64,000 nucleotides of DNA. Source: a virus. Taxonomy: Duplodnaviria > Caudoviricetes. The stretch covers positions 1 through 64,000 of the IMG/VR virus record IMGVR_UViG_3300021387_001565; one strand, given 5' to 3'. Of the stretch, positions 1 to 64,000 are shown piece by piece; the first letter of the stretch is position 1; each line of letters begins with the position of its first letter. Below the pieces are notes generated by a model. The model did no database searches. It was not told where the DNA came from and was given only the letters and a program-made list of their open reading frames with translations. Made by a program: the position numbers and the translations under genes.

Positions 1-190
1 GGAATCAACTATCTTGAAGATAGTCAAGTACCTGATACAGTTACGGCAGAGTAAATCTTTGTCGTAAGGGGCGGTGTCAACCGTCCCATGATGCGACCCC
101 ACGGAAGCTATACCGATAAAATGTAGGAGTTATTGCAACGAACTACAGGGGAGTCGCAAGCCACGTACCTTTAGGTGCGTGGTAGTTGAC
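1..190 (+). mobile_element. tnpB: 3' end of an IS200/IS605-family element: tnpB C-terminus (stop at 52-54) plus omegaRNA/right end
   Basis: Frame 1 reads GINYLEDSQVPDTVTAE*, a Firmicute TnpB-like C-terminus. It is followed by a structured tail ending in hairpin CCACGTACC-TTTA-GGTGCGTGG-TAGTTGAC, typical of IS605 right ends. Confidence 0.7.
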
Positions 191-225
191 TATAAACTAT
201 GTAGAGTAAGAAAATCAACAGATTT
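191..225 (-). promoter_or_regulatory. conserved phage promoter copy; -10 altered by the IS right end
   Basis: AAATCTGTTGATTTT...TATAGT on the minus strand. Confidence 0.7.
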
Positions 226-439
226 AGAAAAGGATGACGTCCTCATCATCGTCAGTGTATTTGCTGAGCACATGTTCAATAGCAAGAAGCGACGAACGGA
301 TTTTATTGAGCGTGTCAGCATCTACCCGCCAAGCAATACGAGCGAGATTGGTGCTGATGGTAACCGCGTCCTCGTGGTCAATGATTGCCTTATTCTTCTG
401 TTTATCTGCCATGTAGTTCCTTTCCGTGGTTAATCCCAC
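224..439 (-). CDS. hypothetical protein
   Basis: ORF in operon orientation, overlapping the stop of the upstream gene. Confidence 0.6.
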   Translation of the reverse strand: MGLTTERNYMADKQKNKAIIDHEDAVTISTNLARIAWRVDADTLNKIRSSLLAIEHVLSKYTDDDEDVILF

Positions 440-804
440 TCACTTGTGCCCTCGTAGTAATTAGTGAACTGTCCCGTCCACCTTTTCCCGTCAGCATGGT
501 TGTTATAACATAATCCTACAGATACTGTTCGATTATGGTATCTCGCATCCTTGCCACAACGTACACCGTCGTTAAAAGAAATAAGCCTGTCGTGCCCTGC
601 ACCGCGCTGTTGGCATAGGGCAACTTCAATCATGCTATCTCTGAGATATACATAGTCTGTTGTAGACAAATGGTTGTTCTGAAAACTGCCCTGTACGGTG
701 CGTACATCGACATTAGCGAACTGTGAAATCTCGGCAAATGTAAGAGCAAGCTGAACCTTAAGTCTTTGCAATTTCTTATTCAGAGTTAATTCAGTACATC
801 CCAT
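430..804 (-). CDS. hypothetical protein, possible N-terminal HTH
   Basis: GAAAGGA RBS; LTFAEISQFANVDVRTVQ resembles an HTH. Confidence 0.55.
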   Translation of the reverse strand: MGCTELTLNKKLQRLKVQLALTFAEISQFANVDVRTVQGSFQNNHLSTTDYVYLRDSMIEVALCQQRGAGHDRLISFNDGVRCGKDARYHNRTVSVGLCYNNHADGKRWTGQFTNYYEGTSEWD

Positions 805-821
805 GGAGCATTATCCTTTCA

Positions 822-860
822 GTGAAGCCTCACACGACTAAAGTCGCGAGCGTGCGCCGC
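822..860 (-). mobile_element. 39-bp solo IS200/IS605 end scar (fused left/right-end hairpin)
   Basis: GCGGCGCACGCTCGCGACTTTAGTCGTGTGAGGCTTCAC shares CGACTTTAGTCGTGTG with the tnpB right end at 4265-4295. Confidence 0.6.
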
Positions 861-869
861 TTTAGAGAA

Positions 870-1670
870 CTATAATTTTTTGTCAAATGTAGGAGATTCA
901 TGATATACTTCTTTATACCATAATCTGAGATACCTGCCTAAGTTCTGCTTAGCCGCCGCGTCGGACGTAAGCACAAAGGGTTTGTCACGTTTCATGCTCT
1001 CGACAACAGGTCTGCCCGACAGATTGATAAAATCATCAATAGGCATAGCGTTGAACTTTTCACCACGATAAGAATACACATCTGAATTTCCTGTAGATTC
1101 TTCGTCACGAACAATAGTCACGCAATCAATAGTGTTCCTGTTCTCGTAGACAAATTCCCATATGATGTCAAACCAATTGAAGCCTCTGCTCGATACTCTG
1201 AACACCATCTCTTTAGAGTTGTTGCGGCTATTATACATTCCGCCATAACGAGCACGCAAAAATTCTTGATTAAGTTCAGCATTAACTAACTCGTTATAGT
1301 CATCGATGTCCACGGTGTTAGATAATGCCTCGGAAGACAACGACTCGACAAAACCCTCGGATAAAAATCTGTAGGGTACATTGTGGATAAGTTTGAGAAG
1401 CATATTCTTACGCTCTTCTTCCGTACTTGTTTCCTTGCCGAAAGCAGGGTCAGAAGTACACATAAAGTCAGCATAAGAGGCTATAAAGTCAAGACAATCT
1501 TTCTTAACCTTATCATACTGTGTATGCTTGTAAAGCCATTCAGCCGCGAAGCAGGTCTCTTCGTAGTCTTCATTTCCACCACCATAAATGTGCTGTTTTA
1601 ACTGAAATACCTGCTTATCATTTCGTATCATGTAAGCATACTCCGAACTTTCTACTAACCTAAATTTCAT
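870..1670 (-). CDS. hypothetical protein with MKFRLVES leader (candidate internal head protein)
   Basis: GAGGTGA RBS; N-terminal motif shared with other proteins in the window. Confidence 0.75.
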   Translation of the reverse strand: MKFRLVESSEYAYMIRNDKQVFQLKQHIYGGGNEDYEETCFAAEWLYKHTQYDKVKKDCLDFIASYADFMCTSDPAFGKETSTEEERKNMLLKLIHNVPYRFLSEGFVESLSSEALSNTVDIDDYNELVNAELNQEFLRARYGGMYNSRNNSKEMVFRVSSRGFNWFDIIWEFVYENRNTIDCVTIVRDEESTGNSDVYSYRGEKFNAMPIDDFINLSGRPVVESMKRDKPFVLTSDAAAKQNLGRYLRLWYKEVYHESPTFDKKL

Positions 1671-1696
1671 AAAATCACCTCTATCATTAGTCTACT

Positions 1697-1725
1697 ATAT
1701 TGTACGCTAGAAAATCAACAGAAAT
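1697..1725 (-). promoter_or_regulatory. conserved promoter motif (variant)
   Basis: TTTCTGTTGATTTTC core. Confidence 0.5.
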
Positions 1726-1726
1726 T

Positions 1727-1760
1727 AAAAAGCCCGCATAGGATAAACCCTACGCGGACT
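1727..1760 (-). terminator. Rho-independent terminator
   Basis: GTCCGCGTAGG-GTTTAT-CCTATGCGGGC-TTTTT. Confidence 0.7.
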
Positions 1761-1765
1761 ACTAA

Positions 1766-2215
1766 TCACTTTTTGGGCTGTCCCCTATCATTGTCTTTCT
1801 CGGTAAAATACTTCTTGTACCGATTTAAAACACTTACCACATAATTGACCGTTACACACTTTGTAAAAGGCTCTTGTGCGGGATATATGTAGTTCGGTCC
1901 ATCTTCGATGTCCTGTACCATTTTATCCCACGGATGAAAAAGTGGCTCTATAGGGGCAGTAGGGATGCCCTCAAGGATATCGTCAATACCGCTCTGAATA
2001 AAGTTCTTCACGGCAATCAAGTCTTCTCCCACAAATTCCGCCTGTGCCCCCGAGGTCATCTTCTCAAGAGCATCAAGAGTATCAGCAAGAAGCACAAGAC
2101 CATTAACGGCTATTTCGTATGACTTACGGAACTCTTCGTATGCCTTATCATCAGAGAACACGTGGTTACTCTGCAAGGTCACGATAGCGTCACGTATTTG
2201 TTTGTTAAAGCCCAC
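1766..2215 (-). CDS. hypothetical protein
   Basis: AAGGAGA RBS, 149 aa. Confidence 0.7.
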   Translation of the reverse strand: MGFNKQIRDAIVTLQSNHVFSDDKAYEEFRKSYEIAVNGLVLLADTLDALEKMTSGAQAEFVGEDLIAVKNFIQSGIDDILEGIPTAPIEPLFHPWDKMVQDIEDGPNYIYPAQEPFTKCVTVNYVVSVLNRYKKYFTEKDNDRGQPKK

Positions 2216-2281
2216 AGTAATCTCCTTACGAGGGATTGCCCCTCAATGCTAAATTATATAGTTACTATGTAATTATACAAT

Positions 2282-2836
2282 TCAGACAAAGAGGCTAGGA
2301 AACTGTGCCTGTTCGACCTTCCGCTCAACAGTGCATATCGTGTCGTTATGCACTCCACCATGAGGGACAAGTAAGACACGCTCCATCGTGAACCCATATT
2401 CCATCCCTATACCCATGCTGTTCCAACCGAAGCACAAGACCTTGCCGTTAGGCTTGACTATCCTGCCTATCTCTTCCTTAAGGTGCTGATAGAAGTATTG
2501 TGCGGCATCCTGTGTCATGACCATGCCAAACCCTTCGTAGCATTGCTTAACTTGGGTCACAGAATATGGCGGGTCGAATAGCACCCCGTCTATGGATTCA
2601 TCCTCGAACATCTTCAAGAAGTCCAGAGCATCCATATGATAGTCTGTATCATACTTGGGGTTAAGGTCATTTGTTATGTCTGCGTATTTATTTTCGTTAG
2701 CAAACGGGTCAATCCATTTTCCATTTGTGATTTCCTGCAATAGCAGTTCACGTATCGGGGCTATGGTAAACGTGTTCTTGTTCGGCATAGCCCATACACG
2801 CTGTATCTTAATATCTCTTGGAGCATTACGTTTCAT
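2282..2836 (-). CDS. adenine-specific DNA methyltransferase (short phage type)
   Basis: WIDPFA SAM-binding-like motif and DPPY catalytic motif. Confidence 0.8.
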   Translation of the reverse strand: MKRNAPRDIKIQRVWAMPNKNTFTIAPIRELLLQEITNGKWIDPFANENKYADITNDLNPKYDTDYHMDALDFLKMFEDESIDGVLFDPPYSVTQVKQCYEGFGMVMTQDAAQYFYQHLKEEIGRIVKPNGKVLCFGWNSMGIGMEYGFTMERVLLVPHGGVHNDTICTVERKVEQAQFPSLFV

Positions 2837-2838
2837 TC

Positions 2839-3567
2839 TTAATCCTCATCACGGAGTCCTGTATGACCACTTCTCTTGGCAAAAGTTGTTCGTAAAAGTT
2901 GTTCGTTTAAGTATTGGTCTATAACAGACTGAGCCTTAGTTGTAGGGGCTATGTCGCTTAAACTCGAAGCATCAATAAGGTTATCAAATGCTATAGTCCT
3001 TGCAGTCTCAAGGAATACGTCAGAAGAAACTCTTGTCTTTTTAGTGTTTTTTGAAGACTTGCGATAAACAGTGTGCTTAGGCGAAGATGCAGGTGTGGGT
3101 GTTTTGTTCTGCTTTAATTCTTCGGTACGCTGTAACGCCTCTATCGCCTGAGCCATACTACCGTTACCACCAAGATTCTTATACTGCTTTACCCTTCTTG
3201 TACGAGCCGCACGCTTAGCCCTTTCCCTGTCCGCCTTTTTAAAGGTCTCTTTCAACCATTGACGGAACATAAACTCTGTTTCTGTCACTACAGAGCCACA
3301 GGCTTTGCAATAATAGCCCCCGTCCCATTCATCGGCTGTTATCTGTAACCTTCTGCGGAAGTCCCCACAATGAGGACAATAAAACCTCGGAAGCCTGCTT
3401 TTGTACTTATATGTAACTACCTGCTTCTGTGGGGAGTTCTGCTTACGGTCGCTTCTAATGTCTTGAACTAACTCGACAATAAAACCAATCACGGCGATTA
3501 TAAGAGTGATTATAGAAATGATTTTGAATAATTCCTGCATTGAGTTATGTCCTTTCTTAATCATCAA
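2839..3567 (-). CDS. membrane-anchored Zn-ribbon protein
   Basis: N-terminal TM helix; CPHC...CKAC. Confidence 0.65.
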   Translation of the reverse strand: MMIKKGHNSMQELFKIISIITLIIAVIGFIVELVQDIRSDRKQNSPQKQVVTYKYKSRLPRFYCPHCGDFRRRLQITADEWDGGYYCKACGSVVTETEFMFRQWLKETFKKADRERAKRAARTRRVKQYKNLGGNGSMAQAIEALQRTEELKQNKTPTPASSPKHTVYRKSSKNTKKTRVSSDVFLETARTIAFDNLIDASSLSDIAPTTKAQSVIDQYLNEQLLRTTFAKRSGHTGLRDED

Positions 3568-3781
3568 AAAGTTCTTCGTATGCTGAGGACGAGCCTATTC
3601 CATCATATTGTTCTCGGGCTTCGTTATAGCCGTCGTTATACCCACGCTCGTACTCTTTCTTACACTTCTTGGTCAGTCGGTCAACCTCTGCCTGTAGTTC
3701 GCGGACACGTGCTCTGAGGCTGTCGTTCTCTGCGGCAAGTGCACTGTTGTGATATGTCAAGCCAAAATACTCTGTAGGCAT
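3557..3781 (-). CDS. hypothetical coiled-coil protein
   Basis: starts MPTEYF after a G9 RBS; YERGYNDGY motif. Confidence 0.6.
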   Translation of the reverse strand: MPTEYFGLTYHNSALAAENDSLRARVRELQAEVDRLTKKCKKEYERGYNDGYNEAREQYDGIGSSSAYEELFDD

Positions 3782-3951
3782 TGTTATACCCCCCCCCTCA
3801 GACCGCATACTTGGCAAGGTCACGCACCAACTGCTTGCCTGCCTGTCGGTCGTAGTCCACCTTACTCTTGTGTGTACGAGTACCTGTGTTCATGCTGACG
3901 AACACTCTGTGACGCTTTGCGTCCATCTTGCGTTTATTCTTATCTACCATG

Positions 3952-4227
3952 TTATCCAATCCCCTCTCTGCTGATTGTTGCAAGTGCATCGTTTATGATA
4001 TGGTAGCAGTCCTGCACGGATATGTACAGTTGATACTTGCCTGTCTCGTCGGGAATGAGACGAGAAGAGTTACGGATATCTGCCATAATAGGTGTCCACA
4101 GCTTGACTGACTGTTCTGCAAACGTCTTCGCCTCAGTGACATCGTGACTCCAATATGACTTAGGATTAGTTAGTACATCAACCGCTAAGTCAAGGTTTAT
4201 GCTTCCATGAAGCTGTTTCATGTTCAT
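3952..4227 (-). CDS. hypothetical protein
   Basis: GAGGGGG RBS. Confidence 0.6.
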   Translation of the reverse strand: MNMKQLHGSINLDLAVDVLTNPKSYWSHDVTEAKTFAEQSVKLWTPIMADIRNSSRLIPDETGKYQLYISVQDCYHIINDALATISREGIG

Positions 4228-4264
4228 GCCTCAATCCCCCTCAACAATCATAGTATACCATATG

Positions 4265-5085
4265 TTGACACTCCACACGACTAAAGTCGTGGGATTCTTG
4301 CTTCGACGACCACTACATTGCTAAAAAGCGTTAGTTTTACATGGTCTCCACAAGCGTTAATTCCCGTATGCCCTACGGTACTGCTTATGTTTTAGGCTAC
4401 GGATAGCCCTTTATGTAAAATATTTATACTTGCATTGGTATCCCTATTATGTTTTGTATGACATTGTGGGCATTCCCAACTTCGTACTGATAAGTTCTTT
4501 ACCAAAGGATTTTTATAACCACAACAACTACAAGTCTGGCTACTTGGATACATAGTAGGTACTCGAACTACGTCATTTCCATACCAAGTTGCTTTGTATT
4601 CAAGCATTGTAAAGAACTTGCTCCATGATGCACTTGCTATAGATTTAGCAAGTTTATGATTACGCAACATTCCCTTTATATTTAGGTCTTCTATGCAAAT
4701 AGTTTGGTTTTCGCTTATAAGCATAGTTGACTGTTTTTGAAGGAAATCGTTACGTTGGTTGGTTATCTTCTCATGGACACGAGCAACTTTAATTCGCTGT
4801 TTATTGCGATTATTTGAATTTTGATGCTTGCGTGAGAGTCTGCGTTGTTCACGAACAAGTTTACGCATAGATTTTTCAAGGTATTTAGGATTATCTACCA
4901 CATTACCGTTGCTATCAGAATAAAACTCCTTAATACCAACATCTATGCCTATCATACAGCCATCATTATGACGAAACTCCGTCTCAAAATCTACGTTAAG
5001 AACTACAAAGTATTTACCTGTAGGAGTTCGTTCTACGGTTACATTATTGATATGTCCTACTTCCATAGACTGCTTGATTTTTACT
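4265..5085 (-). mobile_element. 5'-truncated IS200/IS605 element (tnpB 3' half, omegaRNA, right end ending TCAA)
   Basis: Right-end hairpin CCCACGACTTTAGTCGTGTGG-AGTGTCAA; omegaRNA-like GTACCGTAGGGCATACGGGAATTAACGCTTG; left end missing. Confidence 0.85.
4392..5084 (-). pseudogene. tnpB: truncated RNA-guided endonuclease TnpB (RuvC + Zn ribbon only)
   Basis: GIDVG, IEDL, CSCC...CPQC and RDTNAS motifs; the N-terminal region is lost and an in-frame TGA lies just before VKIKQSM. Confidence 0.9.
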
Positions 5086-5107
5086 CAACAAATTTGCCGA
5101 GGGGAGA

Positions 5108-5341
5108 TTAGGGCAGTATCTCAATTTTCAGAACGTATCCATACGCAGGTATCACAAACTCAACCGCATAATCAAGGTACTGCTCTGCTTCTTCCCAAGC
5201 GTAGAACTCGTCTACAGTTCCCACGAACAGAGACTTATCATGGAGTCTGAGATGTATGCTCTGATTTCCTGCAAGCAGGGCACACAGGTCAATTAAAACA
5301 ACAGGATTTGCCTGTCTTATTATTTCGAATTTGTCTAACAT
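5108..5341 (-). CDS. hypothetical protein
   Basis: GAGGT RBS, in operon. Confidence 0.6.
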   Translation of the reverse strand: MLDKFEIIRQANPVVLIDLCALLAGNQSIHLRLHDKSLFVGTVDEFYAWEEAEQYLDYAVEFVIPAYGYVLKIEILP

Positions 5342-5346
5342 AATTA

Positions 5347-5598
5347 TTACCTCTCTTCCACGTAGTAGGCAAGTGACTTACCTGTCTCACTATTGCAGTT
5401 GTAGTATGCATAGTGAGCACAGAAATTTTCAAAGTCTGAATCAGCAGGAATAACAGCAGGTGCTTGCCAAATACTGTACACCCACATCCTGTTGGGTAAA
5501 ACATAAACCGTCTCACCCTTCTTAAAACGAGAACGCGCTCCACGCACGTTAACCTTCTTGAACTTGATTTTGTCAGTAGGTCTCTCTATCATATACAC
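5347..5598 (-). CDS. hypothetical protein
   Basis: AGGGGG RBS; YYNCNSETG motif. Confidence 0.65.
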   Translation of the reverse strand: MYMIERPTDKIKFKKVNVRGARSRFKKGETVYVLPNRMWVYSIWQAPAVIPADSDFENFCAHYAYYNCNSETGKSLAYYVEER

Positions 5599-5615
5599 TC
5601 ATCCCCCTTCCCTAA

Positions 5616-5906
5616 TCACCAACGCGGTCTAAAGCCCCAAAGGTCTTTGAACACGTCGCTGTAAATCTCGCTGTAGTTCGGGTTAGCGGGATTGTTGGAG
5701 TGTTTGTTCAGCCACTCTTCTGTGTCCCTACGCCAACGGAGTTCATCAGCGATAGTGCCTGTGAAATTACCTTCCCAATCTACTGCCTGTGTCATACGGG
5801 CAACCTGCTCGATGTACTCACCCATATCATCAACCATGGGTGTCTCGTTGCTCATGTCTGCGAGTGCCGCGTTAAGTGTTTCTGCCGCAATAAGTGTTCT
5901 TGTCAT
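5616..5906 (-). CDS. hypothetical protein
   Basis: first gene after a promoter; YSDVFKDLWGFRPR C-terminus. Confidence 0.7.
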   Translation of the reverse strand: MTRTLIAAETLNAALADMSNETPMVDDMGEYIEQVARMTQAVDWEGNFTGTIADELRWRRDTEEWLNKHSNNPANPNYSEIYSDVFKDLWGFRPRW

Positions 5907-5952
5907 AATGAATACCCCCTGTAGTAGTTCGCTTGATTTATCTTACAAGTTC

Positions 5953-5989
5953 ATTATAAACTACTACAGAGGGTAAAATCAACAGATTT
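5953..5989 (-). promoter_or_regulatory. conserved phage promoter
   Basis: AAATCTG-TTGATT-18 nt-TATAAT. Confidence 0.8.
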
Positions 5990-6347
5990 AAAAACCAAGC
6001 ATATCATTCTCGGGGTTAATTGAGTTTTCAAGGAACTTAATAGCCCGCTTGATTCCATGCGCCTGTCCTTTTACCCATGCATCAAGGTCAGCCTCGGCTA
6101 CAGTATTAGGGACAATATCTTCTCGGGTCTTAACCATGTCGGGGAAAGTGAGTTCATTCGCAACAGCGGTTAATTTAGACCCTAAGCAACAAAAGCCGAG
6201 AGCGAGTCTAGCGCAAGTCTGAATTGCATCTTTAAGTTCGTCATCCTTGAGTATGTTATCAATCACACTCTCCTTGAACATCACTGTTTCAATTGCATGA
6301 ATGTAAGTGTGCAATTCATCGGCTTTATAAGTTTCGAGTTTCTTCAT
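5988..6347 (-). CDS. hypothetical protein
   Basis: ORF in operon. Confidence 0.65.
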   Translation of the reverse strand: MKKLETYKADELHTYIHAIETVMFKESVIDNILKDDELKDAIQTCARLALGFCCLGSKLTAVANELTFPDMVKTREDIVPNTVAEADLDAWVKGQAHGIKRAIKFLENSINPENDMLGF

Positions 6348-6352
6348 ACTTA

Positions 6353-6610
6353 TTATTCCTCTCTTTTAGTTTTTCTTACCAACACAGGTGTGTCAGACTC
6401 ATTGAACGGATAGATGCCATACTGACAAGGAAAGGCTTTTCCCGTCGCTAACCACTCGGGGTTTGTAGCGTCCGTACCAAGTTCACCGTTCTCTGTTAGA
6501 TACACTCCGCGAGCGGTGTACCCGCCCATTACTACGACATCACCCTCATGGATTTCCTTACCGTTCATATCAAAGTATCGAATAGGATTGGCGTCCCTAT
6601 CTATTCTCAT
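6353..6610 (-). CDS. small protein, YopX C-terminal-like
   Basis: DMNGKEIHEGDVV motif. Confidence 0.55.
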   Translation of the reverse strand: MRIDRDANPIRYFDMNGKEIHEGDVVVMGGYTARGVYLTENGELGTDATNPEWLATGKAFPCQYGIYPFNESDTPVLVRKTKREE

Positions 6611-6810
6611 ACTCTACCCCCTAACTTGTCGCGCTCTTCGTCTAGTTCCTCAGTTCTTTTGTACCCGTACCATCTGTGTTCCGCACCACAGCGTTCGGAG
6701 CAGTTGTCGTGCTCCTTGCCTTTGTAATCTGTCCACACCCAACCGCACACATGGTCACACTGAATACAATCGGGTTCTTCGTCATCGGCTGTGTATACTA
6801 TGTGCATCAT
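6607..6810 (-). CDS. small Cys-rich hypothetical protein
   Basis: ATGA overlaps; CxxC motifs. Confidence 0.55.
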   Translation of the reverse strand: MMHIVYTADDEEPDCIQCDHVCGWVWTDYKGKEHDNCSERCGAEHRWYGYKRTEELDEERDKLGGRV

Positions 6811-7025
6811 GAGTCCACCCCCTCATAGGTGGCTCTTGTGTTCCATGCCTTAACTGCACTTGGCATGTTTTCCCAAATATGGAATGTATGGATTGCAGAG
6901 CATCTACAATCACTGTTAGAGCAAACAATCGCACACTTACGGTCGCCTCTATAGTCAAACTCACTGTATACTGCTTTGCCGCCGCAAAACGGACAAGGCT
7001 TTAAATTCTCAGCACCGTTTGTCAT
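6807..7025 (-). CDS. Lar-family restriction-alleviation-like Zn finger
   Basis: LKPCPFCGG...AVKAWNTR. Confidence 0.75.
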   Translation of the reverse strand: MTNGAENLKPCPFCGGKAVYSEFDYRGDRKCAIVCSNSDCRCSAIHTFHIWENMPSAVKAWNTRATYEGVDS

Positions 7026-7408
7026 ACTCGTCCCTCTCTAGATTTCTGCAAGAATGCTATCAACTTGTCAATATCATAGTTAGTAAGTAACTTAGTACAG
7101 ATAACCATCTGTGAAGCAAGGTAACCGTTCTGCTTCCATGCCTTATAATCTTCGTCATGCGGATACGACCAGTCCACAACAATGTCAAGTTTATTCAAAC
7201 TCTTTAGGATACGTGTTAAGTCAGTGAGTTTGAACGCAAACGCAAGCGTATTATCAAGGTTGTCCTCAATCCAACTTGCCCAACCTGTACGGAATCTACA
7301 ACCTGTATTGTTTAAATCATTGTTGGATACCGAAATGTTATATTCTGCCCCCATAGCATTTAAGGAGCGAATAAGAACGTCATATCTCTCGGGAGAAATC
7401 TCAATCAT
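7022..7408 (-). CDS. hypothetical protein (paralog of 7431-7853)
   Basis: YDVLxR...LNxLxIxVDWS shared with the neighbour. Confidence 0.65.
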   Translation of the reverse strand: MIEISPERYDVLIRSLNAMGAEYNISVSNNDLNNTGCRFRTGWASWIEDNLDNTLAFAFKLTDLTRILKSLNKLDIVVDWSYPHDEDYKAWKQNGYLASQMVICTKLLTNYDIDKLIAFLQKSREGRV

Positions 7409-7430
7409 AATAGATAGTCCTGCCTTTCAT

Positions 7431-7853
7431 TCAGTCATGGATTGTATTAGTGGTTCTGCGTAGGTTGCCCTTGTCGTAGTCAAGCTCGTATTCACCCTCA
7501 AGCCACCCAACAAGCATGAAATCATATTTTTCAAGATTAACAAGCATGTGAGCACAGGCTAACGTGTCATTTGTAATGCCATTGCCCACAGGCTGACAGT
7601 CAGCATACCTCGACCAATCAACTTTAATCGCAAGACCGTTAAGAGAATCGGCAAGCACTCCTGCTGTTCCGAGTTTATAGCCAAAATCACGAGCTACCGC
7701 AGGGGTTTGAACCCCTTTAGCACACCAATTAACCCCGAACTTAAAGACTTCTTCTTTAGATGAATTGATACGCTCAAGGCTAACATCTGTGCCAAGCAGT
7801 TCTGTTATTGCCCGCCTAAGAACATCGTACTTGTAAGATGAGATTATAGTCAT
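7431..7853 (-). CDS. hypothetical protein (paralog of 7022-7408)
   Basis: first gene after a promoter; shared motifs. Confidence 0.65.
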   Translation of the reverse strand: MTIISSYKYDVLRRAITELLGTDVSLERINSSKEEVFKFGVNWCAKGVQTPAVARDFGYKLGTAGVLADSLNGLAIKVDWSRYADCQPVGNGITNDTLACAHMLVNLEKYDFMLVGWLEGEYELDYDKGNLRRTTNTIHD

Positions 7854-7903
7854 ATCTGTTCCTAACCCCCGTTCAGTAAGTGATAATCAGTAACTACAAG
7901 TAC

Positions 7904-7939
7904 ATTGTAGCATGGGGCGAAATAGAAAATCAACAGATT
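7904..7939 (-). promoter_or_regulatory. conserved phage promoter
   Basis: AATCTGTTGATTTT...TGCTACAAT. Confidence 0.75.
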
Positions 7940-7955
7940 CAGATGAGCCTACAGC

Positions 7956-8450
7956 CTAATTACCTCTTTTAAACATGCAGTCGGGAGCGGGTACAAAATC
8001 CTCTTGCCATTCTCGGTTAATCATCTCACCAAATATAAAACTACTAGGAACTCTACCAGTAAAATCATAAATACGGTTCATAGGTAACTGTTTGATTTGG
8101 TCGTAAAAATATAGAGTCCTTAAACTTTCTACATCATCCAAATCCTTTACTGAGATATTCACTCCGTCAATATCGTGTATCTTTCCACCGTGACGCAAAT
8201 ACAGCAACAACTCTTTGGCGTTCGTATATACGACTATCGACTTAAGGTTTGGATACGTTGTACGATATCTCTTCGCTAGATTACAGGGATTGGCATACAC
8301 AAACGGCTCACCCCCTGTTAGGCACAGCATATCAGCCTTACGAAAATCATCATCAGTCGCATACTCAAGGTTCTGAATATCGTACTTGTTGTTACAGCAA
8401 TATTTGCAATGCCTATCACATAGAGTTGTTACTACTAAGTGTAATGTCAT
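7956..8450 (-). CDS. short radical SAM protein
   Basis: CDRHCKYC; LTGGEP; YTNA. Confidence 0.8.
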   Translation of the reverse strand: MTLHLVVTTLCDRHCKYCCNNKYDIQNLEYATDDDFRKADMLCLTGGEPFVYANPCNLAKRYRTTYPNLKSIVVYTNAKELLLYLRHGGKIHDIDGVNISVKDLDDVESLRTLYFYDQIKQLPMNRIYDFTGRVPSSFIFGEMINREWQEDFVPAPDCMFKRGN

Positions 8451-8462
8451 ATTATTACCTCA

Positions 8463-8753
8463 TTATAAACTAATGAACGCTCTCGGCTCAGCATTTATCA
8501 TGGTTACACAGCCTTTTCGTACTACAGTCTCCGAAGGGTAAACATTCCACCTTTTAGGATTCTCTAAGTCGAAATCGGATATATCTCCAAAGTAAACCCA
8601 ATCACCTACATTAAGTTCACTCTTATCTGCCCAAATGATTGTGCCACATGTAGTACCTATCTTCGCAACATACTTGTACCAAGCACGCAGTTTAGGCTGT
8701 TCATCCTTATACGGGATGCACACCTTTTTTCTTATCTGTCCTATAGGTGTCAT
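8463..8753 (-). CDS. hypothetical protein
   Basis: AAAGGA RBS. Confidence 0.55.
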   Translation of the reverse strand: MTPIGQIRKKVCIPYKDEQPKLRAWYKYVAKIGTTCGTIIWADKSELNVGDWVYFGDISDFDLENPKRWNVYPSETVVRKGCVTMINAEPRAFISL

Positions 8754-9048
8754 AAGGTATCCTTTCTGAGTGTGTGCTTTTCTTGGAAATCCATAATAGC
8801 ATTTCCGATTTTAACCGTGGGTAACTTGTACGAATACAGTTGTATCATTTGAAGTATATAGTCAATTCGTTTTCTCATTTGCATTTACCTCGTGATTTGT
8901 ATGGGTAACAGGCGGTAACTCGTCCATGTCTATAGCACAGTCAAGTTTCTTAACCTGTCCTTTAACCATCATAGTATCTTTAAAGAAGATAGTAACTGTC
9001 TGCCCAATCTGAAACTCGGGTACATCAATCTCTATGTATGCTTTCACT

Positions 9049-9282
9049 TTAACTTACTCCTCTATTTTGCTTTTCAAACCATTCAACAAATGCACCACAC
9101 TCTTTTGCAAAGGCTTCTTCGTTTTCTCGGCACATCTTAGCTAATTGCTTTCTATTGAAGATGCAACCTTCACCATCTTTTCTCTCATAATCATCTGGAA
9201 TACCATCACCAAACACTAAGCAAGATGTATAATTGCTCTCATACTCGGGGTAGTAAAGGTAGGGGCAATGTTCACACTTCAT
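9049..9282 (-). CDS. small Cys-containing hypothetical protein
   Basis: AGGAGAG RBS; CEHC. Confidence 0.6.
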   Translation of the reverse strand: MKCEHCPYLYYPEYESNYTSCLVFGDGIPDDYERKDGEGCIFNRKQLAKMCRENEEAFAKECGAFVEWFEKQNRGVS

Positions 9283-9295
9283 TTATTCTCTCCTT

Positions 9296-9628
9296 TTACA
9301 AGGCGCTCACCGCAACGGTGATTACATCTTCCCATGGGATTGCCTTTGCCTTTTCTGCAAGTTCCTCGTCTGTCCAGTCATCTGCTTCATATCCGTAGTA
9401 GTTAAGGCAATCTTCGTAATCATAACCCTCTTTGGCGATATATGCGTTATCGTAATTAACTGCTATGGTTTCTATTCTCGGCTCACATAAATTGCCCGCC
9501 ATGTAACTATAATCATCGCTTATTCCGTCCGTATCTATCCATGCTACAACTCCCAAATTTGGGTTAGCCAAAATGAGTTCAGACAGTTTAGACGCACGCT
9601 CCTTGTTTAATTCATATTCTGTTTCCAT
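9296..9628 (-). CDS. acidic hypothetical protein
   Basis: GGAG RBS. Confidence 0.6.
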   Translation of the reverse strand: METEYELNKERASKLSELILANPNLGVVAWIDTDGISDDYSYMAGNLCEPRIETIAVNYDNAYIAKEGYDYEDCLNYYGYEADDWTDEELAEKAKAIPWEDVITVAVSAL

Positions 9629-9828
9629 TCGCTCACTCCTTCCTTGTACGGCTCTACATAAAACTTAACGATTGAGTGGCACTTTAGACATCGTGGCTGT
9701 CCGTATTTGAAGCCAATATCTTCTGTGGTCTCAACACATTCATTGTCCTCATTAAATATACCCACTCTATGCACATATTCCTTAATGCCGTATTCCATCA
9801 CCCTGCCGCATTTTGGACATAGTATCAT
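9607..9828 (-). CDS. Zn-ribbon protein
   Basis: CPKC...CLKC. Confidence 0.6.
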   Translation of the reverse strand: MILCPKCGRVMEYGIKEYVHRVGIFNEDNECVETTEDIGFKYGQPRCLKCHSIVKFYVEPYKEGVSEWKQNMN

Positions 9829-10040
9829 TCGCCCTCTCCTTCCAGCACTGTAAACCTTTTAACTTTGCCATTTGGTGTATCAACCACTTCGTTCCACATA
9901 GACGCAGGACGCACCCACATATTTCCTTTATTGTCCGCATATATGACCATAGATTCGAGCGTTTCAGTGTGAGTAGCCATGCCGAGTACCTCATATATTC
10001 CGCCTTTGTAATGTCTATACTTTACACAAGGAATTGTCAT
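9825..10040 (-). CDS. DUF1653-family protein
   Basis: YRHYKGGIYEVL...HTET...VIY...WVRP...RF. Confidence 0.8.
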   Translation of the reverse strand: MTIPCVKYRHYKGGIYEVLGMATHTETLESMVIYADNKGNMWVRPASMWNEVVDTPNGKVKRFTVLEGEGE

Positions 10041-10053
10041 TTGCTCTCCTTTC

Positions 10054-10659
10054 TTATTCCATCTTTGTGCCACAATTAGGACAATAGTTATCGGGATAGG
10101 TATCTATATCACTACATTCGGAGCATTTATAGCTATTTTCGTTCCCCAAATCATCATAATTACCTAATGGTATCCAATACCCTGTTTTCGGCTTCGGAGT
10201 GACGGGCGGCGCATCGTCAATAGCCCGAATAATCTGTCCGTAAATGTATGCTTCATGCTTCTCTTCCTCGGACATTCCCTCATACACTTCGTCAAGATGA
10301 TTGAATTGTGCTCTTAATGCCTGACGGTCAATTGCATCCTCGCAAGGCTGTACCTCATAATCATATCTCGCCTGTTGATAACCATGCTCATAGGCATCCT
10401 CTAGCATTCCATCTAATTTAAGCCTGCCGCAAGGCTCGGCTTCCGCTAACTCTTTTTTAAATTCTGCCATCTGCTCATCACTCATGCGTTCATTTTGTGC
10501 TTTGAGTGCTTCGATTGCTACATTAAGAGCTTCAACGGTTTCACGATTGCTCTCTTCTGCTTCTGCACAATCTTCGTCCACGTTAGCTTCATCAAGAGAT
10601 GATTGATGCATGAGGCGTGTTGTTTCCAGTATCTCTATCACTTTTTCGTTAGTCAGCAT
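10054..10659 (-). CDS. mosaic hypothetical protein with C-terminal Zn ribbon
   Basis: PCEDAIDRQA; CSEC...YCPNCG. Confidence 0.7.
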   Translation of the reverse strand: MLTNEKVIEILETTRLMHQSSLDEANVDEDCAEAEESNRETVEALNVAIEALKAQNERMSDEQMAEFKKELAEAEPCGRLKLDGMLEDAYEHGYQQARYDYEVQPCEDAIDRQALRAQFNHLDEVYEGMSEEEKHEAYIYGQIIRAIDDAPPVTPKPKTGYWIPLGNYDDLGNENSYKCSECSDIDTYPDNYCPNCGTKME

Positions 10660-10905
10660 TCTTCACCCTTTCCTTCGTATCACAAACAAATGCTTCTAAA
10701 GGTACTAACCATCTACTCATTCTTGCTCTCCTTCCTTTTCACTCAGTTCAGTTAGTGTTGAGCATTGCCCTGTTTCGATTACTCTCAAACAAGGCAAGCA
10801 CATTAACCTACATATTACCCATCGCATGTCCTCTTCGTGGTTCTCACAATCGCTTCGCCAAGGACACGTTTCAACAGCATGTTTTATTGCATTTTTGGTC
10901 ATTCT

Positions 10906-11178
10906 TCATCCCCTCGGGCAATTATCGATTATTCGATAGATGCTTCTAAAAGTAATATTGTTGCAGTTTTTGCAATTGTCGTCTTCTGAGAGATGATAAT
11001 TGCAGTCGGCTTCATAGTCTTCTATCTCTGCTTTTATACCGTCAAGCACCTCGTCAAGCGGCTTGCCCTTATCGAGCACTGCGGTCAACGTGGTACTGCC
11101 ACAGCCGAAAAAATCATCGTAATACCGTGTCTTCAATACTTCTTCGGGTATTTTAATCACAAGTTCAACGTCTGCCAT
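10906..11178 (-). CDS. modular hypothetical protein (ELVIKIPEE / VLDxIKAEI family)
   Basis: modules shared with 11354-12252. Confidence 0.65.
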   Translation of the reverse strand: MADVELVIKIPEEVLKTRYYDDFFGCGSTTLTAVLDKGKPLDEVLDGIKAEIEDYEADCNYHLSEDDNCKNCNNITFRSIYRIIDNCPRG

Positions 11179-11353
11179 AGTCAATCCAATCCTTCCTTTC
11201 TGCCTCATCAACTATCATCACACCACAGCCCTTGTGTGCCTCACTCCACACCAACTCGTTATCCGTCTCAAGCAAAGTCATAACTGCTTTTGCCACTCTG
11301 ACTTTAACAGGATAAATCTTTACTGTTTCACAAGTATCAATATATATAGTCAT

Positions 11354-11632
11354 TTAATCATCACTTTCTGCCTTGTACTTGTCGATAATTCGCAAAACTC
11401 TCTCAATTCCATCGTTATACGCCTTAATAAAGAAATTTGGGGAGTCCTCTAGTTTCTCCATTTCTATCTCTGCCTTTATCTCGTCAAGCACATTATCAAG
11501 CGGCTTGCCGTTCTTAATTGCTGTCAGCATCACATGACCGACAGACTCAGTGTACAGACGGTATTCTTCGTTGTTATCTACTGCCCGCTTAAGTTCTTCG
11601 GGTATCTTAATCACAAGTTCAATGTCTGTCAT
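11354..11632 (-). CDS. modular hypothetical protein
   Basis: ELVIKIPEE, VLDEIKAEI, IIDKY. Confidence 0.65.
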   Translation of the reverse strand: MTDIELVIKIPEELKRAVDNNEEYRLYTESVGHVMLTAIKNGKPLDNVLDEIKAEIEMEKLEDSPNFFIKAYNDGIERVLRIIDKYKAESDD

Positions 11633-11635
11633 TAT

Positions 11636-11854
11636 TCATCCCTCACTTTCCTCCCTGTATTTGTCGATAATCTGCAAGACTTCGTCCTTGAAAACCCACG
11701 GTCGGTCGTTGAAGTAACTTGAAATACCCTCTTCAAGGCTGGCTATTTCTGCTCTTATCTCGTCAAGCACATCAGACTTTCCATCTTTGTATCCACGAAT
11801 ATAGTTTTGCTCCTTAGTCATTGCTTTTATTTCTGCTTCAGATATTTCACTCAT
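11636..11854 (-). CDS. modular hypothetical protein
   Basis: VLDEIRAEI, IIDKY. Confidence 0.65.
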   Translation of the reverse strand: MSEISEAEIKAMTKEQNYIRGYKDGKSDVLDEIRAEIASLEEGISSYFNDRPWVFKDEVLQIIDKYREESEG

Positions 11855-12252
11855 TTCCCGTCACTTTCCTTTCTGTGCTTGTCGATAATGTCAAGCGCCT
11901 TTGTCAACCCCATTCGGTAATCCCACATTTCCATTGGTTTAGAGGCGATTTCTTGCTCAATCTCTGCCTCTATCTTATCAAGCACAGCATCGAGCGATTC
12001 AATGGGGCAAGGTACATCACAACTGTAATCGTCAAACCACTCGCAGATACTACAGCCATCAAACTTTTCTTTTATCTCGGCTGTTATCTTATCGGGGTCA
12101 TGCTCCTGTTCTAAGGCTTCGATTGCCATATTTAACGCTATCGTCACCAACACGTGAGTTATACTTTTACCATCTCCCCTGTACGGAGCTGGTTTAAGGT
12201 TCTGCAATATTGCTATCGCCTGTTTCTTTGTCATTATCAAATCGTCCATCAT
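11851..12252 (-). CDS. modular hypothetical protein
   Basis: ALNMAIEALE, VLDKIEAEI, IIDKH. Confidence 0.65.
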   Translation of the reverse strand: MMDDLIMTKKQAIAILQNLKPAPYRGDGKSITHVLVTIALNMAIEALEQEHDPDKITAEIKEKFDGCSICEWFDDYSCDVPCPIESLDAVLDKIEAEIEQEIASKPMEMWDYRMGLTKALDIIDKHRKESDGK

Positions 12253-12483
12253 TTACTCACCCTTCTTTGCTGTCTGATATTCATAGCATACACACTCAAG
12301 ATTATCTTTTGTAGGGCAATTCAACGCCCAACCGTACTCTGTGCCATCTATGTTCCACGCTTTACGTAACCACTTCTCACGAGTAGCATCTGTTAGGTAG
12401 CCAAGCACAACGGCTTGATTACCCTCTTCAAGAACTAAGCAGGGTCTTTTCCTGTCAGAGAAATGTCTAATTGCAATTATCAT
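12253..12483 (-). CDS. hypothetical protein
   Basis: in operon. Confidence 0.55.
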   Translation of the reverse strand: MIIAIRHFSDRKRPCLVLEEGNQAVVLGYLTDATREKWLRKAWNIDGTEYGWALNCPTKDNLECVCYEYQTAKKGE

Positions 12484-12761
12484 TTTTCATCCCCCGCCTC
12501 TTCCACAGATTTTACACGAGTATACGTCATGGTGGCATCTATGGGATAAACCATTTCTGTTCCCGCTGTCCACTTTTTATGTAACTTGCCATCGGAAAGT
12601 CGTACAGCGTCGTAGGTATCCTTGGTGTCGCCCGGGTACAGTACCTCGAAGGTCTTAATGTAGACATCCTCATACATGTCCTCGAACAGGTCACCTACAG
12701 CGATACTGCGTATATCCACTTTTTTATCCACGCTCTTTTGTACCACATTCAACTTCGGCAT
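12480..12761 (-). CDS. hypothetical protein
   Basis: preceded by a G10 RBS. Confidence 0.6.
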   Translation of the reverse strand: MPKLNVVQKSVDKKVDIRSIAVGDLFEDMYEDVYIKTFEVLYPGDTKDTYDAVRLSDGKLHKKWTAGTEMVYPIDATMTYTRVKSVEEAGDEK

Positions 12762-12799
12762 AGTCAATATCCCCCCCCCCTATTGTAATATGATTAAAT

Positions 12800-13090
12800 T
12801 TATATGCCGCCCTCTTTCCACAGGGCAGTGTTGACAGTGACCATCAAATCCTTAAGGAACTTCTCTGCTTCCTTCTGTGAACTCATCACGGCAGGAAGTT
12901 CACGCAAAGAAGCGGGCAGGCTAGACATAAAGTAGCACTGTTGTATTATATCGGTCACAAGTCGGTTAACCAATTCTTCTATTCCCTTTTGAGCAAGAAA
13001 CCGCTCAAAGTCGTCGCCCGATAAAGACCCTGTAGGAGCAAACTCCCCTACGGTCTTACAAATAACATCATATAATGAGTAAGTAGTCAT
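12800..13090 (-). CDS. hypothetical protein
   Basis: AAAGGA RBS before MTTYSL. Confidence 0.6.
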   Translation of the reverse strand: MTTYSLYDVICKTVGEFAPTGSLSGDDFERFLAQKGIEELVNRLVTDIIQQCYFMSSLPASLRELPAVMSSQKEAEKFLKDLMVTVNTALWKEGGI

Positions 13091-13106
13091 CGAACATGTC
13101 CTTTCT

Positions 13107-13406
13107 TTATTCTGCCCACACGCACCTGCTACCAAGTTCATGCTTACGCTTTGCTACTCTGTACCATGTTACATTGTCAAGCGATACCTCAAGGTACTCA
13201 TAACAGAATGAATGCTCATACGTTGAGCACATGTTATATTCACGTTCAGCCCATGTATAGGACTCATCTACAGTACAGCACAGGTACTTATAGAACCCGT
13301 CCTTGATACAGCACACAATGTCCTTGATAAGAGGTTCGGTACGGGGTTTAACCTCAGTCCAACCCATATCTTCCATAACCTTGATAGTAAGTTCGCTTCT
13401 CTTCAT
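13107..13406 (-). CDS. hypothetical protein
   Basis: AAAGGA RBS before MKRSEL. Confidence 0.55.
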   Translation of the reverse strand: MKRSELTIKVMEDMGWTEVKPRTEPLIKDIVCCIKDGFYKYLCCTVDESYTWAEREYNMCSTYEHSFCYEYLEVSLDNVTWYRVAKRKHELGSRCVWAE

Positions 13407-13417
13407 AGCCTGTCCTT

Positions 13418-13633
13418 TCAATCTGCTACGATAATATTTACCCATGCCTCACCATGAGACACGGTAGCATTGATTTCAAGCACGGAAAGGTCTCTGACCT
13501 TTCTCAGTTTCACAGGTGACTTGTGAGTGAGGTCAGCCACAGCACCCTCGAAGTAACAATACCTGTGCCGATTTCCAATGTATATATTCTGCGTACCGCA
13601 CCCTAAATGATAAATAAAATCCGCTACTGTCAT
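13418..13633 (-). CDS. hypothetical protein
   Basis: AGGGGG RBS before MTVADF. Confidence 0.6.
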   Translation of the reverse strand: MTVADFIYHLGCGTQNIYIGNRHRYCYFEGAVADLTHKSPVKLRKVRDLSVLEINATVSHGEAWVNIIVAD

Positions 13634-13649
13634 ATCATATCCCCCCTTA

Positions 13650-13862
13650 TCAGTCAACAACCTTAATGTAGAGTGCCATCCTGCGTGCTGTGCGAGGCTC
13701 AAAGGACATTACCTCGCTTCTTCCGTACTGCACACGGTAGGCGTTCTTATCACCCGAGAAAAGCACCTTAGCGTTCTTATTCATGTAACCTCTCTGTGCA
13801 GTATCGATGAGGTCAAAGGTCATGTTAGATACATCAAGTCTTGTAAGTTCAGTCACTGTCAT
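13650..13862 (-). CDS. hypothetical protein
   Basis: first gene after a promoter. Confidence 0.6.
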   Translation of the reverse strand: MTVTELTRLDVSNMTFDLIDTAQRGYMNKNAKVLFSGDKNAYRVQYGRSEVMSFEPRTARRMALYIKVVD

Positions 13863-13905
13863 AATTCGTACCCCCTGCGATTTGTTTGATTTATCTTACA
13901 AGATT

Positions 13906-13942
13906 ATTATAACCTATGATAAAGAAGAAAATCAACAGATTT
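13906..13942 (-). promoter_or_regulatory. conserved phage promoter
   Basis: AAATCTGTTGATTTT...TATAAT followed by CTTGTAAG. Confidence 0.8.
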
Positions 13943-13947
13943 GGAAG

Positions 13948-14253
13948 TCACACAAACAAACTGACAAAGCCACTCGGCTCTTCACTCTCAGTGGTCTTCT
14001 TCTTCGGCGCGGGCTTCGGGATTGCTCGCTTAGGAGCAGGTGCAGGCTCAATAGTTTCGACAGCACCGTCTGTACCGCTTAACAGTGTTTCCACTGCATT
14101 GAGGTCACGCTCATATATCCTCTTCATATTAAGAGGTAAGTCCGTAGTTTTGAGTACATTCTTATATGCCTTGCGGAATGCCTCTAGTCCCGATTTAACT
14201 ATCGTATCACCATGCCTGTATCCGAGTGTGTCTCTTGCTTCCTGTACGGTCAT
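13948..14253 (-). CDS. hypothetical protein with Pro/Lys-rich tail
   Basis: GGGGGG RBS; ends FVSLFV. Confidence 0.6.
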   Translation of the reverse strand: MTVQEARDTLGYRHGDTIVKSGLEAFRKAYKNVLKTTDLPLNMKRIYERDLNAVETLLSGTDGAVETIEPAPAPKRAIPKPAPKKKTTESEEPSGFVSLFV

Positions 14254-14255
14254 AA

Positions 14256-14507
14256 TCAATCCCCCCATGCAACTACATATCTTTTTGCGGCGGCAATAGC
14301 CTTTTCCTTGGTAGCATAGACCTTCATGCCAAGTCCGTTTCCACCACGCACATCATAGTCGATACGGTTAAGGCACTCAAACCTTACTGACCATTCACCT
14401 GTCCAACCACCAAGAGGCTTGTATTTAGATACCCAAGCCCCACGGTCACCACTGTTGGACTTGAAGTAAATCTTATCGTCGCTAAAGTCTCTTCTCTGCA
14501 TAAACAA
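14256..14507 (-). CDS. hypothetical protein
   Basis: first gene after a promoter. Confidence 0.6.
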   Translation of the reverse strand: MFMQRRDFSDDKIYFKSNSGDRGAWVSKYKPLGGWTGEWSVRFECLNRIDYDVRGGNGLGMKVYATKEKAIAAAKRYVVAWGD

Positions 14508-14539
14508 TACCCCCTGCCGTAAATTTATCTTACAAGATT

Positions 14540-14576
14540 ATTATAAACTACGACAGAGGGTAAAATCAACAGATTT
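14540..14576 (-). promoter_or_regulatory. conserved phage promoter
   Basis: near-identical to the copy at 5953. Confidence 0.8.
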
Positions 14577-15141
14577 ACTGCACAGGCTTGATTCTTGCGT
14601 AGATATCACAGTAGGTACTGTCAAATGAATCATCTACCTTCTCGATGAACCAAGGCTGACCTACTACCTGCTGATAATACGAAGACCAATTATTGCCACC
14701 GATACGAGCATGGATGTAAAGGATATCGTCTCTGCCTGTGTACTTATTCCAGGTTGTCAACTGTGCGCTTTTGCGCTTTATCTCGTTATGTATGTAGGTC
14801 TTTAATATCTTACGTTTCTTGCCGTGGATTCTGTCCCAACGAACCCCTACATAGTCAATGTAACCATACTCATCCTTACCTTTAACAAGATAAAACTTTT
14901 TAAGATAGTCAGTCCACCAACTTAATTCGGAGTAACTTGTACGAATGCTCCAAAAAGGATAACCCTCACATAAATCCCTAACACACTCGATGGCAATGTC
15001 ATTTTTATTGATTACTTCTTTGAGGTCTACAGGCTCTTGGATTTTCATAAGTCTGTATCCACGAAGTCTGGGAACTTCTATCCCATTATCCTTGACAATC
15101 TTACTTAAATCCTCAATCTGAATATATGCGCCTAAGTCCAT
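14575..15141 (-). CDS. hypothetical phage protein
   Basis: RBS; HARIGGNNW...DSTYCDIYA. Confidence 0.75.
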   Translation of the reverse strand: MDLGAYIQIEDLSKIVKDNGIEVPRLRGYRLMKIQEPVDLKEVINKNDIAIECVRDLCEGYPFWSIRTSYSELSWWTDYLKKFYLVKGKDEYGYIDYVGVRWDRIHGKKRKILKTYIHNEIKRKSAQLTTWNKYTGRDDILYIHARIGGNNWSSYYQQVVGQPWFIEKVDDSFDSTYCDIYARIKPVQ

Positions 15142-15163
15142 ATTACCTGTCCTTCCTCTCTGC

Positions 15164-15589
15164 TTACTTAAACTCTATCAACTTCATTGAGCGTTCCGCA
15201 TCGTTATAAAACCAATTCGTCCACGGACTGTTGCCCAATGTCTGTGCTTCAAGTGCTCTTTTATTCCAATCAAGCACATGTTCTGCTACAGTGGCGTACT
15301 CAAAACGGGTTAAATCTGAAACAGGCTCATTCTGTAAGTCTTTGATATAAGCCACTTCGTTTAAAAGCGTTTCGTATTCCATATCGAGTTCCGCCTGTTT
15401 AAGAAGAACACGAGTGTGAGTTATGGTAATTGCTACTGTGGAAACAAATGTCCAACTAATACCTATAATAAGCATAATAATTGCAATAGCATCTATAGCA
15501 CCACGGTCAAATGCACGGGTATGGTCAACCAGCCAAATCCCAATAAGACTGAGTATTAAAAGTCCTATAGGAATGAGTGTAAGTAACAT
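15164..15589 (-). CDS. membrane protein (2 TM)
   Basis: two hydrophobic helices. Confidence 0.7.
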   Translation of the reverse strand: MLLTLIPIGLLILSLIGIWLVDHTRAFDRGAIDAIAIIMLIIGISWTFVSTVAITITHTRVLLKQAELDMEYETLLNEVAYIKDLQNEPVSDLTRFEYATVAEHVLDWNKRALEAQTLGNSPWTNWFYNDAERSMKLIEFK

Positions 15590-15608
15590 ATCATTTTCCC
15601 CCCTTCAT

Positions 15609-16571
15609 TTAAAAAACAAGCGACGCCTTACTGTCCCACGAAGAATACATCTTGCCGTTCTCACGGATGATGTAATATTTAGTAGCCATATTTGTTTCAT
15701 CCTTTGCCATACTATCCATATCAATTACAGTAGAGAATCCATTGTAATCATATCTTGCCGCACCATAAGGAAGAACATTAATGAGTTTTCCATTTGTTCT
15801 TACATAAGTGTTTATCCTACTCAGAAACTCATCACAGTAGTTACTACAATTCTGCTTAATCCATTCACCCTCAGGAGTTCCGTCAACACTCCACATCTTA
15901 CGGAAGGTTACTTGGTCAGCAGACAGCTCGGAACATCTTTTAAAAATACTATAAAGTTCTTCGTTTAATATCCCGTTATTTACTACATGGTCTTGCATAT
16001 TGTAGGCATATCGCCAATTCAAATAATCATAAGTACGGAAGTGTTCTGTAAACATAAAGTTGGTGACGTTTACACAAATACGAATATTAAAGCCGCGCTG
16101 TTTTGCATTTACGCATAAAGTGTACAAACCAAATGTCTTATCAGCACAGCGCTCTATTTCTTTATTAATGGCATTATCAAAAATGTTAAACGTAGAAATT
16201 GCGAGAGTGGTAACACCGATTGCTTTAAGGAAGTCAAGATAATCTTTATCTATAAACGCTCCCGTAGTCTGCATCTCAATATTTAAGAACGGTTTGGGTA
16301 AAGATTTCATGGCAAGGTACAGACTTTCAAGCCACCTTCTGTTCTGCTGTGGTTCAACTGAACCCGTAAGCATCAACGTAGTACAACCCTTGTCCTGTGC
16401 GTACTGCATACGCTTAATTACATCATTCCAATACTCAAAGGTATCATAGCGACTTCCATTGAATTTATCTTCATACGGATTGTCGTGCTGTCTTGCTGTA
16501 CAAGTTTCGCAATGATTGATACATTTCTTTGCCGGACAGCAGATTGATAAACTCTGAATTACTTCCTGCAT
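15609..16571 (-). CDS. radical SAM protein
   Basis: CINHCETC; LTGSVEP; EMQTTG. Confidence 0.8.
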   Translation of the reverse strand: MQEVIQSLSICCPAKKCINHCETCTARQHDNPYEDKFNGSRYDTFEYWNDVIKRMQYAQDKGCTTLMLTGSVEPQQNRRWLESLYLAMKSLPKPFLNIEMQTTGAFIDKDYLDFLKAIGVTTLAISTFNIFDNAINKEIERCADKTFGLYTLCVNAKQRGFNIRICVNVTNFMFTEHFRTYDYLNWRYAYNMQDHVVNNGILNEELYSIFKRCSELSADQVTFRKMWSVDGTPEGEWIKQNCSNYCDEFLSRINTYVRTNGKLINVLPYGAARYDYNGFSTVIDMDSMAKDETNMATKYYIIRENGKMYSSWDSKASLVF

Positions 16572-16573
16572 AC

Positions 16574-16900
16574 TCACTCTTCCTTTCTCTTCTCTACAAG
16601 CCACAAGTCTGTATCTCTGTCATACTCAATTATCTCATATGTCTTAGAGAGTTCATTTACAGTTACAGAATCATTAACTCTTAATCTGTAACGTTCATGC
16701 TTCGTAGGTATAAGCGCAAGACAGAACATAGACGCCAGAAGTAGTGCAGAACCAAAGAGTACCAAAAAATCGACTAAATCTTTATCCCAAGCGCTATTCG
16801 CCTTCCGTACAGCCATAATGTAACAAATCATGCAGAGCACTAAGAGTACAATAAAAGGGGCGAATCCCGTATATGTAACTACTTTACTGATTACTTCCAT
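16574..16900 (-). CDS. membrane protein
   Basis: two TM helices; AGGGGG RBS. Confidence 0.65.
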   Translation of the reverse strand: MEVISKVVTYTGFAPFIVLLVLCMICYIMAVRKANSAWDKDLVDFLVLFGSALLLASMFCLALIPTKHERYRLRVNDSVTVNELSKTYEIIEYDRDTDLWLVEKRKEE

Positions 16901-17255
16901 TCTCATTCCCCCTGTCATTGTTAATAGAAGAAGTATATCGGCTAAGCCTCTCGCCAATCTCGGGCAAAGAATAGCGGGCAAGAATAGCACACAGGAAGGT
17001 AAACCCACCAAATAAATCGGCTACAACTTCCTGCGGGAGATTGTTAAGTTCCCAAATGTAATACTTGTATGCCTGCTCGGCACTACGTCTGCCACGTTCA
17101 AAGGCTGACCTCTGATTGTAAAAATCACTCTGCACATTCTGTCTGTTCTTCACAGAACACTGTTCCTGTGCGCGTTTGTATCCTTCGTTATAGCCATCAC
17201 GATACGCCTGTCCGATATTACGTGCTGACTCATAAGTCTCATCGATTCTATTCAT
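16884..17255 (-). CDS. hypothetical protein
   Basis: GAGGTG RBS; AYRDGYNEGY. Confidence 0.65.
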   Translation of the reverse strand: MNRIDETYESARNIGQAYRDGYNEGYKRAQEQCSVKNRQNVQSDFYNQRSAFERGRRSAEQAYKYYIWELNNLPQEVVADLFGGFTFLCAILARYSLPEIGERLSRYTSSINNDRGNENGSNQ

Positions 17256-17297
17256 GTTAAGTCACCTCGCTCATTCCTGTCCGCTAACAGCAGGAGA

Positions 17298-17465
17298 CTA
17301 CAATACTGTAAAGGTAATGTAATTCCTATCCCCCTTAAGGAGTACAGGCTTGGTGAGAAGTTTATCTCCCCAATACTTCTTAATCCATGCTTTCTGCTTA
17401 TGGAGCGGAACAGTATCACTTCTGCGAACATTATAAGTAAGTGTTGATACAGTAGATATATCCAT
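17298..17465 (-). CDS. 55-aa hypothetical protein (not in ORF track)
   Basis: MDISTVSTLTYNVRR...ITFTVL*, after a G10 RBS. Confidence 0.5.
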   Translation of the reverse strand: MDISTVSTLTYNVRRSDTVPLHKQKAWIKKYWGDKLLTKPVLLKGDRNYITFTVL

Positions 17466-17484
17466 AGGTCACGTCCCCCCCCCC

Positions 17485-17844
17485 TTACCCCATATAGTGT
17501 GATGAAATAGCAGGAATGATAACGCCCTTTCCCTGTAAATCCTTCTTGGCATATTCCCTGCCCAACTTATACATAACGCCCTTATCAAGGCAGTCCTCAG
17601 CAGTATCGTCGTAGTAACCTGCTTCTACATCATAATAACCTCTTGTGAAGTTTCTGTAGGCAGAGTTACGATATTCGTTATCAAGGAACTCTTTGGTGAA
17701 TACTCGTCCCGAACTGTGAACATATACCACCTTGTTCGCATCACCATCGATGGTAGACTCTTGGCAGATGTCGAACAGCGGGTTACCGTAAACTGTGATG
17801 TTCCTCTCGATTTCTTCCTTCATCTGACTATTTAATCTGCACAT
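17485..17844 (-). CDS. hypothetical protein
   Basis: AGGGGG RBS before MCRLNS. Confidence 0.6.
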   Translation of the reverse strand: MCRLNSQMKEEIERNITVYGNPLFDICQESTIDGDANKVVYVHSSGRVFTKEFLDNEYRNSAYRNFTRGYYDVEAGYYDDTAEDCLDKGVMYKLGREYAKKDLQGKGVIIPAISSHYMG

Positions 17845-18130
17845 GTTTGTCTTCCCCCTTATGATACTTGCTGAGTCTTTTATAGTTAGCATTGAATGTA
17901 CGCTCATCCTCACGGATGTTCTTATCTGAGTTAATCCAATTCAGATGCTTGCCTGTTGTAGTTCCCCAATAGTTCTTGATTATGTGAAATTCACCGTTAA
18001 TACGGAAAGCAACAAGAGTGTTGTAACTGTACCAATACTCATTGCCCCTGTTGTCCTCGAAGCACAGCGTGTGTGCTCCATAGTTATCATTTGAATACTG
18101 ACCGTAATTGTAATACTTAGGCTTAAACAT
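17828..18130 (-). CDS. hypothetical phage protein
   Basis: WYSYNTLVAF...TTTGKHLN. Confidence 0.7.
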   Translation of the reverse strand: MFKPKYYNYGQYSNDNYGAHTLCFEDNRGNEYWYSYNTLVAFRINGEFHIIKNYWGTTTGKHLNWINSDKNIREDERTFNANYKRLSKYHKGEDKHVQIK

Positions 18131-18178
18131 ATCTCATGTTCCCCTTTCAGTTAAGTGCTGTATGTATCTTACAAGGTT

Positions 18179-18215
18179 ATTATAAACTATGTTAGGAAAG
18201 AAAATCAACAGATTT
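18179..18215 (-). promoter_or_regulatory. conserved phage promoter
   Basis: TTGATT-18 nt-TATAAT. Confidence 0.8.
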
Positions 18216-18537
18216 AAACTGCTTCCTTACTAAGTAAAGTCTTCTTGCCGTAGATGTCCATCTCGTATGTACCTGCGAACTTATAGCCGAGAGACATATA
18301 TCTCTTGTATACCTTGTTACCGTACTCGGCAGTAAGGATACGCTTTAACTCACCTATATAGCCTGTACTGCCGTCCGCACGCTCTTCACGCTCAACGTAA
18401 TACTTATTACCATTGACTACCCGATGGAACTCACACACGGACTTCCATCCGTCACCGATAGACTTTTCCAAGCGGTAAAAAGTGCTTGACCTTCTGCTAC
18501 CTGTGCTTGCCATTATTACCTGCTCTGTATGTGCCAT
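18214..18537 (-). CDS. hypothetical protein
   Basis: AGGGGG RBS. Confidence 0.65.
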   Translation of the reverse strand: MAHTEQVIMASTGSRRSSTFYRLEKSIGDGWKSVCEFHRVVNGNKYYVEREERADGSTGYIGELKRILTAEYGNKVYKRYMSLGYKFAGTYEMDIYGKKTLLSKEAV

Positions 18538-18557
18538 GTGGACTTCCCCCTTTCTGT

Positions 18558-18827
18558 TTAATCAATCACGCCACGTTTCTTCATATCGTAGTAGCACCAT
18601 CTTGCTACTGCATCATCTTCCATAGTGGAGAAGATGTCAAGGCGGGAGTCAATGTCTTTCCTGTAAGCATCAATCTCTTCCACCTGCTTTTTAATAGAGT
18701 TACCAAGAACATTATAACCTGCTTCAATATCGGACTGCATGTTCTTGTGCATGGTAGCCAAAATGACCTTCTTATCTGCAAGCCACAACTCAAACCACTC
18801 CCAATCAGTAGTGTTCACTTTAGCCAT
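18558..18827 (-). CDS. hypothetical protein
   Basis: AGGGGG RBS. Confidence 0.65.
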   Translation of the reverse strand: MAKVNTTDWEWFELWLADKKVILATMHKNMQSDIEAGYNVLGNSIKKQVEEIDAYRKDIDSRLDIFSTMEDDAVARWCYYDMKKRGVID

Positions 18828-18843
18828 ATTCGTTATCCCCCTT

Positions 18844-19140
18844 TTATGCTACAGTCAGTATTGCGGACTTAGGTAACCACACCTTGTAGCCTGTGTACTC
18901 TGTGAAGTTGATGCCTCTGCCGCTTCCATGTCTCCAATAGGAGCAGTCAACGTAAACGGCTTTGTCAGTCTGCTTAAGGACTTCATTGACCTTGATACGG
19001 AAGGTCTCAACTTCATCACCGTTAGGGTCAAGGTCATACTGCTTATCCCAAATAAGTGTCTTGCCCTTGCAGAATGCTTCGCCCTGTATCTTCTCGTAAA
19101 TCCACTTCTTAATGGTGTAGTTGGTCTTGGCTACGTTCAT
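18844..19140 (-). CDS. hypothetical protein
   Basis: G9 RBS; TDKAV...WLPKS. Confidence 0.65.
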   Translation of the reverse strand: MNVAKTNYTIKKWIYEKIQGEAFCKGKTLIWDKQYDLDPNGDEVETFRIKVNEVLKQTDKAVYVDCSYWRHGSGRGINFTEYTGYKVWLPKSAILTVA

Positions 19141-19187
19141 GACTGTTACCCCCCCCCGTTCGCTGTGCATCTCTTGACTACACTCTC

Positions 19188-19224
19188 ATTATAGCATAGG
19201 GGAAAAAGTAAAATCAACAGATTT
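19188..19224 (-). promoter_or_regulatory. conserved phage promoter
   Basis: TTGATT...TGCTATAAT. Confidence 0.8.
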
Positions 19225-19250
19225 GGTTTTTATTTAACAATTAAGTATAA

Positions 19251-19293
19251 ACAAAAACAAAGAGAGCCAATCCTTTCGGACTGACCCTCTCTG
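19251..19293 (-). terminator. Rho-independent terminator
   Basis: AGAGAGGGTCAGTCC-GAAA-GGATTGGCTCTCT-TTGTTTTTG. Confidence 0.65.
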
Positions 19294-19338
19294 TTAAAGA
19301 AGAACAATATGAGAAACCAACAGAGGTTTGAATGTGTC

Positions 19339-19845
19339 TCAACTATGAATGAACTCTTCCAAGGGAATAAACTGTTCAGAACGACGACCGTAATCGTTAG
19401 TGGCTATCTGTGACCAATCAATCTCTCCAAGGTCTACATAGATAATCTTCTCTGTAGAATCATCACCTGCATAAAAGGTTACGGGGATTCCGACTTCTGC
19501 CTCAAGCGGAATAGTCTGTCAATCAAAAATCTCTTTCGTATCCACGTGGATAAATGAATCGGTAAAGTTGAGTCCGCTCCGTTTAACAGAATATATAGGA
19601 CAGTAATCATCCCAATCTCTTACTGCGGAAAGAATGTCATCATAAAAGACTTCATACTCATCGTAGTCTTCAACGTCTAGTATCTCTTTAATCATGTCAT
19701 TAAAACTCGAAAGAGTTCTAATCTCATCTACGATAACATCTGAGGTATCTACATACCAAACAACCTTATCGGGAGTAGAGTTGTAGGCTACCTGTGGTTC
19801 ATCTTCATAATGAACAATGTCAATGCTTTCGTTAATCAGTTTCAT
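19339..19845 (-). CDS. acidic protein with MKLINES leader; internal TGA at 19519-19521 (readthrough or nonsense allele)
   Basis: the ORF continues in frame for 59 codons after the TGA. Confidence 0.55.
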
Positions 19846-20645
19846 TCGTCTGCTCTCCATCCATATCTAAGAAGTTCATTACCAAGTGACCTGCTATGAG
19901 CACCCATCAGTGTTTGTGGCTGTGGAGCAATGTAGGCTTCAAAACTCTCATCCATAGGATTTGAGTTATATAAAGTAAATCGCTTGGGACTACCTTCCCA
20001 ATTCTTGCCAGCATCACCATGCTTCATATCGTGCCACTTTTTAAGAGCCGTAAAATACTCTTGGTTAGTATCGTTTATTTTGGCTTTGTTGAAACCACCT
20101 TTACTCCATGTTGCTTCCTGCCCTGTTGCAGTATCAATATACGTGGGGGCTTGATTTGGATACTTAACAAGAATACTTTCCTGTCGATACTCTTCCTCTT
20201 CGGGTGTACCTTTTCTCGGATTGGCGAACTCTAACATATCAGAAACAAATGCATCAAAGTCATCCTTAAATGTCTTTGTGGCTAAATCGAACGGATATAC
20301 GATAAATGACTTCTCGTATCCTGCCTTATCACTGTTCTCATATTTGTACCCACCATAAACAGGAATGTAAGAATACTTAGCCCGTTTGAGTTTATGTACT
20401 AACTCATCTGTCATTTTCTCATTCTCGGATTTATCATGCACATCTTTGTATGCGGATAACACTACATAGCCCGTGTCGTCATGCCCATTCAACACTTTAT
20501 TAAGACTTGCCTCTGTGAGCGGTTTCTTAACTCCATTGGCTTCAAGAATACGATTGATGTTTGCGTCAGTTAATTTAGGGCATATAGCAAATGGCTTCTC
20601 TGTACTCGGATGCATTAACACCTCTTCCACTAACTTGAACTTCAT
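19842..20645 (-). CDS. putative SAM lyase (T3 SAMase-like) with MKFKLVEE leader
   Basis: YVVLSAYK..EN...L..L....GGYKYE...EKSFIV...QESILV parallels T3 YVLVSAFRS..GCYRE..EEKTVRV..EQDCVLV (recalled, not aligned). Confidence 0.6.
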   Translation of the reverse strand: MKFKLVEEVLMHPSTEKPFAICPKLTDANINRILEANGVKKPLTEASLNKVLNGHDDTGYVVLSAYKDVHDKSENEKMTDELVHKLKRAKYSYIPVYGGYKYENSDKAGYEKSFIVYPFDLATKTFKDDFDAFVSDMLEFANPRKGTPEEEEYRQESILVKYPNQAPTYIDTATGQEATWSKGGFNKAKINDTNQEYFTALKKWHDMKHGDAGKNWEGSPKRFTLYNSNPMDESFEAYIAPQPQTLMGAHSRSLGNELLRYGWRADE

Positions 20646-20679
20646 GGTTTCTACCTCTCTTTCTCTTCTATTTCTTTAT

Positions 20680-20764
20680 AGTCCGAGCGTTTATCGGTTA
20701 ACCCTCATCGATGAGGATTTACTAGATAAGCACTAACTTAATTTTGGTGCTTATCCCTCGGACT
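20680..20764 (-). ncRNA. candidate structured 5' leader RNA (three-way junction)
   Basis: P1 AGTCCGAG/CTCGGACT, P2 GATAAGCAC/GTGCTTATC, P3 CCTCA-TCGA-TGAGG. Confidence 0.4.
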
Positions 20765-20970
20765 TCTTTCTACATTAACAGTATTTCTTTTTTCTCTTCT
20801 ATCTTTGTTCTCTTATAACAGATTGTAGTGAAGTAGTTGGTTGATTGTTCTTTTTATTTATCTGTCGGTACTCTACTTCTTGAAAGATTTACCATTAAGT
20901 TTAATTGACTTCGTAATTGTTCTTGTCCTCTATATATAACAATTAAGTATTTATCAATCGTACATTTATA

Positions 20971-21126
20971 TTATACAACGTTTTTTCTGTATTCTTGATA
21001 TTCGATTTCCAACTTCTGTTTTTCCTCTGTACTTAACTGCTGATATATGAGGGCACAACTGTCTGGAGTTTGAGCTAAATGTTTTATGACGAATAGCCAT
21101 AAGTCGAAAGATAGTGGTTCACTCAT
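20971..21126 (-). CDS. 51-aa hypothetical protein (not in ORF track)
   Basis: MSEPLSFDLWLF...YRKNVV*, ATGA overlap with the upstream gene. Confidence 0.55.
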   Translation of the reverse strand: MSEPLSFDLWLFVIKHLAQTPDSCALIYQQLSTEEKQKLEIEYQEYRKNVV

Positions 21127-22217
21127 TCTACTTCATCTCCTTCCCCTGTACTGACTTTGAGGTCTGCTGTTACTCTTGACAGGATATTGTCTGTATCTAA
21201 TTTTCTTGCTTCGGCTTCCCATGTTTCAGTAAGCCATATGTATAAACTCTTATAGGAAGCAAGTGACTGTTCGACTACATCTGTTCCTTCGGTATGTTCT
21301 TCTAAAGGAACTTGTGCATCATTCCAATGCTTACTAAACTGTCTGAGTTGGTCAAGTGCTTCGTCCTCTGATAGATACTTAGCAAATACACACATTGAGG
21401 CGATAGCAATCGACTTACACTCATGATATAGTGCGTTATATAACAATATTGAAGGTGCTCCGATAGATACTGCCTTATCATACTGCCTGCTCCAAGTGCG
21501 TATAGCATCGTTTGCGAACGGGACTACTGTATTGGGGATAAGGAATGCGAGTTTCATGTCGGGAATCTCGGTCAGTTTTTCATCTGTAATCACCTTAAAA
21601 GATTTAGGCTGAGAGAATCTTAACTCTCCCGTATCTATTCCTGTCTGTTTGACGCATGAATCTAACTGTGCGACTAAATAATTGCGGACGGAACGGAATA
21701 CCTGTTCCTGTGTAACCTTCTTCCTGTGGAAGAAGCGTTTGATACGAAGCCATATTCCCTTGAACACTATGGACTCAACGAGTTTCATGTTCATCAAAGG
21801 CTTACCGTGTTCATCGGGGCAAGTGGTATCTGCTATCAACTCAGCATACTCGGAGAGCATTCGGAACAATTCACAAAAGATGCGTAATGCTTCCATGCGG
21901 TCGGTCTCGCTTACTGTTGCATCAAGCGACTGTTTAACATAGATGTCTCCTACAGTCGCATAGGTAAGAAGTTCCTTCGCTGACAGAATCTCATACTTAT
22001 AGTACACTGCAAGGTCATAGAGTATACCGTGACGGCATACATGGAGCACCAAACCAATATTCCTCAACATGTCATGTTCGTCGCAGGTGTCTAGGGTCTT
22101 ACCAACCTTCTCAACAAGATTGACGAGATGATTCCATCTAAAGTTATTGTGTGACATAAACCACTCGGGAGTGTCAATAATATATGGCACACAATCACTC
22201 ATGCTTATTTTCTTCAC
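21123..22217 (-). CDS. hypothetical protein
   Basis: 364-aa ORF with AAAGGT RBS. Confidence 0.75.
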   Translation of the reverse strand: MKKISMSDCVPYIIDTPEWFMSHNNFRWNHLVNLVEKVGKTLDTCDEHDMLRNIGLVLHVCRHGILYDLAVYYKYEILSAKELLTYATVGDIYVKQSLDATVSETDRMEALRIFCELFRMLSEYAELIADTTCPDEHGKPLMNMKLVESIVFKGIWLRIKRFFHRKKVTQEQVFRSVRNYLVAQLDSCVKQTGIDTGELRFSQPKSFKVITDEKLTEIPDMKLAFLIPNTVVPFANDAIRTWSRQYDKAVSIGAPSILLYNALYHECKSIAIASMCVFAKYLSEDEALDQLRQFSKHWNDAQVPLEEHTEGTDVVEQSLASYKSLYIWLTETWEAEARKLDTDNILSRVTADLKVSTGEGDEVE

Positions 22218-22405
22218 AACTAAATTCTACCTTTCTCTGTATATTGAGTAGCCCATCCAACCTGCAAATAGCAGAGTGCTGAGACCAATGAATGCTAAAG
22301 CCGCTCTCCATCCATGCGGGAAAAGGAGACATAACAGTCCCACAGCGTTCAACCCCGACAGCAAAAGCATCATGATATATCCCTCGCGCTTTGAACTTTT
22401 CATAA

Positions 22406-22618
22406 TCAGTCCCCCTTTAGTCTTGTATTAACCAAATCCACTATCCGAGCACACAGTTCCGCAGGAATGTCCAAATGATACATATCGGTCAGAAATCTCT
22501 TCCATGCGTACAAACTGTTTCGTGCAAACTGCAATGAATCTTTGTCCGTATCATCTGACGTACTTAAGAATTTGTCGATACACTTGATAGCGTCCTCAAA
22601 CCTGTTATCATTCCGCAT
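22406..22618 (-). CDS. hypothetical protein
   Basis: first gene after a promoter. Confidence 0.6.
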   Translation of the reverse strand: MRNDNRFEDAIKCIDKFLSTSDDTDKDSLQFARNSLYAWKRFLTDMYHLDIPAELCARIVDLVNTRLKGD

Positions 22619-22660
22619 AAAATACCCTCTCTCTTCCTAATGGTGTGGCTTTGCAATACT

Positions 22661-22697
22661 ATTGTAGCACACAAGCATTTTAAAAATCAACGGATTT
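22661..22697 (-). promoter_or_regulatory. conserved phage promoter
   Basis: AAATCCGTTGATTTT...TGCTACAAT. Confidence 0.75.
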
Positions 22698-22699
22698 AC

Positions 22700-22733
22700 A
22701 AAATGGGTATCAAAGACACGCCGTGATACCCAT
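22700..22733 (-). terminator. Rho-independent terminator
   Basis: ATGGGTATCA...TGATACCCAT-TTT. Confidence 0.6.
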
Positions 22734-22855
22734 CCTAACACGGGAGATAGCCCCCCCCCGTGAATTTTTTTCACAGATATAAACTTATTGGCAAATAAGA
22801 ACTTCCCTGTGAATAAAGTTTTTAACGCAGAAAGGAAAATCCAATGAAATGGGAG

Positions 22856-23230
22856 TTAGCGTAGTTTATAATGACCATACTCAGTGTCAATATCTCTCAC
22901 GGTTATCAATCCGTCCAACTCATAACACTGAATGATTTTTTCAATCACAGGCATTACGTTTAATTTCGCGGGCAATCGGATAAAAGCGTGGTCGTTGTAC
23001 ACTGTGACGGATGCTTTTGGATAATAATCAACTGATTTCAAAATTTGTCCGTCTGAATTAGCCATATGATTATATAATACTTTATGTGGCTGTAATCTAA
23101 TATGCTCTGATGTGCCTACCACATTTCCATCATCATCGCATGGAACTCTCTGTCCAACACAAACAAAATTACCTGTTCTTATGTCACGGACACTTTCGGC
23201 GACAAGCCAAAAATTTCCTTTATAATGCAT
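22856..23230 (-). CDS. hypothetical protein (true start MHYKG)
   Basis: GAGGTG RBS directly after tRNA-Leu. Confidence 0.65.
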   Translation of the reverse strand: MHYKGNFWLVAESVRDIRTGNFVCVGQRVPCDDDGNVVGTSEHIRLQPHKVLYNHMANSDGQILKSVDYYPKASVTVYNDHAFIRLPAKLNVMPVIEKIIQCYELDGLITVRDIDTEYGHYKLR

Positions 23231-23246
23231 TAACTTCACCTCTTCG

Positions 23247-23329
23247 TGGGGATAGTGGGACTCGAACCCACATGCTTTAAAGGCGGGAGATTTTGAGTCT
23301 CCTACGTATCCCAATTCCGTCATATCCCC
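23247..23329 (-). tRNA. tRNA-Leu(CAA)
   Basis: GGGGATA/TATCCCC acceptor stem; GGAGA-CTCAAAA-TCTCC anticodon arm; long variable arm; GTGGG-TTCGAGT-CCCAC; no encoded CCA. Confidence 0.9.
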
Positions 23330-23336
23330 TAAACTT

Positions 23337-23708
23337 TCAGTCATTATCAGACGGATAGTAGCCGATTTCCTTTAAAAATTCCGTAGTCTCAAGAAGAAGT
23401 TTCTGTCCGAACGTAAACGTAGCCACATCTTCTTCAGTAATATCTACATAGTGTCCCCACCCGTCAGCCTTGACGAGAATGTACTTACAAGGGTCATTAT
23501 CGGGGTGTGGATAAGGTAATCTAGTTACTCGGGCAAAAGCATACAGGTCGCCCTGTTTAAACCCACTTAAAAAATTCATCTTAAATGAACCTTCTGTAAA
23601 GGGAAACACAGTGTGTAAAGTATCTTCAAGCACCGCATCTGCGTCGGTGTTAGAACTCTCGGGAACAGTAAGTTCCATCATCCCACGTCCATCGACATAA
23701 ATAATCAT
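23337..23708 (-). CDS. hypothetical protein
   Basis: GAGGTG RBS. Confidence 0.65.
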   Translation of the reverse strand: MIIYVDGRGMMELTVPESSNTDADAVLEDTLHTVFPFTEGSFKMNFLSGFKQGDLYAFARVTRLPYPHPDNDPCKYILVKADGWGHYVDITEEDVATFTFGQKLLLETTEFLKEIGYYPSDND

Positions 23709-23749
23709 TCAGTTCACCTCTTCATAGTTTATTTGACCGACATACGCCA

Positions 23750-24268
23750 TTATTCGGTATCTTCAACCGCACTCGGCTCGGTCTGCTCGCTACTGTCAGT
23801 CGGCTTTTCGTCCTTTGGTTTATTCTCATCTAGTATGCCAACCCAATTTGACTTCTTTATAAACTTAGTTTGAAGTTTAGATATGGGTAAGCGATATGCC
23901 GCTTTTAAAAAACCATCGACAGGATTGTAAGCAACTAAATCCACCCTGCTTGAGTCATTAGGAGACATTCGCACCTTAATAGCCGCAGGACGACCGTTGA
24001 ACAGTATCATACAACCATATACTACATTAGGTTTAATTTCGGTCTCCGCGTCAGCCATTAAATTCTGACACTTGGCATTACTGATAGCCTCTGTGTAGTC
24101 TCCGTACTCCTTTGCTAATAAAGGAAGATAGCCAAACTCGTACATAAGGTCTGAACGACTGTCGTGCCCTTGGGTTGGGTCATCAATAAGGTTTAACACA
24201 TGCTTAGCATAATGATAATTCAGATTATTCTGTTTCCACTTTGCTTCTGTTAACAATTTGAATTTCAT
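23750..24268 (-). CDS. protein with MKFKLLTEA leader, possible BECR-fold nuclease
   Basis: LNYHYAKHV resembles the HxxKH motif of toxin RNases. Confidence 0.5.
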   Translation of the reverse strand: MKFKLLTEAKWKQNNLNYHYAKHVLNLIDDPTQGHDSRSDLMYEFGYLPLLAKEYGDYTEAISNAKCQNLMADAETEIKPNVVYGCMILFNGRPAAIKVRMSPNDSSRVDLVAYNPVDGFLKAAYRLPISKLQTKFIKKSNWVGILDENKPKDEKPTDSSEQTEPSAVEDTE

Positions 24269-24286
24269 ATCTGTACCTCTGTCCTT

Positions 24287-24321
24287 ATTATCTCACGAAA
24301 AAGTTACAAAATCAACAGATT
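24287..24321 (-). promoter_or_regulatory. conserved phage promoter
   Basis: AATCTGTTGATTTT...TGAGATAAT. Confidence 0.65.
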
Positions 24322-24551
24322 CGAGATTGGTCGTACACACCATCGCCTCTGTGTCTATTCTTACCGTAGCGTTTAGTCTCTATCTTACTTAATTCTAAAC
24401 TAGCATTATAACTCGGTATTGTCTCTTCTCTTGTGTACAGCAGGCTGTTGCAGTTAGGACAGCGATACCGTCTGAATGTAACCTGTGCGTCGGTACGAGT
24501 CTCTACGCATCGTACCTTAACGACCTCACACTTCGGGCACAGCATCGGCAA
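24312..24551 (-). CDS. NrdR/Ogr-like Zn-ribbon protein
   Basis: CPKC...ETR...RRYRCPNC...TRE. Confidence 0.6.
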   Translation of the reverse strand: MPMLCPKCEVVKVRCVETRTDAQVTFRRYRCPNCNSLLYTREETIPSYNASLELSKIETKRYGKNRHRGDGVYDQSRIC

Positions 24552-24739
24552 CCCTCTTATACGGTGCGGGTGGATACGCCCAAGCAGTCACATTTTTCTG
24601 TCCCGTGTATACCCTATACACAACGTGCTCTTCTGTCTCACCATCCCAAGTAGTATCCTCTACAGTTAACAGAAGTTTAACGAGTTTCGGCACATCTCCT
24701 GTGCCAATAGGTATCCAATCCATAGCAAACTCCTTTATG

Positions 24740-24958
24740 TTATAGGTTAATTACATACTCAATTGCCTGTGTAAAAGGCAGTACATCACCCTCATCAGTG
24801 ATTAAGAACGGAGCAGAACCAATGCCGTGTTGCTCTGCAACTGCCTTAATAATATTCGCATCGGTACATATCTGATACATTACACCTGCATTGTTCAACT
24901 TTGTTTCAAGTAGACTAAGCACACTACTTTGATGATGCCCAGTAGAATAAAGTGTCAT
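24740..24958 (-). CDS. glutaredoxin-like fold lacking CxxC
   Basis: TLYSTG..L..KL...GIGSAPFL. Confidence 0.5.
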   Translation of the reverse strand: MTLYSTGHHQSSVLSLLETKLNNAGVMYQICTDANIIKAVAEQHGIGSAPFLITDEGDVLPFTQAIEYVINL

Positions 24959-24961
24959 TTT

Positions 24962-25171
24962 TTATACCCTCACTATCTTGAAAATACTGTGATAAGGAAA
25001 CCATGTTCCCTTTGAGTCATTACGAGAGGCAACCTTGAACCAAGTTTCAGCATCGGTGGTAGCGTCAACAATAACGCCGAACGCACGCTCATCATGCAGG
25101 GCAACTGCTACACGTGTACCAAGTTCAAGACTGTCGTTTACTGTTAACTGCTTTAAGTATGCCTTCTTCAT
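24962..25171 (-). CDS. hypothetical protein
   Basis: AGGGG RBS, after a promoter. Confidence 0.55.
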   Translation of the reverse strand: MKKAYLKQLTVNDSLELGTRVAVALHDERAFGVIVDATTDAETWFKVASRNDSKGTWFPYHSIFKIVRV

Positions 25172-25213
25172 ATTGATTTTCCCCTTTCGTGTCTGCCTTG
25201 TAAGTACAGTACA

Positions 25214-25250
25214 AGCATAGCACACGAAGAGATAAAAAATCAACAGATTT
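25214..25250 (-). promoter_or_regulatory. conserved phage promoter
   Basis: AAATCTGTTGATTTT...TGCTATGCT. Confidence 0.7.
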
Positions 25251-25259
25251 GACAACTCC

Positions 25260-25499
25260 TTACGGTTGCTTGCCTCGGTCATTTTTGAGAGCGTTAGCGT
25301 TATGGATTAAGGATGCAGTAAAGTCACCTCTTGCCACAATGCGTCCGTAGAAATCTCTCGTAACATCGGCGGTAGGATTGTACTCTCCCAATTTTCGCCT
25401 GTAGAAATCACGGGCTATCTTCCTGCCATCGGGCAGCTCTTCGATAAAGCCAATCGTAATCCCATAAAAATCTCGTACTCTTTGTTCTTTCTTTGTCAT
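25260..25499 (-). CDS. small repeat protein (3x RDFY)
   Basis: VRDFYG / ARDFYR / TRDFYG. Confidence 0.7.
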   Translation of the reverse strand: MTKKEQRVRDFYGITIGFIEELPDGRKIARDFYRRKLGEYNPTADVTRDFYGRIVARGDFTASLIHNANALKNDRGKQP

Positions 25500-25849
25500 A
25501 TAATCACCTTGCTTATATCGGGGAACACTTCTCGTAACTCGTTTACAGAGACAATGCGAACGTTGGACACATTCCTGCCTAAGTCGCCTACAAATGCATT
25601 GATTATCTTATTGATTTTCCTGTCGTTGTAGTCAAACTTGTTATAGGACACACCGAACTTCTTATAAAGCCCGCCAAAGTCAGACACGCACGGACCGAAC
25701 TCCACAGTGGTCGTGATGCCTAACTCCGTGCCTACATACAGATAATATTCCTCGGCACTGTCGTTCGTTGCCGCAAGGCACACATTGGCGGGATTGTCTA
25801 CTACCAAGGCTTTTGTATCAACAATCTTCACAGAATAACTATATATCAA
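25496..25849 (-). CDS. hypothetical protein
   Basis: in operon. Confidence 0.65.
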   Translation of the reverse strand: MIYSYSVKIVDTKALVVDNPANVCLAATNDSAEEYYLYVGTELGITTTVEFGPCVSDFGGLYKKFGVSYNKFDYNDRKINKIINAFVGDLGRNVSNVRIVSVNELREVFPDISKVII

Positions 25850-26399
25850 CGAATGTCACCTCAGCAAAATTTGTAATTACATACTCGTGAATCAATGCAT
25901 TATCCCTTGTTATAAAGGACTTGATGTACCCCTTGGTTTCAAGGAAGGTACTTACAGGGAACTCTGATAACAACTTTGCCATGCTACCATAAGCCACACA
26001 CGGAATGTAACTGTTAAACTTCGTGTCGTTCACGATGATATTATTTGCTATCGTGAACTTATAAAAATAACTGCCCGACTGTGTAGTGTGTAACTCTGTA
26101 GTCCGACAAATCCGTCCGTCAAGCAGAACCTTCTCTGCATCGGGAGCAGGTGGTGAAAAGTCTGTCAAAACGTAAATCAGACTCTTTCGCGGACTTGCAT
26201 TGGGAATAGAGTATGAACGGACACAGCCCGTAAGACTAACAATGTCACCATCCTTATATTTAAGGTTGTGGTGTTTAAACTTTAAGTTGATTATTTGTGT
26301 ATCATCCACAAATAAATCCGCTTGGTCGAAAGCACATCCATTGACTGAATGGGAGTAGCGGATATTCTTAATAGTTCCTGTCAAGTTAATCTCATTCAT
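25839..26399 (-). CDS. tandem OB-fold ssDNA-binding protein
   Basis: NEINLTG...G.VRSY; DGRIC...SYIPCVAYG. Confidence 0.7.
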   Translation of the reverse strand: MNEINLTGTIKNIRYSHSVNGCAFDQADLFVDDTQIINLKFKHHNLKYKDGDIVSLTGCVRSYSIPNASPRKSLIYVLTDFSPPAPDAEKVLLDGRICRTTELHTTQSGSYFYKFTIANNIIVNDTKFNSYIPCVAYGSMAKLLSEFPVSTFLETKGYIKSFITRDNALIHEYVITNFAEVTFVDI

Positions 26400-27117
26400 T
26401 CTTTACGTCGGCTCTCTCCGCTGTAATCTCTTCATCTGAAAGAACTGTCTCTCCTTTATTTACTGACGTTAGAAAATCGATTGCGTTAGCGACATCTTTC
26501 AGTTCTTTATCTTCATGAATCATCTCGTTAAACTTGACACTCTGTATGTCAATGGAATCAAGATAAGCCGACAAAACCTGCTCACGCTCTTCTTCTGTAG
26601 CGGAGTCAAAGGCTTCATCAACTTCAAGTCCGACATCACAGAGAAGCAAGCCGTCAAGATAATCAATCTCCTTCTGAATCAACGTCGCTGACGCTCCAAC
26701 CATCTTTCCCGACTCGATTTTACCTGTAGGGGTAAGATACGTAGCAACTATATCATTGTGCCTAATACGGATGTATTCTTTTGTCCCGTTTGCCATACTG
26801 ACATCAGTTTCACGGGAAAGTTCCAAGCCTTTCACACTTGTAAGGATGGGGTTGATAAAGGTCTTAATAGCCTTTTCAAACTGTATGCAGAAGATACGGC
26901 AATTGTATCCAATCTGAGGTGCGGCAAGGGCTATCAAGTGATTTGCCTGCATGGTAGACTTCAATTCAGAAATGCACTCGCGCATAAGATGATACTTCTT
27001 CTTGATGTCAATCTCATCGCACCTGTGACCGAGCAACTGCTCAACATCACTCTGCTCATGGTCATCGTCATAGATGTGTTCCAAATCTTCTGCGGAAATA
27101 ATCAGTATATCCTTCAT
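26392..27117 (-). CDS. def: peptide deformylase homolog, metal ligands lost
   Basis: LAAPQIG retained; ETDVS in place of EGCLS; QKEIDYLDG in place of QHEIDHLDG. Confidence 0.8.
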   Translation of the reverse strand: MKDILIISAEDLEHIYDDDHEQSDVEQLLGHRCDEIDIKKKYHLMRECISELKSTMQANHLIALAAPQIGYNCRIFCIQFEKAIKTFINPILTSVKGLELSRETDVSMANGTKEYIRIRHNDIVATYLTPTGKIESGKMVGASATLIQKEIDYLDGLLLCDVGLEVDEAFDSATEEEREQVLSAYLDSIDIQSVKFNEMIHEDKELKDVANAIDFLTSVNKGETVLSDEEITAERADVKNE

Positions 27118-27120
27118 TTG

Positions 27121-27384
27121 TTACTGCTCCTTTGCTATTAGTGTATAGGTATCCTTTATAAAATCAGCAGTAAGAATGAAAGTAAACTTATCATCTTCAA
27201 ACACCGCTGACGCAGAATCATAGTTTATAGTGGCATCAGTATCCACTTCGCTTACACCTTGTGCCTTTTCCAATGTGGCTAAGCACCTGTCGTATTGGTT
27301 TGAGTTAGACAACTCAATAACATATGTGCCGTCCCGCTTCACCCCGTCTGTGGGCAGACCAAGTTCAAGTAATCTGTCAATCAT
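27121..27384 (-). CDS. hypothetical protein
   Basis: AAGGAG RBS. Confidence 0.65.
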   Translation of the reverse strand: MIDRLLELGLPTDGVKRDGTYVIELSNSNQYDRCLATLEKAQGVSEVDTDATINYDSASAVFEDDKFTFILTADFIKDTYTLIAKEQ

Positions 27385-27721
27385 TCATGGACTCCTTCAA
27401 TTCGTGTAGTACATCTTCATTCTCTGCAACCACGGCTTCGAGTGAATTTCCTTTTGACAAAGACTTTATGGCTTTTGCCATCCGTCTTTCATACGCAGGC
27501 TGTTTGGATTTTCTGTTGGGTTGATTAAGTAAGAACATCACGTAAGATAATCGCTCATAATTCTGTTTAAGAGGGGCAATCATTCGTTCAAGATTCTCCA
27601 TTGTCTCGGGAGATAATACATGCGTCTTTGCATAGTCTTCGTAGTCCTTTAATTCCCCCTTGAGGTCTCTGTACTGTTTGCACACCTCGTTATAGTATGC
27701 AAGGAAATGCTTCATAGCCAT
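27377..27721 (-). CDS. hypothetical protein
   Basis: AAGGAG RBS. Confidence 0.7.
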   Translation of the reverse strand: MAMKHFLAYYNEVCKQYRDLKGELKDYEDYAKTHVLSPETMENLERMIAPLKQNYERLSYVMFLLNQPNRKSKQPAYERRMAKAIKSLSKGNSLEAVVAENEDVLHELKESMND

Positions 27722-27868
27722 AAGTTAAATCTCCTTAAAAAAATGAGTTCTTGTTTAAGATACAACAAAAACTCATCTATATAAGAAGGGGGATATATCT
27801 CGGGACGGGTACAGTCACCTCGCTGATATAGCGGTCAGTCGTATCTTACTAATTTTATATACACGATT

Positions 27869-28426
27869 TTATTCGTCATCAGCCTCGGTAGTTTCAGCAT
27901 CTATCACAGGCTGTGAATTTGTTTTGGCGAGTATTGCTTTTACTGCATTTGTAATCTTATTCTTACTTTCCCTCGTCAGTCCTTCCACAGGAGCGGCAGT
28001 GTTATTCACCACATTAAGCATGTTATTGTTAATCTGTATCGCAGGCTCTTCAATAACCTTCGCTACCATATCGGAAGCGTTCTTGATAGCATCCTGTGTA
28101 ACCTTTGCATACTTGACCAAATCCTCGTTGCTAAAGTTATCGGGGCGTGCCTCAATGCGCTGTAGCATTTGGTCGGTCACATGTCCATACAATGTATTCA
28201 ACTTATTCAGCCTTAACATATTGCGCTTCGCTTCGTTCATGTTAAACACATTTATAAGGGCTTTTGTCTGCATAGGGTCACTATCGACAATCTGCTCTAT
28301 AATGTCGGTAGACTTGCCCGATAAGCGTTCGTCTATCGACGGAGCAGTTATCTCACAACACTCCGCCACAGGATACTCAAAATCCTCATCCATCTGTATA
28401 TTGTCCCAATCAGTTTGTAGTCTCAT
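27869..28426 (-). CDS. helical hypothetical protein (possible small-terminase-like)
   Basis: helical core, QINNN, acidic tail. Confidence 0.5.
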   Translation of the reverse strand: MRLQTDWDNIQMDEDFEYPVAECCEITAPSIDERLSGKSTDIIEQIVDSDPMQTKALINVFNMNEAKRNMLRLNKLNTLYGHVTDQMLQRIEARPDNFSNEDLVKYAKVTQDAIKNASDMVAKVIEEPAIQINNNMLNVVNNTAAPVEGLTRESKNKITNAVKAILAKTNSQPVIDAETTEADDE

Positions 28427-28746
28427 AAAAAGTCCTTATACGACATGTCAACCTTCTTGGCTAATGACTGCTCAAGTGCTTTGGCTAACACATCGCTGTC
28501 ACCATCAATACTCTCGGAGATGGTTTTGCTGAATCTCTCACTCGGGATAAACCGAAACTTAATATCCTCGTTATCCCAATAGATAATCAGCGAACCGATT
28601 CCGATGTCAAAACTCACATCATGGTCGGAGCAATTATGTAAATAACTCCCCATGATAAGTTCCTCTACGCGAAATATCTTATCCAAGTCCCGCTTGTGAA
28701 CCATAGATAATAATGACATATTCTGTGCTATGCTATATTCTTTCAT
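28423..28746 (-). CDS. hypothetical protein
   Basis: operon overlap. Confidence 0.65.
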   Translation of the reverse strand: MKEYSIAQNMSLLSMVHKRDLDKIFRVEELIMGSYLHNCSDHDVSFDIGIGSLIIYWDNEDIKFRFIPSERFSKTISESIDGDSDVLAKALEQSLAKKVDMSYKDFL

Positions 28747-28949
28747 TCGAATAACCCTTTGCAAGTAACTGTAACTGTTCAAACGCAGTGAGCGACCGCA
28801 GGAACTTATTGAACTCATACTCATATAAGGACAATCCTGCATCCAACTTGTCGTTCACATGTACATTCAATACGTCTGCCCGAGGTCGTGTATGGGCATT
28901 CAACTCAGCATAAATTCCTGCGAGCCTGCGCATGAACTTTAATTCTTCA

Positions 28950-29309
28950 TCACTCATTTATCTTGTACAACTCCATTATGTGACTTAACTTATCGTAACA
29001 GTCTCTTACCTTCTTGCGCTCTTTCTTCGGGATAGCGGTAATCATATCGTCATAGTGCTTACCATGGAACTTAGTCCCCACATAAATGTTAAGGGATTTA
29101 ATTACCGTTTGCAAATCCTGTATGGTAGGAATCGTGATAGTCAATCCACCAAAATACTCCATGAGGGTGAGTACCGTATCCTTGTCGAGCAGTAACATCA
29201 TCTCACTCAGCACAAGATAATCGGGGTTATCACGAAGTTTATACAATGCAAACAAAATGAAATTGTACAACTCAACCGTGTTTAGGTCGAGTAACTTGTT
29301 CTTTCTCAT
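28950..29309 (-). CDS. Mor-like DNA-binding protein
   Basis: EYFGGLTITIP motif. Confidence 0.5.
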   Translation of the reverse strand: MRKNKLLDLNTVELYNFILFALYKLRDNPDYLVLSEMMLLLDKDTVLTLMEYFGGLTITIPTIQDLQTVIKSLNIYVGTKFHGKHYDDMITAIPKKERKKVRDCYDKLSHIMELYKINE

Positions 29310-29652
29310 TCACTATTATATCCCATATCTCCCGCGTAAGCACTGCAATATAGTTCGTCATATTGTACGAAATATTGTACAGGACTATGCAATATGGTAT
29401 CCTTTCTTCTACTTGACCGTAAAACAACTTGACGTTCTCGGGCTTATCATGACTGCTGTTAGGCGGAGTGATAGCGTTTATCAGCGATGACAGACACGAT
29501 ATGTATATGTATGTAAATATCGGTCTGTCAGTGCTGAATGGTACTCGCTTGGACAAAAACTCGTACACAGCGTCTAACCATGTTTCGGACTCAGCCCGAA
29601 AACTCGCCTGTGCTTTACGCTGTATGCTGTCTTGAATGACTGTCTTTAGCAT
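29272..29652 (-). CDS. hypothetical protein
   Basis: GGAG RBS, in operon. Confidence 0.55.
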   Translation of the reverse strand: MLKTVIQDSIQRKAQASFRAESETWLDAVYEFLSKRVPFSTDRPIFTYIYISCLSSLINAITPPNSSHDKPENVKLFYGQVEERIPYCIVLYNISYNMTNYIAVLTREIWDIIVNEKEQVTRPKHG

Positions 29653-31562
29653 ATCGAACTAACTCCAGGGTCTCTCTTAACTATATGAATTACATTATCA
29701 CAAGGTAAGTTAAGGTCACTATGATGAGTGATGATAAAGGTGCTTGAAACATCATGAATTGCATAAGACAGCAAGTTGATTACAGCGTTACATCCGTCAG
29801 AATCAAGGAAATCCATAATCTCATCAAGCACGATAATGTTGGATGAAAAACCGAGGTACGTGCACATCATGTCACGGAGTGCAAACTGAATAATCAAGTC
29901 AATCTTCTGTCGCTCACCACCCGACAACAGTTCGTATTCCTTTGTCTGAAAACAGATGTTGATATTGTTGCCCTGTAATTCAAACTGAATGTTGTCATGT
30001 CCGAACAGACAGGTAGCATATTCTTTTGCCTTTGCACTGATAAACCCAATGATTGACTGCAACAGATAGCCACGGAAGTCACGAGCAACCACAGTATTAA
30101 ACTTCGCTATAATCTCGGAACGCTGTGTAAGTACATCGTGCTCCTTGTTTAATTTCTCAAGTTCGGCATTGATGCCCTCAATCTCTTTCTTACCCGCGTT
30201 GATAGTTTCCTTACAGCGAGCTATGTTAGCGTCACGAGAAGCCATCTGTACTTCGATAGAATGGATAGCCGAGGTTTCCCTTGTTACATCGTCTGTAAAC
30301 GATTTTAAAGCCATTGTAGACTGTTTCTTATACTCACGTAAGTCTGTCTCTGCCTCATCTAAAGAAGCACGTTTCTCAGCCACAGAAGCCTTATAATCGG
30401 CAATAGCCTTTTTAGCCTCGTCGTTCACAGCATTAAACTCTGTAGTAACGGTCTTGTGCTCACTATCAAGCTCAATAGCCTTGGCGCGTAACGCTTCTAT
30501 CTCAGCCTTAACACCTGTCGTATCGGGCTTCTCCACTCCGTCAAGTTTACGTCCGCAAGTAGGGCACACATCAGTAACAGACTCTAACTCTCTCAACTTC
30601 TTCGTAGCGTTATTGATGTCAGCCATGTTGGTTGCGTTTGCTACCTTAAGAGCATCCAAACGCTCCTTTACCTCAGCAATCCTATCATTGTACGGAGCAG
30701 AAATCTTCTCCATCTCGCTCTCAACCTCAGCATTAAAAGCCTTAGTTGCTTCAACCGCTTTGACTATCTCTGCTTCATACTTATCTACTTCGGCAGTATA
30801 AGTATCTACGGACTTCTGTAATTCGATAAGATGTGTTTGATGCGACTGCAATTCTTCTGATAGGTCACCCATATTGAGCAGTTCGGTCAACTGCTTATCC
30901 GCCGCCTCGATATTCTCCCCTATCATCTTAATCTTCGTAGTTAATGATAAGGCAGTATCTTCGTTAGTACAAGTATCTGTACTAATCTCACCTTTGCGTT
31001 CTGTAATCCTACGCTTTAAATCTTCAATCATAAAGTCAGACTTTGACAACTTCTCAAGGATTTCCTTACGACCTGCGGGGGTATTGCCTGTAAACTTCTG
31101 AGGAAGTCCCTGTCCAAGAACAACAACTGAACCTAACAACTCAGTAGTTAAATCTGGCAAGTATTCAGCAAGTAACTTCTCCGAATCACGGATGCCTTTA
31201 CCCGATACATCCTCATTGTTCTTATAGATTTTCAGATTAGTCTTATACTCTGAGTGGTCTTTTGAGCGAATAATCTTATAAGTATCAGTATTTACGCTGA
31301 AATCAAGTTCCACGTATGCACCATCATCAGCATAAATGTTCTTTACGTTCTTTCCCCCACGAATGGTGTCGCCTGTCAGTGCCCACATGATAGCGTCAAA
31401 GATAGCGGACTTGCCCGAACCATTAGACTTCGCGTTATCTGAATTAGTTAAGTTCTCGCCCTCGACAAGCGTGTAATCCTGTCCGTCAAGATTAACAGAA
31501 GCGTCAAGGAACGACATGAAGTTAACCAAGTGAACGTGGCTAAATATTAATTTCATAATCAA
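29646..31562 (-). CDS. sbcC: SbcC/Rad50-like ATPase
   Basis: NGSGKS, coiled coil with CPTC hook, LSGGE, VLDE. Confidence 0.92.
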   Translation of the reverse strand: MIMKLIFSHVHLVNFMSFLDASVNLDGQDYTLVEGENLTNSDNAKSNGSGKSAIFDAIMWALTGDTIRGGKNVKNIYADDGAYVELDFSVNTDTYKIIRSKDHSEYKTNLKIYKNNEDVSGKGIRDSEKLLAEYLPDLTTELLGSVVVLGQGLPQKFTGNTPAGRKEILEKLSKSDFMIEDLKRRITERKGEISTDTCTNEDTALSLTTKIKMIGENIEAADKQLTELLNMGDLSEELQSHQTHLIELQKSVDTYTAEVDKYEAEIVKAVEATKAFNAEVESEMEKISAPYNDRIAEVKERLDALKVANATNMADINNATKKLRELESVTDVCPTCGRKLDGVEKPDTTGVKAEIEALRAKAIELDSEHKTVTTEFNAVNDEAKKAIADYKASVAEKRASLDEAETDLREYKKQSTMALKSFTDDVTRETSAIHSIEVQMASRDANIARCKETINAGKKEIEGINAELEKLNKEHDVLTQRSEIIAKFNTVVARDFRGYLLQSIIGFISAKAKEYATCLFGHDNIQFELQGNNINICFQTKEYELLSGGERQKIDLIIQFALRDMMCTYLGFSSNIIVLDEIMDFLDSDGCNAVINLLSYAIHDVSSTFIITHHSDLNLPCDNVIHIVKRDPGVSSIC

Positions 31563-31573
31563 TCAGTCCTCTC

Positions 31574-32575
31574 TTATAATACTAATACCCGATTGAGTTC
31601 ATCGAGTGTAAGTTCATCATTACCTATCTCAGTAGTCACATAATCACGGAACTGCTGTAAGTGGTCAACTGTTGTAAGTTCCTCATAAGTCTCATTGCCG
31701 CCCTCGGCTTCCTCTACTGTATGAGCGATGAGTATCCTACTCTCGGCACAATCAGCATAAGTTCGCTTTACATTGTCTAACTGACTTGCATAACACTTAA
31801 CTGTAACCACAGCACGTGACGGGTCATCGATAAAAGGAATGGCATCCTCTGTGTAATCAATCTTATAAAATTCATAAGCATATGGATTTTCAATCAACTC
31901 AAAGTGCTCGGGGTCATTCGTATCGATAATCATTACATAGTGCTTATACTTCGTGGCATCCTCTGAGAAGTTCTGTCCTGTGAGATTACCAAGATTTACA
32001 TAATGATTAGGTAAGTCATTGTAATGATTGTGCAGGTGTCCGTTCACAAACAACCTACACTTGCTCTTAATCTCGTCAACCGTATACCCCTCGGTTGATT
32101 TATACGCTCCATAAGAAATCTGCAAATCATTATGGCTGAATATAATATCAGCAGTCGGGAGCGGAGTACGATTTACCTCTAATTCATACGGGATAAACGC
32201 AACGGTCTTGCCGTCCATCTCATTTATGGTGGAAGTTTCAATTACTGTGAAATCGGGGAGCAGATTAAATAAATGCGCTGACGACATAGTGTGGTCGTGT
32301 CTGCCCATCTCATGATTACCACATAAAAAGATATGATACTGATAATTCCACATGACCTCTTTAAGCGCGGATAATTCCTCGGCGGTCAATTCAGATTTAT
32401 CAAAGAAGTCTCCGAGATAGATAACCGCATCCGTTTCTTTCTCGTCAGATATGCGCTCTACCCAATTCAGAGATTGAATAAGATTTTCAAGTCTTTTAGA
32501 ATACTTTTCACCTCGTCCACGGAGAATGGACGAATACGTACTAAAGTGTACGTCTCCTACAACCATCAGTTTCAT
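31574..32575 (-). CDS. sbcD: SbcD/Mre11-like nuclease
   Basis: GDVH, GDFFD, GNHE, GHLH. Confidence 0.9.
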   Translation of the reverse strand: MKLMVVGDVHFSTYSSILRGRGEKYSKRLENLIQSLNWVERISDEKETDAVIYLGDFFDKSELTAEELSALKEVMWNYQYHIFLCGNHEMGRHDHTMSSAHLFNLLPDFTVIETSTINEMDGKTVAFIPYELEVNRTPLPTADIIFSHNDLQISYGAYKSTEGYTVDEIKSKCRLFVNGHLHNHYNDLPNHYVNLGNLTGQNFSEDATKYKHYVMIIDTNDPEHFELIENPYAYEFYKIDYTEDAIPFIDDPSRAVVTVKCYASQLDNVKRTYADCAESRILIAHTVEEAEGGNETYEELTTVDHLQQFRDYVTTEIGNDELTLDELNRVLVL

Positions 32576-32587
32576 CTTAAAATCCTT

Positions 32588-33484
32588 TCAAAGTAAAATG
32601 TTTATCATCAAGTAATCAATGATGTTGTCCATCGGTAGTTCGCCAAGCACCAACTGCTTATATACCTTGGCGAGCGTACAGAATATATCTACGAGTTTTT
32701 CATGCTTGTAGAATCCTATGTTGTTCTTTTTAATAGCGTAGAACTGCTTAGCCTCTAAGCCCGTATTCTCGGGAGTAGCCCTATACCCCTGCAACTGAAT
32801 CAAGATAATACTCTTGAATGAATTGTAAAGAATCTTGGTCAACCCGAGAGGTTCAACATCCATACTATCTATATGATACAGTATGGAACGGATAGAATCA
32901 ACATTTTTATGAATAACCGCATTACTTAAATCAAAAATCGTAAGTTTGCAAAGGTCGTTGTAAAAATTACTGTCAAGGGCTTCCCGCACAGCATGGTTAC
33001 GCTCGCCCTCGGGGAATACATTAAAGCGGTCAATCTCCTGTTGGGTACGGAACACATCACCATCAAGCAGGTCAGCCAACTGTTTGAGATTGTCTTCACT
33101 CACGCCTGTAAGATTAGAGTACAGCAAATCATACACACACCACTTATCAATCTTGGGAACGCGGCAGACATATCTTGTGTCCATATCCCCGACAAGTTCA
33201 TTACAAACTATTATCGTGTTGCGGTATGAATCGGGATTGTCAAATGCCTCTAACTTGTCTGTACGGTAAACAAACAAATCGTTTGTGTGGTCGAGAAACG
33301 GATTGGAAAGTATGGTGGTCAAATCAGACAACTCATCGACTAAAGATATTTCCTTGTCTTTGTCTTTGGCTATCTGACGATAATACTGTTCGGCTACGAA
33401 GGTGTTCTCTGAGCAGACAAAGATTATCAGATTATCAGTAACCACTTTTTTCTCAATCTGTGATTTTAAATCTTCTATCTTCAT
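32588..33484 (-). CDS. holA: clamp loader delta subunit (HolA-like)
   Basis: degenerate AAA+ fold, TIFDLSNAV; context. Confidence 0.7.
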   Translation of the reverse strand: MKIEDLKSQIEKKVVTDNLIIFVCSENTFVAEQYYRQIAKDKDKEISLVDELSDLTTILSNPFLDHTNDLFVYRTDKLEAFDNPDSYRNTIIVCNELVGDMDTRYVCRVPKIDKWCVYDLLYSNLTGVSEDNLKQLADLLDGDVFRTQQEIDRFNVFPEGERNHAVREALDSNFYNDLCKLTIFDLSNAVIHKNVDSIRSILYHIDSMDVEPLGLTKILYNSFKSIILIQLQGYRATPENTGLEAKQFYAIKKNNIGFYKHEKLVDIFCTLAKVYKQLVLGELPMDNIIDYLMINILL

Positions 33485-34287
33485 ACGATAAGTTCCTTCT
33501 TCAATGCTTCCCTCAGTGCAATCAAGTAGACCTCGAACAACTGCTGTATGTTCATCTTGGGCTGTTGACAGTCCAACAATAGCCGATTGGTCAGCAAGTA
33601 AGACTGATACAGGGGCTGTTGCTCCACAATACGATTGTAAAGCAACTTCCGCAGGCACTTGATAAACAACATAACATTTATCTTAGTCTGCTCGTTATTG
33701 AACGCAAGTCGCTTGGGAATACCGTATAGGGCGTTGGGTATAGTGGTACTGCCTAACTTGAGGATTACCTTCTCCGCAAACTGTGCCGCCAAATTCATAT
33801 CCTGTGATTGGTATGCAAGGACATCCCCCGGGGTCTCACAAAACTGCAAAAAGTAATCGGGAACATCTTCTGCTACAAAAGTATGCAACTGAGGGAGAGT
33901 GTACTTTTCAAACTCAAGTCTGATGCATCGATTAAGGATAGTGTCGAGCACCACGTGAGCATTGGTCACAAGCAGTAAAATATAAACATTGGGGCTTGGC
34001 TCTTCCAAGAACTTGAGGATAACATTCTGCTCCTTGACTGTTATAGCATTCATGTTGATAACATAGAACGTAGGGGTAGCAGACAGGTATATCTCCGTGA
34101 TAGTATCTAGGGATAAACGCTCTGTAATGTCCTGTAAAGGCAGTCCAAAGCACTCAGACATATAATTGCATAGTAAATGCTTTCCACAGCCAGTCTCGCC
34201 ACACAGGAGCATTGTATGGGGCAATCCTGCAATGGGCATACCGTTGAAAAAGTCCATGAGTTTATCTTGAAACTTAATCTCTACCAT
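33481..34287 (-). CDS. holB: clamp loader delta' subunit (HolB-like)
   Basis: GETGCGK, QNVILKFLEEP, TILNRC. Confidence 0.8.
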   Translation of the reverse strand: MVEIKFQDKLMDFFNGMPIAGLPHTMLLCGETGCGKHLLCNYMSECFGLPLQDITERLSLDTITEIYLSATPTFYVINMNAITVKEQNVILKFLEEPSPNVYILLLVTNAHVVLDTILNRCIRLEFEKYTLPQLHTFVAEDVPDYFLQFCETPGDVLAYQSQDMNLAAQFAEKVILKLGSTTIPNALYGIPKRLAFNNEQTKINVMLFIKCLRKLLYNRIVEQQPLYQSYLLTNRLLLDCQQPKMNIQQLFEVYLIALREALKKELIV

Positions 34288-34288
34288 T

Positions 34289-36289
34289 TTACACCTCGGG
34301 AGTATACCGCGCCATCTGTAAGAGTAATACCTCAATCGTTGTTTTGGGGTTCGGGTCATCCTTAATCTCATTCTTCAAAGCAAGCAGAGAGTTCATGTAG
34401 TATTTGAAGAACTTATCCGCCCCCTCAAAGCCTACGGTAAAATCGAGTTTACTTTGCATACTCTCGGGAATGCTGATTAAGTCAAACGACTTAAATATCA
34501 GATACTTGCACACATCTGCTATGAAATCGAAGTAGGTACTGATAAACAAGTGCAGGTCTTTACCGTCAAAATAAAAATCGTTAACGGTCTGTAACACCGC
34601 AGGCTCATTATCATCCACAAGAGCGTCTGTCAATGCGAAGAAAGAATCATAGGAATAATTACCAAGACAGTACAGTACGTTATCGAGATTAAGGTCAGTG
34701 CTGTAAGACGCGCACTTGTCAAGGTTTGCAATCGCATCACGCATCTGTCCCTTGCTTATCTTGGCGATATACTCACACGCCGCTTGATAATTGATAAACT
34801 GCTCCTGTGAACAGATGTACATCAATCTGTCCCGTATCTTATCCCACGGAATACGCTGTAGATTATACCGCTGTAAACGATTAAGGATAGTAGCAGGTAT
34901 CTTCTCGGGATTAGTAGTACAGAACATAAAGATGGTGTATGCAGGTGGCTCTTCTAAGCATTTAAGAAACGCTGTCCAAGCGGCACTGCCGAGACTCTGG
35001 CATTCATCGATAATGTAAACCTTATACTCTGCCCCGATAGCCCGCTCCGACGCAGATGCCACAATCGACCTAACATTTTCTACCCCATTATTTGAAGCCG
35101 CATCAATCTCTATAATACCTGCAAGCGAACCGTTAATAGCCTTAGCCAATGCCCTTGCTGTGGTAGTCTTGCCGCAGTTACCTGTAATTATGATGTGTCC
35201 GTTCCTTCGCATTACCCATTGATGTGTCGGCACAGTAAAGCAATACTTGAACCCGTCAACAGAAGAAACGCTATCGACAGGGCTTTTACCGAACCCTACA
35301 GTAGCAGAGTGCTTAGCCGTAATAACAAGCGTGTAGTTACATTCAGTGCCATAAGTATAAACTTTCGACTGACCGCCAACAATTCGAGTTAAAGTACGTC
35401 CTTTGCGAACGTCTTCTCGTATCGACGTTCTGTAACCGCAGGAAGCGAACGCAAACTGAATAAAATCAATCGTATCCTTATTTTTCTGATGGAAGGTTTT
35501 GTGTTTACTCTCACACCCACCCCACTTCAAAATATTATCTACGATAACCTGTAACTGATGTGCAGAACAATTATACCAGTAGGAACTAAATGCCTTTTCC
35601 TTGCGGGGGGCTATAAATGAGAACAGAGTATACCCGTTCTGTTTTGCAGTAGTCTTATAGTCAATTTTGCAATCCTTAAGAATTTGATGAAGTTCCTCTA
35701 TCTTGCGAGACTTCTTAAGATGAACAAAACACCTCGAAGTTGCACAGTCAGATTTAAACGTGCCATCGCATATAACTGCACACATCAACCTTATCTCTGA
35801 GTCAGTTAAATCAATCCCACTACCACTATAATTGAATGTGGTCAATAATCTACCGCTAAATCCGTATCGAGCCTTACGCTGTCGAGAAACTAAATCTGCG
35901 CATCTTATAGTATAAATCTTTTCCTTGTGCTCATACACAACAGTATGGTCGTCACATAGCATCATATCTACACCATACTTAGTATGAAAATAATTGAACT
36001 CACTGCACGGAAATTTTAAATAGTCTACAGGGGTCACAAGGGACGCTGTACGGGTTACAGGGTCAAATTGAAGAACCTTCTCACCACCCGTGTAGTCCGC
36101 AATCTTCTTCCATGTCGTGCCATTAAAATACTCTGTGTCTCTATCAACACAGCCCGACGGTCCAGCAAAAAGATAACAATTACGTATTTTATGTTCCGCT
36201 ATCTGCTTCTGTATAATAGCAGACACCGAGTTCTGCCCGACTATCTCTTCGAGCGTGCTTGGTCTGTATTTGGTAGCCAATGCTTCCAT
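34289..36289 (-). CDS. dnaX: clamp loader gamma/tau subunit with intein
   Basis: LATKYRP, GPSG|CGKTT, EIDAASNNGV, IIDECQ, LKCLEEPP. Confidence 0.93.
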   Translation of the reverse strand: MEALATKYRPSTLEEIVGQNSVSAIIQKQIAEHKIRNCYLFAGPSGCVDRDTEYFNGTTWKKIADYTGGEKVLQFDPVTRTASLVTPVDYLKFPCSEFNYFHTKYGVDMMLCDDHTVVYEHKEKIYTIRCADLVSRQRKARYGFSGRLLTTFNYSGSGIDLTDSEIRLMCAVICDGTFKSDCATSRCFVHLKKSRKIEELHQILKDCKIDYKTTAKQNGYTLFSFIAPRKEKAFSSYWYNCSAHQLQVIVDNILKWGGCESKHKTFHQKNKDTIDFIQFAFASCGYRTSIREDVRKGRTLTRIVGGQSKVYTYGTECNYTLVITAKHSATVGFGKSPVDSVSSVDGFKYCFTVPTHQWVMRRNGHIIITGNCGKTTTARALAKAINGSLAGIIEIDAASNNGVENVRSIVASASERAIGAEYKVYIIDECQSLGSAAWTAFLKCLEEPPAYTIFMFCTTNPEKIPATILNRLQRYNLQRIPWDKIRDRLMYICSQEQFINYQAACEYIAKISKGQMRDAIANLDKCASYSTDLNLDNVLYCLGNYSYDSFFALTDALVDDNEPAVLQTVNDFYFDGKDLHLFISTYFDFIADVCKYLIFKSFDLISIPESMQSKLDFTVGFEGADKFFKYYMNSLLALKNEIKDDPNPKTTIEVLLLQMARYTPEV
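35177..36151 (-). mobile_element. intein (325 aa) in the DnaX Walker A motif, with LAGLIDADG-like domain
   Basis: CVDRDTEY...ITGN|C; removal restores GPSGCGKTT. Confidence 0.92.
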
Positions 36290-36302
36290 ATCAAATCACC
36301 TT

Positions 36303-36680
36303 TCAGTTTAATTGCTCAAGTAGTTCCATACCGTTAGTGGGTAACCACAGCCCGTCATACATCTCAGTGTAATCATCCTGCTGAGTAGTTATGTCGTAAG
36401 CCACACAACCTATCTTGACCATGTTACCCATAATCTGCTGTACTTGGCATCGCATATACTGAGCCACAGGAACTATACCTCTGTTCCAATTCTTAGCCAA
36501 AGACAGATTATCCGAGGGATGTCTAATCCACTCGGCAATCTTAATAATATAGAACTTATCCTGTTCAAGTTTGGGTTTGCGATGTCGGTAAATCACGAAC
36601 TCAGTTGTAGTATCGTCTATGGGCGGAAGTTTAGCCCATTTGACATTCTGCAACTGCTTCTTAATTATCTCGTTCATCAC
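36303..36680 (-). CDS. hypothetical protein
   Basis: in operon. Confidence 0.7.
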   Translation of the reverse strand: MMNEIIKKQLQNVKWAKLPPIDDTTTEFVIYRHRKPKLEQDKFYIIKIAEWIRHPSDNLSLAKNWNRGIVPVAQYMRCQVQQIMGNMVKIGCVAYDITTQQDDYTEMYDGLWLPTNGMELLEQLN

Positions 36681-37339
36681 TTGCCCTCAACCAACAGCAG
36701 GTTGGGCTCAACAAGGAAACTTGCGTATGTATCTGCTAAATGAAGCAGAGCCGCAAGCGGGCAAGAACAAAATGCGTAAGTAAACTGCTTGCCCAAATTA
36801 AAGTCCTCGCCTGTGTACCCTGTATGATGTAAGATAGCAATTATCTCATCATATGTCAGAGTTACCCAACGCTGTAACATAAACACGGAAGAATCCTCGT
36901 GTCGTCCAAATGTAAAACTATCCTTGAGGTTGCGTTTTGTCCACACCTCTTCGGTAATCCAATCATACCTACCAAGAGAGTCAGCCTTTGACCCCTGCGG
37001 ATGATAAGACTTCTTGTTCTTGTAGTCAAGACAGTACAGGTTAGTCTTTGATAAATCGTGAAATAAAGCCACGATAGCAAGAGTAGCGTCACTGTACGGA
37101 CAAGGTGTGTCCCCATAGCGCATCGAGACAAGTTTTTTTAGCGCGTCGTAAACATTGAGCACATGGTCACACAAACCCCCCGTGCACACATTATGAAACA
37201 TAGTGCTTGCAGGGGCAGTAAAAAAGTCAGACTGTTTAAGCCAAGTAAGAAGTCCGTCCCAATCTTCCTCGGGACGTGCAGGCTTCAAAACCTCTTCAAC
37301 AATCTGAACAAATCGTTTCGTATTCTCTTTAACATCCAT
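36677..37339 (-). CDS. HD-domain phosphohydrolase
   Basis: APASTMFH..GGLCDH; HDLSK; HH; LHLAD. Confidence 0.85.
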   Translation of the reverse strand: MDVKENTKRFVQIVEEVLKPARPEEDWDGLLTWLKQSDFFTAPASTMFHNVCTGGLCDHVLNVYDALKKLVSMRYGDTPCPYSDATLAIVALFHDLSKTNLYCLDYKNKKSYHPQGSKADSLGRYDWITEEVWTKRNLKDSFTFGRHEDSSVFMLQRWVTLTYDEIIAILHHTGYTGEDFNLGKQFTYAFCSCPLAALLHLADTYASFLVEPNLLLVEGK

Positions 37340-37343
37340 CAGT

Positions 37344-37589
37344 CTATGCCTTCCTTTCAAATTCATGGTCAGATACAAGCGTGAGCTTTTCAAGTGGTAC
37401 AGCGAAACAAGAAATCCTGCCATTATCGTCTAACGGACAGGAACGAATATCTGAGCCGCTTATCTTATATACCTTACCCTGTAAGTGCTTTGCCTTGGTA
37501 AACCTAATAAGATTGTCCCCGCTCTGCACTTTATAGGTAGCGATAAGTACAACATTGTCGTGATAACGTGGTGTCCAAATCTCAATCAT
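37344..37589 (-). CDS. hypothetical protein
   Basis: AGGGGG RBS. Confidence 0.6.
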   Translation of the reverse strand: MIEIWTPRYHDNVVLIATYKVQSGDNLIRFTKAKHLQGKVYKISGSDIRSCPLDDNGRISCFAVPLEKLTLVSDHEFERKA

Positions 37590-37707
37590 CTTCTTTTATC
37601 CCCCTCATCCTCATACATTACAAGAAAATAGCAAAGTCCAAGTAGCCCACAGGCAAATGCATACACAACCCACATAACAATTCCCCTTTCTCACAGTCTA
37701 TAGCTAT

Positions 37708-37744
37708 ATTATAGACAATGGGAAAGGGAAAAATCAACGGATTT
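37708..37744 (-). promoter_or_regulatory. conserved phage promoter
   Basis: AAATCCGTTGATTTT...TATAAT. Confidence 0.75.
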
Positions 37745-37750
37745 TTAATA

Positions 37751-38218
37751 TTACTCATCGAGTTGCATCAAAATTATCGGACTCGGCTGATGATACGGGA
37801 ACGCACGAACAATATTGTAACAATAATATTCAGACGCCTCATCGTGGGGCATGTTCTGAGCATCGGTGAGATGGCTCATTATGGCATCGTGGTCGTACAC
37901 CAATCTTCCGTCCTGTGACACTCCAACAACCGCAGTAGCGAATCCGTCTATAAGGTAACAATCATCTGCTTCGTCCGTGTCAAGGTACGCCTGTCGTACT
38001 TCGTCGTCAGTTTTGTACGGAGTATCGTATGTATGTGCTTTGAACGTGACGGCAAACCACAAAGAGCCTGTGCTATCAATAGACTCGCAGTAATCTATAC
38101 TGTCGTGCTGTCTAAGTCGCTCGGCAAGTTCGGTGACATCTTCTTTACTACATGCATCAAGCAACATCTCTTCCCCGTCAGACATGACCGCTTTGCTGTT
38201 AAACAATATCCTTCTCAT
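37751..38218 (-). CDS. hypothetical phage protein
   Basis: DGFATAVVG...LVYD...EASEYYCYN. Confidence 0.7.
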   Translation of the reverse strand: MRRILFNSKAVMSDGEEMLLDACSKEDVTELAERLRQHDSIDYCESIDSTGSLWFAVTFKAHTYDTPYKTDDEVRQAYLDTDEADDCYLIDGFATAVVGVSQDGRLVYDHDAIMSHLTDAQNMPHDEASEYYCYNIVRAFPYHQPSPIILMQLDE

Positions 38219-38226
38219 ATTAGCCT

Positions 38227-38895
38227 CTATTCTTTGTACGCTCGTCTACGATGCATAGCCCTGCTCATAAACGTCCTGTGTGTATCGAGAGATTCCTCAA
38301 ACTCGCCCTCGTTACGGATTGGGGTTACTTCATCGCCAAACTGTGCCAAGTTAATTCTGAACTTAAACCCATACTGACTAAAGAAGTCTTCACTGTCTTC
38401 AAGAGATACTTTATCTGTAACCTCAATCAATTTATATGTCTTGCAGGCATTTGATGTTTCGTAGTAAGCAATATGTACATGGTCATCATATACCTTGCCA
38501 AAGAAAAAACTCTCTTGCCCGTAGTTCCGTGCAATCTCTTCTGCATCGTCTTTTTCAACATTAAACACAATCATGCTGTGCTCAACTGAACCGTAACTAC
38601 CACGGATATTAGCATAGTTAAAACCACCGTAACGCACGGTCTTATCACCTAACTGTCTTATAGCATCTTGGACTAATTCAACCTTTGCCGCCTTTCTTGC
38701 ATCTCTATTATATTGTTTGGGATTAGCAAGCCATTGCTGATACCTCTGTAAAATTTCTTCATCCGTAGCGTTCTTCCACCCCAACGGGTTCTCTACAGAC
38801 AAAATAGCAAACGTCCTAATTTTGCTTGCAGGATTGCCAAAAAGGGCGTGCTTCACTCTTCGATAATTATTACTTTCAGATAATTTAAATCTCAT
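38227..38895 (-). CDS. putative SAM lyase/DUF3293-like protein with MRFKLSES leader
   Basis: FAILSVENP...GSYG..EHSMIV...ARNYGQESFF. Confidence 0.6.
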   Translation of the reverse strand: MRFKLSESNNYRRVKHALFGNPASKIRTFAILSVENPLGWKNATDEEILQRYQQWLANPKQYNRDARKAAKVELVQDAIRQLGDKTVRYGGFNYANIRGSYGSVEHSMIVFNVEKDDAEEIARNYGQESFFFGKVYDDHVHIAYYETSNACKTYKLIEVTDKVSLEDSEDFFSQYGFKFRINLAQFGDEVTPIRNEGEFEESLDTHRTFMSRAMHRRRAYKE

Positions 38896-38903
38896 CGGTC
38901 ACC

Positions 38904-39152
38904 TCAATCTACAGTCTCAATGTAGAAACCGTGCTTGCCACGAGTAAACTGCACACGAGGATATTCACCCTCACCATTTTCCCATGCAAGATACTCATCC
39001 TTAAGAGCGTAACTGCCTATCTGCTTACCGCCATATCCTTCCCAATAGCCTGTAAGCATAAAGTCAGTCTGTCCTGTAGGCAGGTTAAAGTCTCTCACAA
39101 TCTTGCGGTCAGTCTCATCCACCGCTTTTATCTCACCGTGATAAGTTCTCAT
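38904..39152 (-). CDS. hypothetical protein
   Basis: AGGGGG RBS. Confidence 0.6.
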   Translation of the reverse strand: MRTYHGEIKAVDETDRKIVRDFNLPTGQTDFMLTGYWEGYGGKQIGSYALKDEYLAWENGEGEYPRVQFTRGKHGFYIETVD

Positions 39153-39155
39153 CCG

Positions 39156-39689
39156 TTAAACCCCCTTTGGATAGCCAACCATTATCTTTGTGATAGGCTC
39201 TCCGTCAATCATCCTTGTGTAGTGATACCCATCGGGCTGAATCTGTATCTGCTTGTGTGGAAGCAATTTCTGAACAGTCTCGGCAGGAATCACCTGTGCT
39301 CCCTTCTTGTTGATGTAAATGTGTTCCATAGCGTCTGACACCTCAGCATATGCCATGCGGTCAGTCAATTTTACATCATCATCAACTATCTTGTAGAACG
39401 CATCTTTAGCCACAGGGTCAGTCTCACCTGTCACATCGTCCTTCCTCGCTCCACCGAGAACAACCTTACGCCCGTGGTTAGTCAACTTATAAATCTGACA
39501 GGCAACTATCTTATTGCCCTTCCTAACGAGTTTCCACAGAATGTTATCCTGCATCATCTCATCTTTATTTGTTCCTTTAACACCACCGATTTTGGCGTAG
39601 GCTTTGTTCAGTAAAGCCCACACCTCATCAAAGTAGCGTTCTTTTTCGTCTTTATCATCAATGATGTTCACGTAGCTTTCAAGTAGCAT
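39156..39689 (-). CDS. hypothetical protein with MLLES leader
   Basis: AYAKIGG..WKLVRKG, a pattern recalled from large-myophage proteins. Confidence 0.7.
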   Translation of the reverse strand: MLLESYVNIIDDKDEKERYFDEVWALLNKAYAKIGGVKGTNKDEMMQDNILWKLVRKGNKIVACQIYKLTNHGRKVVLGGARKDDVTGETDPVAKDAFYKIVDDDVKLTDRMAYAEVSDAMEHIYINKKGAQVIPAETVQKLLPHKQIQIQPDGYHYTRMIDGEPITKIMVGYPKGV

Positions 39690-40252
39690 GTTTTTCTGAC
39701 CTCATCAAGTAGTGATGCTAACGTCGGAATTATCTCAGACGTAATCCTGTGCTTGCCAATGCCCGTAAGAATAACCTCACGAGGGTGATACATTTTATTA
39801 TACAATGCAAGCCTATCATTATCTACCTTAATGACATCATCGTTTAAGCAGAATACTGTAGTTGTTTCGCAGTAATACTCGTAGTCGTATTCATCACGCA
39901 AAAACTCGTTGAGGATAGCATCGAGGTCTGTAGCAAACGTGGGAGACACTTTATCAAGAGACTCGGATACGTACTTCTTTACGTCCGCACCACCATTGAA
40001 CGCGGGGTTAATGAGTATCTTAGGTCGATTGCACAGCATCTGTGCATAGAAACCACCAAGACTGCATCCAACAATCACGTCAATCTCGGGGAAAGCATGA
40101 TAAAAGTCAAGGATGTCCTGCAAACCCTTCTTGCAGTCATAATTATCATATTCTACGGATAAGATATTATCCTGCGGAAACGACTGACGCAGTAACTGTG
40201 TGGTTGACCCATCTGCTGAGCCAAGTAACCCATGAATGTACATAATGTTCAT
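39668..40252 (-). CDS. YqiA/UPF0227 alpha/beta hydrolase (esterase)
   Basis: YIHG, GCSLGG, LINP, DDVI, KHR. Confidence 0.85.
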   Translation of the reverse strand: MNIMYIHGLLGSADGSTTQLLRQSFPQDNILSVEYDNYDCKKGLQDILDFYHAFPEIDVIVGCSLGGFYAQMLCNRPKILINPAFNGGADVKKYVSESLDKVSPTFATDLDAILNEFLRDEYDYEYYCETTTVFCLNDDVIKVDNDRLALYNKMYHPREVILTGIGKHRITSEIIPTLASLLDEVRKTCYLKAT

Positions 40253-40281
40253 CTAAATGCCCCCTTTCGTCTCACAAGGAT

Positions 40282-40317
40282 ATTATATCACACGAAGAAA
40301 AGAAAAATCAACGGATT
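40282..40317 (-). promoter_or_regulatory. conserved phage promoter
   Basis: AATCCGTTGATTTT...TGATATAAT. Confidence 0.75.
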
Positions 40318-40390
40318 GAAAACCCGTTGATTTAAACTCCATGATGTCACCTCTGCTCTTGTGCTTGTTTTTGTGTCAAGTATGTGAACA

Positions 40391-40939
40391 TCAATCGCCG
40401 TTAATAAGATAAACTTTCTTGGTTGAGTAATCCTTTACAAGGACAGCTTCCTGTAAAAACAAATTGCACAATTCAGTCGCAATATCAATCAGTTCATCGT
40501 GGGTAATTCCCACAATATCTACAGCAATGCTATTTTCCCCGAATGCCTTACCGTTTTTCGCTGTGTATCTACCCGAAAGCCCCTTGCTAATAGTCCATCC
40601 TGCAAGGTCATGCTTCTGTGCCACCGCGTCAATCTTACCTGTAGAAGACAATCGATTGTTGATTGTAGCAATCTTCTGCTTAACCCAATTTACTATTTTA
40701 TTCTTCGACATCTGCTCAGCGTTCACGTCGGTAGAAAATACAATAGTGCCACCCAAGTTAGCATCGTCAAAAGAGAAATCAATTCCTTCTGATAAGACCT
40801 GTCGCCCCGCGACCTCTGTGCTATACTGCGAAAAAGACTCACGCTTAATACTGCGGTATAAATACCTTGACGTTCCGTAAGCCCCATTCCCCACAGCATC
40901 ACCAACAACAACTAAAGGTTCAGTCAATTTAAACTTCAT
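40391..40939 (-). CDS. putative SAM lyase-like protein with MKFKLTE leader
   Basis: GWTI...GRY...GENSIAV...IATELC..FLQEAVLV. Confidence 0.55.
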   Translation of the reverse strand: MKFKLTEPLVVVGDAVGNGAYGTSRYLYRSIKRESFSQYSTEVAGRQVLSEGIDFSFDDANLGGTIVFSTDVNAEQMSKNKIVNWVKQKIATINNRLSSTGKIDAVAQKHDLAGWTISKGLSGRYTAKNGKAFGENSIAVDIVGITHDELIDIATELCNLFLQEAVLVKDYSTKKVYLINGD

Positions 40940-40970
40940 GAAGTCACCTCGCTTTCTAGTACATGATACA

Positions 40971-41327
40971 TTATCTAAAGTTCTCTACTAGCCACTGAAA
41001 CATGGCTTCATCGATTACATAATAATTAGGTTCTCCAAACCCGAAATTAAAACAGAGAGCATTGTTCTTCTTGCCCATGAACAGGGCTTCCTCAAGATTC
41101 TTTGTCAGCCACTCACGCTTGATTGAGATTGAGTCAGATTTAGCGGTCTTCGTCTTACACTCAATCAACCAATCATCAGTAGATACATCGCCCTTTTGGA
41201 ACATGGTAGCACCCGAGTTCTTAACCCGAGTGCCACCAAGTGTCCTTGCTACATGCTCTTCCTGCTTTTTGGAGTAAAATCTTGTAGGCTTACCGTCTAC
41301 GTTCTTCTGCTTCAAATCAATTGGCAT
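40971..41327 (-). CDS. Holliday junction resolvase (Hjc-like PD-(D/E)xK)
   Basis: QEEHVA...SGA...GDV...IECK. Confidence 0.8.
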   Translation of the reverse strand: MPIDLKQKNVDGKPTRFYSKKQEEHVARTLGGTRVKNSGATMFQKGDVSTDDWLIECKTKTAKSDSISIKREWLTKNLEEALFMGKKNNALCFNFGFGEPNYYVIDEAMFQWLVENFR

Positions 41328-42459
41328 TTCCCACCGCTTCTTCCTGTTCGTCAATCTCTGCTTCGGAACGAGCATCAAGCACCTTACCATAAGTCGTACT
41401 TGCATCAGAGATGTGCTTAGTCAACATGTTAAGGTAATCTGTCTGAAAAGCAGGATGAGTATTGATATACTCAATCAAATCTGCTTTCTTTCCGCGTAAC
41501 GGAGTTCCGTCTTCGCCTGTATAAATCTCACCTGTCTCAAGATTAATGAGTTCATAAGTAACATTATTTACTCTGTGGATGAAATCAAACGTAGTAGCAA
41601 TCTCAAGCACATCGTGCAACCAATCCAACCCTGTAGCGTAACGGTAGGTAATAAATCCACCGCCGCGTGAGCAAGGAGCACACTTGTTCTTGGTAATCTT
41701 AAAAGCAAGACGGAAACCATCTGCTCCCTCACCGTCACCCTTGCAAGCATCCATGTCATCGCCCTTGGTGAACTTACGAGTTCCGAAGCGCACACTAACC
41801 GAAGAATAATACTGAGGGGCACTTCCCCCGGGTTCAGAGTAAATATTAGCCCCTGTGTAAGTCTTTCCTGCTATACGCACTTGGTTGATAAGAATGAAGA
41901 TGTTCTGCTTATCATTGACCAATGTGGTCATCATAGGCAAGAACTGATGGAGCTTCCTTGCCATTGTACCACGAATACCCGAATCCTTGGTGAGGTCATT
42001 CTCCATAACTATCTGAGGTATAAGCGCGGGTATCGAATCAAGGATAATCATTCCGATATCGTCTGACTTCTGTAAGTCAATAATCATATCAAGTATCTGC
42101 TCACCCGACAGACCGTTAATGTTTGGAATGTAGAGTTTATCGAGGTCAAGCCCGTTCATTCTCGCTTGGAACTGAATGTCGAGCGCGTGTTCTACATCAA
42201 AGTACACACTTGTCTTGTCGGGATTTTCACGCTGATAAGCACCCAACTCACAGCAAGCCGCTGTGGTCTTACCCGAATGCTGTAACCCCGAGTAGACACA
42301 CACGCGACCATAAGGAAGTCCGCCGAACAGCGCATAATCCATGCCGAATGCTCCACACGAGAGCAACTTGTACTGAGGTGTCACGCTTGCCTTGGTAAAG
42401 AGCGTATCGTCTTTATACTCTTTACAAATCTTTTTAATCGTATCTGCTACGCTAGGCAT
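41317..42459 (-). CDS. recA: RecA/UvsX recombinase
   Basis: GGLPYGR, SGKTT, DVEHALD, LDSI, INQVR. Confidence 0.95.
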   Translation of the reverse strand: MPSVADTIKKICKEYKDDTLFTKASVTPQYKLLSCGAFGMDYALFGGLPYGRVCVYSGLQHSGKTTAACCELGAYQRENPDKTSVYFDVEHALDIQFQARMNGLDLDKLYIPNINGLSGEQILDMIIDLQKSDDIGMIILDSIPALIPQIVMENDLTKDSGIRGTMARKLHQFLPMMTTLVNDKQNIFILINQVRIAGKTYTGANIYSEPGGSAPQYYSSVSVRFGTRKFTKGDDMDACKGDGEGADGFRLAFKITKNKCAPCSRGGGFITYRYATGLDWLHDVLEIATTFDFIHRVNNVTYELINLETGEIYTGEDGTPLRGKKADLIEYINTHPAFQTDYLNMLTKHISDASTTYGKVLDARSEAEIDEQEEAVGNAN

Positions 42460-42475
42460 ATTCTGTCATCCTTTC

Positions 42476-43021
42476 TCACTCATTGAGTATCCTACGCCCA
42501 AGTGCGTCGGTAGGTGCAGGATAAGACATTTCCTGCATTCTTCTTGACAGCACCTTGGACAGTGTCGAACACATACGGTCAGCGGCTTCTACCTTAAATT
42601 TAACTGTCTTATAAACCCTGCTGTAAATAGAGTTCAGCACGGTATCATACTGTGCCTTATTTTCTGCCAAAGCGATTAAGGTAGCGGAAGTCAGTTTCTT
42701 GTCCTTGTTCACATCCTGCTGAGTAAGATACTCGGTATTGAATACCTCTTTGGCAAGCATCTCAGACACATCATCACGGATGCCAAGGTACTCCATCTGA
42801 GACCCAATCCAATAGATGTCCGCAGACAGTTTCATGAAGTAGTGCTCAATCTTAATCACAGGTGGGTCGGGCACGTTGATTATCTCGGTCTCAATATCCG
42901 CCATAAGACCGTCTAACCCTGCGGTATGGTGAGTGACAAGTTCACTCACCATATCATCGAAATACGCACAATTGTTTGCCACAACATCTCGTTTGTCGGC
43001 AAAAGTCTGCTCCGTATCCAT
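42476..43021 (-). CDS. helical protein, possible UvsY-like recombination mediator
   Basis: coiled-coil character; adjacent to recA. Confidence 0.5.
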   Translation of the reverse strand: MDTEQTFADKRDVVANNCAYFDDMVSELVTHHTAGLDGLMADIETEIINVPDPPVIKIEHYFMKLSADIYWIGSQMEYLGIRDDVSEMLAKEVFNTEYLTQQDVNKDKKLTSATLIALAENKAQYDTVLNSIYSRVYKTVKFKVEAADRMCSTLSKVLSRRMQEMSYPAPTDALGRRILNE

Positions 43022-43044
43022 ATCTGTCAGTCCTTTCTTAAAAC

Positions 43045-44175
43045 TTATTTCGCTATAGGAATTATGTTGACAACACTCGGGGCAGTCGTTATAAGAACAT
43101 GCTTCTCACCACCGAAGTTGAGCATCACATGACCTTCACAATTTTCTGCGGTAATCTTTAAATCCGCGAGATTGAGTTTACACTTGTAGCCCTCTGCGGG
43201 AAGTCCTGTAACCTCGTTGTCGTAGTACAATACTTCATTATTAACCATATTGCTGTTGTAAATACACATATGGTCATTATAGAACTCAAACAGTCCGATA
43301 GGTGAAACTACTGTATTATCAACAAATAAGAACAGTCGGTTGATTGCCTGTAACAATGCATCCTTGTTGATTAACGCGGAGTACGGGAGTGCAACAGAAG
43401 CAGTCTCACGAACCATGGCTACAGGGATAGACTTGAACAACTTATCAAGGCTCGGAAGAATAGCCTCAATCTCTACAGTCTTGGAACTAAAGCGTACCCT
43501 TGTCTGAGGGAACTCGCCAAGCACAATATCAGTGCTCAGTTCAAAGCGAATATCTACACCCGAACCAAAGAGTTTAAACAACTTGATAATCTTGTCAGTC
43601 AAGATAATCTGTACAGGACTGTCGAGATGGAACTCATTGACACAAGCACCACCCGACAAAGTGATTGCTCCATTGTCATCAAGATAGTAGATACGATACA
43701 GCATCTGCTTCTTCGCAATGTTATTGTCCACCTTTAACAACTCCTTGCCGTTGTACTTCATTACGGACAACAGCACATCAGAGTTCAGCGTAAAGGATGA
43801 AGTGACATTGCTTAATGAAATCTTAGGAAGTCTAAGAATCTCGTTGCCCTCATAGATAAGAGGGAACTTATACTCTCCGTTACTCTTCACTACAAGAGCA
43901 CCATCAACGATAGAGAAGTCGATATACTCAGCAGTGAGTTTGGACACAAGACGTAAGAACTGTGTCGCATTGACTGTAGCAAAGAACGAATCGAAGTTAC
44001 CCTCGACAGTAATTGATGTGGATACAAAATACTCCTTGTTAGTAACCGACAACTTGAGGATGTTTCCCTCTGCTTCGATTTGCAGGTTGTCCGCAATCTC
44101 GGACAACGGGCTTGTGTCCACTGCACATAAGATGTCAGAGCAAATGGCTCTGAACTGCTCAGTTTTCAGTTTCAT
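43045..44175 (-). CDS. dnaN: sliding clamp (beta-like)
   Basis: 376 aa, three-domain beta-clamp pattern; context. Confidence 0.75.
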   Translation of the reverse strand: MKLKTEQFRAICSDILCAVDTSPLSEIADNLQIEAEGNILKLSVTNKEYFVSTSITVEGNFDSFFATVNATQFLRLVSKLTAEYIDFSIVDGALVVKSNGEYKFPLIYEGNEILRLPKISLSNVTSSFTLNSDVLLSVMKYNGKELLKVDNNIAKKQMLYRIYYLDDNGAITLSGGACVNEFHLDSPVQIILTDKIIKLFKLFGSGVDIRFELSTDIVLGEFPQTRVRFSSKTVEIEAILPSLDKLFKSIPVAMVRETASVALPYSALINKDALLQAINRLFLFVDNTVVSPIGLFEFYNDHMCIYNSNMVNNEVLYYDNEVTGLPAEGYKCKLNLADLKITAENCEGHVMLNFGGEKHVLITTAPSVVNIIPIAK

Positions 44176-44208
44176 GTTAAAATCCTTTCTATAGGTTTTG
44201 ATATTAAC

Positions 44209-44244
44209 AGCATAGCATACAGGGTTGTCTAAAATCAACCGATT
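44209..44244 (-). promoter_or_regulatory. conserved phage promoter
   Basis: AATCGGTTGATTTT...TGCTATGCT. Confidence 0.65.
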
Positions 44245-44708
44245 CACCAAGTTTCATCTAAATTAAATAACACTGAATAATCGCTGTTAAAAAATACCCG
44301 CAACTTCTCGCTAGGAATAAAAATGCAGTTCTCTCCATCCACCAACTGCTTAATGGTAATGGACTTTCTTCCGCTCTCTCGAAACTCTCTACATGTCCTA
44401 AGTGGTAAATAAACGATAAGGTCATGCTCGTAGAACCACAGGACTAATCCCGACCTCACGCCTTTTATTCCTACCTTCTTTACCATGTCATCATACTGTG
44501 AGAACGTAAGGGGGAATCTGTCCCCCTTGTGCGTCTTACAGTCAATGTAAAAGATATTGGGATAATGATATGCTATAAAATCACATATATTGCGGATACC
44601 GTATCTCTGTTTGTCCATATGGTCATACAGACGGTCGATTGAGGTATCGGGGAATTTGAGCCAATCAGATTTCATTTTATCCTCAAACTTCTTATCGAAA
44701 TCGTTCAT
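44244..44708 (-). CDS. recU: RecU-like resolvase
   Basis: FE..., CDFI...IDCK, QY. Confidence 0.7.
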   Translation of the reverse strand: MNDFDKKFEDKMKSDWLKFPDTSIDRLYDHMDKQRYGIRNICDFIAYHYPNIFYIDCKTHKGDRFPLTFSQYDDMVKKVGIKGVRSGLVLWFYEHDLIVYLPLRTCREFRESGRKSITIKQLVDGENCIFIPSEKLRVFFNSDYSVLFNLDETW

Positions 44709-46111
44709 GCCGCGTCACCCCCAATAATCTTCTTAAACGTATAAATCATATCGTCTGTAAGAGCATACTTCTCATCTGCAAGTACAACTTCCTTAATCAA
44801 ATCCTTCTTCTTCATCTCTTTCTTTACATCACCGATAACTTGGTCTTGATACCACCACTCGAACACATCTGCATCGCACTTCATGGGGATGTCAATACCG
44901 TAGTCAATTGCGGCTTGGCACATATCGTAAGCAAGTCGGTCAGCGCATTCTTGAGCATACTGTTCGGGACACTCCATGAGCAACTCATCATGCACGTTAA
45001 TGATTAACTTAGCGTCACGCTCTTTCATGAACTCATCGTTGTAAATCTTAATCATAGCGAGTTTAGTAAGAGTAGCCGCACCACCTTGAATACGTGCATT
45101 TACACACTGACGTTCAGCCTGTGCGATGGCATTTCCATTATCGATAATAGTAATTCCGAGTGCCTTTGCAGTCTCTTTAATAGCGGTAATCTCTTTGAAC
45201 GATTTAGCCGCCGCAAGTTGCTGACGGAAAGAAACGATACGAGGGTCATCGTCTCTCTTATATTTGTTCTTACACCCAAGTAAAGGATTAAAAGATGCTG
45301 ATAAACTCTTTCCGTCAATCTCAAAACTATACTTAGGGAGATTAACATCGGGAAGTCTTCTTCTGCGTCCACTGTAATCCGTTACATAACCCATCTTCCG
45401 AACGAACGCATATGTCTCATCAATCCACTTACGAACATCGGGAAAGGCATTGAAGAACGCATCCATAATCTCTTGGGCTTTTTCTTTGGTGCAACCAAGC
45501 ACTTCCGCAATGGAAGCAATTCCACGACCATACATTATCACAAATCCACATATCACTATGTGCGCTGACTATCTCATCACCCACACTTCGGTGGGGCATT
45601 GCGCTTCGGATGGTACGTACCCACCCTACGCCCTTTCGGGCTAGTCGATACACCTTACTTTTAAATATCAAAAGTCTTGGCACGGCATTAACTAAACATA
45701 TTGGTCAATTATGCTAGTCTCCACCGTTAGCAACCTTAAAGGTCACACCTGCTTTGTAATGCAGTTCACAATGTTATTCGACATGGATTACTCCATGAAG
45801 GGGCATAATGTAATTTTATAGTCGATTTTAAACCCTTTGCGGGTCTACCCAATAAAATCGGCTTTGCTGTAGCACGTCGTTCCTTCCCCTCGGGATATAG
45901 AACTCCGTCTTTAAACTCTAGGTTGTCCTCATAATTATTGTTATAAATAATCTGAGCAATAACGGCGTAAACATCTTTACCTGCTTTGTATGTCTCAGCC
46001 ATCTTCTTATCACGGGAATAGAATGCGAGTAACCTCGGTTCTTGTCCCGAACTACGAATAGTCAGAACCGATAAAAGACTGAGGCTCAATCACAGGAACT
46101 GACGTTATCAT
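44705..46111 (-). CDS. polA: DNA polymerase family A, C-terminal part (motifs A, B, C): join 46111-46055, 46047-45847, 45538-44705
   Basis: GSDYS|GQEPR (A); AKPILLG|IMYG (B); ERQCVNARIQG; NVHDE (C). Confidence 0.88.
45539..45846 (-). ncRNA. group I intron (308 nt, no ORF) in polA motif B
   Basis: 5' exon ends U (GGT), intron ends G; core-like segments AACGGTGG / GCCGTGCCAAG / GACTA...GATAGTC; splicing restores KPILLGIMYG. Confidence 0.9.
46048..46057 (-). other. candidate translational bypass (stop-hop) site TCG-TAG-T-TCG
   Basis: matched Ser codons flank an amber stop inside a UUCG hairpin; skipping 7 nt yields DYSGQEPR. Confidence 0.55.
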
Positions 46112-46116
46112 ATGCA

Positions 46117-49062
46117 TCACCTCTCTTTCAATGTAACAAGTACATAATCGCCATCTTCTTTACAGGAAACAACATCAGCAAGAACAGTGTTCCCCTTATC
46201 GTTGTTTACGTAAATACTGCAATTAGCAGTTAACGCTTCTCCTGTAATAAGACCATTGGGTGTCTTGACCTTAGACTTTTTGTACAAGCGTAGAACATCA
46301 TCAGTCACAGGCTTATCAACCTGCTTATTTGTTGCTTTAAACAACATTCTTACGAGGTGATTATGCGAAGGTATATTCTGAAGGTTTATAGGGTCGCTAG
46401 AACTCGTTCGTCCCGTATTGTGATTTATCATGCTGTTCGCAATAAAACTATGCGATGCAGGAACATGTAAATCATATACTGTATTAGTCGATGCTTGAAT
46501 GTCTTCCACGTAGGAATAAAACACATTACCGTAGGTAAGATAAGTAGATTTCTTATACTTATCGAGGTGTAGTGCTTTTGCAGATTGTACCACACCTACT
46601 TCTTGCAAAAATTTTCCATACATCTCACCCGACACACCAAGACGCTGAACGGCTAAGGGTTCAACTGCATTTCCCATATGGTCATGAGTGTTGTCATACA
46701 TGCCTCGATGAACACTGCCCAATATACCCATATTGGTAAGGCTGTCACGTAAAAAATTCATGCTCACCTTGTTAGCACAACTAATAACCAACCGCTGTCG
46801 CTGTTTATCGAACGTGCTGTCAAGTGTCATACCTCGAATATAAGCACACATAACTGACTTGGGAGACCGCATTATTATATCGGGAACTACCTTATTTCGC
46901 GCTCCCCTCTGTAAATATCTCTCTAAATCAACTATACACAAACTACCAAAGGCAATACTGCCCCCTTTGGTGCGTGAGTCTTTGCAGTAATGAGCAGTAA
47001 GACCAAATAACTTCTTAACCAAATAAGACACGCGAGCAAAAACTTCGGGGTCACTATTATTTATTTGCACAGAGAATACGTCACTGTGATGTTTATATGT
47101 GCCATCTGCGTGATACATTCCAAGCAACTCTGCAAAATCTTCATCACAATACTTAGGAAAAGTGCAATTACTGCGGTTAAATTTTATATTTCTTACTTCA
47201 CAATCAAGTGGTTGATAGTTACTCGGAAAAATGTTGTAACCATACGGGATAGCAACTGTATCACCCTTTTTAAGTGTGCCGAGTTGTTTAAATGACCACG
47301 TCTCAGATAACCGCCTACGCTGTCGTGCGCTTTTATTACGATATATGTCATCAAGAGTAATATCAGTGCATATAACAGGATGATGCGGTGTGCCCTCAAC
47401 TGAATAGCCACCTCGTAAATTAACCTTGACGGTAGGCACATTAGCAAACATAATCCTGTGAGATGCGTGCTCCAATTGCAGGTCTTTATTAACTACGGTG
47501 ACATCATGAGGATAAAACTCCCCACTCTTCTCAGAGCCGTCAAAAATGCCCGACATCTGAACATAACCATCATCAGTTAACAATAAACTATCCCCTGTAA
47601 TACAAGCCGCACCTAGTTGGTTGAAGTGCGTATGCACCCTGTCGTCCGATGGATTAGTGACCTTCGGAATAACATCAACATAGGTGGTGATTAACTTTAA
47701 AAATCCTCGGTTATCAAGTATCTTATGCAGTAGTGGTTCATGGTACTTCTTGTCTAACGCTTCAAGAATATCCTCTCCTGTGCCTTTTGACGGTTTGTAG
47801 TCGGGTTTATTCTTATCCCTTGGCTTATCAAGAATACCTGCCTCAAAACCAAGAACATCATACAGCAAGATAGACAACTGTTGTGGACTTGTGAGGCAGT
47901 CTATCGTAAGAGGGTCAACCAACTTCTCCGACTTGGATTTATAATACTTAATCAAGTTCGGGTTAGAGTGTTTCACAGGGTCGGGAACTTCGGGATATTC
48001 ACTCTGCTTAAGTTTCTTACCTGTACGTTTTATCTCTCCATAGGTAAATGGATGATATTGGGCTTCGGGTGTTTTACGCCATGCGGATACCTTATCCTTA
48101 TAAGTATCTAATAGACTTTGTAGTTCAATCTGCAAAGCATCGTACTGCTTATGATATAGCGCACTTAACTTATTAGCGAACTCATAATCTACTCCGACAC
48201 CTGTAGACTCCATCTCTGCGATAACCTCTACGCAAGGCATCTCTACTTCAAGACAGCACTTAAGCACATCAGCATTCTCGGGTTTAGATAACTGTTCAAA
48301 CTGCCACCTAAACAACTTCATGGTCATGAATGAGTCGGTAGCGGCATACAGGGCAAATACCCTCGGCGGAACAACCGCATACTGAACATTTGCAAACAAA
48401 TGGTCGATAGAGTAGTGTTCAACTGACGGGTCAATCTTGTCAATGTATTGGGGCTTCAACTTTGCGTTAGGCTCGTTTTCATTAAACATACGAGTACCAA
48501 TCATGGTATCCCAATAGATTGAAATTCGACAGCCACAAGTATGTTTTAGCACTTGATAATCGAATGAGCCGTGATGCAGGATGTTTTTTACCTTTGCAGG
48601 TTTCAACCTGTCTAACTGCTCTTTTATCTGTTTCTCTGTAACCTGCCAATCCAAACGTTCGCCTGTATTGTAATTAACATGATTGACAGGTATATAGGCT
48701 TGTTTTTGTCCTTCGGTGTATAAACACAAACCCATTAACTTACAGGTTAATGGGTCTAGGCTATTATTCGTCTCTGTATCGACAGCAAGATATCCGTTCT
48801 CGATGGCAGAGTCGATATACGCCACAAATTTATCGTAAGAGTCAATTACTATCGTGTTCTCGCGATAACGTCCAAGAATACGATATACCTCTGCGGTGAT
48901 AAGTTGCAATCTCTCTTCTATTGAGAGAGTCTTATCGTCTACGTTTGTCGCAGAGGTCTTGACTACAGGGGATTTTGGTTTAGCCACCGTGGACTTTACT
49001 TTTGTTACTTTTGCGGTTTCGGGTGCGACTACAAGCGCATCCCCCCACAGGGATGTAAGCAT
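46117..49062 (-). CDS. polA: DNA polymerase family A, N-terminal part (3'-5' exonuclease, thumb) with intein
   Basis: AVDTET, FDY, YAATD; after splicing QLGAATGRTSSSDPINLQNIP. Confidence 0.92.
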   Translation of the reverse strand: MLTSLWGDALVVAPETAKVTKVKSTVAKPKSPVVKTSATNVDDKTLSIEERLQLITAEVYRILGRYRENTIVIDSYDKFVAYIDSAIENGYLAVDTETNNSLDPLTCKLMGLCLYTEGQKQAYIPVNHVNYNTGERLDWQVTEKQIKEQLDRLKPAKVKNILHHGSFDYQVLKHTCGCRISIYWDTMIGTRMFNENEPNAKLKPQYIDKIDPSVEHYSIDHLFANVQYAVVPPRVFALYAATDSFMTMKLFRWQFEQLSKPENADVLKCCLEVEMPCVEVIAEMESTGVGVDYEFANKLSALYHKQYDALQIELQSLLDTYKDKVSAWRKTPEAQYHPFTYGEIKRTGKKLKQSEYPEVPDPVKHSNPNLIKYYKSKSEKLVDPLTIDCLTSPQQLSILLYDVLGFEAGILDKPRDKNKPDYKPSKGTGEDILEALDKKYHEPLLHKILDNRGFLKLITTYVDVIPKVTNPSDDRVHTHFNQLGAACITGDSLLLTDDGYVQMSGIFDGSEKSGEFYPHDVTVVNKDLQLEHASHRIMFANVPTVKVNLRGGYSVEGTPHHPVICTDITLDDIYRNKSARQRRRLSETWSFKQLGTLKKGDTVAIPYGYNIFPSNYQPLDCEVRNIKFNRSNCTFPKYCDEDFAELLGMYHADGTYKHHSDVFSVQINNSDPEVFARVSYLVKKLFGLTAHYCKDSRTKGGSIAFGSLCIVDLERYLQRGARNKVVPDIIMRSPKSVMCAYIRGMTLDSTFDKQRQRLVISCANKVSMNFLRDSLTNMGILGSVHRGMYDNTHDHMGNAVEPLAVQRLGVSGEMYGKFLQEVGVVQSAKALHLDKYKKSTYLTYGNVFYSYVEDIQASTNTVYDLHVPASHSFIANSMINHNTGRTSSSDPINLQNIPSHNHLVRMLFKATNKQVDKPVTDDVLRLYKKSKVKTPNGLITGEALTANCSIYVNNDKGNTVLADVVSCKEDGDYVLVTLKER
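46417..47604 (-). mobile_element. intein (396 aa) with LAGLIDADG homing endonuclease
   Basis: CITGDS...GTPHHP...LLGMYHADG...YIRGMTLD...INHN|T. Confidence 0.93.
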
Positions 49063-49123
49063 AAAGCCCCCTTTTCAATATTTGGGCTACCTAATAATTA
49101 AATACTAGGTAGCCCGCGTTATA

Positions 49124-50056
49124 TTATGAATACCTTCTCGGACGCTGAGTAGCACCACCTGCCCAAGGCTGTGTCTGCTGTGTAGGCATCTGACCCTGCT
49201 GTGCAGGTATCTGCTGTACAGGAGCACCTGTTGCAGGCATAATAGGTGTACCTACAGGTGCAGGTGCAGGAGCGGGTGTCTGAGGAACATACTGCTGTGC
49301 CTGTGCATTACGCTGAGCAATCATAGCGTCCCAATCGGGGTCGTCGGGAACATTTGCAGGAGCATTGTTAGGGATATTTGCATAGGCGTTGCCCGCAGGA
49401 GATACAGGAGCGGCAGTATTAACTGTGGGCGGGAACTTGCCTGTCTGCATGTATGCTACCATATCCTCAAAGGACTTATCCCAAACGCTCGTACCAAGGT
49501 CACTGTAACCCTCGAATACAGACATATCAACAGGGAACAGGTCAAGAGGATACTTACCAGCAGGACAAGCCGTGATGTTGTACGTGGTGTTATTGTCACC
49601 CTTCTTACCTACACGAGTAATCTTGAACATAGTATCAAGCATTAAATCGCCATACTCGTCGATGATGGGAAGGATGTTGTGCTTAATCCAACCTGCGGAC
49701 TTAACCCATACACAAGGTGTAGGAGTTACATTTCCTGCTGTGTCGATGTTGTACTGAATCATGTGCAGACAGCATGTTGAAGTAAGTTTTGCAAAGTCTC
49801 CACCTGCCGCACACAAAGGACAAGTAGCGACATCATCATTGGCGTTCCTAAGACAGTTAACCTTAGGATACCATGTCTTGCCTGCCTTGGAAATCAGCGG
49901 AACATTATGTGTCGAGTAAATCTCGAATGAGTTTCTGTTCGTGTGAAGAATACGAACAAGTGCTGTGTTGCCGTCATCAGTTAACTGAAATGACGGAAGA
50001 TTTGAAAAATTGGATGATGACTCGGGGACATCATCAAAAGAATTGATAGTAGCCAT
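49124..50056 (-). CDS. phage ssDNA-binding protein (gp32-like) with low-complexity tail
   Basis: H...NC...CPLC Zn site; ITRVG..TTY; located between primase and polymerase. Confidence 0.7.
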   Translation of the reverse strand: MATINSFDDVPESSSNFSNLPSFQLTDDGNTALVRILHTNRNSFEIYSTHNVPLISKAGKTWYPKVNCLRNANDDVATCPLCAAGGDFAKLTSTCCLHMIQYNIDTAGNVTPTPCVWVKSAGWIKHNILPIIDEYGDLMLDTMFKITRVGKKGDNNTTYNITACPAGKYPLDLFPVDMSVFEGYSDLGTSVWDKSFEDMVAYMQTGKFPPTVNTAAPVSPAGNAYANIPNNAPANVPDDPDWDAMIAQRNAQAQQYVPQTPAPAPAPVGTPIMPATGAPVQQIPAQQGQMPTQQTQPWAGGATQRPRRYS

Positions 50057-50120
50057 TTGTGTCCTCTCTTTCTTAAAGGAAATTTATTTATGTACACCTT
50101 ATGGTGTGCCATACAATTTA

Positions 50121-50156
50121 AGTATATCATGGGTAAAATGTAAAATCAACAGATTT
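50121..50156 (-). promoter_or_regulatory. conserved phage promoter
   Basis: TTGATT-17 nt-TATACT with TG. Confidence 0.8.
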
Positions 50157-50166
50157 GAAAACATTG

Positions 50167-51144
50167 TCAAACTATTTTTAAAAATTCACTGCTGTTCGCC
50201 AAGCAAGTTTCAAACTGTTCTTTAGTAAGGTTATTCACGTCCCTACCGAAAGGAATATTGACTACATCAACGAACACAGGGTCGTGCTTAAAGTAGTCAA
50301 GAAATCTCTGCTGTCCGTGCTTACCTGCGGCATCTCCATCGAAGCAAAGAACAAAATGTCGGATGCCGCTCTTTTTCAACTGCTCATACTGATACTCATC
50401 GCCTGTACCAAATAATGCCACCCCTGCATATCCCCATGTATGAAGAGTCAATGCGTTTATCTGACTCTCACAGATATAGGCAGTAGTCGCCCCTTCCTTG
50501 ATGAGATAATTGAGCAGATACACAGGCTTTACAACCCCTGTGGGAATATTGAAGTTCTTGTTTGATACGTTACGCCGAGTGATGAACACAAGTCGGTCAT
50601 TTATGTCCCACACAGGAAAGGTCAGTGAGTTTGTCTCTTTATCATACCCTATATCGAACTTCTCAATAATCGGGTTAGTGAGTTTACGCTGATACATGTA
50701 TGGATGATAATAACTATATTGAGCAAGTATACTCGGGTCAAGAAATTTCTCTTCCTCATCATTGCTTATCGGAAGTAATGTCGGGGGCTTTTCAATCCAC
50801 ACTTCTCCGTAACGGGTGATAAGCCAATCTTCTGCATATTGAAGGTTACTGCCGAAGCAATCTGCAATAAACTGAACAAAACTAGCCGTCTTATACCCAC
50901 AGGTAAAACAATGACAAGACCCCGCAGGAACTCGCTTGTTCATCTTTACGATTTCTTCCGTCGTGATACCAAACGACGGATGCCTCTCCTGTCCGTCTTT
51001 ATGGAACGGACAGGACACCATGATTACCCCATTTCGTTCGGGCTTAACATACCCGAACCGACGGTCGTTAAAGGCGTGTCTGAGGTCGGTCAACACCCTC
51101 ATCGGGTCAACCTCAACGAGTTTTCCACCAACTTGAATGTCCAT
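50167..51144 (-). CDS. dnaG: DNA primase
   Basis: CPFH...HCFTC Zn finger; TOPRIM CES / FDGD. Confidence 0.9.
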   Translation of the reverse strand: MDIQVGGKLVEVDPMRVLTDLRHAFNDRRFGYVKPERNGVIMVSCPFHKDGQERHPSFGITTEEIVKMNKRVPAGSCHCFTCGYKTASFVQFIADCFGSNLQYAEDWLITRYGEVWIEKPPTLLPISNDEEEKFLDPSILAQYSYYHPYMYQRKLTNPIIEKFDIGYDKETNSLTFPVWDINDRLVFITRRNVSNKNFNIPTGVVKPVYLLNYLIKEGATTAYICESQINALTLHTWGYAGVALFGTGDEYQYEQLKKSGIRHFVLCFDGDAAGKHGQQRFLDYFKHDPVFVDVVNIPFGRDVNNLTKEQFETCLANSSEFLKIV

Positions 51145-51153
51145 AGTTAATCC

Positions 51154-52455
51154 TTATGTAAAATTATCATTTGAATCATCGCTTACCTCATATTCCTCTC
51201 TCAATGCATCACAGCCCTCACCATTAGTAGCATCATTCTCTTCGGGAATGAACTGAAACTTTCCATTGTTGATATCCCATGCATACTTCAACTTTTTAAA
51301 GTTAGAGGAATCTCTTGACTTTACAAGAGTAAGAGTAGCAAGTCCATCTTTTTGTTCAAGAAATATTACTATCGTTGAATCCTGTCCTATACGGTCAGAC
51401 TGAGATATAAGTTCTGTGCCTACCGCGTGGTCATCCAAAGTCATACGATTTTGCTGACTGACTGTTATAATCGGGATGCGCTTATTAACCTGCAATATCT
51501 TAAGGTCTTTTGATATATTCGAGGCTCGTTCAACAGGAGATTTACCCTTACGGTCATCTTCAAGCAGTGAGTGTTGGTCGATAAACAGAATATCGAGTTC
51601 AGCCTGCTCAATGAACGTCCGTAACTTACGCACCCCCACACTTCCGCCTGCATCATTCGGAGTAAGGACAAAAATCGGTCCTTTTAGCTCCTGCTTAATA
51701 TCTTGGATGTAGTCTTTATAGTTATCTCGTAAGTTTATGTCGCCATGAGTAAGTCCCGAGTTAGATATGTGGCTTGTCAAGGTATCGATACGATAAGCAA
51801 CTTTATTTGTGGTCATCTCACCACTATATATGCCTACACGCAATCCTGCTTTAGATGCCGCCTTAGCAAAGGCTAATAGCCACCACGTTTTACCCATATT
51901 AGTACGAGATACGATAGTCGCATATTCTTCCTGTCTATCCCAACCACCTATGATAGAATCAAGTTCGGGAAAGCCTGTAGTGGTGTAGAAATCGGCAAAC
52001 GAGTTACATTTATCGAGATAGGCTTGATAACGTGAAGTATCTGTTGTAATATCCGTAAACGTAAGTTTTGCAGAATGGGCTAATTTATCGGATAACCCAA
52101 GAGCAATATTAACCGCAGATGCTGTGTCATTACTCATCAAGGCACTTCGTATGCCATTATAATTGTCTGCAAGCACCCTCTGATTTTTGTCCATCAACAA
52201 GGCATCGATGACAAAATTTATCGGTTCATCTACCTGCAATACATCAAACGTAGGGAATGCATCTACGACAGTAGATATGTCGGGAACTACCCCATAGGTA
52301 TTATAATGGTTAATAATAAACTCATATACCGCAGGATAGTTAGAAAAGTAACTGCTGTCGAGATTGTTTTTGCTCAACAGGGATATGTCTCGTTCCTGTA
52401 ATAATCTGTTTAAAAATCGGCACTGTGCAATTGTGCCCGATAATTCTTGTGCCAT
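51154..52455 (-). CDS. dnaB: replicative helicase
   Basis: TTGFPELD, SRTNMGKT, SGEM, SQQNR, DS. Confidence 0.9.
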   Translation of the reverse strand: MAQELSGTIAQCRFLNRLLQERDISLLSKNNLDSSYFSNYPAVYEFIINHYNTYGVVPDISTVVDAFPTFDVLQVDEPINFVIDALLMDKNQRVLADNYNGIRSALMSNDTASAVNIALGLSDKLAHSAKLTFTDITTDTSRYQAYLDKCNSFADFYTTTGFPELDSIIGGWDRQEEYATIVSRTNMGKTWWLLAFAKAASKAGLRVGIYSGEMTTNKVAYRIDTLTSHISNSGLTHGDINLRDNYKDYIQDIKQELKGPIFVLTPNDAGGSVGVRKLRTFIEQAELDILFIDQHSLLEDDRKGKSPVERASNISKDLKILQVNKRIPIITVSQQNRMTLDDHAVGTELISQSDRIGQDSTIVIFLEQKDGLATLTLVKSRDSSNFKKLKYAWDINNGKFQFIPEENDATNGEGCDALREEYEVSDDSNDNFT

Positions 52456-53144
52456 TACAAACCTCTCTTATCCTGTCCTAGCAATCGTACTACCTTACCC
52501 GTACTAATAATACGGGAGCATAATCGTCCCCCAAGAGCGTCAAACAAAGCATCGGGGGCTAAGTTGGATGTGTAGACATTTGCTTTCCCACTATCAATGC
52601 GGGCATTGATATAACTGAGCAGTGTCTCTACGTCATACTCTGAACCTATCTTCGTACCTATATCATCCCACACTATCAGATTTGCATCGTATATATGTTC
52701 CTTGATAAAATCTATGTAGGAGTTCGGAGCGTTCATCGAAGCCTTTAACTCCATCAGAAATCTCGGGACATTTATGAACAGTGCCGAGCACTCAATGGTC
52801 TTATGCCATATAGCACTAAAGTAGGCTTGCATGAGTTTAATTGCCCACGAGGTCTTTCCATTACCTGCATAAGGGGAGTAGATATAGAGGCTTCCGCCAT
52901 TCGAGACAAAACTCTCTATGTTGGTCTTTATCTGATTTAATTTTTCAAAGGCAAGTTTCTCACTCTCCGTATTATCGGGATATAAGGTTACAGGTCGATA
53001 TTGTTTCTCTGTAAGAAGTGACTGAGAGTAAAGCTCATTTAGTCTGAACAATCGTGGACAATATTGAGAAGGTGCATGGGGGCACTCCCCATTTTTATGC
53101 TTTACACAGGTGTTATACACCCAACAAGAATCTCCGTAAATCAT
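52455..53144 (-). CDS. dnaC: DnaC-like helicase loader
   Basis: AGNGKT, WDDIG, YTSN, RLCSRI. Confidence 0.85.
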   Translation of the reverse strand: MIYGDSCWVYNTCVKHKNGECPHAPSQYCPRLFRLNELYSQSLLTEKQYRPVTLYPDNTESEKLAFEKLNQIKTNIESFVSNGGSLYIYSPYAGNGKTSWAIKLMQAYFSAIWHKTIECSALFINVPRFLMELKASMNAPNSYIDFIKEHIYDANLIVWDDIGTKIGSEYDVETLLSYINARIDSGKANVYTSNLAPDALFDALGGRLCSRIISTGKVVRLLGQDKRGL

Positions 53145-53146
53145 TT

Positions 53147-53851
53147 TTAGTACCCCTTCGTGCTCAACTCTGTTTTAACATTGTTGATTTGTATCTGATT
53201 AGGCACAGGCTTACTGTTCCGTGTCGTGGATGGATGTTGCCGTGCGTAATTCGTGATTGCCCACTGAAACGTATTGTATCCACACGCTATTGTCTGTGTC
53301 AATATTTCCTTCGCCTTAGCCGTGTCGTAGTCTGCAAAATCTCCATGAACAGTGGTGCATGCGGTATCAAGCATATCGACATTCGCCATAAACATATCCT
53401 TGGTCATAACACCTTTTGTCAGTGCTACAGACACCCAACTCGCGTATAACTCAAACAAATCTGTAGGTAAATCCTCGGGAAGATTTTTGAGCAGGTTGTT
53501 CTTGATTGCATCCTGTTTAGAGGCTTTTGATTTTTTAAGTTTAAGGGTATTTGGAATATTCGCACAATCGATGGTCTCATCGTAGAGTATGTGGCACACA
53601 TTATCGTGATTGACCACATACCAATTCCCACCCTCGTTACGGTAGTCTATGGAGAGTAGATTAAGATTAAGTAATCCATCAATGGCTTTAGTGTAGTCAT
53701 TGTCGGCTATATAGGAGAAAGGGAACGTGTCTGCCTCAACTCCACTTCTGACATTGGAAATCTCGGTCAATACCACCGCAGGTATCAGACCGAGTTTTTC
53801 AATAAGCCGTATATCATAAATCTTGTAGCAGTCAGTTTTATACTTAAACAT
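53147..53851 (-). CDS. putative replication initiator/organizer
   Basis: position upstream of dnaC; wHTH-like N-terminus. Confidence 0.45.
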   Translation of the reverse strand: MFKYKTDCYKIYDIRLIEKLGLIPAVVLTEISNVRSGVEADTFPFSYIADNDYTKAIDGLLNLNLLSIDYRNEGGNWYVVNHDNVCHILYDETIDCANIPNTLKLKKSKASKQDAIKNNLLKNLPEDLPTDLFELYASWVSVALTKGVMTKDMFMANVDMLDTACTTVHGDFADYDTAKAKEILTQTIACGYNTFQWAITNYARQHPSTTRNSKPVPNQIQINNVKTELSTKGY

Positions 53852-53852
53852 G

Positions 53853-54614
53853 TCATATCCTTCCTAGTGTTGCTGTCAGATACTCAAATTCGTTGAGCAA
53901 GGTAGATTTTGATATCTTCTTCAACCTGCCAAACTCTGATTCGACCTTCGCATACGACCAATTATATGTCTTTGCAAAGTATTTAAAATAACGGTCATCT
54001 AACCCCTTGATTTGTTTAACGAGTTTACCACTGTCAAACACGTGTTCAGTAGTGAACACATCCGAATTTAAGATTAAGTCAATCACGAGTGCGAAGAAAT
54101 AGTTGTGTTGAGACAATTGCCCCCGCACAAGACTTGTGCAGTCAAATTCCTCATTGGTATCTACAATTGACGGAACGCAAGAATCTCCGAGTTCAGCGTA
54201 TATCTTGTCAAGGCTCTCAACCTCATGATTTATCTTACGATTGTACCGATTGTGCTGTTGGAAGTAAGTAAGCCTTGCGCACTTTATCTTTTTGTTGATT
54301 GCCTTGTCTGGTCCGTTTGGGTCATTATATAACTTACTCATAGGGTCTCTCCATACCGCATGAGAAAGAGCATATAAGATTGCCTCAATAAACCAATCAT
54401 AAGCATCTTCTTCGGAAGCCGACATAAAAGACTTGCCATAACTCGCCGTCAACGCCTGCCAATACCGACAGACTATTGCCGCCATGTATGCAGATTTTTT
54501 ATACTCGTCGCTCTCGTCCAAGTATTGATTGCACAAGTCATTCTTGTTCGCTTTACGCCAATTTGGGATAGTATCCGCTTGGTCGGAATACAGCAAGTAA
54601 TAATCATGTAACAT
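53853..54614 (-). CDS. putative phage sigma-factor-like protein
   Basis: region-2-like IVCRY...SEEDAYDWFIEAILYAL...R. Confidence 0.45.
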   Translation of the reverse strand: MLHDYYLLYSDQADTIPNWRKANKNDLCNQYLDESDEYKKSAYMAAIVCRYWQALTASYGKSFMSASEEDAYDWFIEAILYALSHAVWRDPMSKLYNDPNGPDKAINKKIKCARLTYFQQHNRYNRKINHEVESLDKIYAELGDSCVPSIVDTNEEFDCTSLVRGQLSQHNYFFALVIDLILNSDVFTTEHVFDSGKLVKQIKGLDDRYFKYFAKTYNWSYAKVESEFGRLKKISKSTLLNEFEYLTATLGRI

Positions 54615-54657
54615 ACCTTTTCTCCAAAGTTTAATTGTGTGTAAACCCTCACACATA

Positions 54658-54730
54658 CAGGGCTAGTCAGATTCGAACTGACGTATCACGGTGTCAAAGA
54701 CCGTTGCCTTATCCACTTGGCTATAGCCCT
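54658..54730 (-). tRNA. tRNA-Gln(UUG)
   Basis: AGGGCTA/TAGCCCT acceptor stem; ACGGT-CTTTGAC-ACCGT; GTCAG-TTCGAAT-CTGAC. Confidence 0.92.
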
Positions 54731-54759
54731 ACAGAACAATAAATCCGCTCTACAAGTCT

Positions 54760-54794
54760 ATGATAGCATGTAGAGCGGACAAAATCAACAGATT
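54760..54794 (-). promoter_or_regulatory. conserved phage promoter upstream of tRNA-Gln
   Basis: AATCTGTTGATTTT...TGCTATCAT, overlapped by inverted repeat CCGCTCTACA/TGTAGAGCGG. Confidence 0.7.
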
Positions 54795-54802
54795 AAATTA
54801 AC

Positions 54803-55099
54803 TTATGCTGAACATTTATAGGGTACTTTTGTTTTTGCTTGCTTGCTTGCAATCAATTCGGAAACCTTGCTAATGTAGGCATTATCGTCTGATACCCGTA
54901 TTAAGGAGTAGAGCAGGTAAATCGGCAAATGGTTTGGTACACGTTTATGATAAACTAAATCAACAACATACTTGGCGGTCTTAAAACCTTTAATATGACT
55001 ATGACCTGTCTTAAACCCTTTGCGTTTGTTTATCACGATAAAACCCCTAGACACTCGGATGATTATAAAATCACCCTTTTGGTACACGGTGTTATCCAT
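54803..55099 (-). CDS. hypothetical basic protein
   Basis: AAGGAG RBS; GHSHI. Confidence 0.65.
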   Translation of the reverse strand: MDNTVYQKGDFIIIRVSRGFIVINKRKGFKTGHSHIKGFKTAKYVVDLVYHKRVPNHLPIYLLYSLIRVSDDNAYISKVSELIASKQAKTKVPYKCSA

Positions 55100-55125
55100 G
55101 ATATGAAATCGCTCCTTGAGTGGTG

Positions 55126-55737
55126 TTATTCGATAATCTCATCGACAAGCCCTTTTTCGAGCATAACCGAAGAGGTCATATACCACTCGTAGCGTTCCAT
55201 CTTCTCATATTCCTGTTCCGTGATAAGAGAATGAGAAAGTGTGTAGTCCTTAATCAAGGATTCAAAGTTCTGATAAAATTCCCATTGGTCTTTTACTTGG
55301 GTGTTAGTACCCTCAAGATAACTCTGACCTGCATGCAACAATGCTGTAGCATGTTTGAAGCATCTCTTTTTTACATTCGGGTTATTCCGTCCTGCCATAA
55401 GGATGAGTCCGCCCATAGAATAAGCGTAGGTCATAACAGTGATTGTAGTAGGTGTCTTAAGATTGTCAATCACGTCACAGAGTGCCATGCCATCATAAGG
55501 GCTTCCACCTATCGTGTTAAGAACAATTTCAATAGGTTTGCCTGTACCGTCGTTATCCATCTCAAGCAGAGGAAGTATCACATTCTCCACAACGCAGGAG
55601 TCAATTGGCTCGTTAATGATGATACGTCGGTCGGACAAGTTCTTGTAGTATTGATACATACAAGTGTCGGGCAACATCATAGCCTGTTTAAATTGGCTGA
55701 TGAACGTTCCCAAGTCAAATTCCATAACAGTAGGCAT
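55126..55737 (-). CDS. clpP: ClpP-family serine protease
   Basis: LNTIGGS, AYSMGG (Ser), LLH, GLVDEII. Confidence 0.85.
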   Translation of the reverse strand: MPTVMEFDLGTFISQFKQAMMLPDTCMYQYYKNLSDRRIIINEPIDSCVVENVILPLLEMDNDGTGKPIEIVLNTIGGSPYDGMALCDVIDNLKTPTTITVMTYAYSMGGLILMAGRNNPNVKKRCFKHATALLHAGQSYLEGTNTQVKDQWEFYQNFESLIKDYTLSHSLITEQEYEKMERYEWYMTSSVMLEKGLVDEIIE

Positions 55738-55775
55738 AGGGTTTCATTCCTTTACATTATATTAACAAAAACATA

Positions 55776-57446
55776 TCAGTCCAAGTCTAATATGTATTGT
55801 TTCAGTAGTGCCGCTGTAGTGTCAGTCATCTTATCGTCAATCACGTAATCTGACATTGCCCCCTTAGCGTTTACAAGACTTAATACAAACTCGTCCACAG
55901 TATCCGTGCACACGAGGTTATAGATGGTTACAGGTCGGTTTGTTCCGATACGATAAATCCTGTCTTGATTTTGTACAAATTCTGCATTAGTCCAAGCAGT
56001 GTCAAGGAATATCATGGAACTTGCGGCAGTAAGGGTAATTCCTGTACCACACTTTGACCACGTTCCAACAAATATCCTCGTGCTATCGTCAGTCTGCAAT
56101 TTGCAGATAGCCTCGTCTATTTGGTCGCTACTTTCATTACCTGTGGCTACAACCACACCGTATTCCTGTAACTGCTTTGCCACTTCGTAGACAGGCTCTT
56201 TGAATGTAGAGAATATTACTAATTTCTCCCCGCCCTCAACAATCTGTCTAGCCATATCGACACACCGCTCTATCTTGCTTGACACTATAGGCTCTGTAGT
56301 GAGTATGCTCGGGAAAACTGTTGCCTGTCGCAAGCGTATCAACATAGCCACAACGGAAGCAGTGTTCAACTTAACCTTATCCACTTCCTGCTTAATACCA
56401 TCTTTCACATTATCATAAAACTGACGATGTGCTGTATCCATGTCAACATACTCAGTCAGCACAGTCTTGGGGGGAAGGTCAACCACATCCTTTGTACGTC
56501 GTAACGAACACCGAGATAATTGATATTTAAGCATATCAAGGTTATGATATCCCGCAGGAGCACCATTTATATACGCTGTATAGACATAGCGATAGTTAGA
56601 AAGTGTTCCACGCTCTGCCCCGATAAAAGACAAAGGAGTATAACAGTCTATAGGGTTATTTAATAATAAAGTACCTGTAAGACCGAGCCTGTACTTAAAC
56701 CCCGTCAAAGCTAATAAGTTCTTGCCCTGTATAGATTGAGACGATTTGCAGTGATGTATTTCATCAACTGCAATCATGTCTATTTTGTTTACTGCTTTAG
56801 GATTGTTAAGTTCCTTAATTATCGCCTTATCCCGTAGGGTCTCAATATTGGTGATAATAAAAAACTCGGGTATTTCCTGCTGTAACTGCTCAAGCCTCTG
56901 TTTGACTGAGCCTATCTTATGCTTCCCCTTTTTAGTGATTGTCTCACCAAGAATACGGCAGGTCAAGTCTGAATGCTTCTCAATCTCACGCTTCCAATTC
57001 GTTTTAGCAGAATTAACACCACACACAACAAGACAATGTTCAAGCCCTTTATACTCTTTAAGATTATATGCAAGTGCAATGGTCTCAATAGTTTTGCCTA
57101 AGCCCATTCCGTCAAGCAATAACCAACTGTCCATATTTAAGCCATACTCCACTGCATCTTTTTGATATTCGAGCAAGTCAGTCTTCATCGGCTTAATATC
57201 ATATTGTTGACAGGGGGTATCAACATCGGGTAATAATTTTACTGAAATGTCATCGTACTCAGTAAGACTGTCTAAAAGATTGGATAAATAGACGATAGGG
57301 ACTTCCCATATCTTAGTACGTTTGTCATAATTAGACCCCATTAAGATTTTTACTGCGTTAATGATATCGGGGTTATAATTAAACGATACAAACAGAGATG
57401 TAATCCCCGCACATTTTTTAGTCTGCTCTTCTGTAATATAAATCAT
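55776..57446 (-). CDS. SNF2-family helicase
   Basis: MGLGKT, DEIH, LTGT, TGITL, QNQDRIYRIG. Confidence 0.92.
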   Translation of the reverse strand: MIYITEEQTKKCAGITSLFVSFNYNPDIINAVKILMGSNYDKRTKIWEVPIVYLSNLLDSLTEYDDISVKLLPDVDTPCQQYDIKPMKTDLLEYQKDAVEYGLNMDSWLLLDGMGLGKTIETIALAYNLKEYKGLEHCLVVCGVNSAKTNWKREIEKHSDLTCRILGETITKKGKHKIGSVKQRLEQLQQEIPEFFIITNIETLRDKAIIKELNNPKAVNKIDMIAVDEIHHCKSSQSIQGKNLLALTGFKYRLGLTGTLLLNNPIDCYTPLSFIGAERGTLSNYRYVYTAYINGAPAGYHNLDMLKYQLSRCSLRRTKDVVDLPPKTVLTEYVDMDTAHRQFYDNVKDGIKQEVDKVKLNTASVVAMLIRLRQATVFPSILTTEPIVSSKIERCVDMARQIVEGGEKLVIFSTFKEPVYEVAKQLQEYGVVVATGNESSDQIDEAICKLQTDDSTRIFVGTWSKCGTGITLTAASSMIFLDTAWTNAEFVQNQDRIYRIGTNRPVTIYNLVCTDTVDEFVLSLVNAKGAMSDYVIDDKMTDTTAALLKQYILDLD

Positions 57447-57739
57447 CAGTCAGTTTTCCTCTTCAAAACAAATTCATCTGTCGTGTCCTTAGTTGCTTTG
57501 TAACTTAAAGTTAAGTTTATATTAAATGTGTTGCCACAGTTATTGCAGGTAAACTTTTCTGTTAAATCTTGTTCTGCCCCAACATAATACTGTATTTTGC
57601 CCTCGGTATCACGCACAATGCGTGGGATTTCTTGACAGCCGAACACGGCTCGGGGAATAAAAATCTCTTGGGGTAAATATTCGTAGCCGCAGTACGGGCA
57701 AGAAATTGAACAAAATTTTTCTACAATCCTCATAAGCAA
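57446..57739 (-). CDS. Zn-ribbon protein
   Basis: CPYC...CNNC. Confidence 0.7.
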   Translation of the reverse strand: MLMRIVEKFCSISCPYCGYEYLPQEIFIPRAVFGCQEIPRIVRDTEGKIQYYVGAEQDLTEKFTCNNCGNTFNINLTLSYKATKDTTDEFVLKRKTD

Positions 57740-57911
57740 CTCCTAACTGTCAGTCATATCGTTACAGTAAATCATACAATTTCGGTTTAGAAAAATTCGG
57801 CTAATATAGGCGAAGCCTATATTTATATATTTATATATTATATATATAATAATATAGGCAGATACAAAATATATCTGCCTATAAATCTAAAGTTTAATAA
57901 TATAGAGAGTC

Positions 57912-59954
57912 TTATGTCTCTGCATATCCTATCTGTATCCTTACATCTATGGCTACAGGGAAGGTCGCAGTCGATTTACTCGACGATTTAAGGTAGAGAG
58001 CCAAATAGTTATTAGTCTCATCTGTCTCAAATGGAATTGTAGGGTCATTTTTATTTGTCAAAAGTTCCCAATCAAATGACGTTAAAGCATAATCGGGTGT
58101 TGCCGCTTTTGTCTCCATAGTGGTCGATGTTCCAATGCTCCCGATGAAACCAATCTTTTCAGATTCGCTAATACCAACGTTAGACAACAAACGATAATAT
58201 AGAGGCTTGTTTTGCATAGCGTCTATATGACACACAGCCCATTTGTCTACAATGCTCGTGGTTGAATTGTTTGCTGTTATTCCACTATTGGGTATTGCCT
58301 TACTTACTCCAGACAACGTTCCAGTAAAGGTCGCGTCAAGAGCGACTATCATTTCCGCAGGACGTAATTCCGAAGTTACTTGTAACGAAGTAGTTACAGT
58401 ATCTTCACCATAAGTATAACTAATTCCAATAGTGTATGTTCCTGCCGTGGAAATATTGACGTTAGATGTATCAAATACACAAACTGCTGATACATCGGCT
58501 GTCGTAGTATCAGAGTACAATGCTGTGACGCTAATATCGGCTGTGGACAAAGCCTCGTCAGTATAGTATGCGGTCTTTGTCTTGGTGGCAGATATTGAAA
58601 TAACTGTCTTCGTCTTTGCTTGTATAGTTTCGGGAGTTGTATCAACGAGGTATTCACACAAGCCGATAAATTTACCACTCACAAAATTCCTGTTTCTTAC
58701 TCTAATACAGTTGGGATAAACATCAACAACAGCACCCTCGGATTCTGCATAGATATAATCAGATGTAGAGCCGTCTATAATGTCTCGTGGAACAGTTAGC
58801 GAAGATATATGAACCATGCGCACACCGTTTTTGTACTCAATCAAATTCAAATCATCCCACATTTTTTGATACTCATATTTGATGTGGCTGTGACCGCTGA
58901 ACCAAATCACGTTTTTATAATGTGCCAAAAGGTTCAAGAAGTCCGTTCTATCGCTTTTGGGATAGTTAGTCTGATACGGATTGCCCCATATATCATAACT
59001 ATATGCGCCATTTCCGAGTGCAAAGCCGCTGTATTTAATACCTTCAGTTTCCCAATGAGCGGGAACGTGCGCAAACAAAAACACCCTCTGATTGCGGTAT
59101 GTTTCAAAAATATCTTCTAACCATGCTAATTCGGTAGCCGTGAACATTGTTCGTCCAGCACCTTGATAAGTGTCCTCAAATATTGATAAGAAGACAAAAA
59201 CATCGTTGTTGATAACTTTGTAAAAATATGCTTCGGTTTCATTCGTCCAATCGGTATCAAGATATTCACGAATAGCAGTTTTATTTGCGTACATAACAGC
59301 GTCTGCATTATATGCTTCGTGATTGCCTACGCATGAATAAACAGGAGTGTCAGAAGCCCATTGGTCGCGGTCTGACTTCCACTCTTCCAGATGTGCAATA
59401 GTTCCGCTTTTTGTCAAATCCCCTGCAATACAGATTGCGTCTACACCTTCGCGCTCATTCAAGTAGGTCATTGATACGTGGACATCATCATGCCCTGTCT
59501 GATACTGGACGTGAACATCAGACAATGCGCCGAACGAGTAAAGATGCTCTCCATAATTTCCTGCCGCCCATAACTTGCTAGAAGGAATCTGATAATCACA
59601 AACTATTACATTATCTTTAACAGCGCAAATTCGTGTAGCATATTTGGGTATGGCATTATACTCTGTGAGTTTTATTAAGTCCATCGACCGTTGATGATTA
59701 AAGTCGAGTGATACTGTCCCAATTTTGGAATAATTGGACATTACCCCGTTTTCATCACCCCACATAATGTCGTAATTTCCGTCACGAAGCGAAGTGGTGC
59801 TCTCGAGATAAATCGCACCTTCTGCTACAGCAGGAGTATCTGAGTTAAATGTGGCGGACAAAGAAATTGACGGGGGGGGTAAGGTCTCCCCCACCGCTAT
59901 ATTTGAAACCTTTATCAACTGTCCTGTATTAGGGTCATATCTGTTTACACTCAT
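57912..59954 (-). CDS. calcineurin-like metallophosphoesterase with Ig-like (Big) domain, probably virion-associated
   Basis: DVH, GDL, GNHE, GHSH; KTAYY..L.VTALYSD...GTYTI. Confidence 0.8.
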   Translation of the reverse strand: MSVNRYDPNTGQLIKVSNIAVGETLPPPSISLSATFNSDTPAVAEGAIYLESTTSLRDGNYDIMWGDENGVMSNYSKIGTVSLDFNHQRSMDLIKLTEYNAIPKYATRICAVKDNVIVCDYQIPSSKLWAAGNYGEHLYSFGALSDVHVQYQTGHDDVHVSMTYLNEREGVDAICIAGDLTKSGTIAHLEEWKSDRDQWASDTPVYSCVGNHEAYNADAVMYANKTAIREYLDTDWTNETEAYFYKVINNDVFVFLSIFEDTYQGAGRTMFTATELAWLEDIFETYRNQRVFLFAHVPAHWETEGIKYSGFALGNGAYSYDIWGNPYQTNYPKSDRTDFLNLLAHYKNVIWFSGHSHIKYEYQKMWDDLNLIEYKNGVRMVHISSLTVPRDIIDGSTSDYIYAESEGAVVDVYPNCIRVRNRNFVSGKFIGLCEYLVDTTPETIQAKTKTVISISATKTKTAYYTDEALSTADISVTALYSDTTTADVSAVCVFDTSNVNISTAGTYTIGISYTYGEDTVTTSLQVTSELRPAEMIVALDATFTGTLSGVSKAIPNSGITANNSTTSIVDKWAVCHIDAMQNKPLYYRLLSNVGISESEKIGFIGSIGTSTTMETKAATPDYALTSFDWELLTNKNDPTIPFETDETNNYLALYLKSSSKSTATFPVAIDVRIQIGYAET

Positions 59955-59978
59955 TGATATGTTTCTCCTTTGTGATTT

Positions 59979-60154
59979 TTTAGATAGCCATCATCTTTGA
60001 TTTAAAGTCTGCGAAGTCAGTTGAGGTTGACAGCACAGATATCATATCAGCATATGATATGTACAGCGGCTTCCATTCCCAACTTGTTCCGTTATTTATA
60101 CATCCATAAATCATTCCTGTTGCTATTGCTATCGCTCTGATAACGCAATCACCG
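59979..60154 (-). pseudogene. chimeric gene remnant without a clear start
   Basis: GDCVIRAIAIATG (peptidase-like) fused to ...STDFADFKSKMMAI*. Confidence 0.45.
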
Positions 60155-60234
60155 AATCAACAGGGAGTTTATGTTTCGCTTTCAGTAAAAGGCTCATTTA
60201 CACGAATATCAAGCAAGGATTTCTTGTCGGTCGG

Positions 60235-61602
60235 TTAAATTTCTTTCATTTTCGCGGTTATCTGGTCTACATAGCCGAGCGCATATCCGTCATTGTTCGG
60301 ATGCAAACTGCCGCCATTGCCAAAGTCTGTACCGAAAAACCGCTGACCAATAGCCACTGTGTATGCACAAAGCGGATATTTTCTTATATCAATATAAGGA
60401 ATGTTCCATTTCTCCAATGCAGTAATCATAGTAGAGAAAAAAGTTTCTTGAATGGCATACGGAACACAGTTTGCGTTTGTGCATTTGTGGCAAAGCACAA
60501 AGAGCTTTTTTGCGGTCGGGTAGTTCTCCACAAGGTCTTTACAGATAGTTTCAAGCGCGCCCATTGCCGTGGTTGTGTCAAGCGTACTGCTAAAATCGGC
60601 AGTCAGCGAACCCAATGTCACGCCGTTTAAAGCATCGTTAATGCCACCTTCCACAAGGATATAGTCATATCCCTTTGTAAGTCCTGCAACTTGGTCTTTA
60701 ATGCTGATAACAGGACTCGAATCTGCCATTCTTGCCGTTCCCCAAGCAAATTTGTCAAATGTCATATTCTCATTCTCTGCAATGGTATAACAGAAAGAAT
60801 CTCCACTATGTCCATAAGCAATACTATCACCACAAAGTGCCATCCTTTTCCCAAACAATATGCTTAAGGGATTTCTACTTTTAACATGTGCGGTAAAATC
60901 TGCACCGTTCATTGTCATAAGTATGCCTGTCTTATCTGCGATTGTACCCGTTACAGTAGTCCTCATTGCTGTTGGTCTAGGAGTGATACTTGTATCACTG
61001 TTCGCATTGTTGCGAAGTGCGAAATAAGGGCGAAGAACAAGGTTTGTGCAAACCGCACCACTCTGTACTTGAATATCGGGAGCGGTTGCGGTAACGCTAA
61101 TCATTTGCAAAGAGGCATAACTGCCTTGTGTTAGTGATAACTGCTTTTCCGTGTCACCACTCTTATAAGTGCCTTGTGTTCTTAACTTAACATTAGCGGT
61201 TGTAATGTCACCACTCACAATTTCAATGGTTCCAATTATCGAACTCCCCGCCCAATTCGTCGGGATTTTAAGGTCGACTGAAATATAGAACGTGGTACTC
61301 GCCGTTCCATTAAGATAAACAAGACCATCTTTCACTTTGTAGGTGATTCCGTTTTTCGTTGTTTCGGTAATGTCAGAGAAGTATGCAACATTCTCATTAT
61401 CAAAGAGATATACAGGCTCCGTTGAGTTGACGTTGGATACCACTATATCAGGATTAACCTTTAAATAGCGTGTGGTAACATCGCGTTCATACTGAAAAAT
61501 TTCGGACATTACCTTCTGACTTGAATGCAATTTGGTGCTTGAGTGGGAACTGTCATCTATTACAGAGGATGCCGCAGGAAAAATAAAATCACTCATAATC
61601 AT
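60235..61602 (-). CDS. SGNH/GDSL esterase-domain protein (putative tail-associated)
   Basis: GDSI, G, GGIND, LHPN. Confidence 0.85.
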   Translation of the reverse strand: MIMSDFIFPAASSVIDDSSHSSTKLHSSQKVMSEIFQYERDVTTRYLKVNPDIVVSNVNSTEPVYLFDNENVAYFSDITETTKNGITYKVKDGLVYLNGTASTTFYISVDLKIPTNWAGSSIIGTIEIVSGDITTANVKLRTQGTYKSGDTEKQLSLTQGSYASLQMISVTATAPDIQVQSGAVCTNLVLRPYFALRNNANSDTSITPRPTAMRTTVTGTIADKTGILMTMNGADFTAHVKSRNPLSILFGKRMALCGDSIAYGHSGDSFCYTIAENENMTFDKFAWGTARMADSSPVISIKDQVAGLTKGYDYILVEGGINDALNGVTLGSLTADFSSTLDTTTAMGALETICKDLVENYPTAKKLFVLCHKCTNANCVPYAIQETFFSTMITALEKWNIPYIDIRKYPLCAYTVAIGQRFFGTDFGNGGSLHPNNDGYALGYVDQITAKMKEI

Positions 61603-61615
61603 TACTCTCCCTTCA

Positions 61616-64000
61616 TCATAAAGTTCTCAAAAATTCTTCAATGAATGTCGCTTCAAACGCGTGGCACTCGGCGTTCGGATGCCCATTCGTTGATGATACA
61701 CGCCAATTTGAAGTTCTCTGATTCCTAATCGAACTATCAATATTCGCATTGGTGGAACGTATCATACAAGGAGTCCTTGAGTCTCCGTTCATGTCGATAT
61801 ACGGAATACCATACTTTTGTGCTATGGCTATAGTAGCAATCCTGTAATCATCCGAATCACAGCCATTTGATACGATAATACCAATATGAAGCTGAGGTCT
61901 GTTAGTTATTAACCATGAAAGAATAGTATTCCATGCACCATAGAACGATGATGTTACGCTATCAGAAATCGTACCAATAGGAATCGACTGATGAGAGTCG
62001 TTGATACCGAAATAAATGGTCAAATAATCTGCATCTGCCGCGATAGTCTGATAGTAATTTATAAACGAGTTAGTAGATGATGTTCCACCTTCGGCTAATG
62101 CAAGTGTTCTCCCACCCTTTGACAAATCTTGAATTACGACGTTACATCTATTACCTATCAAATAAGGATAGACTGCAAGTTGTCCTACATATTTGCCACT
62201 GGGAATGGTAGGTTCTGTAACACCTGTAAAATCTCCTGCTGTGAAGCTGTCACCTGCGACTGCCCACTTCTTACCCGAAAGAATATCGGTAGTTATACCC
62301 AACCGTGTCTTTGCCATCTCTACGTTGTTATCGGATAAGTAAAGGTCTTCAATAACAACCTTTTCTTCGCCAAAGCCTTCATAACGTCCAGCAACAAGGG
62401 TTTCAAAGTTAGTGGCATTTGTTTCCCCAAACACAAGGCGAATATATGCGTATGTATTGTTCGTTGCTGTTACATACGGATATCCGTCGTCGTCAAGAGT
62501 ATATGTTCCAGAGCCGCCGCGATAATATCCCGCAGCGTTGTAATAATATGCTCTGAAATATGAGGGCATATTATCTATACGGAACTTAATTTTTTCTCCA
62601 GGTGTATAACTCCAACAATTTGTTGCATAGTATCCGTTTTTCGTGGTTCCATCATCCCATGTGGATACGTCTACAGTCGCATCGGGCTTAAAATTGTATC
62701 TGCTTGCTGTAAAATCCACAAGGTTTTCGCCGCCGCCGCTAATCGTAGCAATGTTGGCATCCAACTTCTCGTCAACTAATTCGGCAGTTTTTTCACTCGA
62801 ATATACCTTATTGTTTGCGGCTTCTACATCATCAATCTCACCGACATTCTTAGCGCTCGTACCGTTTATATAAAATATATCAGACGCTGACGTTATTCTT
62901 GCCGTCAGACTCGATTTTGTCTGAACAACCTTAAGAACGTCATCAGCAGTAACCAACGTGCCGAAATCATTAACAACAAATTGATTGTCAATTATACGCC
63001 CACTTCCGTTTGCAAAAGTAAGCAAAATATTAGGAGTGAAATAATTACTTGATGAGTCAAACGGATTAAGTTCTCCTATTGCACTACACTCAATATAGTT
63101 GTTTATGAATGTTGCATTTTGGTCAACGCGAATCAAACCATACCCACTCGTATCGGCTAAAGTACGTACATCGGGGCTGGTTGATTGTGTATGGTCGTAA
63201 GACTTTAAAGTGTTACATCTACCTGTTAAAGCAAGGAGTGTCGCTCTCGTTACCTCTGTGGCTGTTCCATCCATACCAACCAAAACCAAAGCATCGGTAC
63301 AGTAATCGCCGTCCACATCTACAAGTGCGATACGATTACCCTTCGTCAATTTAACCGCATTAACGCATGAGTCAACTCGCACACTGTGGGCTGTGGTGAT
63401 TGAACCCCCAATGACAAGCAATGTATGCACTGATACACCGTAACAACCAATTATTTTGGTGTCATTCTTTACAGACACACCGAAATGACACTTACGAGCG
63501 TAAACATTCTCGATATAAATATTCGCGGAGTCAGTAGAAACACCTGTATAAAAAGCGTACACAACAACATTCTTAATCCAACCCTGTGCGGTCTTTTTAA
63601 TGGCGGTGCATTTTACCTGTGCGTTGTTCACAACTGCAATAGTCTCACTGACAACCTCGTTAGGAGCAGTTATTGTTTTGGTACGGTCTATATCAAAATT
63701 ATAAGTATGCTCGTTGCCATAAATTGTGAGGTCTTCTATACTACCTGTAGAAAGACTGATTGCAACCTGTTCGTTAGTGAGGAATGGAAAGTACAGTGCC
63801 GTTCCTGCGGTGGACTGACCATACCCCTTATACTGTGCATCAGATGTTCCATTTGGCGAACCTGTACCTCTAATAGAATAGTTAGACGCACTAGGTGAAA
63901 GACTAATAGTGTCTTTAAAGAAGAATTTGCCCGCAGGGAATTGTAAATATGCCCCGTGGTCAACATCGGTAATACGAGAAATAATATCACTGTTAATCTC
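61616..64000 (-). CDS. tail spike-like protein: beta-helix plus C-terminal SGNH esterase; 5' end outside the window
   Basis: frame open to 64000 (…LQFPAGKF…SIRGTG…); GDSF, FGIND, GHPN. Confidence 0.8.
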   Translation of the reverse strand, partial: EINSDIISRITDVDHGAYLQFPAGKFFFKDTISLSPSASNYSIRGTGSPNGTSDAQYKGYGQSTAGTALYFPFLTNEQVAISLSTGSIEDLTIYGNEHTYNFDIDRTKTITAPNEVVSETIAVVNNAQVKCTAIKKTAQGWIKNVVVYAFYTGVSTDSANIYIENVYARKCHFGVSVKNDTKIIGCYGVSVHTLLVIGGSITTAHSVRVDSCVNAVKLTKGNRIALVDVDGDYCTDALVLVGMDGTATEVTRATLLALTGRCNTLKSYDHTQSTSPDVRTLADTSGYGLIRVDQNATFINNYIECSAIGELNPFDSSSNYFTPNILLTFANGSGRIIDNQFVVNDFGTLVTADDVLKVVQTKSSLTARITSASDIFYINGTSAKNVGEIDDVEAANNKVYSSEKTAELVDEKLDANIATISGGGENLVDFTASRYNFKPDATVDVSTWDDGTTKNGYYATNCWSYTPGEKIKFRIDNMPSYFRAYYYNAAGYYRGGSGTYTLDDDGYPYVTATNNTYAYIRLVFGETNATNFETLVAGRYEGFGEEKVVIEDLYLSDNNVEMAKTRLGITTDILSGKKWAVAGDSFTAGDFTGVTEPTIPSGKYVGQLAVYPYLIGNRCNVVIQDLSKGGRTLALAEGGTSSTNSFINYYQTIAADADYLTIYFGINDSHQSIPIGTISDSVTSSFYGAWNTILSWLITNRPQLHIGIIVSNGCDSDDYRIATIAIAQKYGIPYIDMNGDSRTPCMIRSTNANIDSSIRNQRTSNWRVSSTNGHPNAECHAFEATFIEEFLRTL

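Follow-up and report, generated by a model that had tools for sequence, protein, structure and literature searches.

A short N-terminal leader, M-[KR]-F-[KR]-L-x(1-2)-E, opens five genes in the window (the whole stretch of 64,000 nucleotides that was analyzed) and two more elsewhere in the same 147,319 bp phage genome. That this shared leader is real and lies far above chance is confirmed, and we consider it reasonably probable that M-[KR]-F-[KR]-L-x-E is a T4-type N-terminal capsid-targeting and processing leader, a reading first put forward in the first-pass annotation of this DNA and supported here on comparative grounds. The tag is conserved in part of the phage clade, on differing proteins, and it is found together with a T4-type head module in which the proteins themselves hold conserved L-x-E sites.

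A leader shared by dispersed genes

All five strict N-termini of the first-pass annotation were found at the minus-strand starts it gave (1670, 20645, 24268, 38895 and 40939), and the whole-genome motif scan that it proposed added two members, starting at 96474 and 122403 (Table 1). In a six-frame scan of the genome, [KR]F[KR]Lx(1-2)E occurred nine times, seven times as these N-termini and twice in non-genic frames, with no copy inside the called proteins of the whole genome (40,931 residues). The genome's own position-specific residue frequencies predict 0.006 leader N-termini against the seven observed, no column shuffle gave more than one (n = 20,000), and unbiased clustering of N-termini returned the leader set as the only large group in the genome. 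A further count placed N-terminal copies at 22 against about 0.2 expected, and internal copies at 13 against 11.9 expected. Across 18 leaders compared, P3 was Leu in 18/18, position 7 was Glu in 17/18, and P2 was free; in sequence terms, this Leu- and Glu-fixed, P2-free pattern is that of the T4 gp21 motif. T4 internal proteins start Met-Lys.

As annotated, the five strict window starts have GAGGT(G/A) Shine-Dalgarno sequences, 5-9 nt upstream, and each is also preceded by an in-frame stop 1-15 codons upstream. The 24268 leader keeps the P3/P1 register in its L-T-E despite the x2 spacing, and the ortholog of its protein in the relative G006 starts MRFQLLDEA; the G006 ortholog of the 40939 protein, 67% identical, starts MKFRLKES. 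Of the two looser starts that had been proposed, MLLES at 39689 is supported as a member because its 43%-identical G006 ortholog starts MKFKLTEH, and MKLINES at 19845 is a plausible one. Counting against cleavage, the 40939 leader has Pro at P1' (MKFKLTE/P), a residue disfavored at that position by many serine proteases.

Table 1. Tagged genes of the phage genome (a slash marks the putative cleavage point)
Coordinates	Strand	Length (aa)	N-terminus	Basis or remark
870..1670	-	266	MKFRLVE/S	leader protein; start and motif scan; body function unassigned
19842..20645	-	267	MKFKLVE/E	leader protein; SAM-lyase-like domain, PF23780 match
23750..24268	-	172	MKFKLLTE/A	leader protein; x2 variant; start and motif scan
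38227..38895	-	222	MRFKLSE/S	leader protein; possible remote SAM-lyase/DUF3293-like body
40391..40939	-	182	MKFKLTE/P	leader protein; weak SAM-lyase-like match
39156..39689	-	177	MLLE/S	degenerate member; tagged G006 ortholog
19519..19845	-	108	MKLINE/S	possible loose member; overlaps stop of 20645 gene
genome 95620-96474, start 96474		284	MRFRLVEA	leader protein; beside portal gene
genome start 122403		267	MKFRLQET	leader protein; highly acidic; conserved across clade

Bodies behind the leader and their counterparts in related phages

The description of the bodies as largely different holds in that BLASTP between them gave no similarity and at least four have no detectable relation to one another; it gives way for those at 20645, 40939 and perhaps 38895 (three of seven), which look like remote paralogs and may share the SAM-lyase fold. 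Specifically, the 20645 protein matches PF23780 (S-adenosylmethionine lyase) at 35.6 bits (cut-off 28), the 40939 protein reaches 25.2 bits, below that cut-off, and matches phrog_2226 at 1e-5, and for the 38895 protein the sole match is DUF3293 at 19 bits, under the cut-off of 25; a related G006 protein, starting MKFKLTEN, matches DUF3293 at 33 bits. When the cargo bodies were compared as SAM-lyase paralogs with hhalign, the probabilities were 7% and 25%. For the AF2 model of the 20645 protein (pLDDT 64.5), the best four Foldseek matches are the phage SAM lyases 6zm9, 6znb, 7ock and 8bb1, all weak (E 2.5e-3 to 2.2e-2, TM 0.45-0.50 by target). Residues 1-45 form a low-pLDDT N-terminal extension, after which the SAM-lyase-like domain begins at PLTEASLNK, and both leaders tested with AF2 sit in low-confidence tails outside folded cores. 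The first-pass annotation had also counted PLTEAS among further internal L-x-E sites, a claim that did not survive: PLTEAS belongs to the domain motif LTExxLNR, nearly invariant over the whole homolog family, and internal [LI]xE[SAGT] sites in leader proteins show no clear enrichment (7 sites in 1,590 residues, where the background rate is 0.25 per 100).

No Pfam match was found for the protein encoded at genome 95620-96474, which is a probable ParB/Srx-like protein on suggestive matches; in its model (pLDDT 81.8), residues 22-157 resemble sulfiredoxin (Z 5.6), Osa (Z 5.0) and a serine kinase (Z 5.0); Foldseek returned weak matches to ParB-N, Osa and Noc (E 0.16-0.9), and a QEG[LR]HRM motif is invariant in the family alignment. 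The fold assignments of the cargo are weak (E 2.5e-3; Z 5-5.6), which counts against the leader reading. The 870..1670 protein had no Pfam, PHROG or NCBIfam match and the 24268 protein no family match; this genome's own tagged proteins are single-domain.

Among ten relatives tested, six carry the strict tag, with 6, 5-6, 2, 2, 2 and 1 copies, always on the coding strand, and a reversed-pattern control gave 0 matches. The strict tag was not found in G008 and G010, two complete relatives with the same protease, and most tagged proteins are accessory, being missing from both. In one relative with a TAG-recoded genetic code, six of seven consecutive genes bear the tag or something close to it. Conservation is far stronger in the tag than in the bodies behind it and, as had been proposed, the tag is portable, recurring on differing cargo that includes injected-effector types and staying N-terminal when the domain architecture changes. 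Specifically, the 96474 protein and a 493-aa relative are both tagged at the start, although the former aligns to the C-terminal half of the latter; the family alignment places [LV]-x-E about five residues ahead of the conserved core, whether N-terminal or internal. Cargo in relatives includes an ART-PolyVal domain (PF18760, E 1.4e-21) on a protein starting MRIRLTE, a methyltransferase-like protein and an LRR protein. One relative also encodes a multi-domain protein of 897 aa that has a Cu/Zn SOD domain and, at its domain junctions, FKLTE/A and PLTE/A. The cargo includes types known or predicted to be injected: ART-PolyVal, comparable to T4 Alt, the SAM lyase fold and, on suggestive matches, ParB/Srx. 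Unrelated viral contigs without an S77 protease can also contain a single MKFKLxE N-terminus, and the peptide alone is therefore not diagnostic.

The head module and its L-x-E sites

The gp21-like protease and the L-x-E sites in head proteins that the first-pass annotation had proposed looking for were both found. The head genes comprise, in order, a gp20-type portal (Portal_T4, 127.9 bits), a 149-aa protein, an S77 protease fused to a coiled-coil region, and a gp23-type capsid protein (Gp23, 102 bits), an order that matches 20, 67/68, 21, 22, 23 of T4; a portal search returned more than 3,400 homologs in public metagenome collections. The protease matches Peptidase_S77 (PF03420) at 50.6 bits (cut-off 27), and in alignment with T4 gp21 (5jbl) its ELDHP, GVSSRG and WDAV lie over the T4 His, Ser and Asp segments; these catalytic residues are conserved in 37 relatives. 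Its V-T-E/S site aligns with the I-T-E/S of T4 gp21. The capsid protein has K-[FY]-L-N-E/A-F at residues 45-50, kept in about 60 relatives, which mirrors the T4 gp23 maturation site S-F-L-T-E/A as an aromatic-L-x-E/A likeness in sequence; residue 30 of mature T4 gp23 aligns to residue 69 here. Two further head-module proteins keep N-terminal [YF]-L-x-E/A-F and L-L-E/A, and in the T4 record the same pattern is seen in Alt, which starts MELITE, and in gp24 (..LRE), gp67 (..LIE) and gp21 (..LIE).

Proposed role, alternatives and known systems

From these comparisons, we infer that the tagged proteins would be docked, cleaved, packaged and ejected. They would be made with a flexible N-terminal tail through which the cargo docks on the prohead core as it assembles; the docking site would probably be the coiled-coil scaffold part of the protease-scaffold protein. 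Cleavage by the gp21-like S77 protease would then fall after the invariant Glu as P1, the invariant Leu taking P3, and the mature cargo would stay in the head until its ejection along with the DNA. By their predicted types, the cargo proteins would be early-acting host-takeover and anti-defense enzymes.

The leader genes are scattered in the genome, several of them amid replication genes, which counts against a capsid role, and promoter analysis could not show late expression. Such early or replication-type neighborhoods, together with the relatives that have the same protease and lack the tag, would fit a protease-independent N-terminal signal in which the head is not involved, be it a shared peptide that docks on some other partner, from phage or host, or a degron timing the removal of early proteins. 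We nevertheless regard this as unlikely, as the invariant positions coincide exactly with Leu at P3 and Glu at P1 in the gp21-type motif, the capsid protein, the protease and other head proteins conserve L-x-E in the same register, and the cargo types match injected effectors. Less likely again is that the tag does target the prohead and is cleaved, but that its bearers serve in assembly or the core, as T4 gp67/gp68 do, instead of acting as ejected effectors; T4 core proteins have similar N-termini, and the acidity and clade-wide conservation of the 122403 protein and the position of 96474 next to the portal gene point that way, whereas the absence of most tagged proteins from G008 and G010, and enzyme-like domains (SAM lyase-like, ART, methyltransferase-like) without an obvious assembly role, argue against it.

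A shared start could also arise at the RNA level, as an A/U-rich translation-initiation region or a mobile 5' cassette, and the commonest tag codons (AAA, TTT, TTA, GAA) and the strong Shine-Dalgarno sequence of all members lean in this direction. This is, however, very improbable: the tag draws on all four K/R codons, both codons for Phe and four for Leu, every conserved tag position shows synonymous variation, which therefore indicates selection on the peptide, and the peptide is kept in the relative with a different genetic code. Further, the DNA upstream of leader genes showed no conservation beyond the Shine-Dalgarno sequence, and GAGGT[GA] precedes 34 of the 213 genes of the genome and is not peculiar to leader genes. 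Least credible of all is chance or the common descent of paralogs; three bodies may indeed be remote paralogs, and lone MKFKLxE starts do arise by chance in unrelated viruses, but the excess over expectation, the at least four bodies without detectable relation to one another, and a tag that is far better conserved than the bodies and kept through architecture change all stand against it.

If the tag is a capsid-targeting leader and works as proposed, it would allow virion-delivered effectors to be recognized by a simple sequence rule across a phage family that is very large and uncultured and, since most tagged proteins are without known function, would flag candidates for new anti-defense or host-takeover activities. 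It is possible, though we offer it tentatively, that the seven-residue tag marks, by sequence, the injected protein set of a large uncultured gut/rumen phage clade, such that SAM (or SAM-AMP) lyases, a ParB/Srx-type enzyme, ADP-ribosyltransferases and methyltransferases come in with the DNA and disarm SAM-dependent defenses (type I/III restriction, BREX and SAM-AMP-signaling CRISPR) before phage expression, while junction L-x-E sites let the prohead protease split “polyvalent” proteins into separate effectors in the capsid. Were the internal FKLTE/A and PLTE/A junctions truly cleaved, the prohead protease would be linked to the processing of such injected proteins. No description of a packaged SAM lyase was found in the literature searched. 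Foreign proteins could also be loaded into such capsids with the tag as a short handle, a use to which the T4 leader is already put.

The closest known counterpart is the T4 capsid targeting sequence (CTS) of IPI, IPII and IPIII, cut by gp21 (Mullaney and Black 1996, as reviewed in PMC9026906 and PMC3012670). As in T4, proteins that are otherwise unrelated and fast-evolving share a short peptide at the N-terminus with [LI]-x-Glu at its end, the protease, capsid protein and portal of the phage belong to the gp21, gp23 and gp20 families, and the cargo is thought to be anti-defense. The tag differs in sequence and in length (7 residues, against 10-19 in T4), and it belongs to a distant uncultured clade with a Gram-positive-type Shine-Dalgarno sequence and a protease fused to a coiled-coil scaffold-like region; its predicted cargo is enzyme-sized (170-280 aa), unlike the small basic T4 internal proteins. 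T4 Alt is an ADP-ribosyltransferase packaged in the head, and its N-terminal propeptide of 6 residues is cut at ITE-6 (PMC5694885). Its leader, MELITE, is similar to the tag in length and P3/P1 pattern, and the MRIRLTE of one relative likewise precedes an ADP-ribosyltransferase domain. That domain is of the ART-PolyVal family (PF18760), which is placed in a different clade from Alt/VIP2 (PMC5512222), and no tagged ART-PolyVal protein was found in this genome.

In phiKZ and SPN3US, head and ejection propeptides are cut by S80 proteases at [SAG]-x-E (PMC5694885, PMC10052503). A gp21-related protease is common to these phages and ours, cutting after Glu there and predicted to do so here, and we count as a further likeness that paralogous ejection proteins there share conserved N-termini, with multiple sites in their propeptides; those propeptides, however, mostly exceed 100 residues and have a small P3, in contrast to our tag of 7 residues, in which P3 is Leu like that of T4. 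Finally, the Dar system of P1 and the “polyvalent proteins” comprise enzymes that are packaged in the head and act in anti-restriction or host modification, among them DarB methyltransferase/helicase, the DdrB ParB-like domain and ARTs (Iyer et al. 2017, PMC5512222). The 897-aa protein with its L-x-E junction sites resembles these, whereas loading in P1 proceeds via DarA/Hdf and ordered incorporation, with no shared short leader, and most of the cargo described here is single-domain and bears one common tag.

A leader shared at the peptide level

The record is a single contig of 147,319 bp that carries almost all of its genes on the minus strand, the window being its initial 64 kb. The five strict copies of the leader M-[KR]-F-[KR]-L-x(1-2)-E reported in the first-pass annotation, on genes starting at 1670, 20645, 24268, 38895 and 40939 (positions that serve herein as protein names), lie exactly at those starts, each behind a GAGGT(G/A) Shine-Dalgarno sequence and with an in-frame stop 1-15 codons upstream. 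A genome-wide motif scan on a rough gene call added two strict members, 96474 and 122403, and the observation of a shared leader is confirmed and extended. Position-specific N-terminal residue frequencies in this genome predict 0.006 tagged N-termini, and none of 20,000 column shuffles yielded more than one member. Further, the six-frame translation contains nine copies of the core [KR]-F-[KR]-L-x(1-2)-E, seven as the tagged N-termini and two in non-gene frames, with no copy inside a called protein. When genes were clustered without bias on their seven N-terminal residues, the tag formed the sole large group, and the remaining clusters were pairs or triplets of obvious paralogs. A trio of small adjacent paralogs with a common start lies outside the window (see table).

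The signal sits in the peptide and not in the DNA. Specifically, in 18 leaders from three genomes the basic positions draw on all four AAR/AGR codons, Phe on both of its codons and Leu on four. The fifth residue is always Leu and the seventh nearly always Glu, while the sixth varies freely, with 12 codons in use, and MKFKLLTE, the only member with two residues between Leu5 and Glu, keeps the L-x-E register relative to Glu. The GAGGT[GA] type of Shine-Dalgarno sequence is ordinary for the genome (34 of 213 genes), and the sequence 5' of it is unrelated from member to member. Promoter analysis revealed a TTGTAT[AG][AT]T element 28-86 nt upstream of about 20 minus-strand genes, with the capsid and 96474 genes among these as well as non-structural genes; in its place, the 1670 and 24268 genes have TTGATTTT and a -10-like box. 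Certain other genes, 1670 and 24268 for example, are preceded by a distinct CTGTTGATTTT box; this box and TTGTAT[AG][AT]T probably represent two promoter classes. The analysis yielded no time class for either.

Coordinates of features in the genome and its relatives (a slash marks the presumed cut after Glu)
Feature	Location	Strand	Remarks
MRFRLVEA protein (96474), 284 aa	genome 95620-96474		directly upstream of portal gene; rough gene call
MKFRLQET protein (122403), 267 aa	genome 121600-122403		very acidic; rough gene call
TTGTAT[AG][AT]T sites	window 2280, 27765, 29246, 50116, 57779; genome 64649, 74452, 89257, 90023, 91620, 96502, others	minus	
Protease/coiled-coil protein	genome 91637-93181 (L002:7637-9181)	minus	outside window; S77 domain (~residues 30-176) fused to ~330-residue coiled coil
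Head-module protein	genome 82771-83580		N-terminal L-L-E/A
Head-module protein	genome 88173-89207		N-terminal [YF]-L-x-E/A-F
Three small adjacent paralogs, 85-102 aa	genome 128903-130828	minus	outside window; start M-[QK]-[LI]-[LV]-I-[ND]-I-D-[ED]-E-[ED]-Y
Tandem-domain ORF, 457 residues	G006 (IMGVR_UViG_3300021399_000113) 91581-92950		20645-like and 38895-like domains
Multi-domain protein, 897 residues	L053:2514-5207	+	~5 kb upstream of portal gene of a 202-kb relative
Short capsid calls	L078:15337-15627, L063:15340-15609, L029:14023-14214, L036:15612-15881, others		60-100-residue N-terminal pieces
Adjacent small genes, Bacillus phage vB_BceM-HSE3 (MF418016.1)	12927-13106, 13195-13461		starts MKFRNTNE, MKFRRINE

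Conservation in relatives and single copies elsewhere

Public metagenome collections hold more than 3,400 portal homologs. A scan of IMG/VR with the portal alignment as query retrieved eighty related loci, in which the strict tag begins 11 of 1,185 genes. We also searched ten related uncultured contigs with a degenerate DNA pattern, using the reversed pattern as a control. There were six hits each in G006 and G009 (five of the latter on real ORFs), two each in G011, G012 and G013, one in G007, and none in G008, G010, G014 and G015; every match lay on the coding strand, and the control found none in the same contigs. G008 and G010 (complete) have the protease and lack the strict tag and most of the cargo genes. 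In G009 (IMGVR_UViG_3300028797_000104, loci L116-L123), the tag or a near variant starts six of seven consecutive genes. TAG seems to be a sense codon in this contig: without it as a stop, long-ORF coverage climbs from 0.23 to 0.67, and only under that reading are the leader genes open.

Comparisons of orthologs support a putative function for the tag. Protein 40939 and a 67%-identical ortholog both carry it, while the dozen residues that follow have diverged, and the ortholog of the 39689 gene, which begins MLLES in this genome, begins MKFKLTEH. Members of the acidic 122403 family in other genomes start with MKFRLLES, MKLKLKEN or MKMKKLVLNE. Protein 96474 matches the C-terminal half of a relative 493 residues long, and the tag starts both; across its family, six of seven members have [LV]-x-E some five residues ahead of the conserved core, either N-terminally (MKLSE, MKVLE, MKFLKE) or internally at the same distance.

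One codon version of the tag has a single copy in each of 31 IMG/VR contigs, many of them from outside the clade, and an S77 protease was found in only one of ten outside contigs tested, so that the idea of any MKFKLxE start marking a T4-type head was rejected. The degenerate pattern gave one hit per outside contig (two in one case), compared with five to seven each in the present genome, G006 and G009. Single hits in unrelated contigs imply that lone MKFKLxE starts arise by chance; the signal is multiplicity together with orthologous conservation within this clade. A pattern search of IMG/VR with fixed ribosome-binding-site spacing had no match. Among cultured phages, 8 kb from the window had no megablast match, and the nearest capsid proteins, about 32% identical, are those of HSE3, SP-15, LIS04 and GXN1, for which a literature search returned no virion proteomics papers. 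In HSE3, weak look-alikes of the tag number no more than two or three; two of them are adjacent (see table) and may reflect a leader of this type.

A T4-type head module with candidate processing sites

The first-pass annotation proposed that the tag is a capsid-targeting signal loading effectors for ejection with the DNA. Judged from sequence, it is moderately probable that this is a T4-like capsid-targeting and processing leader, by which accessory enzymes would be directed to the head and the tag processed there. Proteases of the T4 family cleave on the C-terminal side of Glu within a short motif that has Leu or Ile two positions earlier, and T4 head proteins bear N-terminal propeptides of 6-20 residues with such ends (PMC5694885; PMC9026906). 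In the T4 record, these ends are MELITE for Alt, LRE for gp24, LIE for gp67 and gp21, IPE for gp68 and IAE for gp22, and the gp23 maturation site is S-F-L-T-E/A.

The gp21-like protease that the first reading had called for is present. From 90 to 96 kb, the genome encodes in order a Portal_T4 portal, a conserved 149-residue protein, a 514-residue protein and a Gp23-family capsid protein, matching the T4 order 20, 67/68, 21, 22, 23. Residues 1 to about 176 of the 514-residue protein form a gp21-type Peptidase_S77 domain, and the remainder is a coiled coil with weak Myosin_tail and ADIP matches. Aligned to the T4 gp21 crystal chain, ELDHP, GVSSRG and WDAV fall over the catalytic His, Ser and Asp segments, and a V-T-E/S at the junction, just past the protease domain, aligns to T4 I-T-E/S. 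These segments, the site and the fusion itself are kept in 37 relatives.

L-x-E sites were likewise expected in the capsid protein, and about 60 related capsid proteins conserve them: L-L-E at residues 3-5, A-V-S-E/S near residue 15 and K-[FY]-L-N-E/A-F at residues 45-50, the last closely matching T4 gp23 FLTE/A. Residue 30 of mature gp23 aligns with residue 69 of our capsid protein, which places the capsid site at most about ten residues from the equivalent position; capsid residues 1-100 gave no alignment to T4 gp23 in the PDB. Two further head-module proteins (see table) have N-terminal sites conserved across relatives, and in distant relatives of the 82771-83580 protein L-L-E/A is preceded by a longer N-terminal stretch, in keeping with a putative propeptide boundary. 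Separately, many relatives have short capsid calls that end soon after a conserved GTQRSDxG, which suggests that an intron, intein or endonuclease insertion interrupts the gene; such an interruption is annotated in Bacillus phage SP-15.

The further internal L-x-E sites noted in the tagged proteins did not hold up as a mark of cargo and were rejected, [LI]xE[SAGT] not being clearly enriched. F[KR]LxE was observed 22 times at N-termini against about 0.2 expected, and 13 times internally against 11.9. Further, PLTEAS in 20645 belongs to a family-wide domain motif, LTExxLNR, nearly invariant in homologs that include fusion proteins of 500-830 residues, and is therefore no evidence for a phage-specific cleavage site. 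In the 897-residue protein of the 202-kb relative, a Cu/Zn superoxide dismutase domain (PF00080, E 3.7e-30) lies between H-F-K-L-T-E/A and P-L-T-E/A, the latter preceding the core of a last domain homologous to the portal-adjacent protein of our genome. Given the lack of overall enrichment of internal F[KR]LxE, these junctions are only suggestive as candidate cleavage sites, and a link of the tag system to the processing of multi-domain injected proteins is possible.

Diverse putative cargo and comparison with T4

That the bodies behind the leader are largely different was borne out by BLASTP, which found no significant similarity between the seven, and qualified by profile and model comparisons. 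Profile searches matched 20645 to the S-adenosylmethionine (SAM) lyase family above threshold, 40939 to the same family slightly under it, and 38895 faintly to DUF3293. Profile-profile comparison of the 20645 family was weak against 40939 and 38895 (probabilities 7% and 25%) and null against 1670. The best four Foldseek matches of the AlphaFold model of 20645, whose residues 1-45 are of low confidence, are phage SAM lyases (6zm9, 6znb, 7ock and 8bb1; E 2.5e-3 to 2.2e-2). Taken together, these results indicate at least five independent body types, with up to three tagged members that may be remote paralogs. In G006, 20645-like and 38895-like domains, separate genes in our genome, occur in tandem in one ORF. 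Within the SAM-lyase-like family, 14 of the 26 nearest homologs begin M-[KR] and reach the Glu of an [LIV]-x-E no later than residue 9, a pattern shown by 3-6% of genes in these genomes, and several close representatives begin MKFK.

For bodies lacking an assigned function, Protein Atlas and NCBIfam offered nothing usable, and tblastn found no cultured-phage match to 96474. The model of 96474 (pLDDT 81.8, residues 1-20 disordered) resembles sulfiredoxin, Osa and ParB N-domains to a modest degree, and the motif QEG[LR]HRM is invariant in its family. In relatives, MRIRLTE precedes an ART-PolyVal ADP-ribosyltransferase (E 1.4e-21), and the tag or a near version of it also heads a methyltransferase-like protein, a protein with DUF3293 and an LRR protein of the BspA type. 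Iyer et al. count both ADP-ribosyltransferases and ParB-like domains in the repertoire of proteins coinjected with phage DNA, with T4 Alt and P1 DdrB as packaged prototypes (PMC5512222).

The internal proteins of T4 are likewise diverse, being anti-restriction proteins with a targeting sequence as their only common part (PMC3012670). Particular to this lineage is the seven-residue consensus, which is new. Particular to the system are its enzyme-sized putative cargo and its setting in a distant, uncultured lineage whose protease and scaffold are fused, where a single gene combines what T4 encodes separately as gp21 and gp22.

Follow-up and report, generated by a model that had tools for sequence, protein, structure and literature searches.

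The question raised by this locus is how a phage could make a family A DNA polymerase from a gene in which the catalytic motif A is interrupted by a stop codon and resumes in a different reading frame. We find that ribosomes most likely hop over the interruption, because 22 versions of it, of 5 to 15 bases, persist in related phages. The reading that we favor, to which we give a probability of roughly 0.72 in the absence of RNA or protein data, is a programmed bypass in which the 7 nt separating two matched UCG codons are skipped, at one end of a degenerate homing-endonuclease cassette. The window, by which we mean the whole 64,000-nt stretch of DNA that was analyzed, covers the opening 64 kb of a 147,319-nt record of an uncultured virus that is ~88% complete; contigs from animal gut metagenomes contain this stretch, whole or in part. 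No RNA run is listed as containing it, and two metatranscriptome runs of the source sample share almost none of its sequence words.

The split polymerase gene and its 7-nt insert

The polymerase gene (polA) lies on the minus strand, from 49062 to 44705. Its product is placed in family A by the Pfam domains DNA_pol_A_exo1 and DNA_pol_A and by motifs A, B and C, which are all present once the interruptions are removed. The closest named relatives are the polymerases of Streptococcus phage Dp-1 and Clostridium phage phiCTP1, at ~43% identity; a near-identity DNA search of GenBank phages with the window returned no match, and nor did a tblastn search with the extension of the first cistron. No cultured host emerged from the scan of contigs, in which only two, binned in Lachnospiraceae and Acholeplasmatales MAGs, pointed to a host at all, and binning is weak host evidence. 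The gene carries four interruptions, namely an intein, a split into two cistrons, the 7-nt insert and a group I intron, and its motif A becomes whole again only through a skip of 7 nt. The features are as follows.

46117 to 49062, minus strand: first polA cistron, 981 aa before protein splicing (ORF list; Pfam DNA_pol_A_exo1, DNA_pol_A, Intein_splicing and LAGLIDADG_3)
46417 to 47604, minus strand: 396-aa intein that includes a LAGLIDADG endonuclease domain (Pfam; relatives are uninterrupted at this site)
46120 to 46332, minus strand: C-terminal extension (CTE) of the first cistron, 71 aa (absent from unsplit polymerases, kept in split relatives)
46118 to 46123, minus strand: Shine-Dalgarno sequence GAGGTG of the second cistron, 6 nt before the ATG at 46111
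46055 to 46111, minus strand: leader of the second cistron, 19 codons, MITSV...FIGSDYS (sequence; the 74%-identical locus L084 starts MIKSVPVI...)
46055 to 46057, minus strand: putative take-off codon TCG (Ser) (sequence)
46048 to 46054, minus strand: seven bases inferred to be untranslated, made up of the stop TAG (46054-46052), the spacer T (46051) and the landing codon TCG (46050-46048) (sequence and comparison)
45847 to 46047, minus strand: resumed coding from GGA, 67 codons, GQEPR...KPILLG, from the remainder of motif A into motif B, of which it covers the first half
45539 to 45846, minus strand: group I intron of 308 nt in motif B (Rfam RF00028, E 3.4e-5, under the gathering score)
44705 to 45538, minus strand: last exon, IMYGRG... 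to the stop, with motifs B and C (ORF list and searches)

The first cistron encodes the 3'-5' exonuclease together with the N-terminal portion of the polymerase domain, and closes with TGA at 46119-46117. Its intein has Cys as the first residue and His-Asn as the last two, is followed by Thr, and is inserted between GAA and TGR. The CTE begins after ...VRMLFKA and is lacking in Dp-1, in phiCTP1 and in L085, a relative 65% identical to the window. The two cistrons are 5 nt apart, with no homing endonuclease gene between the halves. The leader of the second cistron, which reads MITSVPVIEPQSFIGSDYS from ATG 46111, combines a short N-terminal extension with the cassette's own first half of motif A, including the catalytic Asp. 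At the borders of the intron the last base of the 5' exon is T and the last base of the intron is G; a contig from goat gut joins 45537 to 45846 and represents an intron-less allele.

On the minus strand the insert and its surroundings read TCG-TAG-T-TCG-GGA and then CAA GAA CCG AGG, with GGA at 46047-46045. The codons for GQEPR... are in the +1 frame relative to the leader, which is the frame of the upstream 981-aa cistron, and omission of the 7 nt yields DYS-GQEPR, to be set beside DYSQQEPR in Dp-1 and phiCTP1 and DYSGQEPR in P0078, which are intact relatives. On re-reading, the sequence matched exactly what the original prediction had described, from the ribosome-binding site and ATG 46111 to the TCG-TAG-T-TCG-GGA string and the +1 GQEPR frame. 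An assembly error, which would have refuted that prediction, is ruled out: contigs of two other studies span the 7 nt with 0 gaps (X2, 46006-46156, dated 2025; X4, 45970-46112, from bovine gut, 2019), and in the probable source sample the insert is present at a depth of ~61. The insert is real DNA.

The same contigs bear on the reading frame. A single difference upstream of the insert (46058) is TAT>TAC in the leader frame, and downstream each of the nine differences (46039 to 45886) affects a third position of the GQEPR frame. Because the differences are silent in the leader frame upstream and in the GQEPR frame downstream, the frame that is under selection changes at the insert. This strain comparison used assembled contigs, in which minor variants are invisible.

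Insert variants and mobile cassettes in related phages

A single matched codon 7 nt away would be expected by chance in about 1 in 64 cases; that the matched TCG codons are not due to chance is inferred from the comparative data, which show it across a family of polymerases. A single-protein scan of IMG/VR detected no relatives, and an alignment search succeeded: it gave 80 IMG/VR loci (here given L numbers), to which two closer ones were added by identity and more by DNA pattern. Approximately 30% of the nearest IMG/VR relatives have a gap of this kind. When the last exon was used for a protein search, hundreds of C-terminal polymerase pieces of 270-400 aa were returned and, among the matches listed, many start at or just before motif A; some of the pieces begin with an intact leader and motif A (for example M...IVGSDYSAQEPR), and others begin in the wrong frame just before QQEPR.

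Relatives with the same kind of insert had been named in the original prediction as the support to look for, and 22 regular types were found, every one of them directly after the Ser codon of D-F/Y-S. They are 5, 6, 7, 8, 9, 10, 12, 14 or 15 nt in length and fall into all frame classes (nine in frame, eight +1 and five +2). The first triplet of the insert is a stop in all 22 (TAG in 12, TAA in seven and TGA in three), and the last is a TCN serine codon in 18, eight times identical to the take-off codon and ten times synonymous with it; the remaining four end in TTG, GCG, CCG or GCT, in which two of the three bases match. The take-off codon itself is TCG, TCT or TCC in every variant, so that TCA or AGY at this position occurs in 0/22 carriers vs 23/41 uninterrupted genes (p = 3e-6), and TCA is the commonest landing codon (8/22). 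As the variants are related through the cassette, these counts and p-values, which treat them as independent, overstate their independence. Examples are TCT-TAA-TCA in L084, TCT-TAG-G-TCT in L005, TCG-TGA-GT-TCG in L006, TCT-TAG-AAAA-TCT in L012 and TCT-TAG-TCT in L043, and several types are found in identical form in three or four metagenomes each. One locus is irregular: in L065 an insert of 8 nt follows DFSQQ, two codons further on, without a matched landing codon.

Two further properties of the family concern the stop and the frame that follows it. L060 and L064 read an in-frame TAG as Gln elsewhere in polA (Q*EPR), and their inserts use TGA or TAA; this avoidance of TAG implies that the first triplet has to be a true stop. 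After the insert the frame is open for 340-360 codons, with no ribosome-binding site or start at the codon where coding resumes, and dN/dS values between carriers are 0.021, 0.034, 0.046 and 0.105 in this region. Judged from these comparisons, the post-insert frame is under strong purifying selection. The minimal stop-hop between matched UCG codons that was originally proposed is supported by the relatives, by the switch of the selected frame and by the identity of the stop, with the bypass itself remaining an inference.

The inserts are restricted to split polymerases, and none of ~40 unsplit loci carries one. All carriers have a GGAGG-type ribosome-binding site and a leader of 17-19 residues (counted from the start proximal to that site). 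In the C-terminal domain tree, carriers appear at scattered positions between unsplit genes. Outside the cassette, L003, L049 and L050 differ hardly at all from three unsplit genes, L048, L052 and L053; for L050 and L052 the two flanks are 95% identical, and the landing codon is where the foreign DNA stops. Nine cassette types have a homing endonuclease between the extension and the leader, and the gap is present in 9/9; they include LAGLIDADG cassettes (L003/L049 and L008) and HNH cassettes (L006, L031, L045, L065, L066 and L069), with the endonucleases assigned to Pfam LAGLIDADG_3 and to PHROG 655 and 3339. In five split genes that lack a gap the cistrons adjoin and no endonuclease is present; the association of endonuclease and gap is in the expected direction and is not significant (9/0 vs 13/5, p = 0.14). 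In L072 the extension and the leader are fused in frame. The unsplit L029 and L036 have intervening sequences of ~1.1 kb and 244 nt at the same codon junction, neither of which was recognized by Rfam, the one in L036 being group I-like by eye only. Because these genes also host intervening sequences there, the junction is a hot spot for mobile elements.

From this comparison we conclude that the 7 nt are the right-hand end of what is, by inference, a mobile cassette. It would comprise the first-subunit extension, in some cases a gene for a homing endonuclease, a ribosome-binding site followed by a short leader, a copy of motif A's first half and the gap, and would invade unsplit polA as the T4 mobA/gene 60 element invades topoisomerase genes; the endonuclease of the copy in the window would have been lost or never present. 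A regulatory role, with the hop controlling polymerase synthesis as in the original prediction, is no more than conjecture. Lying as it does where a homing-endonuclease cassette ends, the insert looks instead like a feature borne by the cassette, either self-immunity or a repair scar. Our inference is that the gap probably shields the cassette-bearing allele from cutting, or else is a scar of repair that is tolerated through hopping. Whether the two polymerase subunits bind through the CTE was addressed only by prediction: a model of a relative's CTE with the N-terminus of its partner scored 0.37, vs 0.04 for the best control, with a partner pLDDT of at least 45 and runs agreeing in at least 67% of contacts. 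In calibration this mark was reached by 58/80 solved complexes and by 2/110 mismatched pairs; with scores of 0.60 or less, only 7 of the 80 solved complexes reached it, as did the two mismatched pairs. Binding of the CTE to the partner is thus an inference with weak support.

Proposed bypass of the insert and its alternatives

Our sequence comparisons suggest a model for how the polymerase could be completed. The window has what a bypass calls for, namely matching, non-overlapping take-off and landing codons, a stop in the A site, and a downstream frame that is required and lacks an independent start. A UAG in the A site would stall decoding; the peptidyl-tRNA(Ser) would then detach from UCG, the mRNA would slide by 7 nt, and the tRNA would re-pair on the second UCG, so that decoding restarts at GGA. 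The product of such a hop would have an intact motif A, ...FIGSDYS-GQEPR..., and ribosomes terminating at UAG would release a peptide of 19 residues. The choice of take-off codons and the frequency of UCA as landing codon suggest, by inference, a tRNA(Ser) that reads the take-off codon by wobble and moves to an equal or better match. A product begun downstream of the insert would be dead, because the catalytic Asp precedes it.

The leader peptides are conserved and basic (of the M-K-K-S-I-K-T-R type) and do not look different between split genes that have the gap and those that lack it; a nascent-peptide signal peculiar to hopping is thus not apparent from the leaders. Short stop-hops without stimulators are inefficient in laboratory constructs. 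An inefficient hop would be a surprise for the only polymerase of a phage.

A small hairpin may aid the hop, with the Asp-Phe/Tyr codons paired to the gap and the take-off codon in the loop. The hairpin originally proposed for the window is indeed the predicted minimum-energy fold (-15.5 kcal/mol), but its UUCG-capped stem is not significant when compared with shuffled sequences (z = -1.08; 25/200 shuffles fold as well). Across the family the gap is complementary to GAC-UUY-UC, the Asp-Phe codons directly before it, and 20/22 minimal segments are predicted to form a hairpin of 3-7 bp with the take-off codon in the loop (for example CUUCUC/GAGAAG with a GUAA loop in L069 and GACUUUU/AAAAGUC in L147); L084 has a GAU-AUC pairing in place of the GAC-GUC pairing of the others. 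The hairpin energies add up to -66.4 kcal/mol, vs -24.0 +/- 6.3 for random spacers (0/2000) and -53.6 +/- 5.3 for shuffled spacers of the same composition (21/2000); against this composition-matched control the family-wide signal is modest. It may represent a functional take-off hairpin or the trace of fold-back templated repair at the nuclease cut, and we cannot decide between the two. We had also considered purine-rich spacers as internal Shine-Dalgarno sites, an idea that was dropped as complementarity to the Asp-Phe codons explains the spacers better. Whether the gaps as a group are an evolved, hairpin-assisted form of short-range bypass, serving as a self-immunity module of cassettes across several unrelated nuclease families, is in our judgment evenly balanced.

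The alternatives to bypass differ in what they ask of the insert. A programmed +1 frameshift at UCG-UAG would skip the U and read AGU UCG, and relatives would shift as needed. A stop in the A site is a classic stimulator of such an event, and the 7-nt and 10-nt variants all belong to the +1 class; nevertheless we consider it improbable, as the peptidyl-tRNA(Ser) is unable to re-pair on the overlapping CGU, and as the family requires all frame classes (including inserts of 5, 8 and 14 nt) and contains nine in-frame inserts that need no shift at all. We agree with the original prediction that a simple +1 shift adds two Ser to motif A of the window, giving DYS-Ser-Ser-GQEPR; across the family shifts would place 1-5 extra residues between the catalytic Asp and Gln-x-Glu, a span of invariant length in uninterrupted genes. 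They would also leave unexplained the frequent insert ends that can pair with the take-off tRNA, and the avoidance of TCA at take-off. It has also to be asked if the stop is simply decoded as an amino acid, given that L060, L064 and L068 read an in-frame TAG as Gln and that nine inserts are in frame. Such reassignment is scarcely credible for the family and refuted for the window, where the insert shifts the frame and a sense TAG leads into FGTRTEV... and then a stop; moreover, in-frame stops are absent from the window polA outside the insert, no suppressor tRNA was found in the 147-kb record, and across the variants all three stops are used, with TAG-recoded phages switching to TGA or TAA.

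The remaining alternatives dispense with the ribosome's part in joining the frames. The cassette could have broken the polymerase, with the phage relying on a host or unseen enzyme and the insert persisting as a neutral scar, and such a dead or dispensable gene would be in keeping with its four interruptions and with the L065 insert, which fits no rule. We regard this as very unlikely: among carriers dN/dS after the insert is 0.02-0.10 and frames are open for 340-360 codons, the strain differences are all synonymous in the frame predicted by the hop, the intein and intron retain their splice-site residues and bases, and the rules for stop and landing codon would not last in a scar. Nor was any second family A, family B or Pol III alpha polymerase found in the 147-kb record, although at ~88% completeness a second polymerase cannot be fully excluded. 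Equally doubtful is the removal of the 7 nt before translation, through a small RNA splicing or editing event or through DNA slippage between the TCG repeats in some copies. The gap is flanked by a 3-nt direct repeat and pairs with the upstream coding end in a manner resembling a P1 helix, and a 244-nt group I-like intervening sequence occupies the same junction in the unsplit L036/L037; however, no known bacterial system splices out 5-15 nt, and a terminal G, which a group I 3' splice site requires, is not consistent among the gaps (A in L084, L004 and L060). In ten variants the codons on the two sides are not identical, so that a repeat-mediated deletion would not give the same sequence, and the assemblies of three studies all carry the 7 nt, within the limits of contigs for seeing minor variants.

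Three further candidates were rejected. A micro-intron removed by the neighboring group I core was set aside for the lack of a consistent terminal G in the gaps. Reinitiation after the stop, and a three-piece enzyme containing the free 19-residue peptide, were both discarded on the ground that a start codon (TTG) is offered only by inserts of the L003 type.

Comparison with known bypass systems

For decades programmed bypass has been represented by a single phage case proven at the bench, T4 gene 60, along with one system from mitochondria and a small number of terminase genes. At the polA junction more than 20 natural variants differ in the length of the gap, the stop, the spacer and the landing codon, and the rules of take-off, sliding and landing can consequently be read from evolution and tested with simple reporters. 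If the gaps are an evolved, hairpin-assisted device that serves nuclease cassettes as a self-immunity module, motif A of phage polA would be the first large natural family of stop-hops, and ordinary bacterial ribosomes would hop efficiently enough to supply a replicative polymerase. There is also a consequence for annotation, as gene callers list such polymerases as broken or as C-terminal fragments. The polA cassettes extend the T4 observation that selfish nuclease cassettes bring their own means of sparing the gene that they split. Bypass in a phage polA gene was not found described in the literature searched, which left out most subscription journals; T4 gene 60 and its homologues, in the literature found, concern topoisomerase genes only.

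The terminase genes of Streptomyces phage Hau3 and of prophages have gaps of 7 and 10 nt, for which bypass was deduced from alignments and supported by mass spectrometry (PMC10732093). They resemble polA in that a 7- or 10-nt gap lies inside a conserved motif of an essential phage gene, where extra residues are not tolerated. Their A-site codon is the rare UUA, whereas that of polA is a stop; only three such genes are known, none with a mobile cassette or a split gene, and their proposed role is regulatory host sensing. The mitochondrial byps of Magnusiomyces capitatus likewise comprise many short inserts that are jumped, some with landing codons that match in two of three bases (PMC5009743). 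They differ from the polA gaps in length (27-55 nt), in their presence in many genes, in their use of mitochondrial ribosomes with relaxed decoding, and in their A-site codon, which is an unused one instead of a stop (PMC5009743). Laboratory stop-hops (1987, reviewed in PMC5009743) are identical in arrangement to the 6-nt in-frame relatives (L043, TCT-TAG-TCT), which the window insert exceeds by one base. Those constructs were synthetic and inefficient; according to the same review no natural in-frame stop-hop is known, and shorter counterparts of bypass have long been expected (PMC5009743).

T4 gene 60 lies in the MobA homing-endonuclease element, the cassette architecture and decay series of which have been described by Manning and Atkins (bioRxiv 10.1101/2022.08.31.505936). 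The likeness to polA extends over the whole arrangement. In both, a mobile cassette splits the gene of an essential replication enzyme and extends its first subunit; the halves are separated by an endonuclease gene that has frequently disappeared (it is present in nine related polA cassettes and not in the window); the second subunit consists of a short new N-terminus and the cassette's own copy of the coding stretch that it replaced; and the right end of the cassette has a take-off codon followed at once by a stop, and then a landing codon that matches. The stages of decay also correspond, from endonuclease with gap, through gap only and split only, to re-fusion (L072). The two systems differ in the gene concerned (motif A of polA vs topoisomerase), the length of the gap (5-15 nt, 7 in the window, vs 50 or 20), the tRNA (Ser vs Gly), the distance of take-off from the start (~19 codons vs 46) and the nucleases (LAGLIDADG or other HNH families vs MobA), and there is no sequence homology between the polA cassette and the T4 element. 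The predicted polA hairpin has the take-off codon in its loop and the stop in its 3' arm, unlike that of T4 gene 60, and T4 gene 60 is proven at the bench, whereas the polA gap has no such evidence. Taken together, these parallels, read from sequence, indicate that the polA gap is most likely a rare natural short form of the device used by T4 gene 60.

Introns and an intein in the polymerase gene

The window's family A DNA polymerase gene, polA, carries two further insertions, a group I intron in motif B and an intein, both on the minus strand:

45539-45846, minus strand: group I intron of 308 nt without an ORF, in polA motif B between KPILLG and IMYGRG
46417-47604, minus strand: intein of 396 aa with a LAGLIDADG domain, inserted in polA between GAA and TGR

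The intein retains the splice-junction residues Cys1, His-Asn and Thr+1. A precise intron-less allele of the motif B site is present in one goat-gut contig, and the intron is thus polymorphic in nature. In three related phage loci a second group I intron lies between NPNL and QNIP, just upstream of the mobile cassette that splits the gene:

L050, 3138-3371: NPNL/QNIP group I intron (Rfam score 73 bits)
L003, 1072-1335: NPNL/QNIP group I intron
L084, 411-728: NPNL/QNIP group I intron

Because the exon between this intron and the extension of the first subunit has only ~80% identity to the unsplit allele, versus 95% in the flanks, intron and cassette may have been acquired jointly.

Endonuclease decay and other interruptions at the motif A junction

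The LAGLIDADG gene of the cassette is open in L049 (2649-3734), interrupted by an in-frame TAA in L003 (1620-2672; GenBank human-gut clone MT839691) and entirely absent from L050; read from their sequences, these near-identical phages are three stages of endonuclease decay. The cassette of L065 carries an HNH endonuclease instead, and L065, L036 and L029 each have a different interruption at or near the motif A junction:

L065, ~3750-3790: irregular insert of 8 nt (TAG-CTCTT) after DFSQQ, two codons downstream of the usual junction
L036, 3551-3794: intervening sequence of 244 nt in an unsplit polymerase, immediately after the Ser codon and immediately before QQEPR
L029, ~2690-3795: intervening sequence of ~1.1 kb in an unsplit polymerase, at the same position

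The L065 insert lacks a matched landing codon, and may represent a broken gene or one decoded by another route. The L036 sequence has a P1-like pairing (CTTCAGT/GCTGAAG), a terminal G and a T at the end of the 5' exon; it is nevertheless not recognized by Rfam.

Genetic code and possible hosts of related phages

In the polA region of L060, L064 and L068, in-frame TAG codons occupy positions where Gln is conserved (Q-TAG-EPR, NL-TAG-NIP-like), from which we infer that these phages decode TAG as Gln. Two of the three also bear the gap proposed to be hopped by the ribosome, and there its stop is TGA or TAA. Gap-bearing polA genes are also found at loci L179 and L181, on a 130-kb contig assigned to a Lachnospiraceae MAG and a 124-kb contig assigned to an Acholeplasmatales MAG. 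Both assignments may hint at hosts, but the binning of phage contigs is unreliable.

Extension and leader of the split polymerase

The two polA cistrons meet at an extension of the first subunit and a leader opening the second:

46120-46332, minus strand: extension of the first polA subunit (alignment A2)
L072, 3185-3904: in-frame extension-leader fusion that gives this unsplit polymerase an insertion domain of ~80 residues

The L072 arrangement looks as if a split polA had secondarily been fused again. In alignment A2 the window's extension belongs to a conserved module of 60-70 residues (D-E-V-x-T-x-x-G-W-K ... L-x-V-G-D-x-I). No fold was computed, and extension and leader may together be a degenerate split intein serving subunit association only: the module resembles Hint/intein strands, yet without the splicing residues, and the leaders (MIKS.., MKKSIKTR..) resemble the start of split-intein C-fragments.
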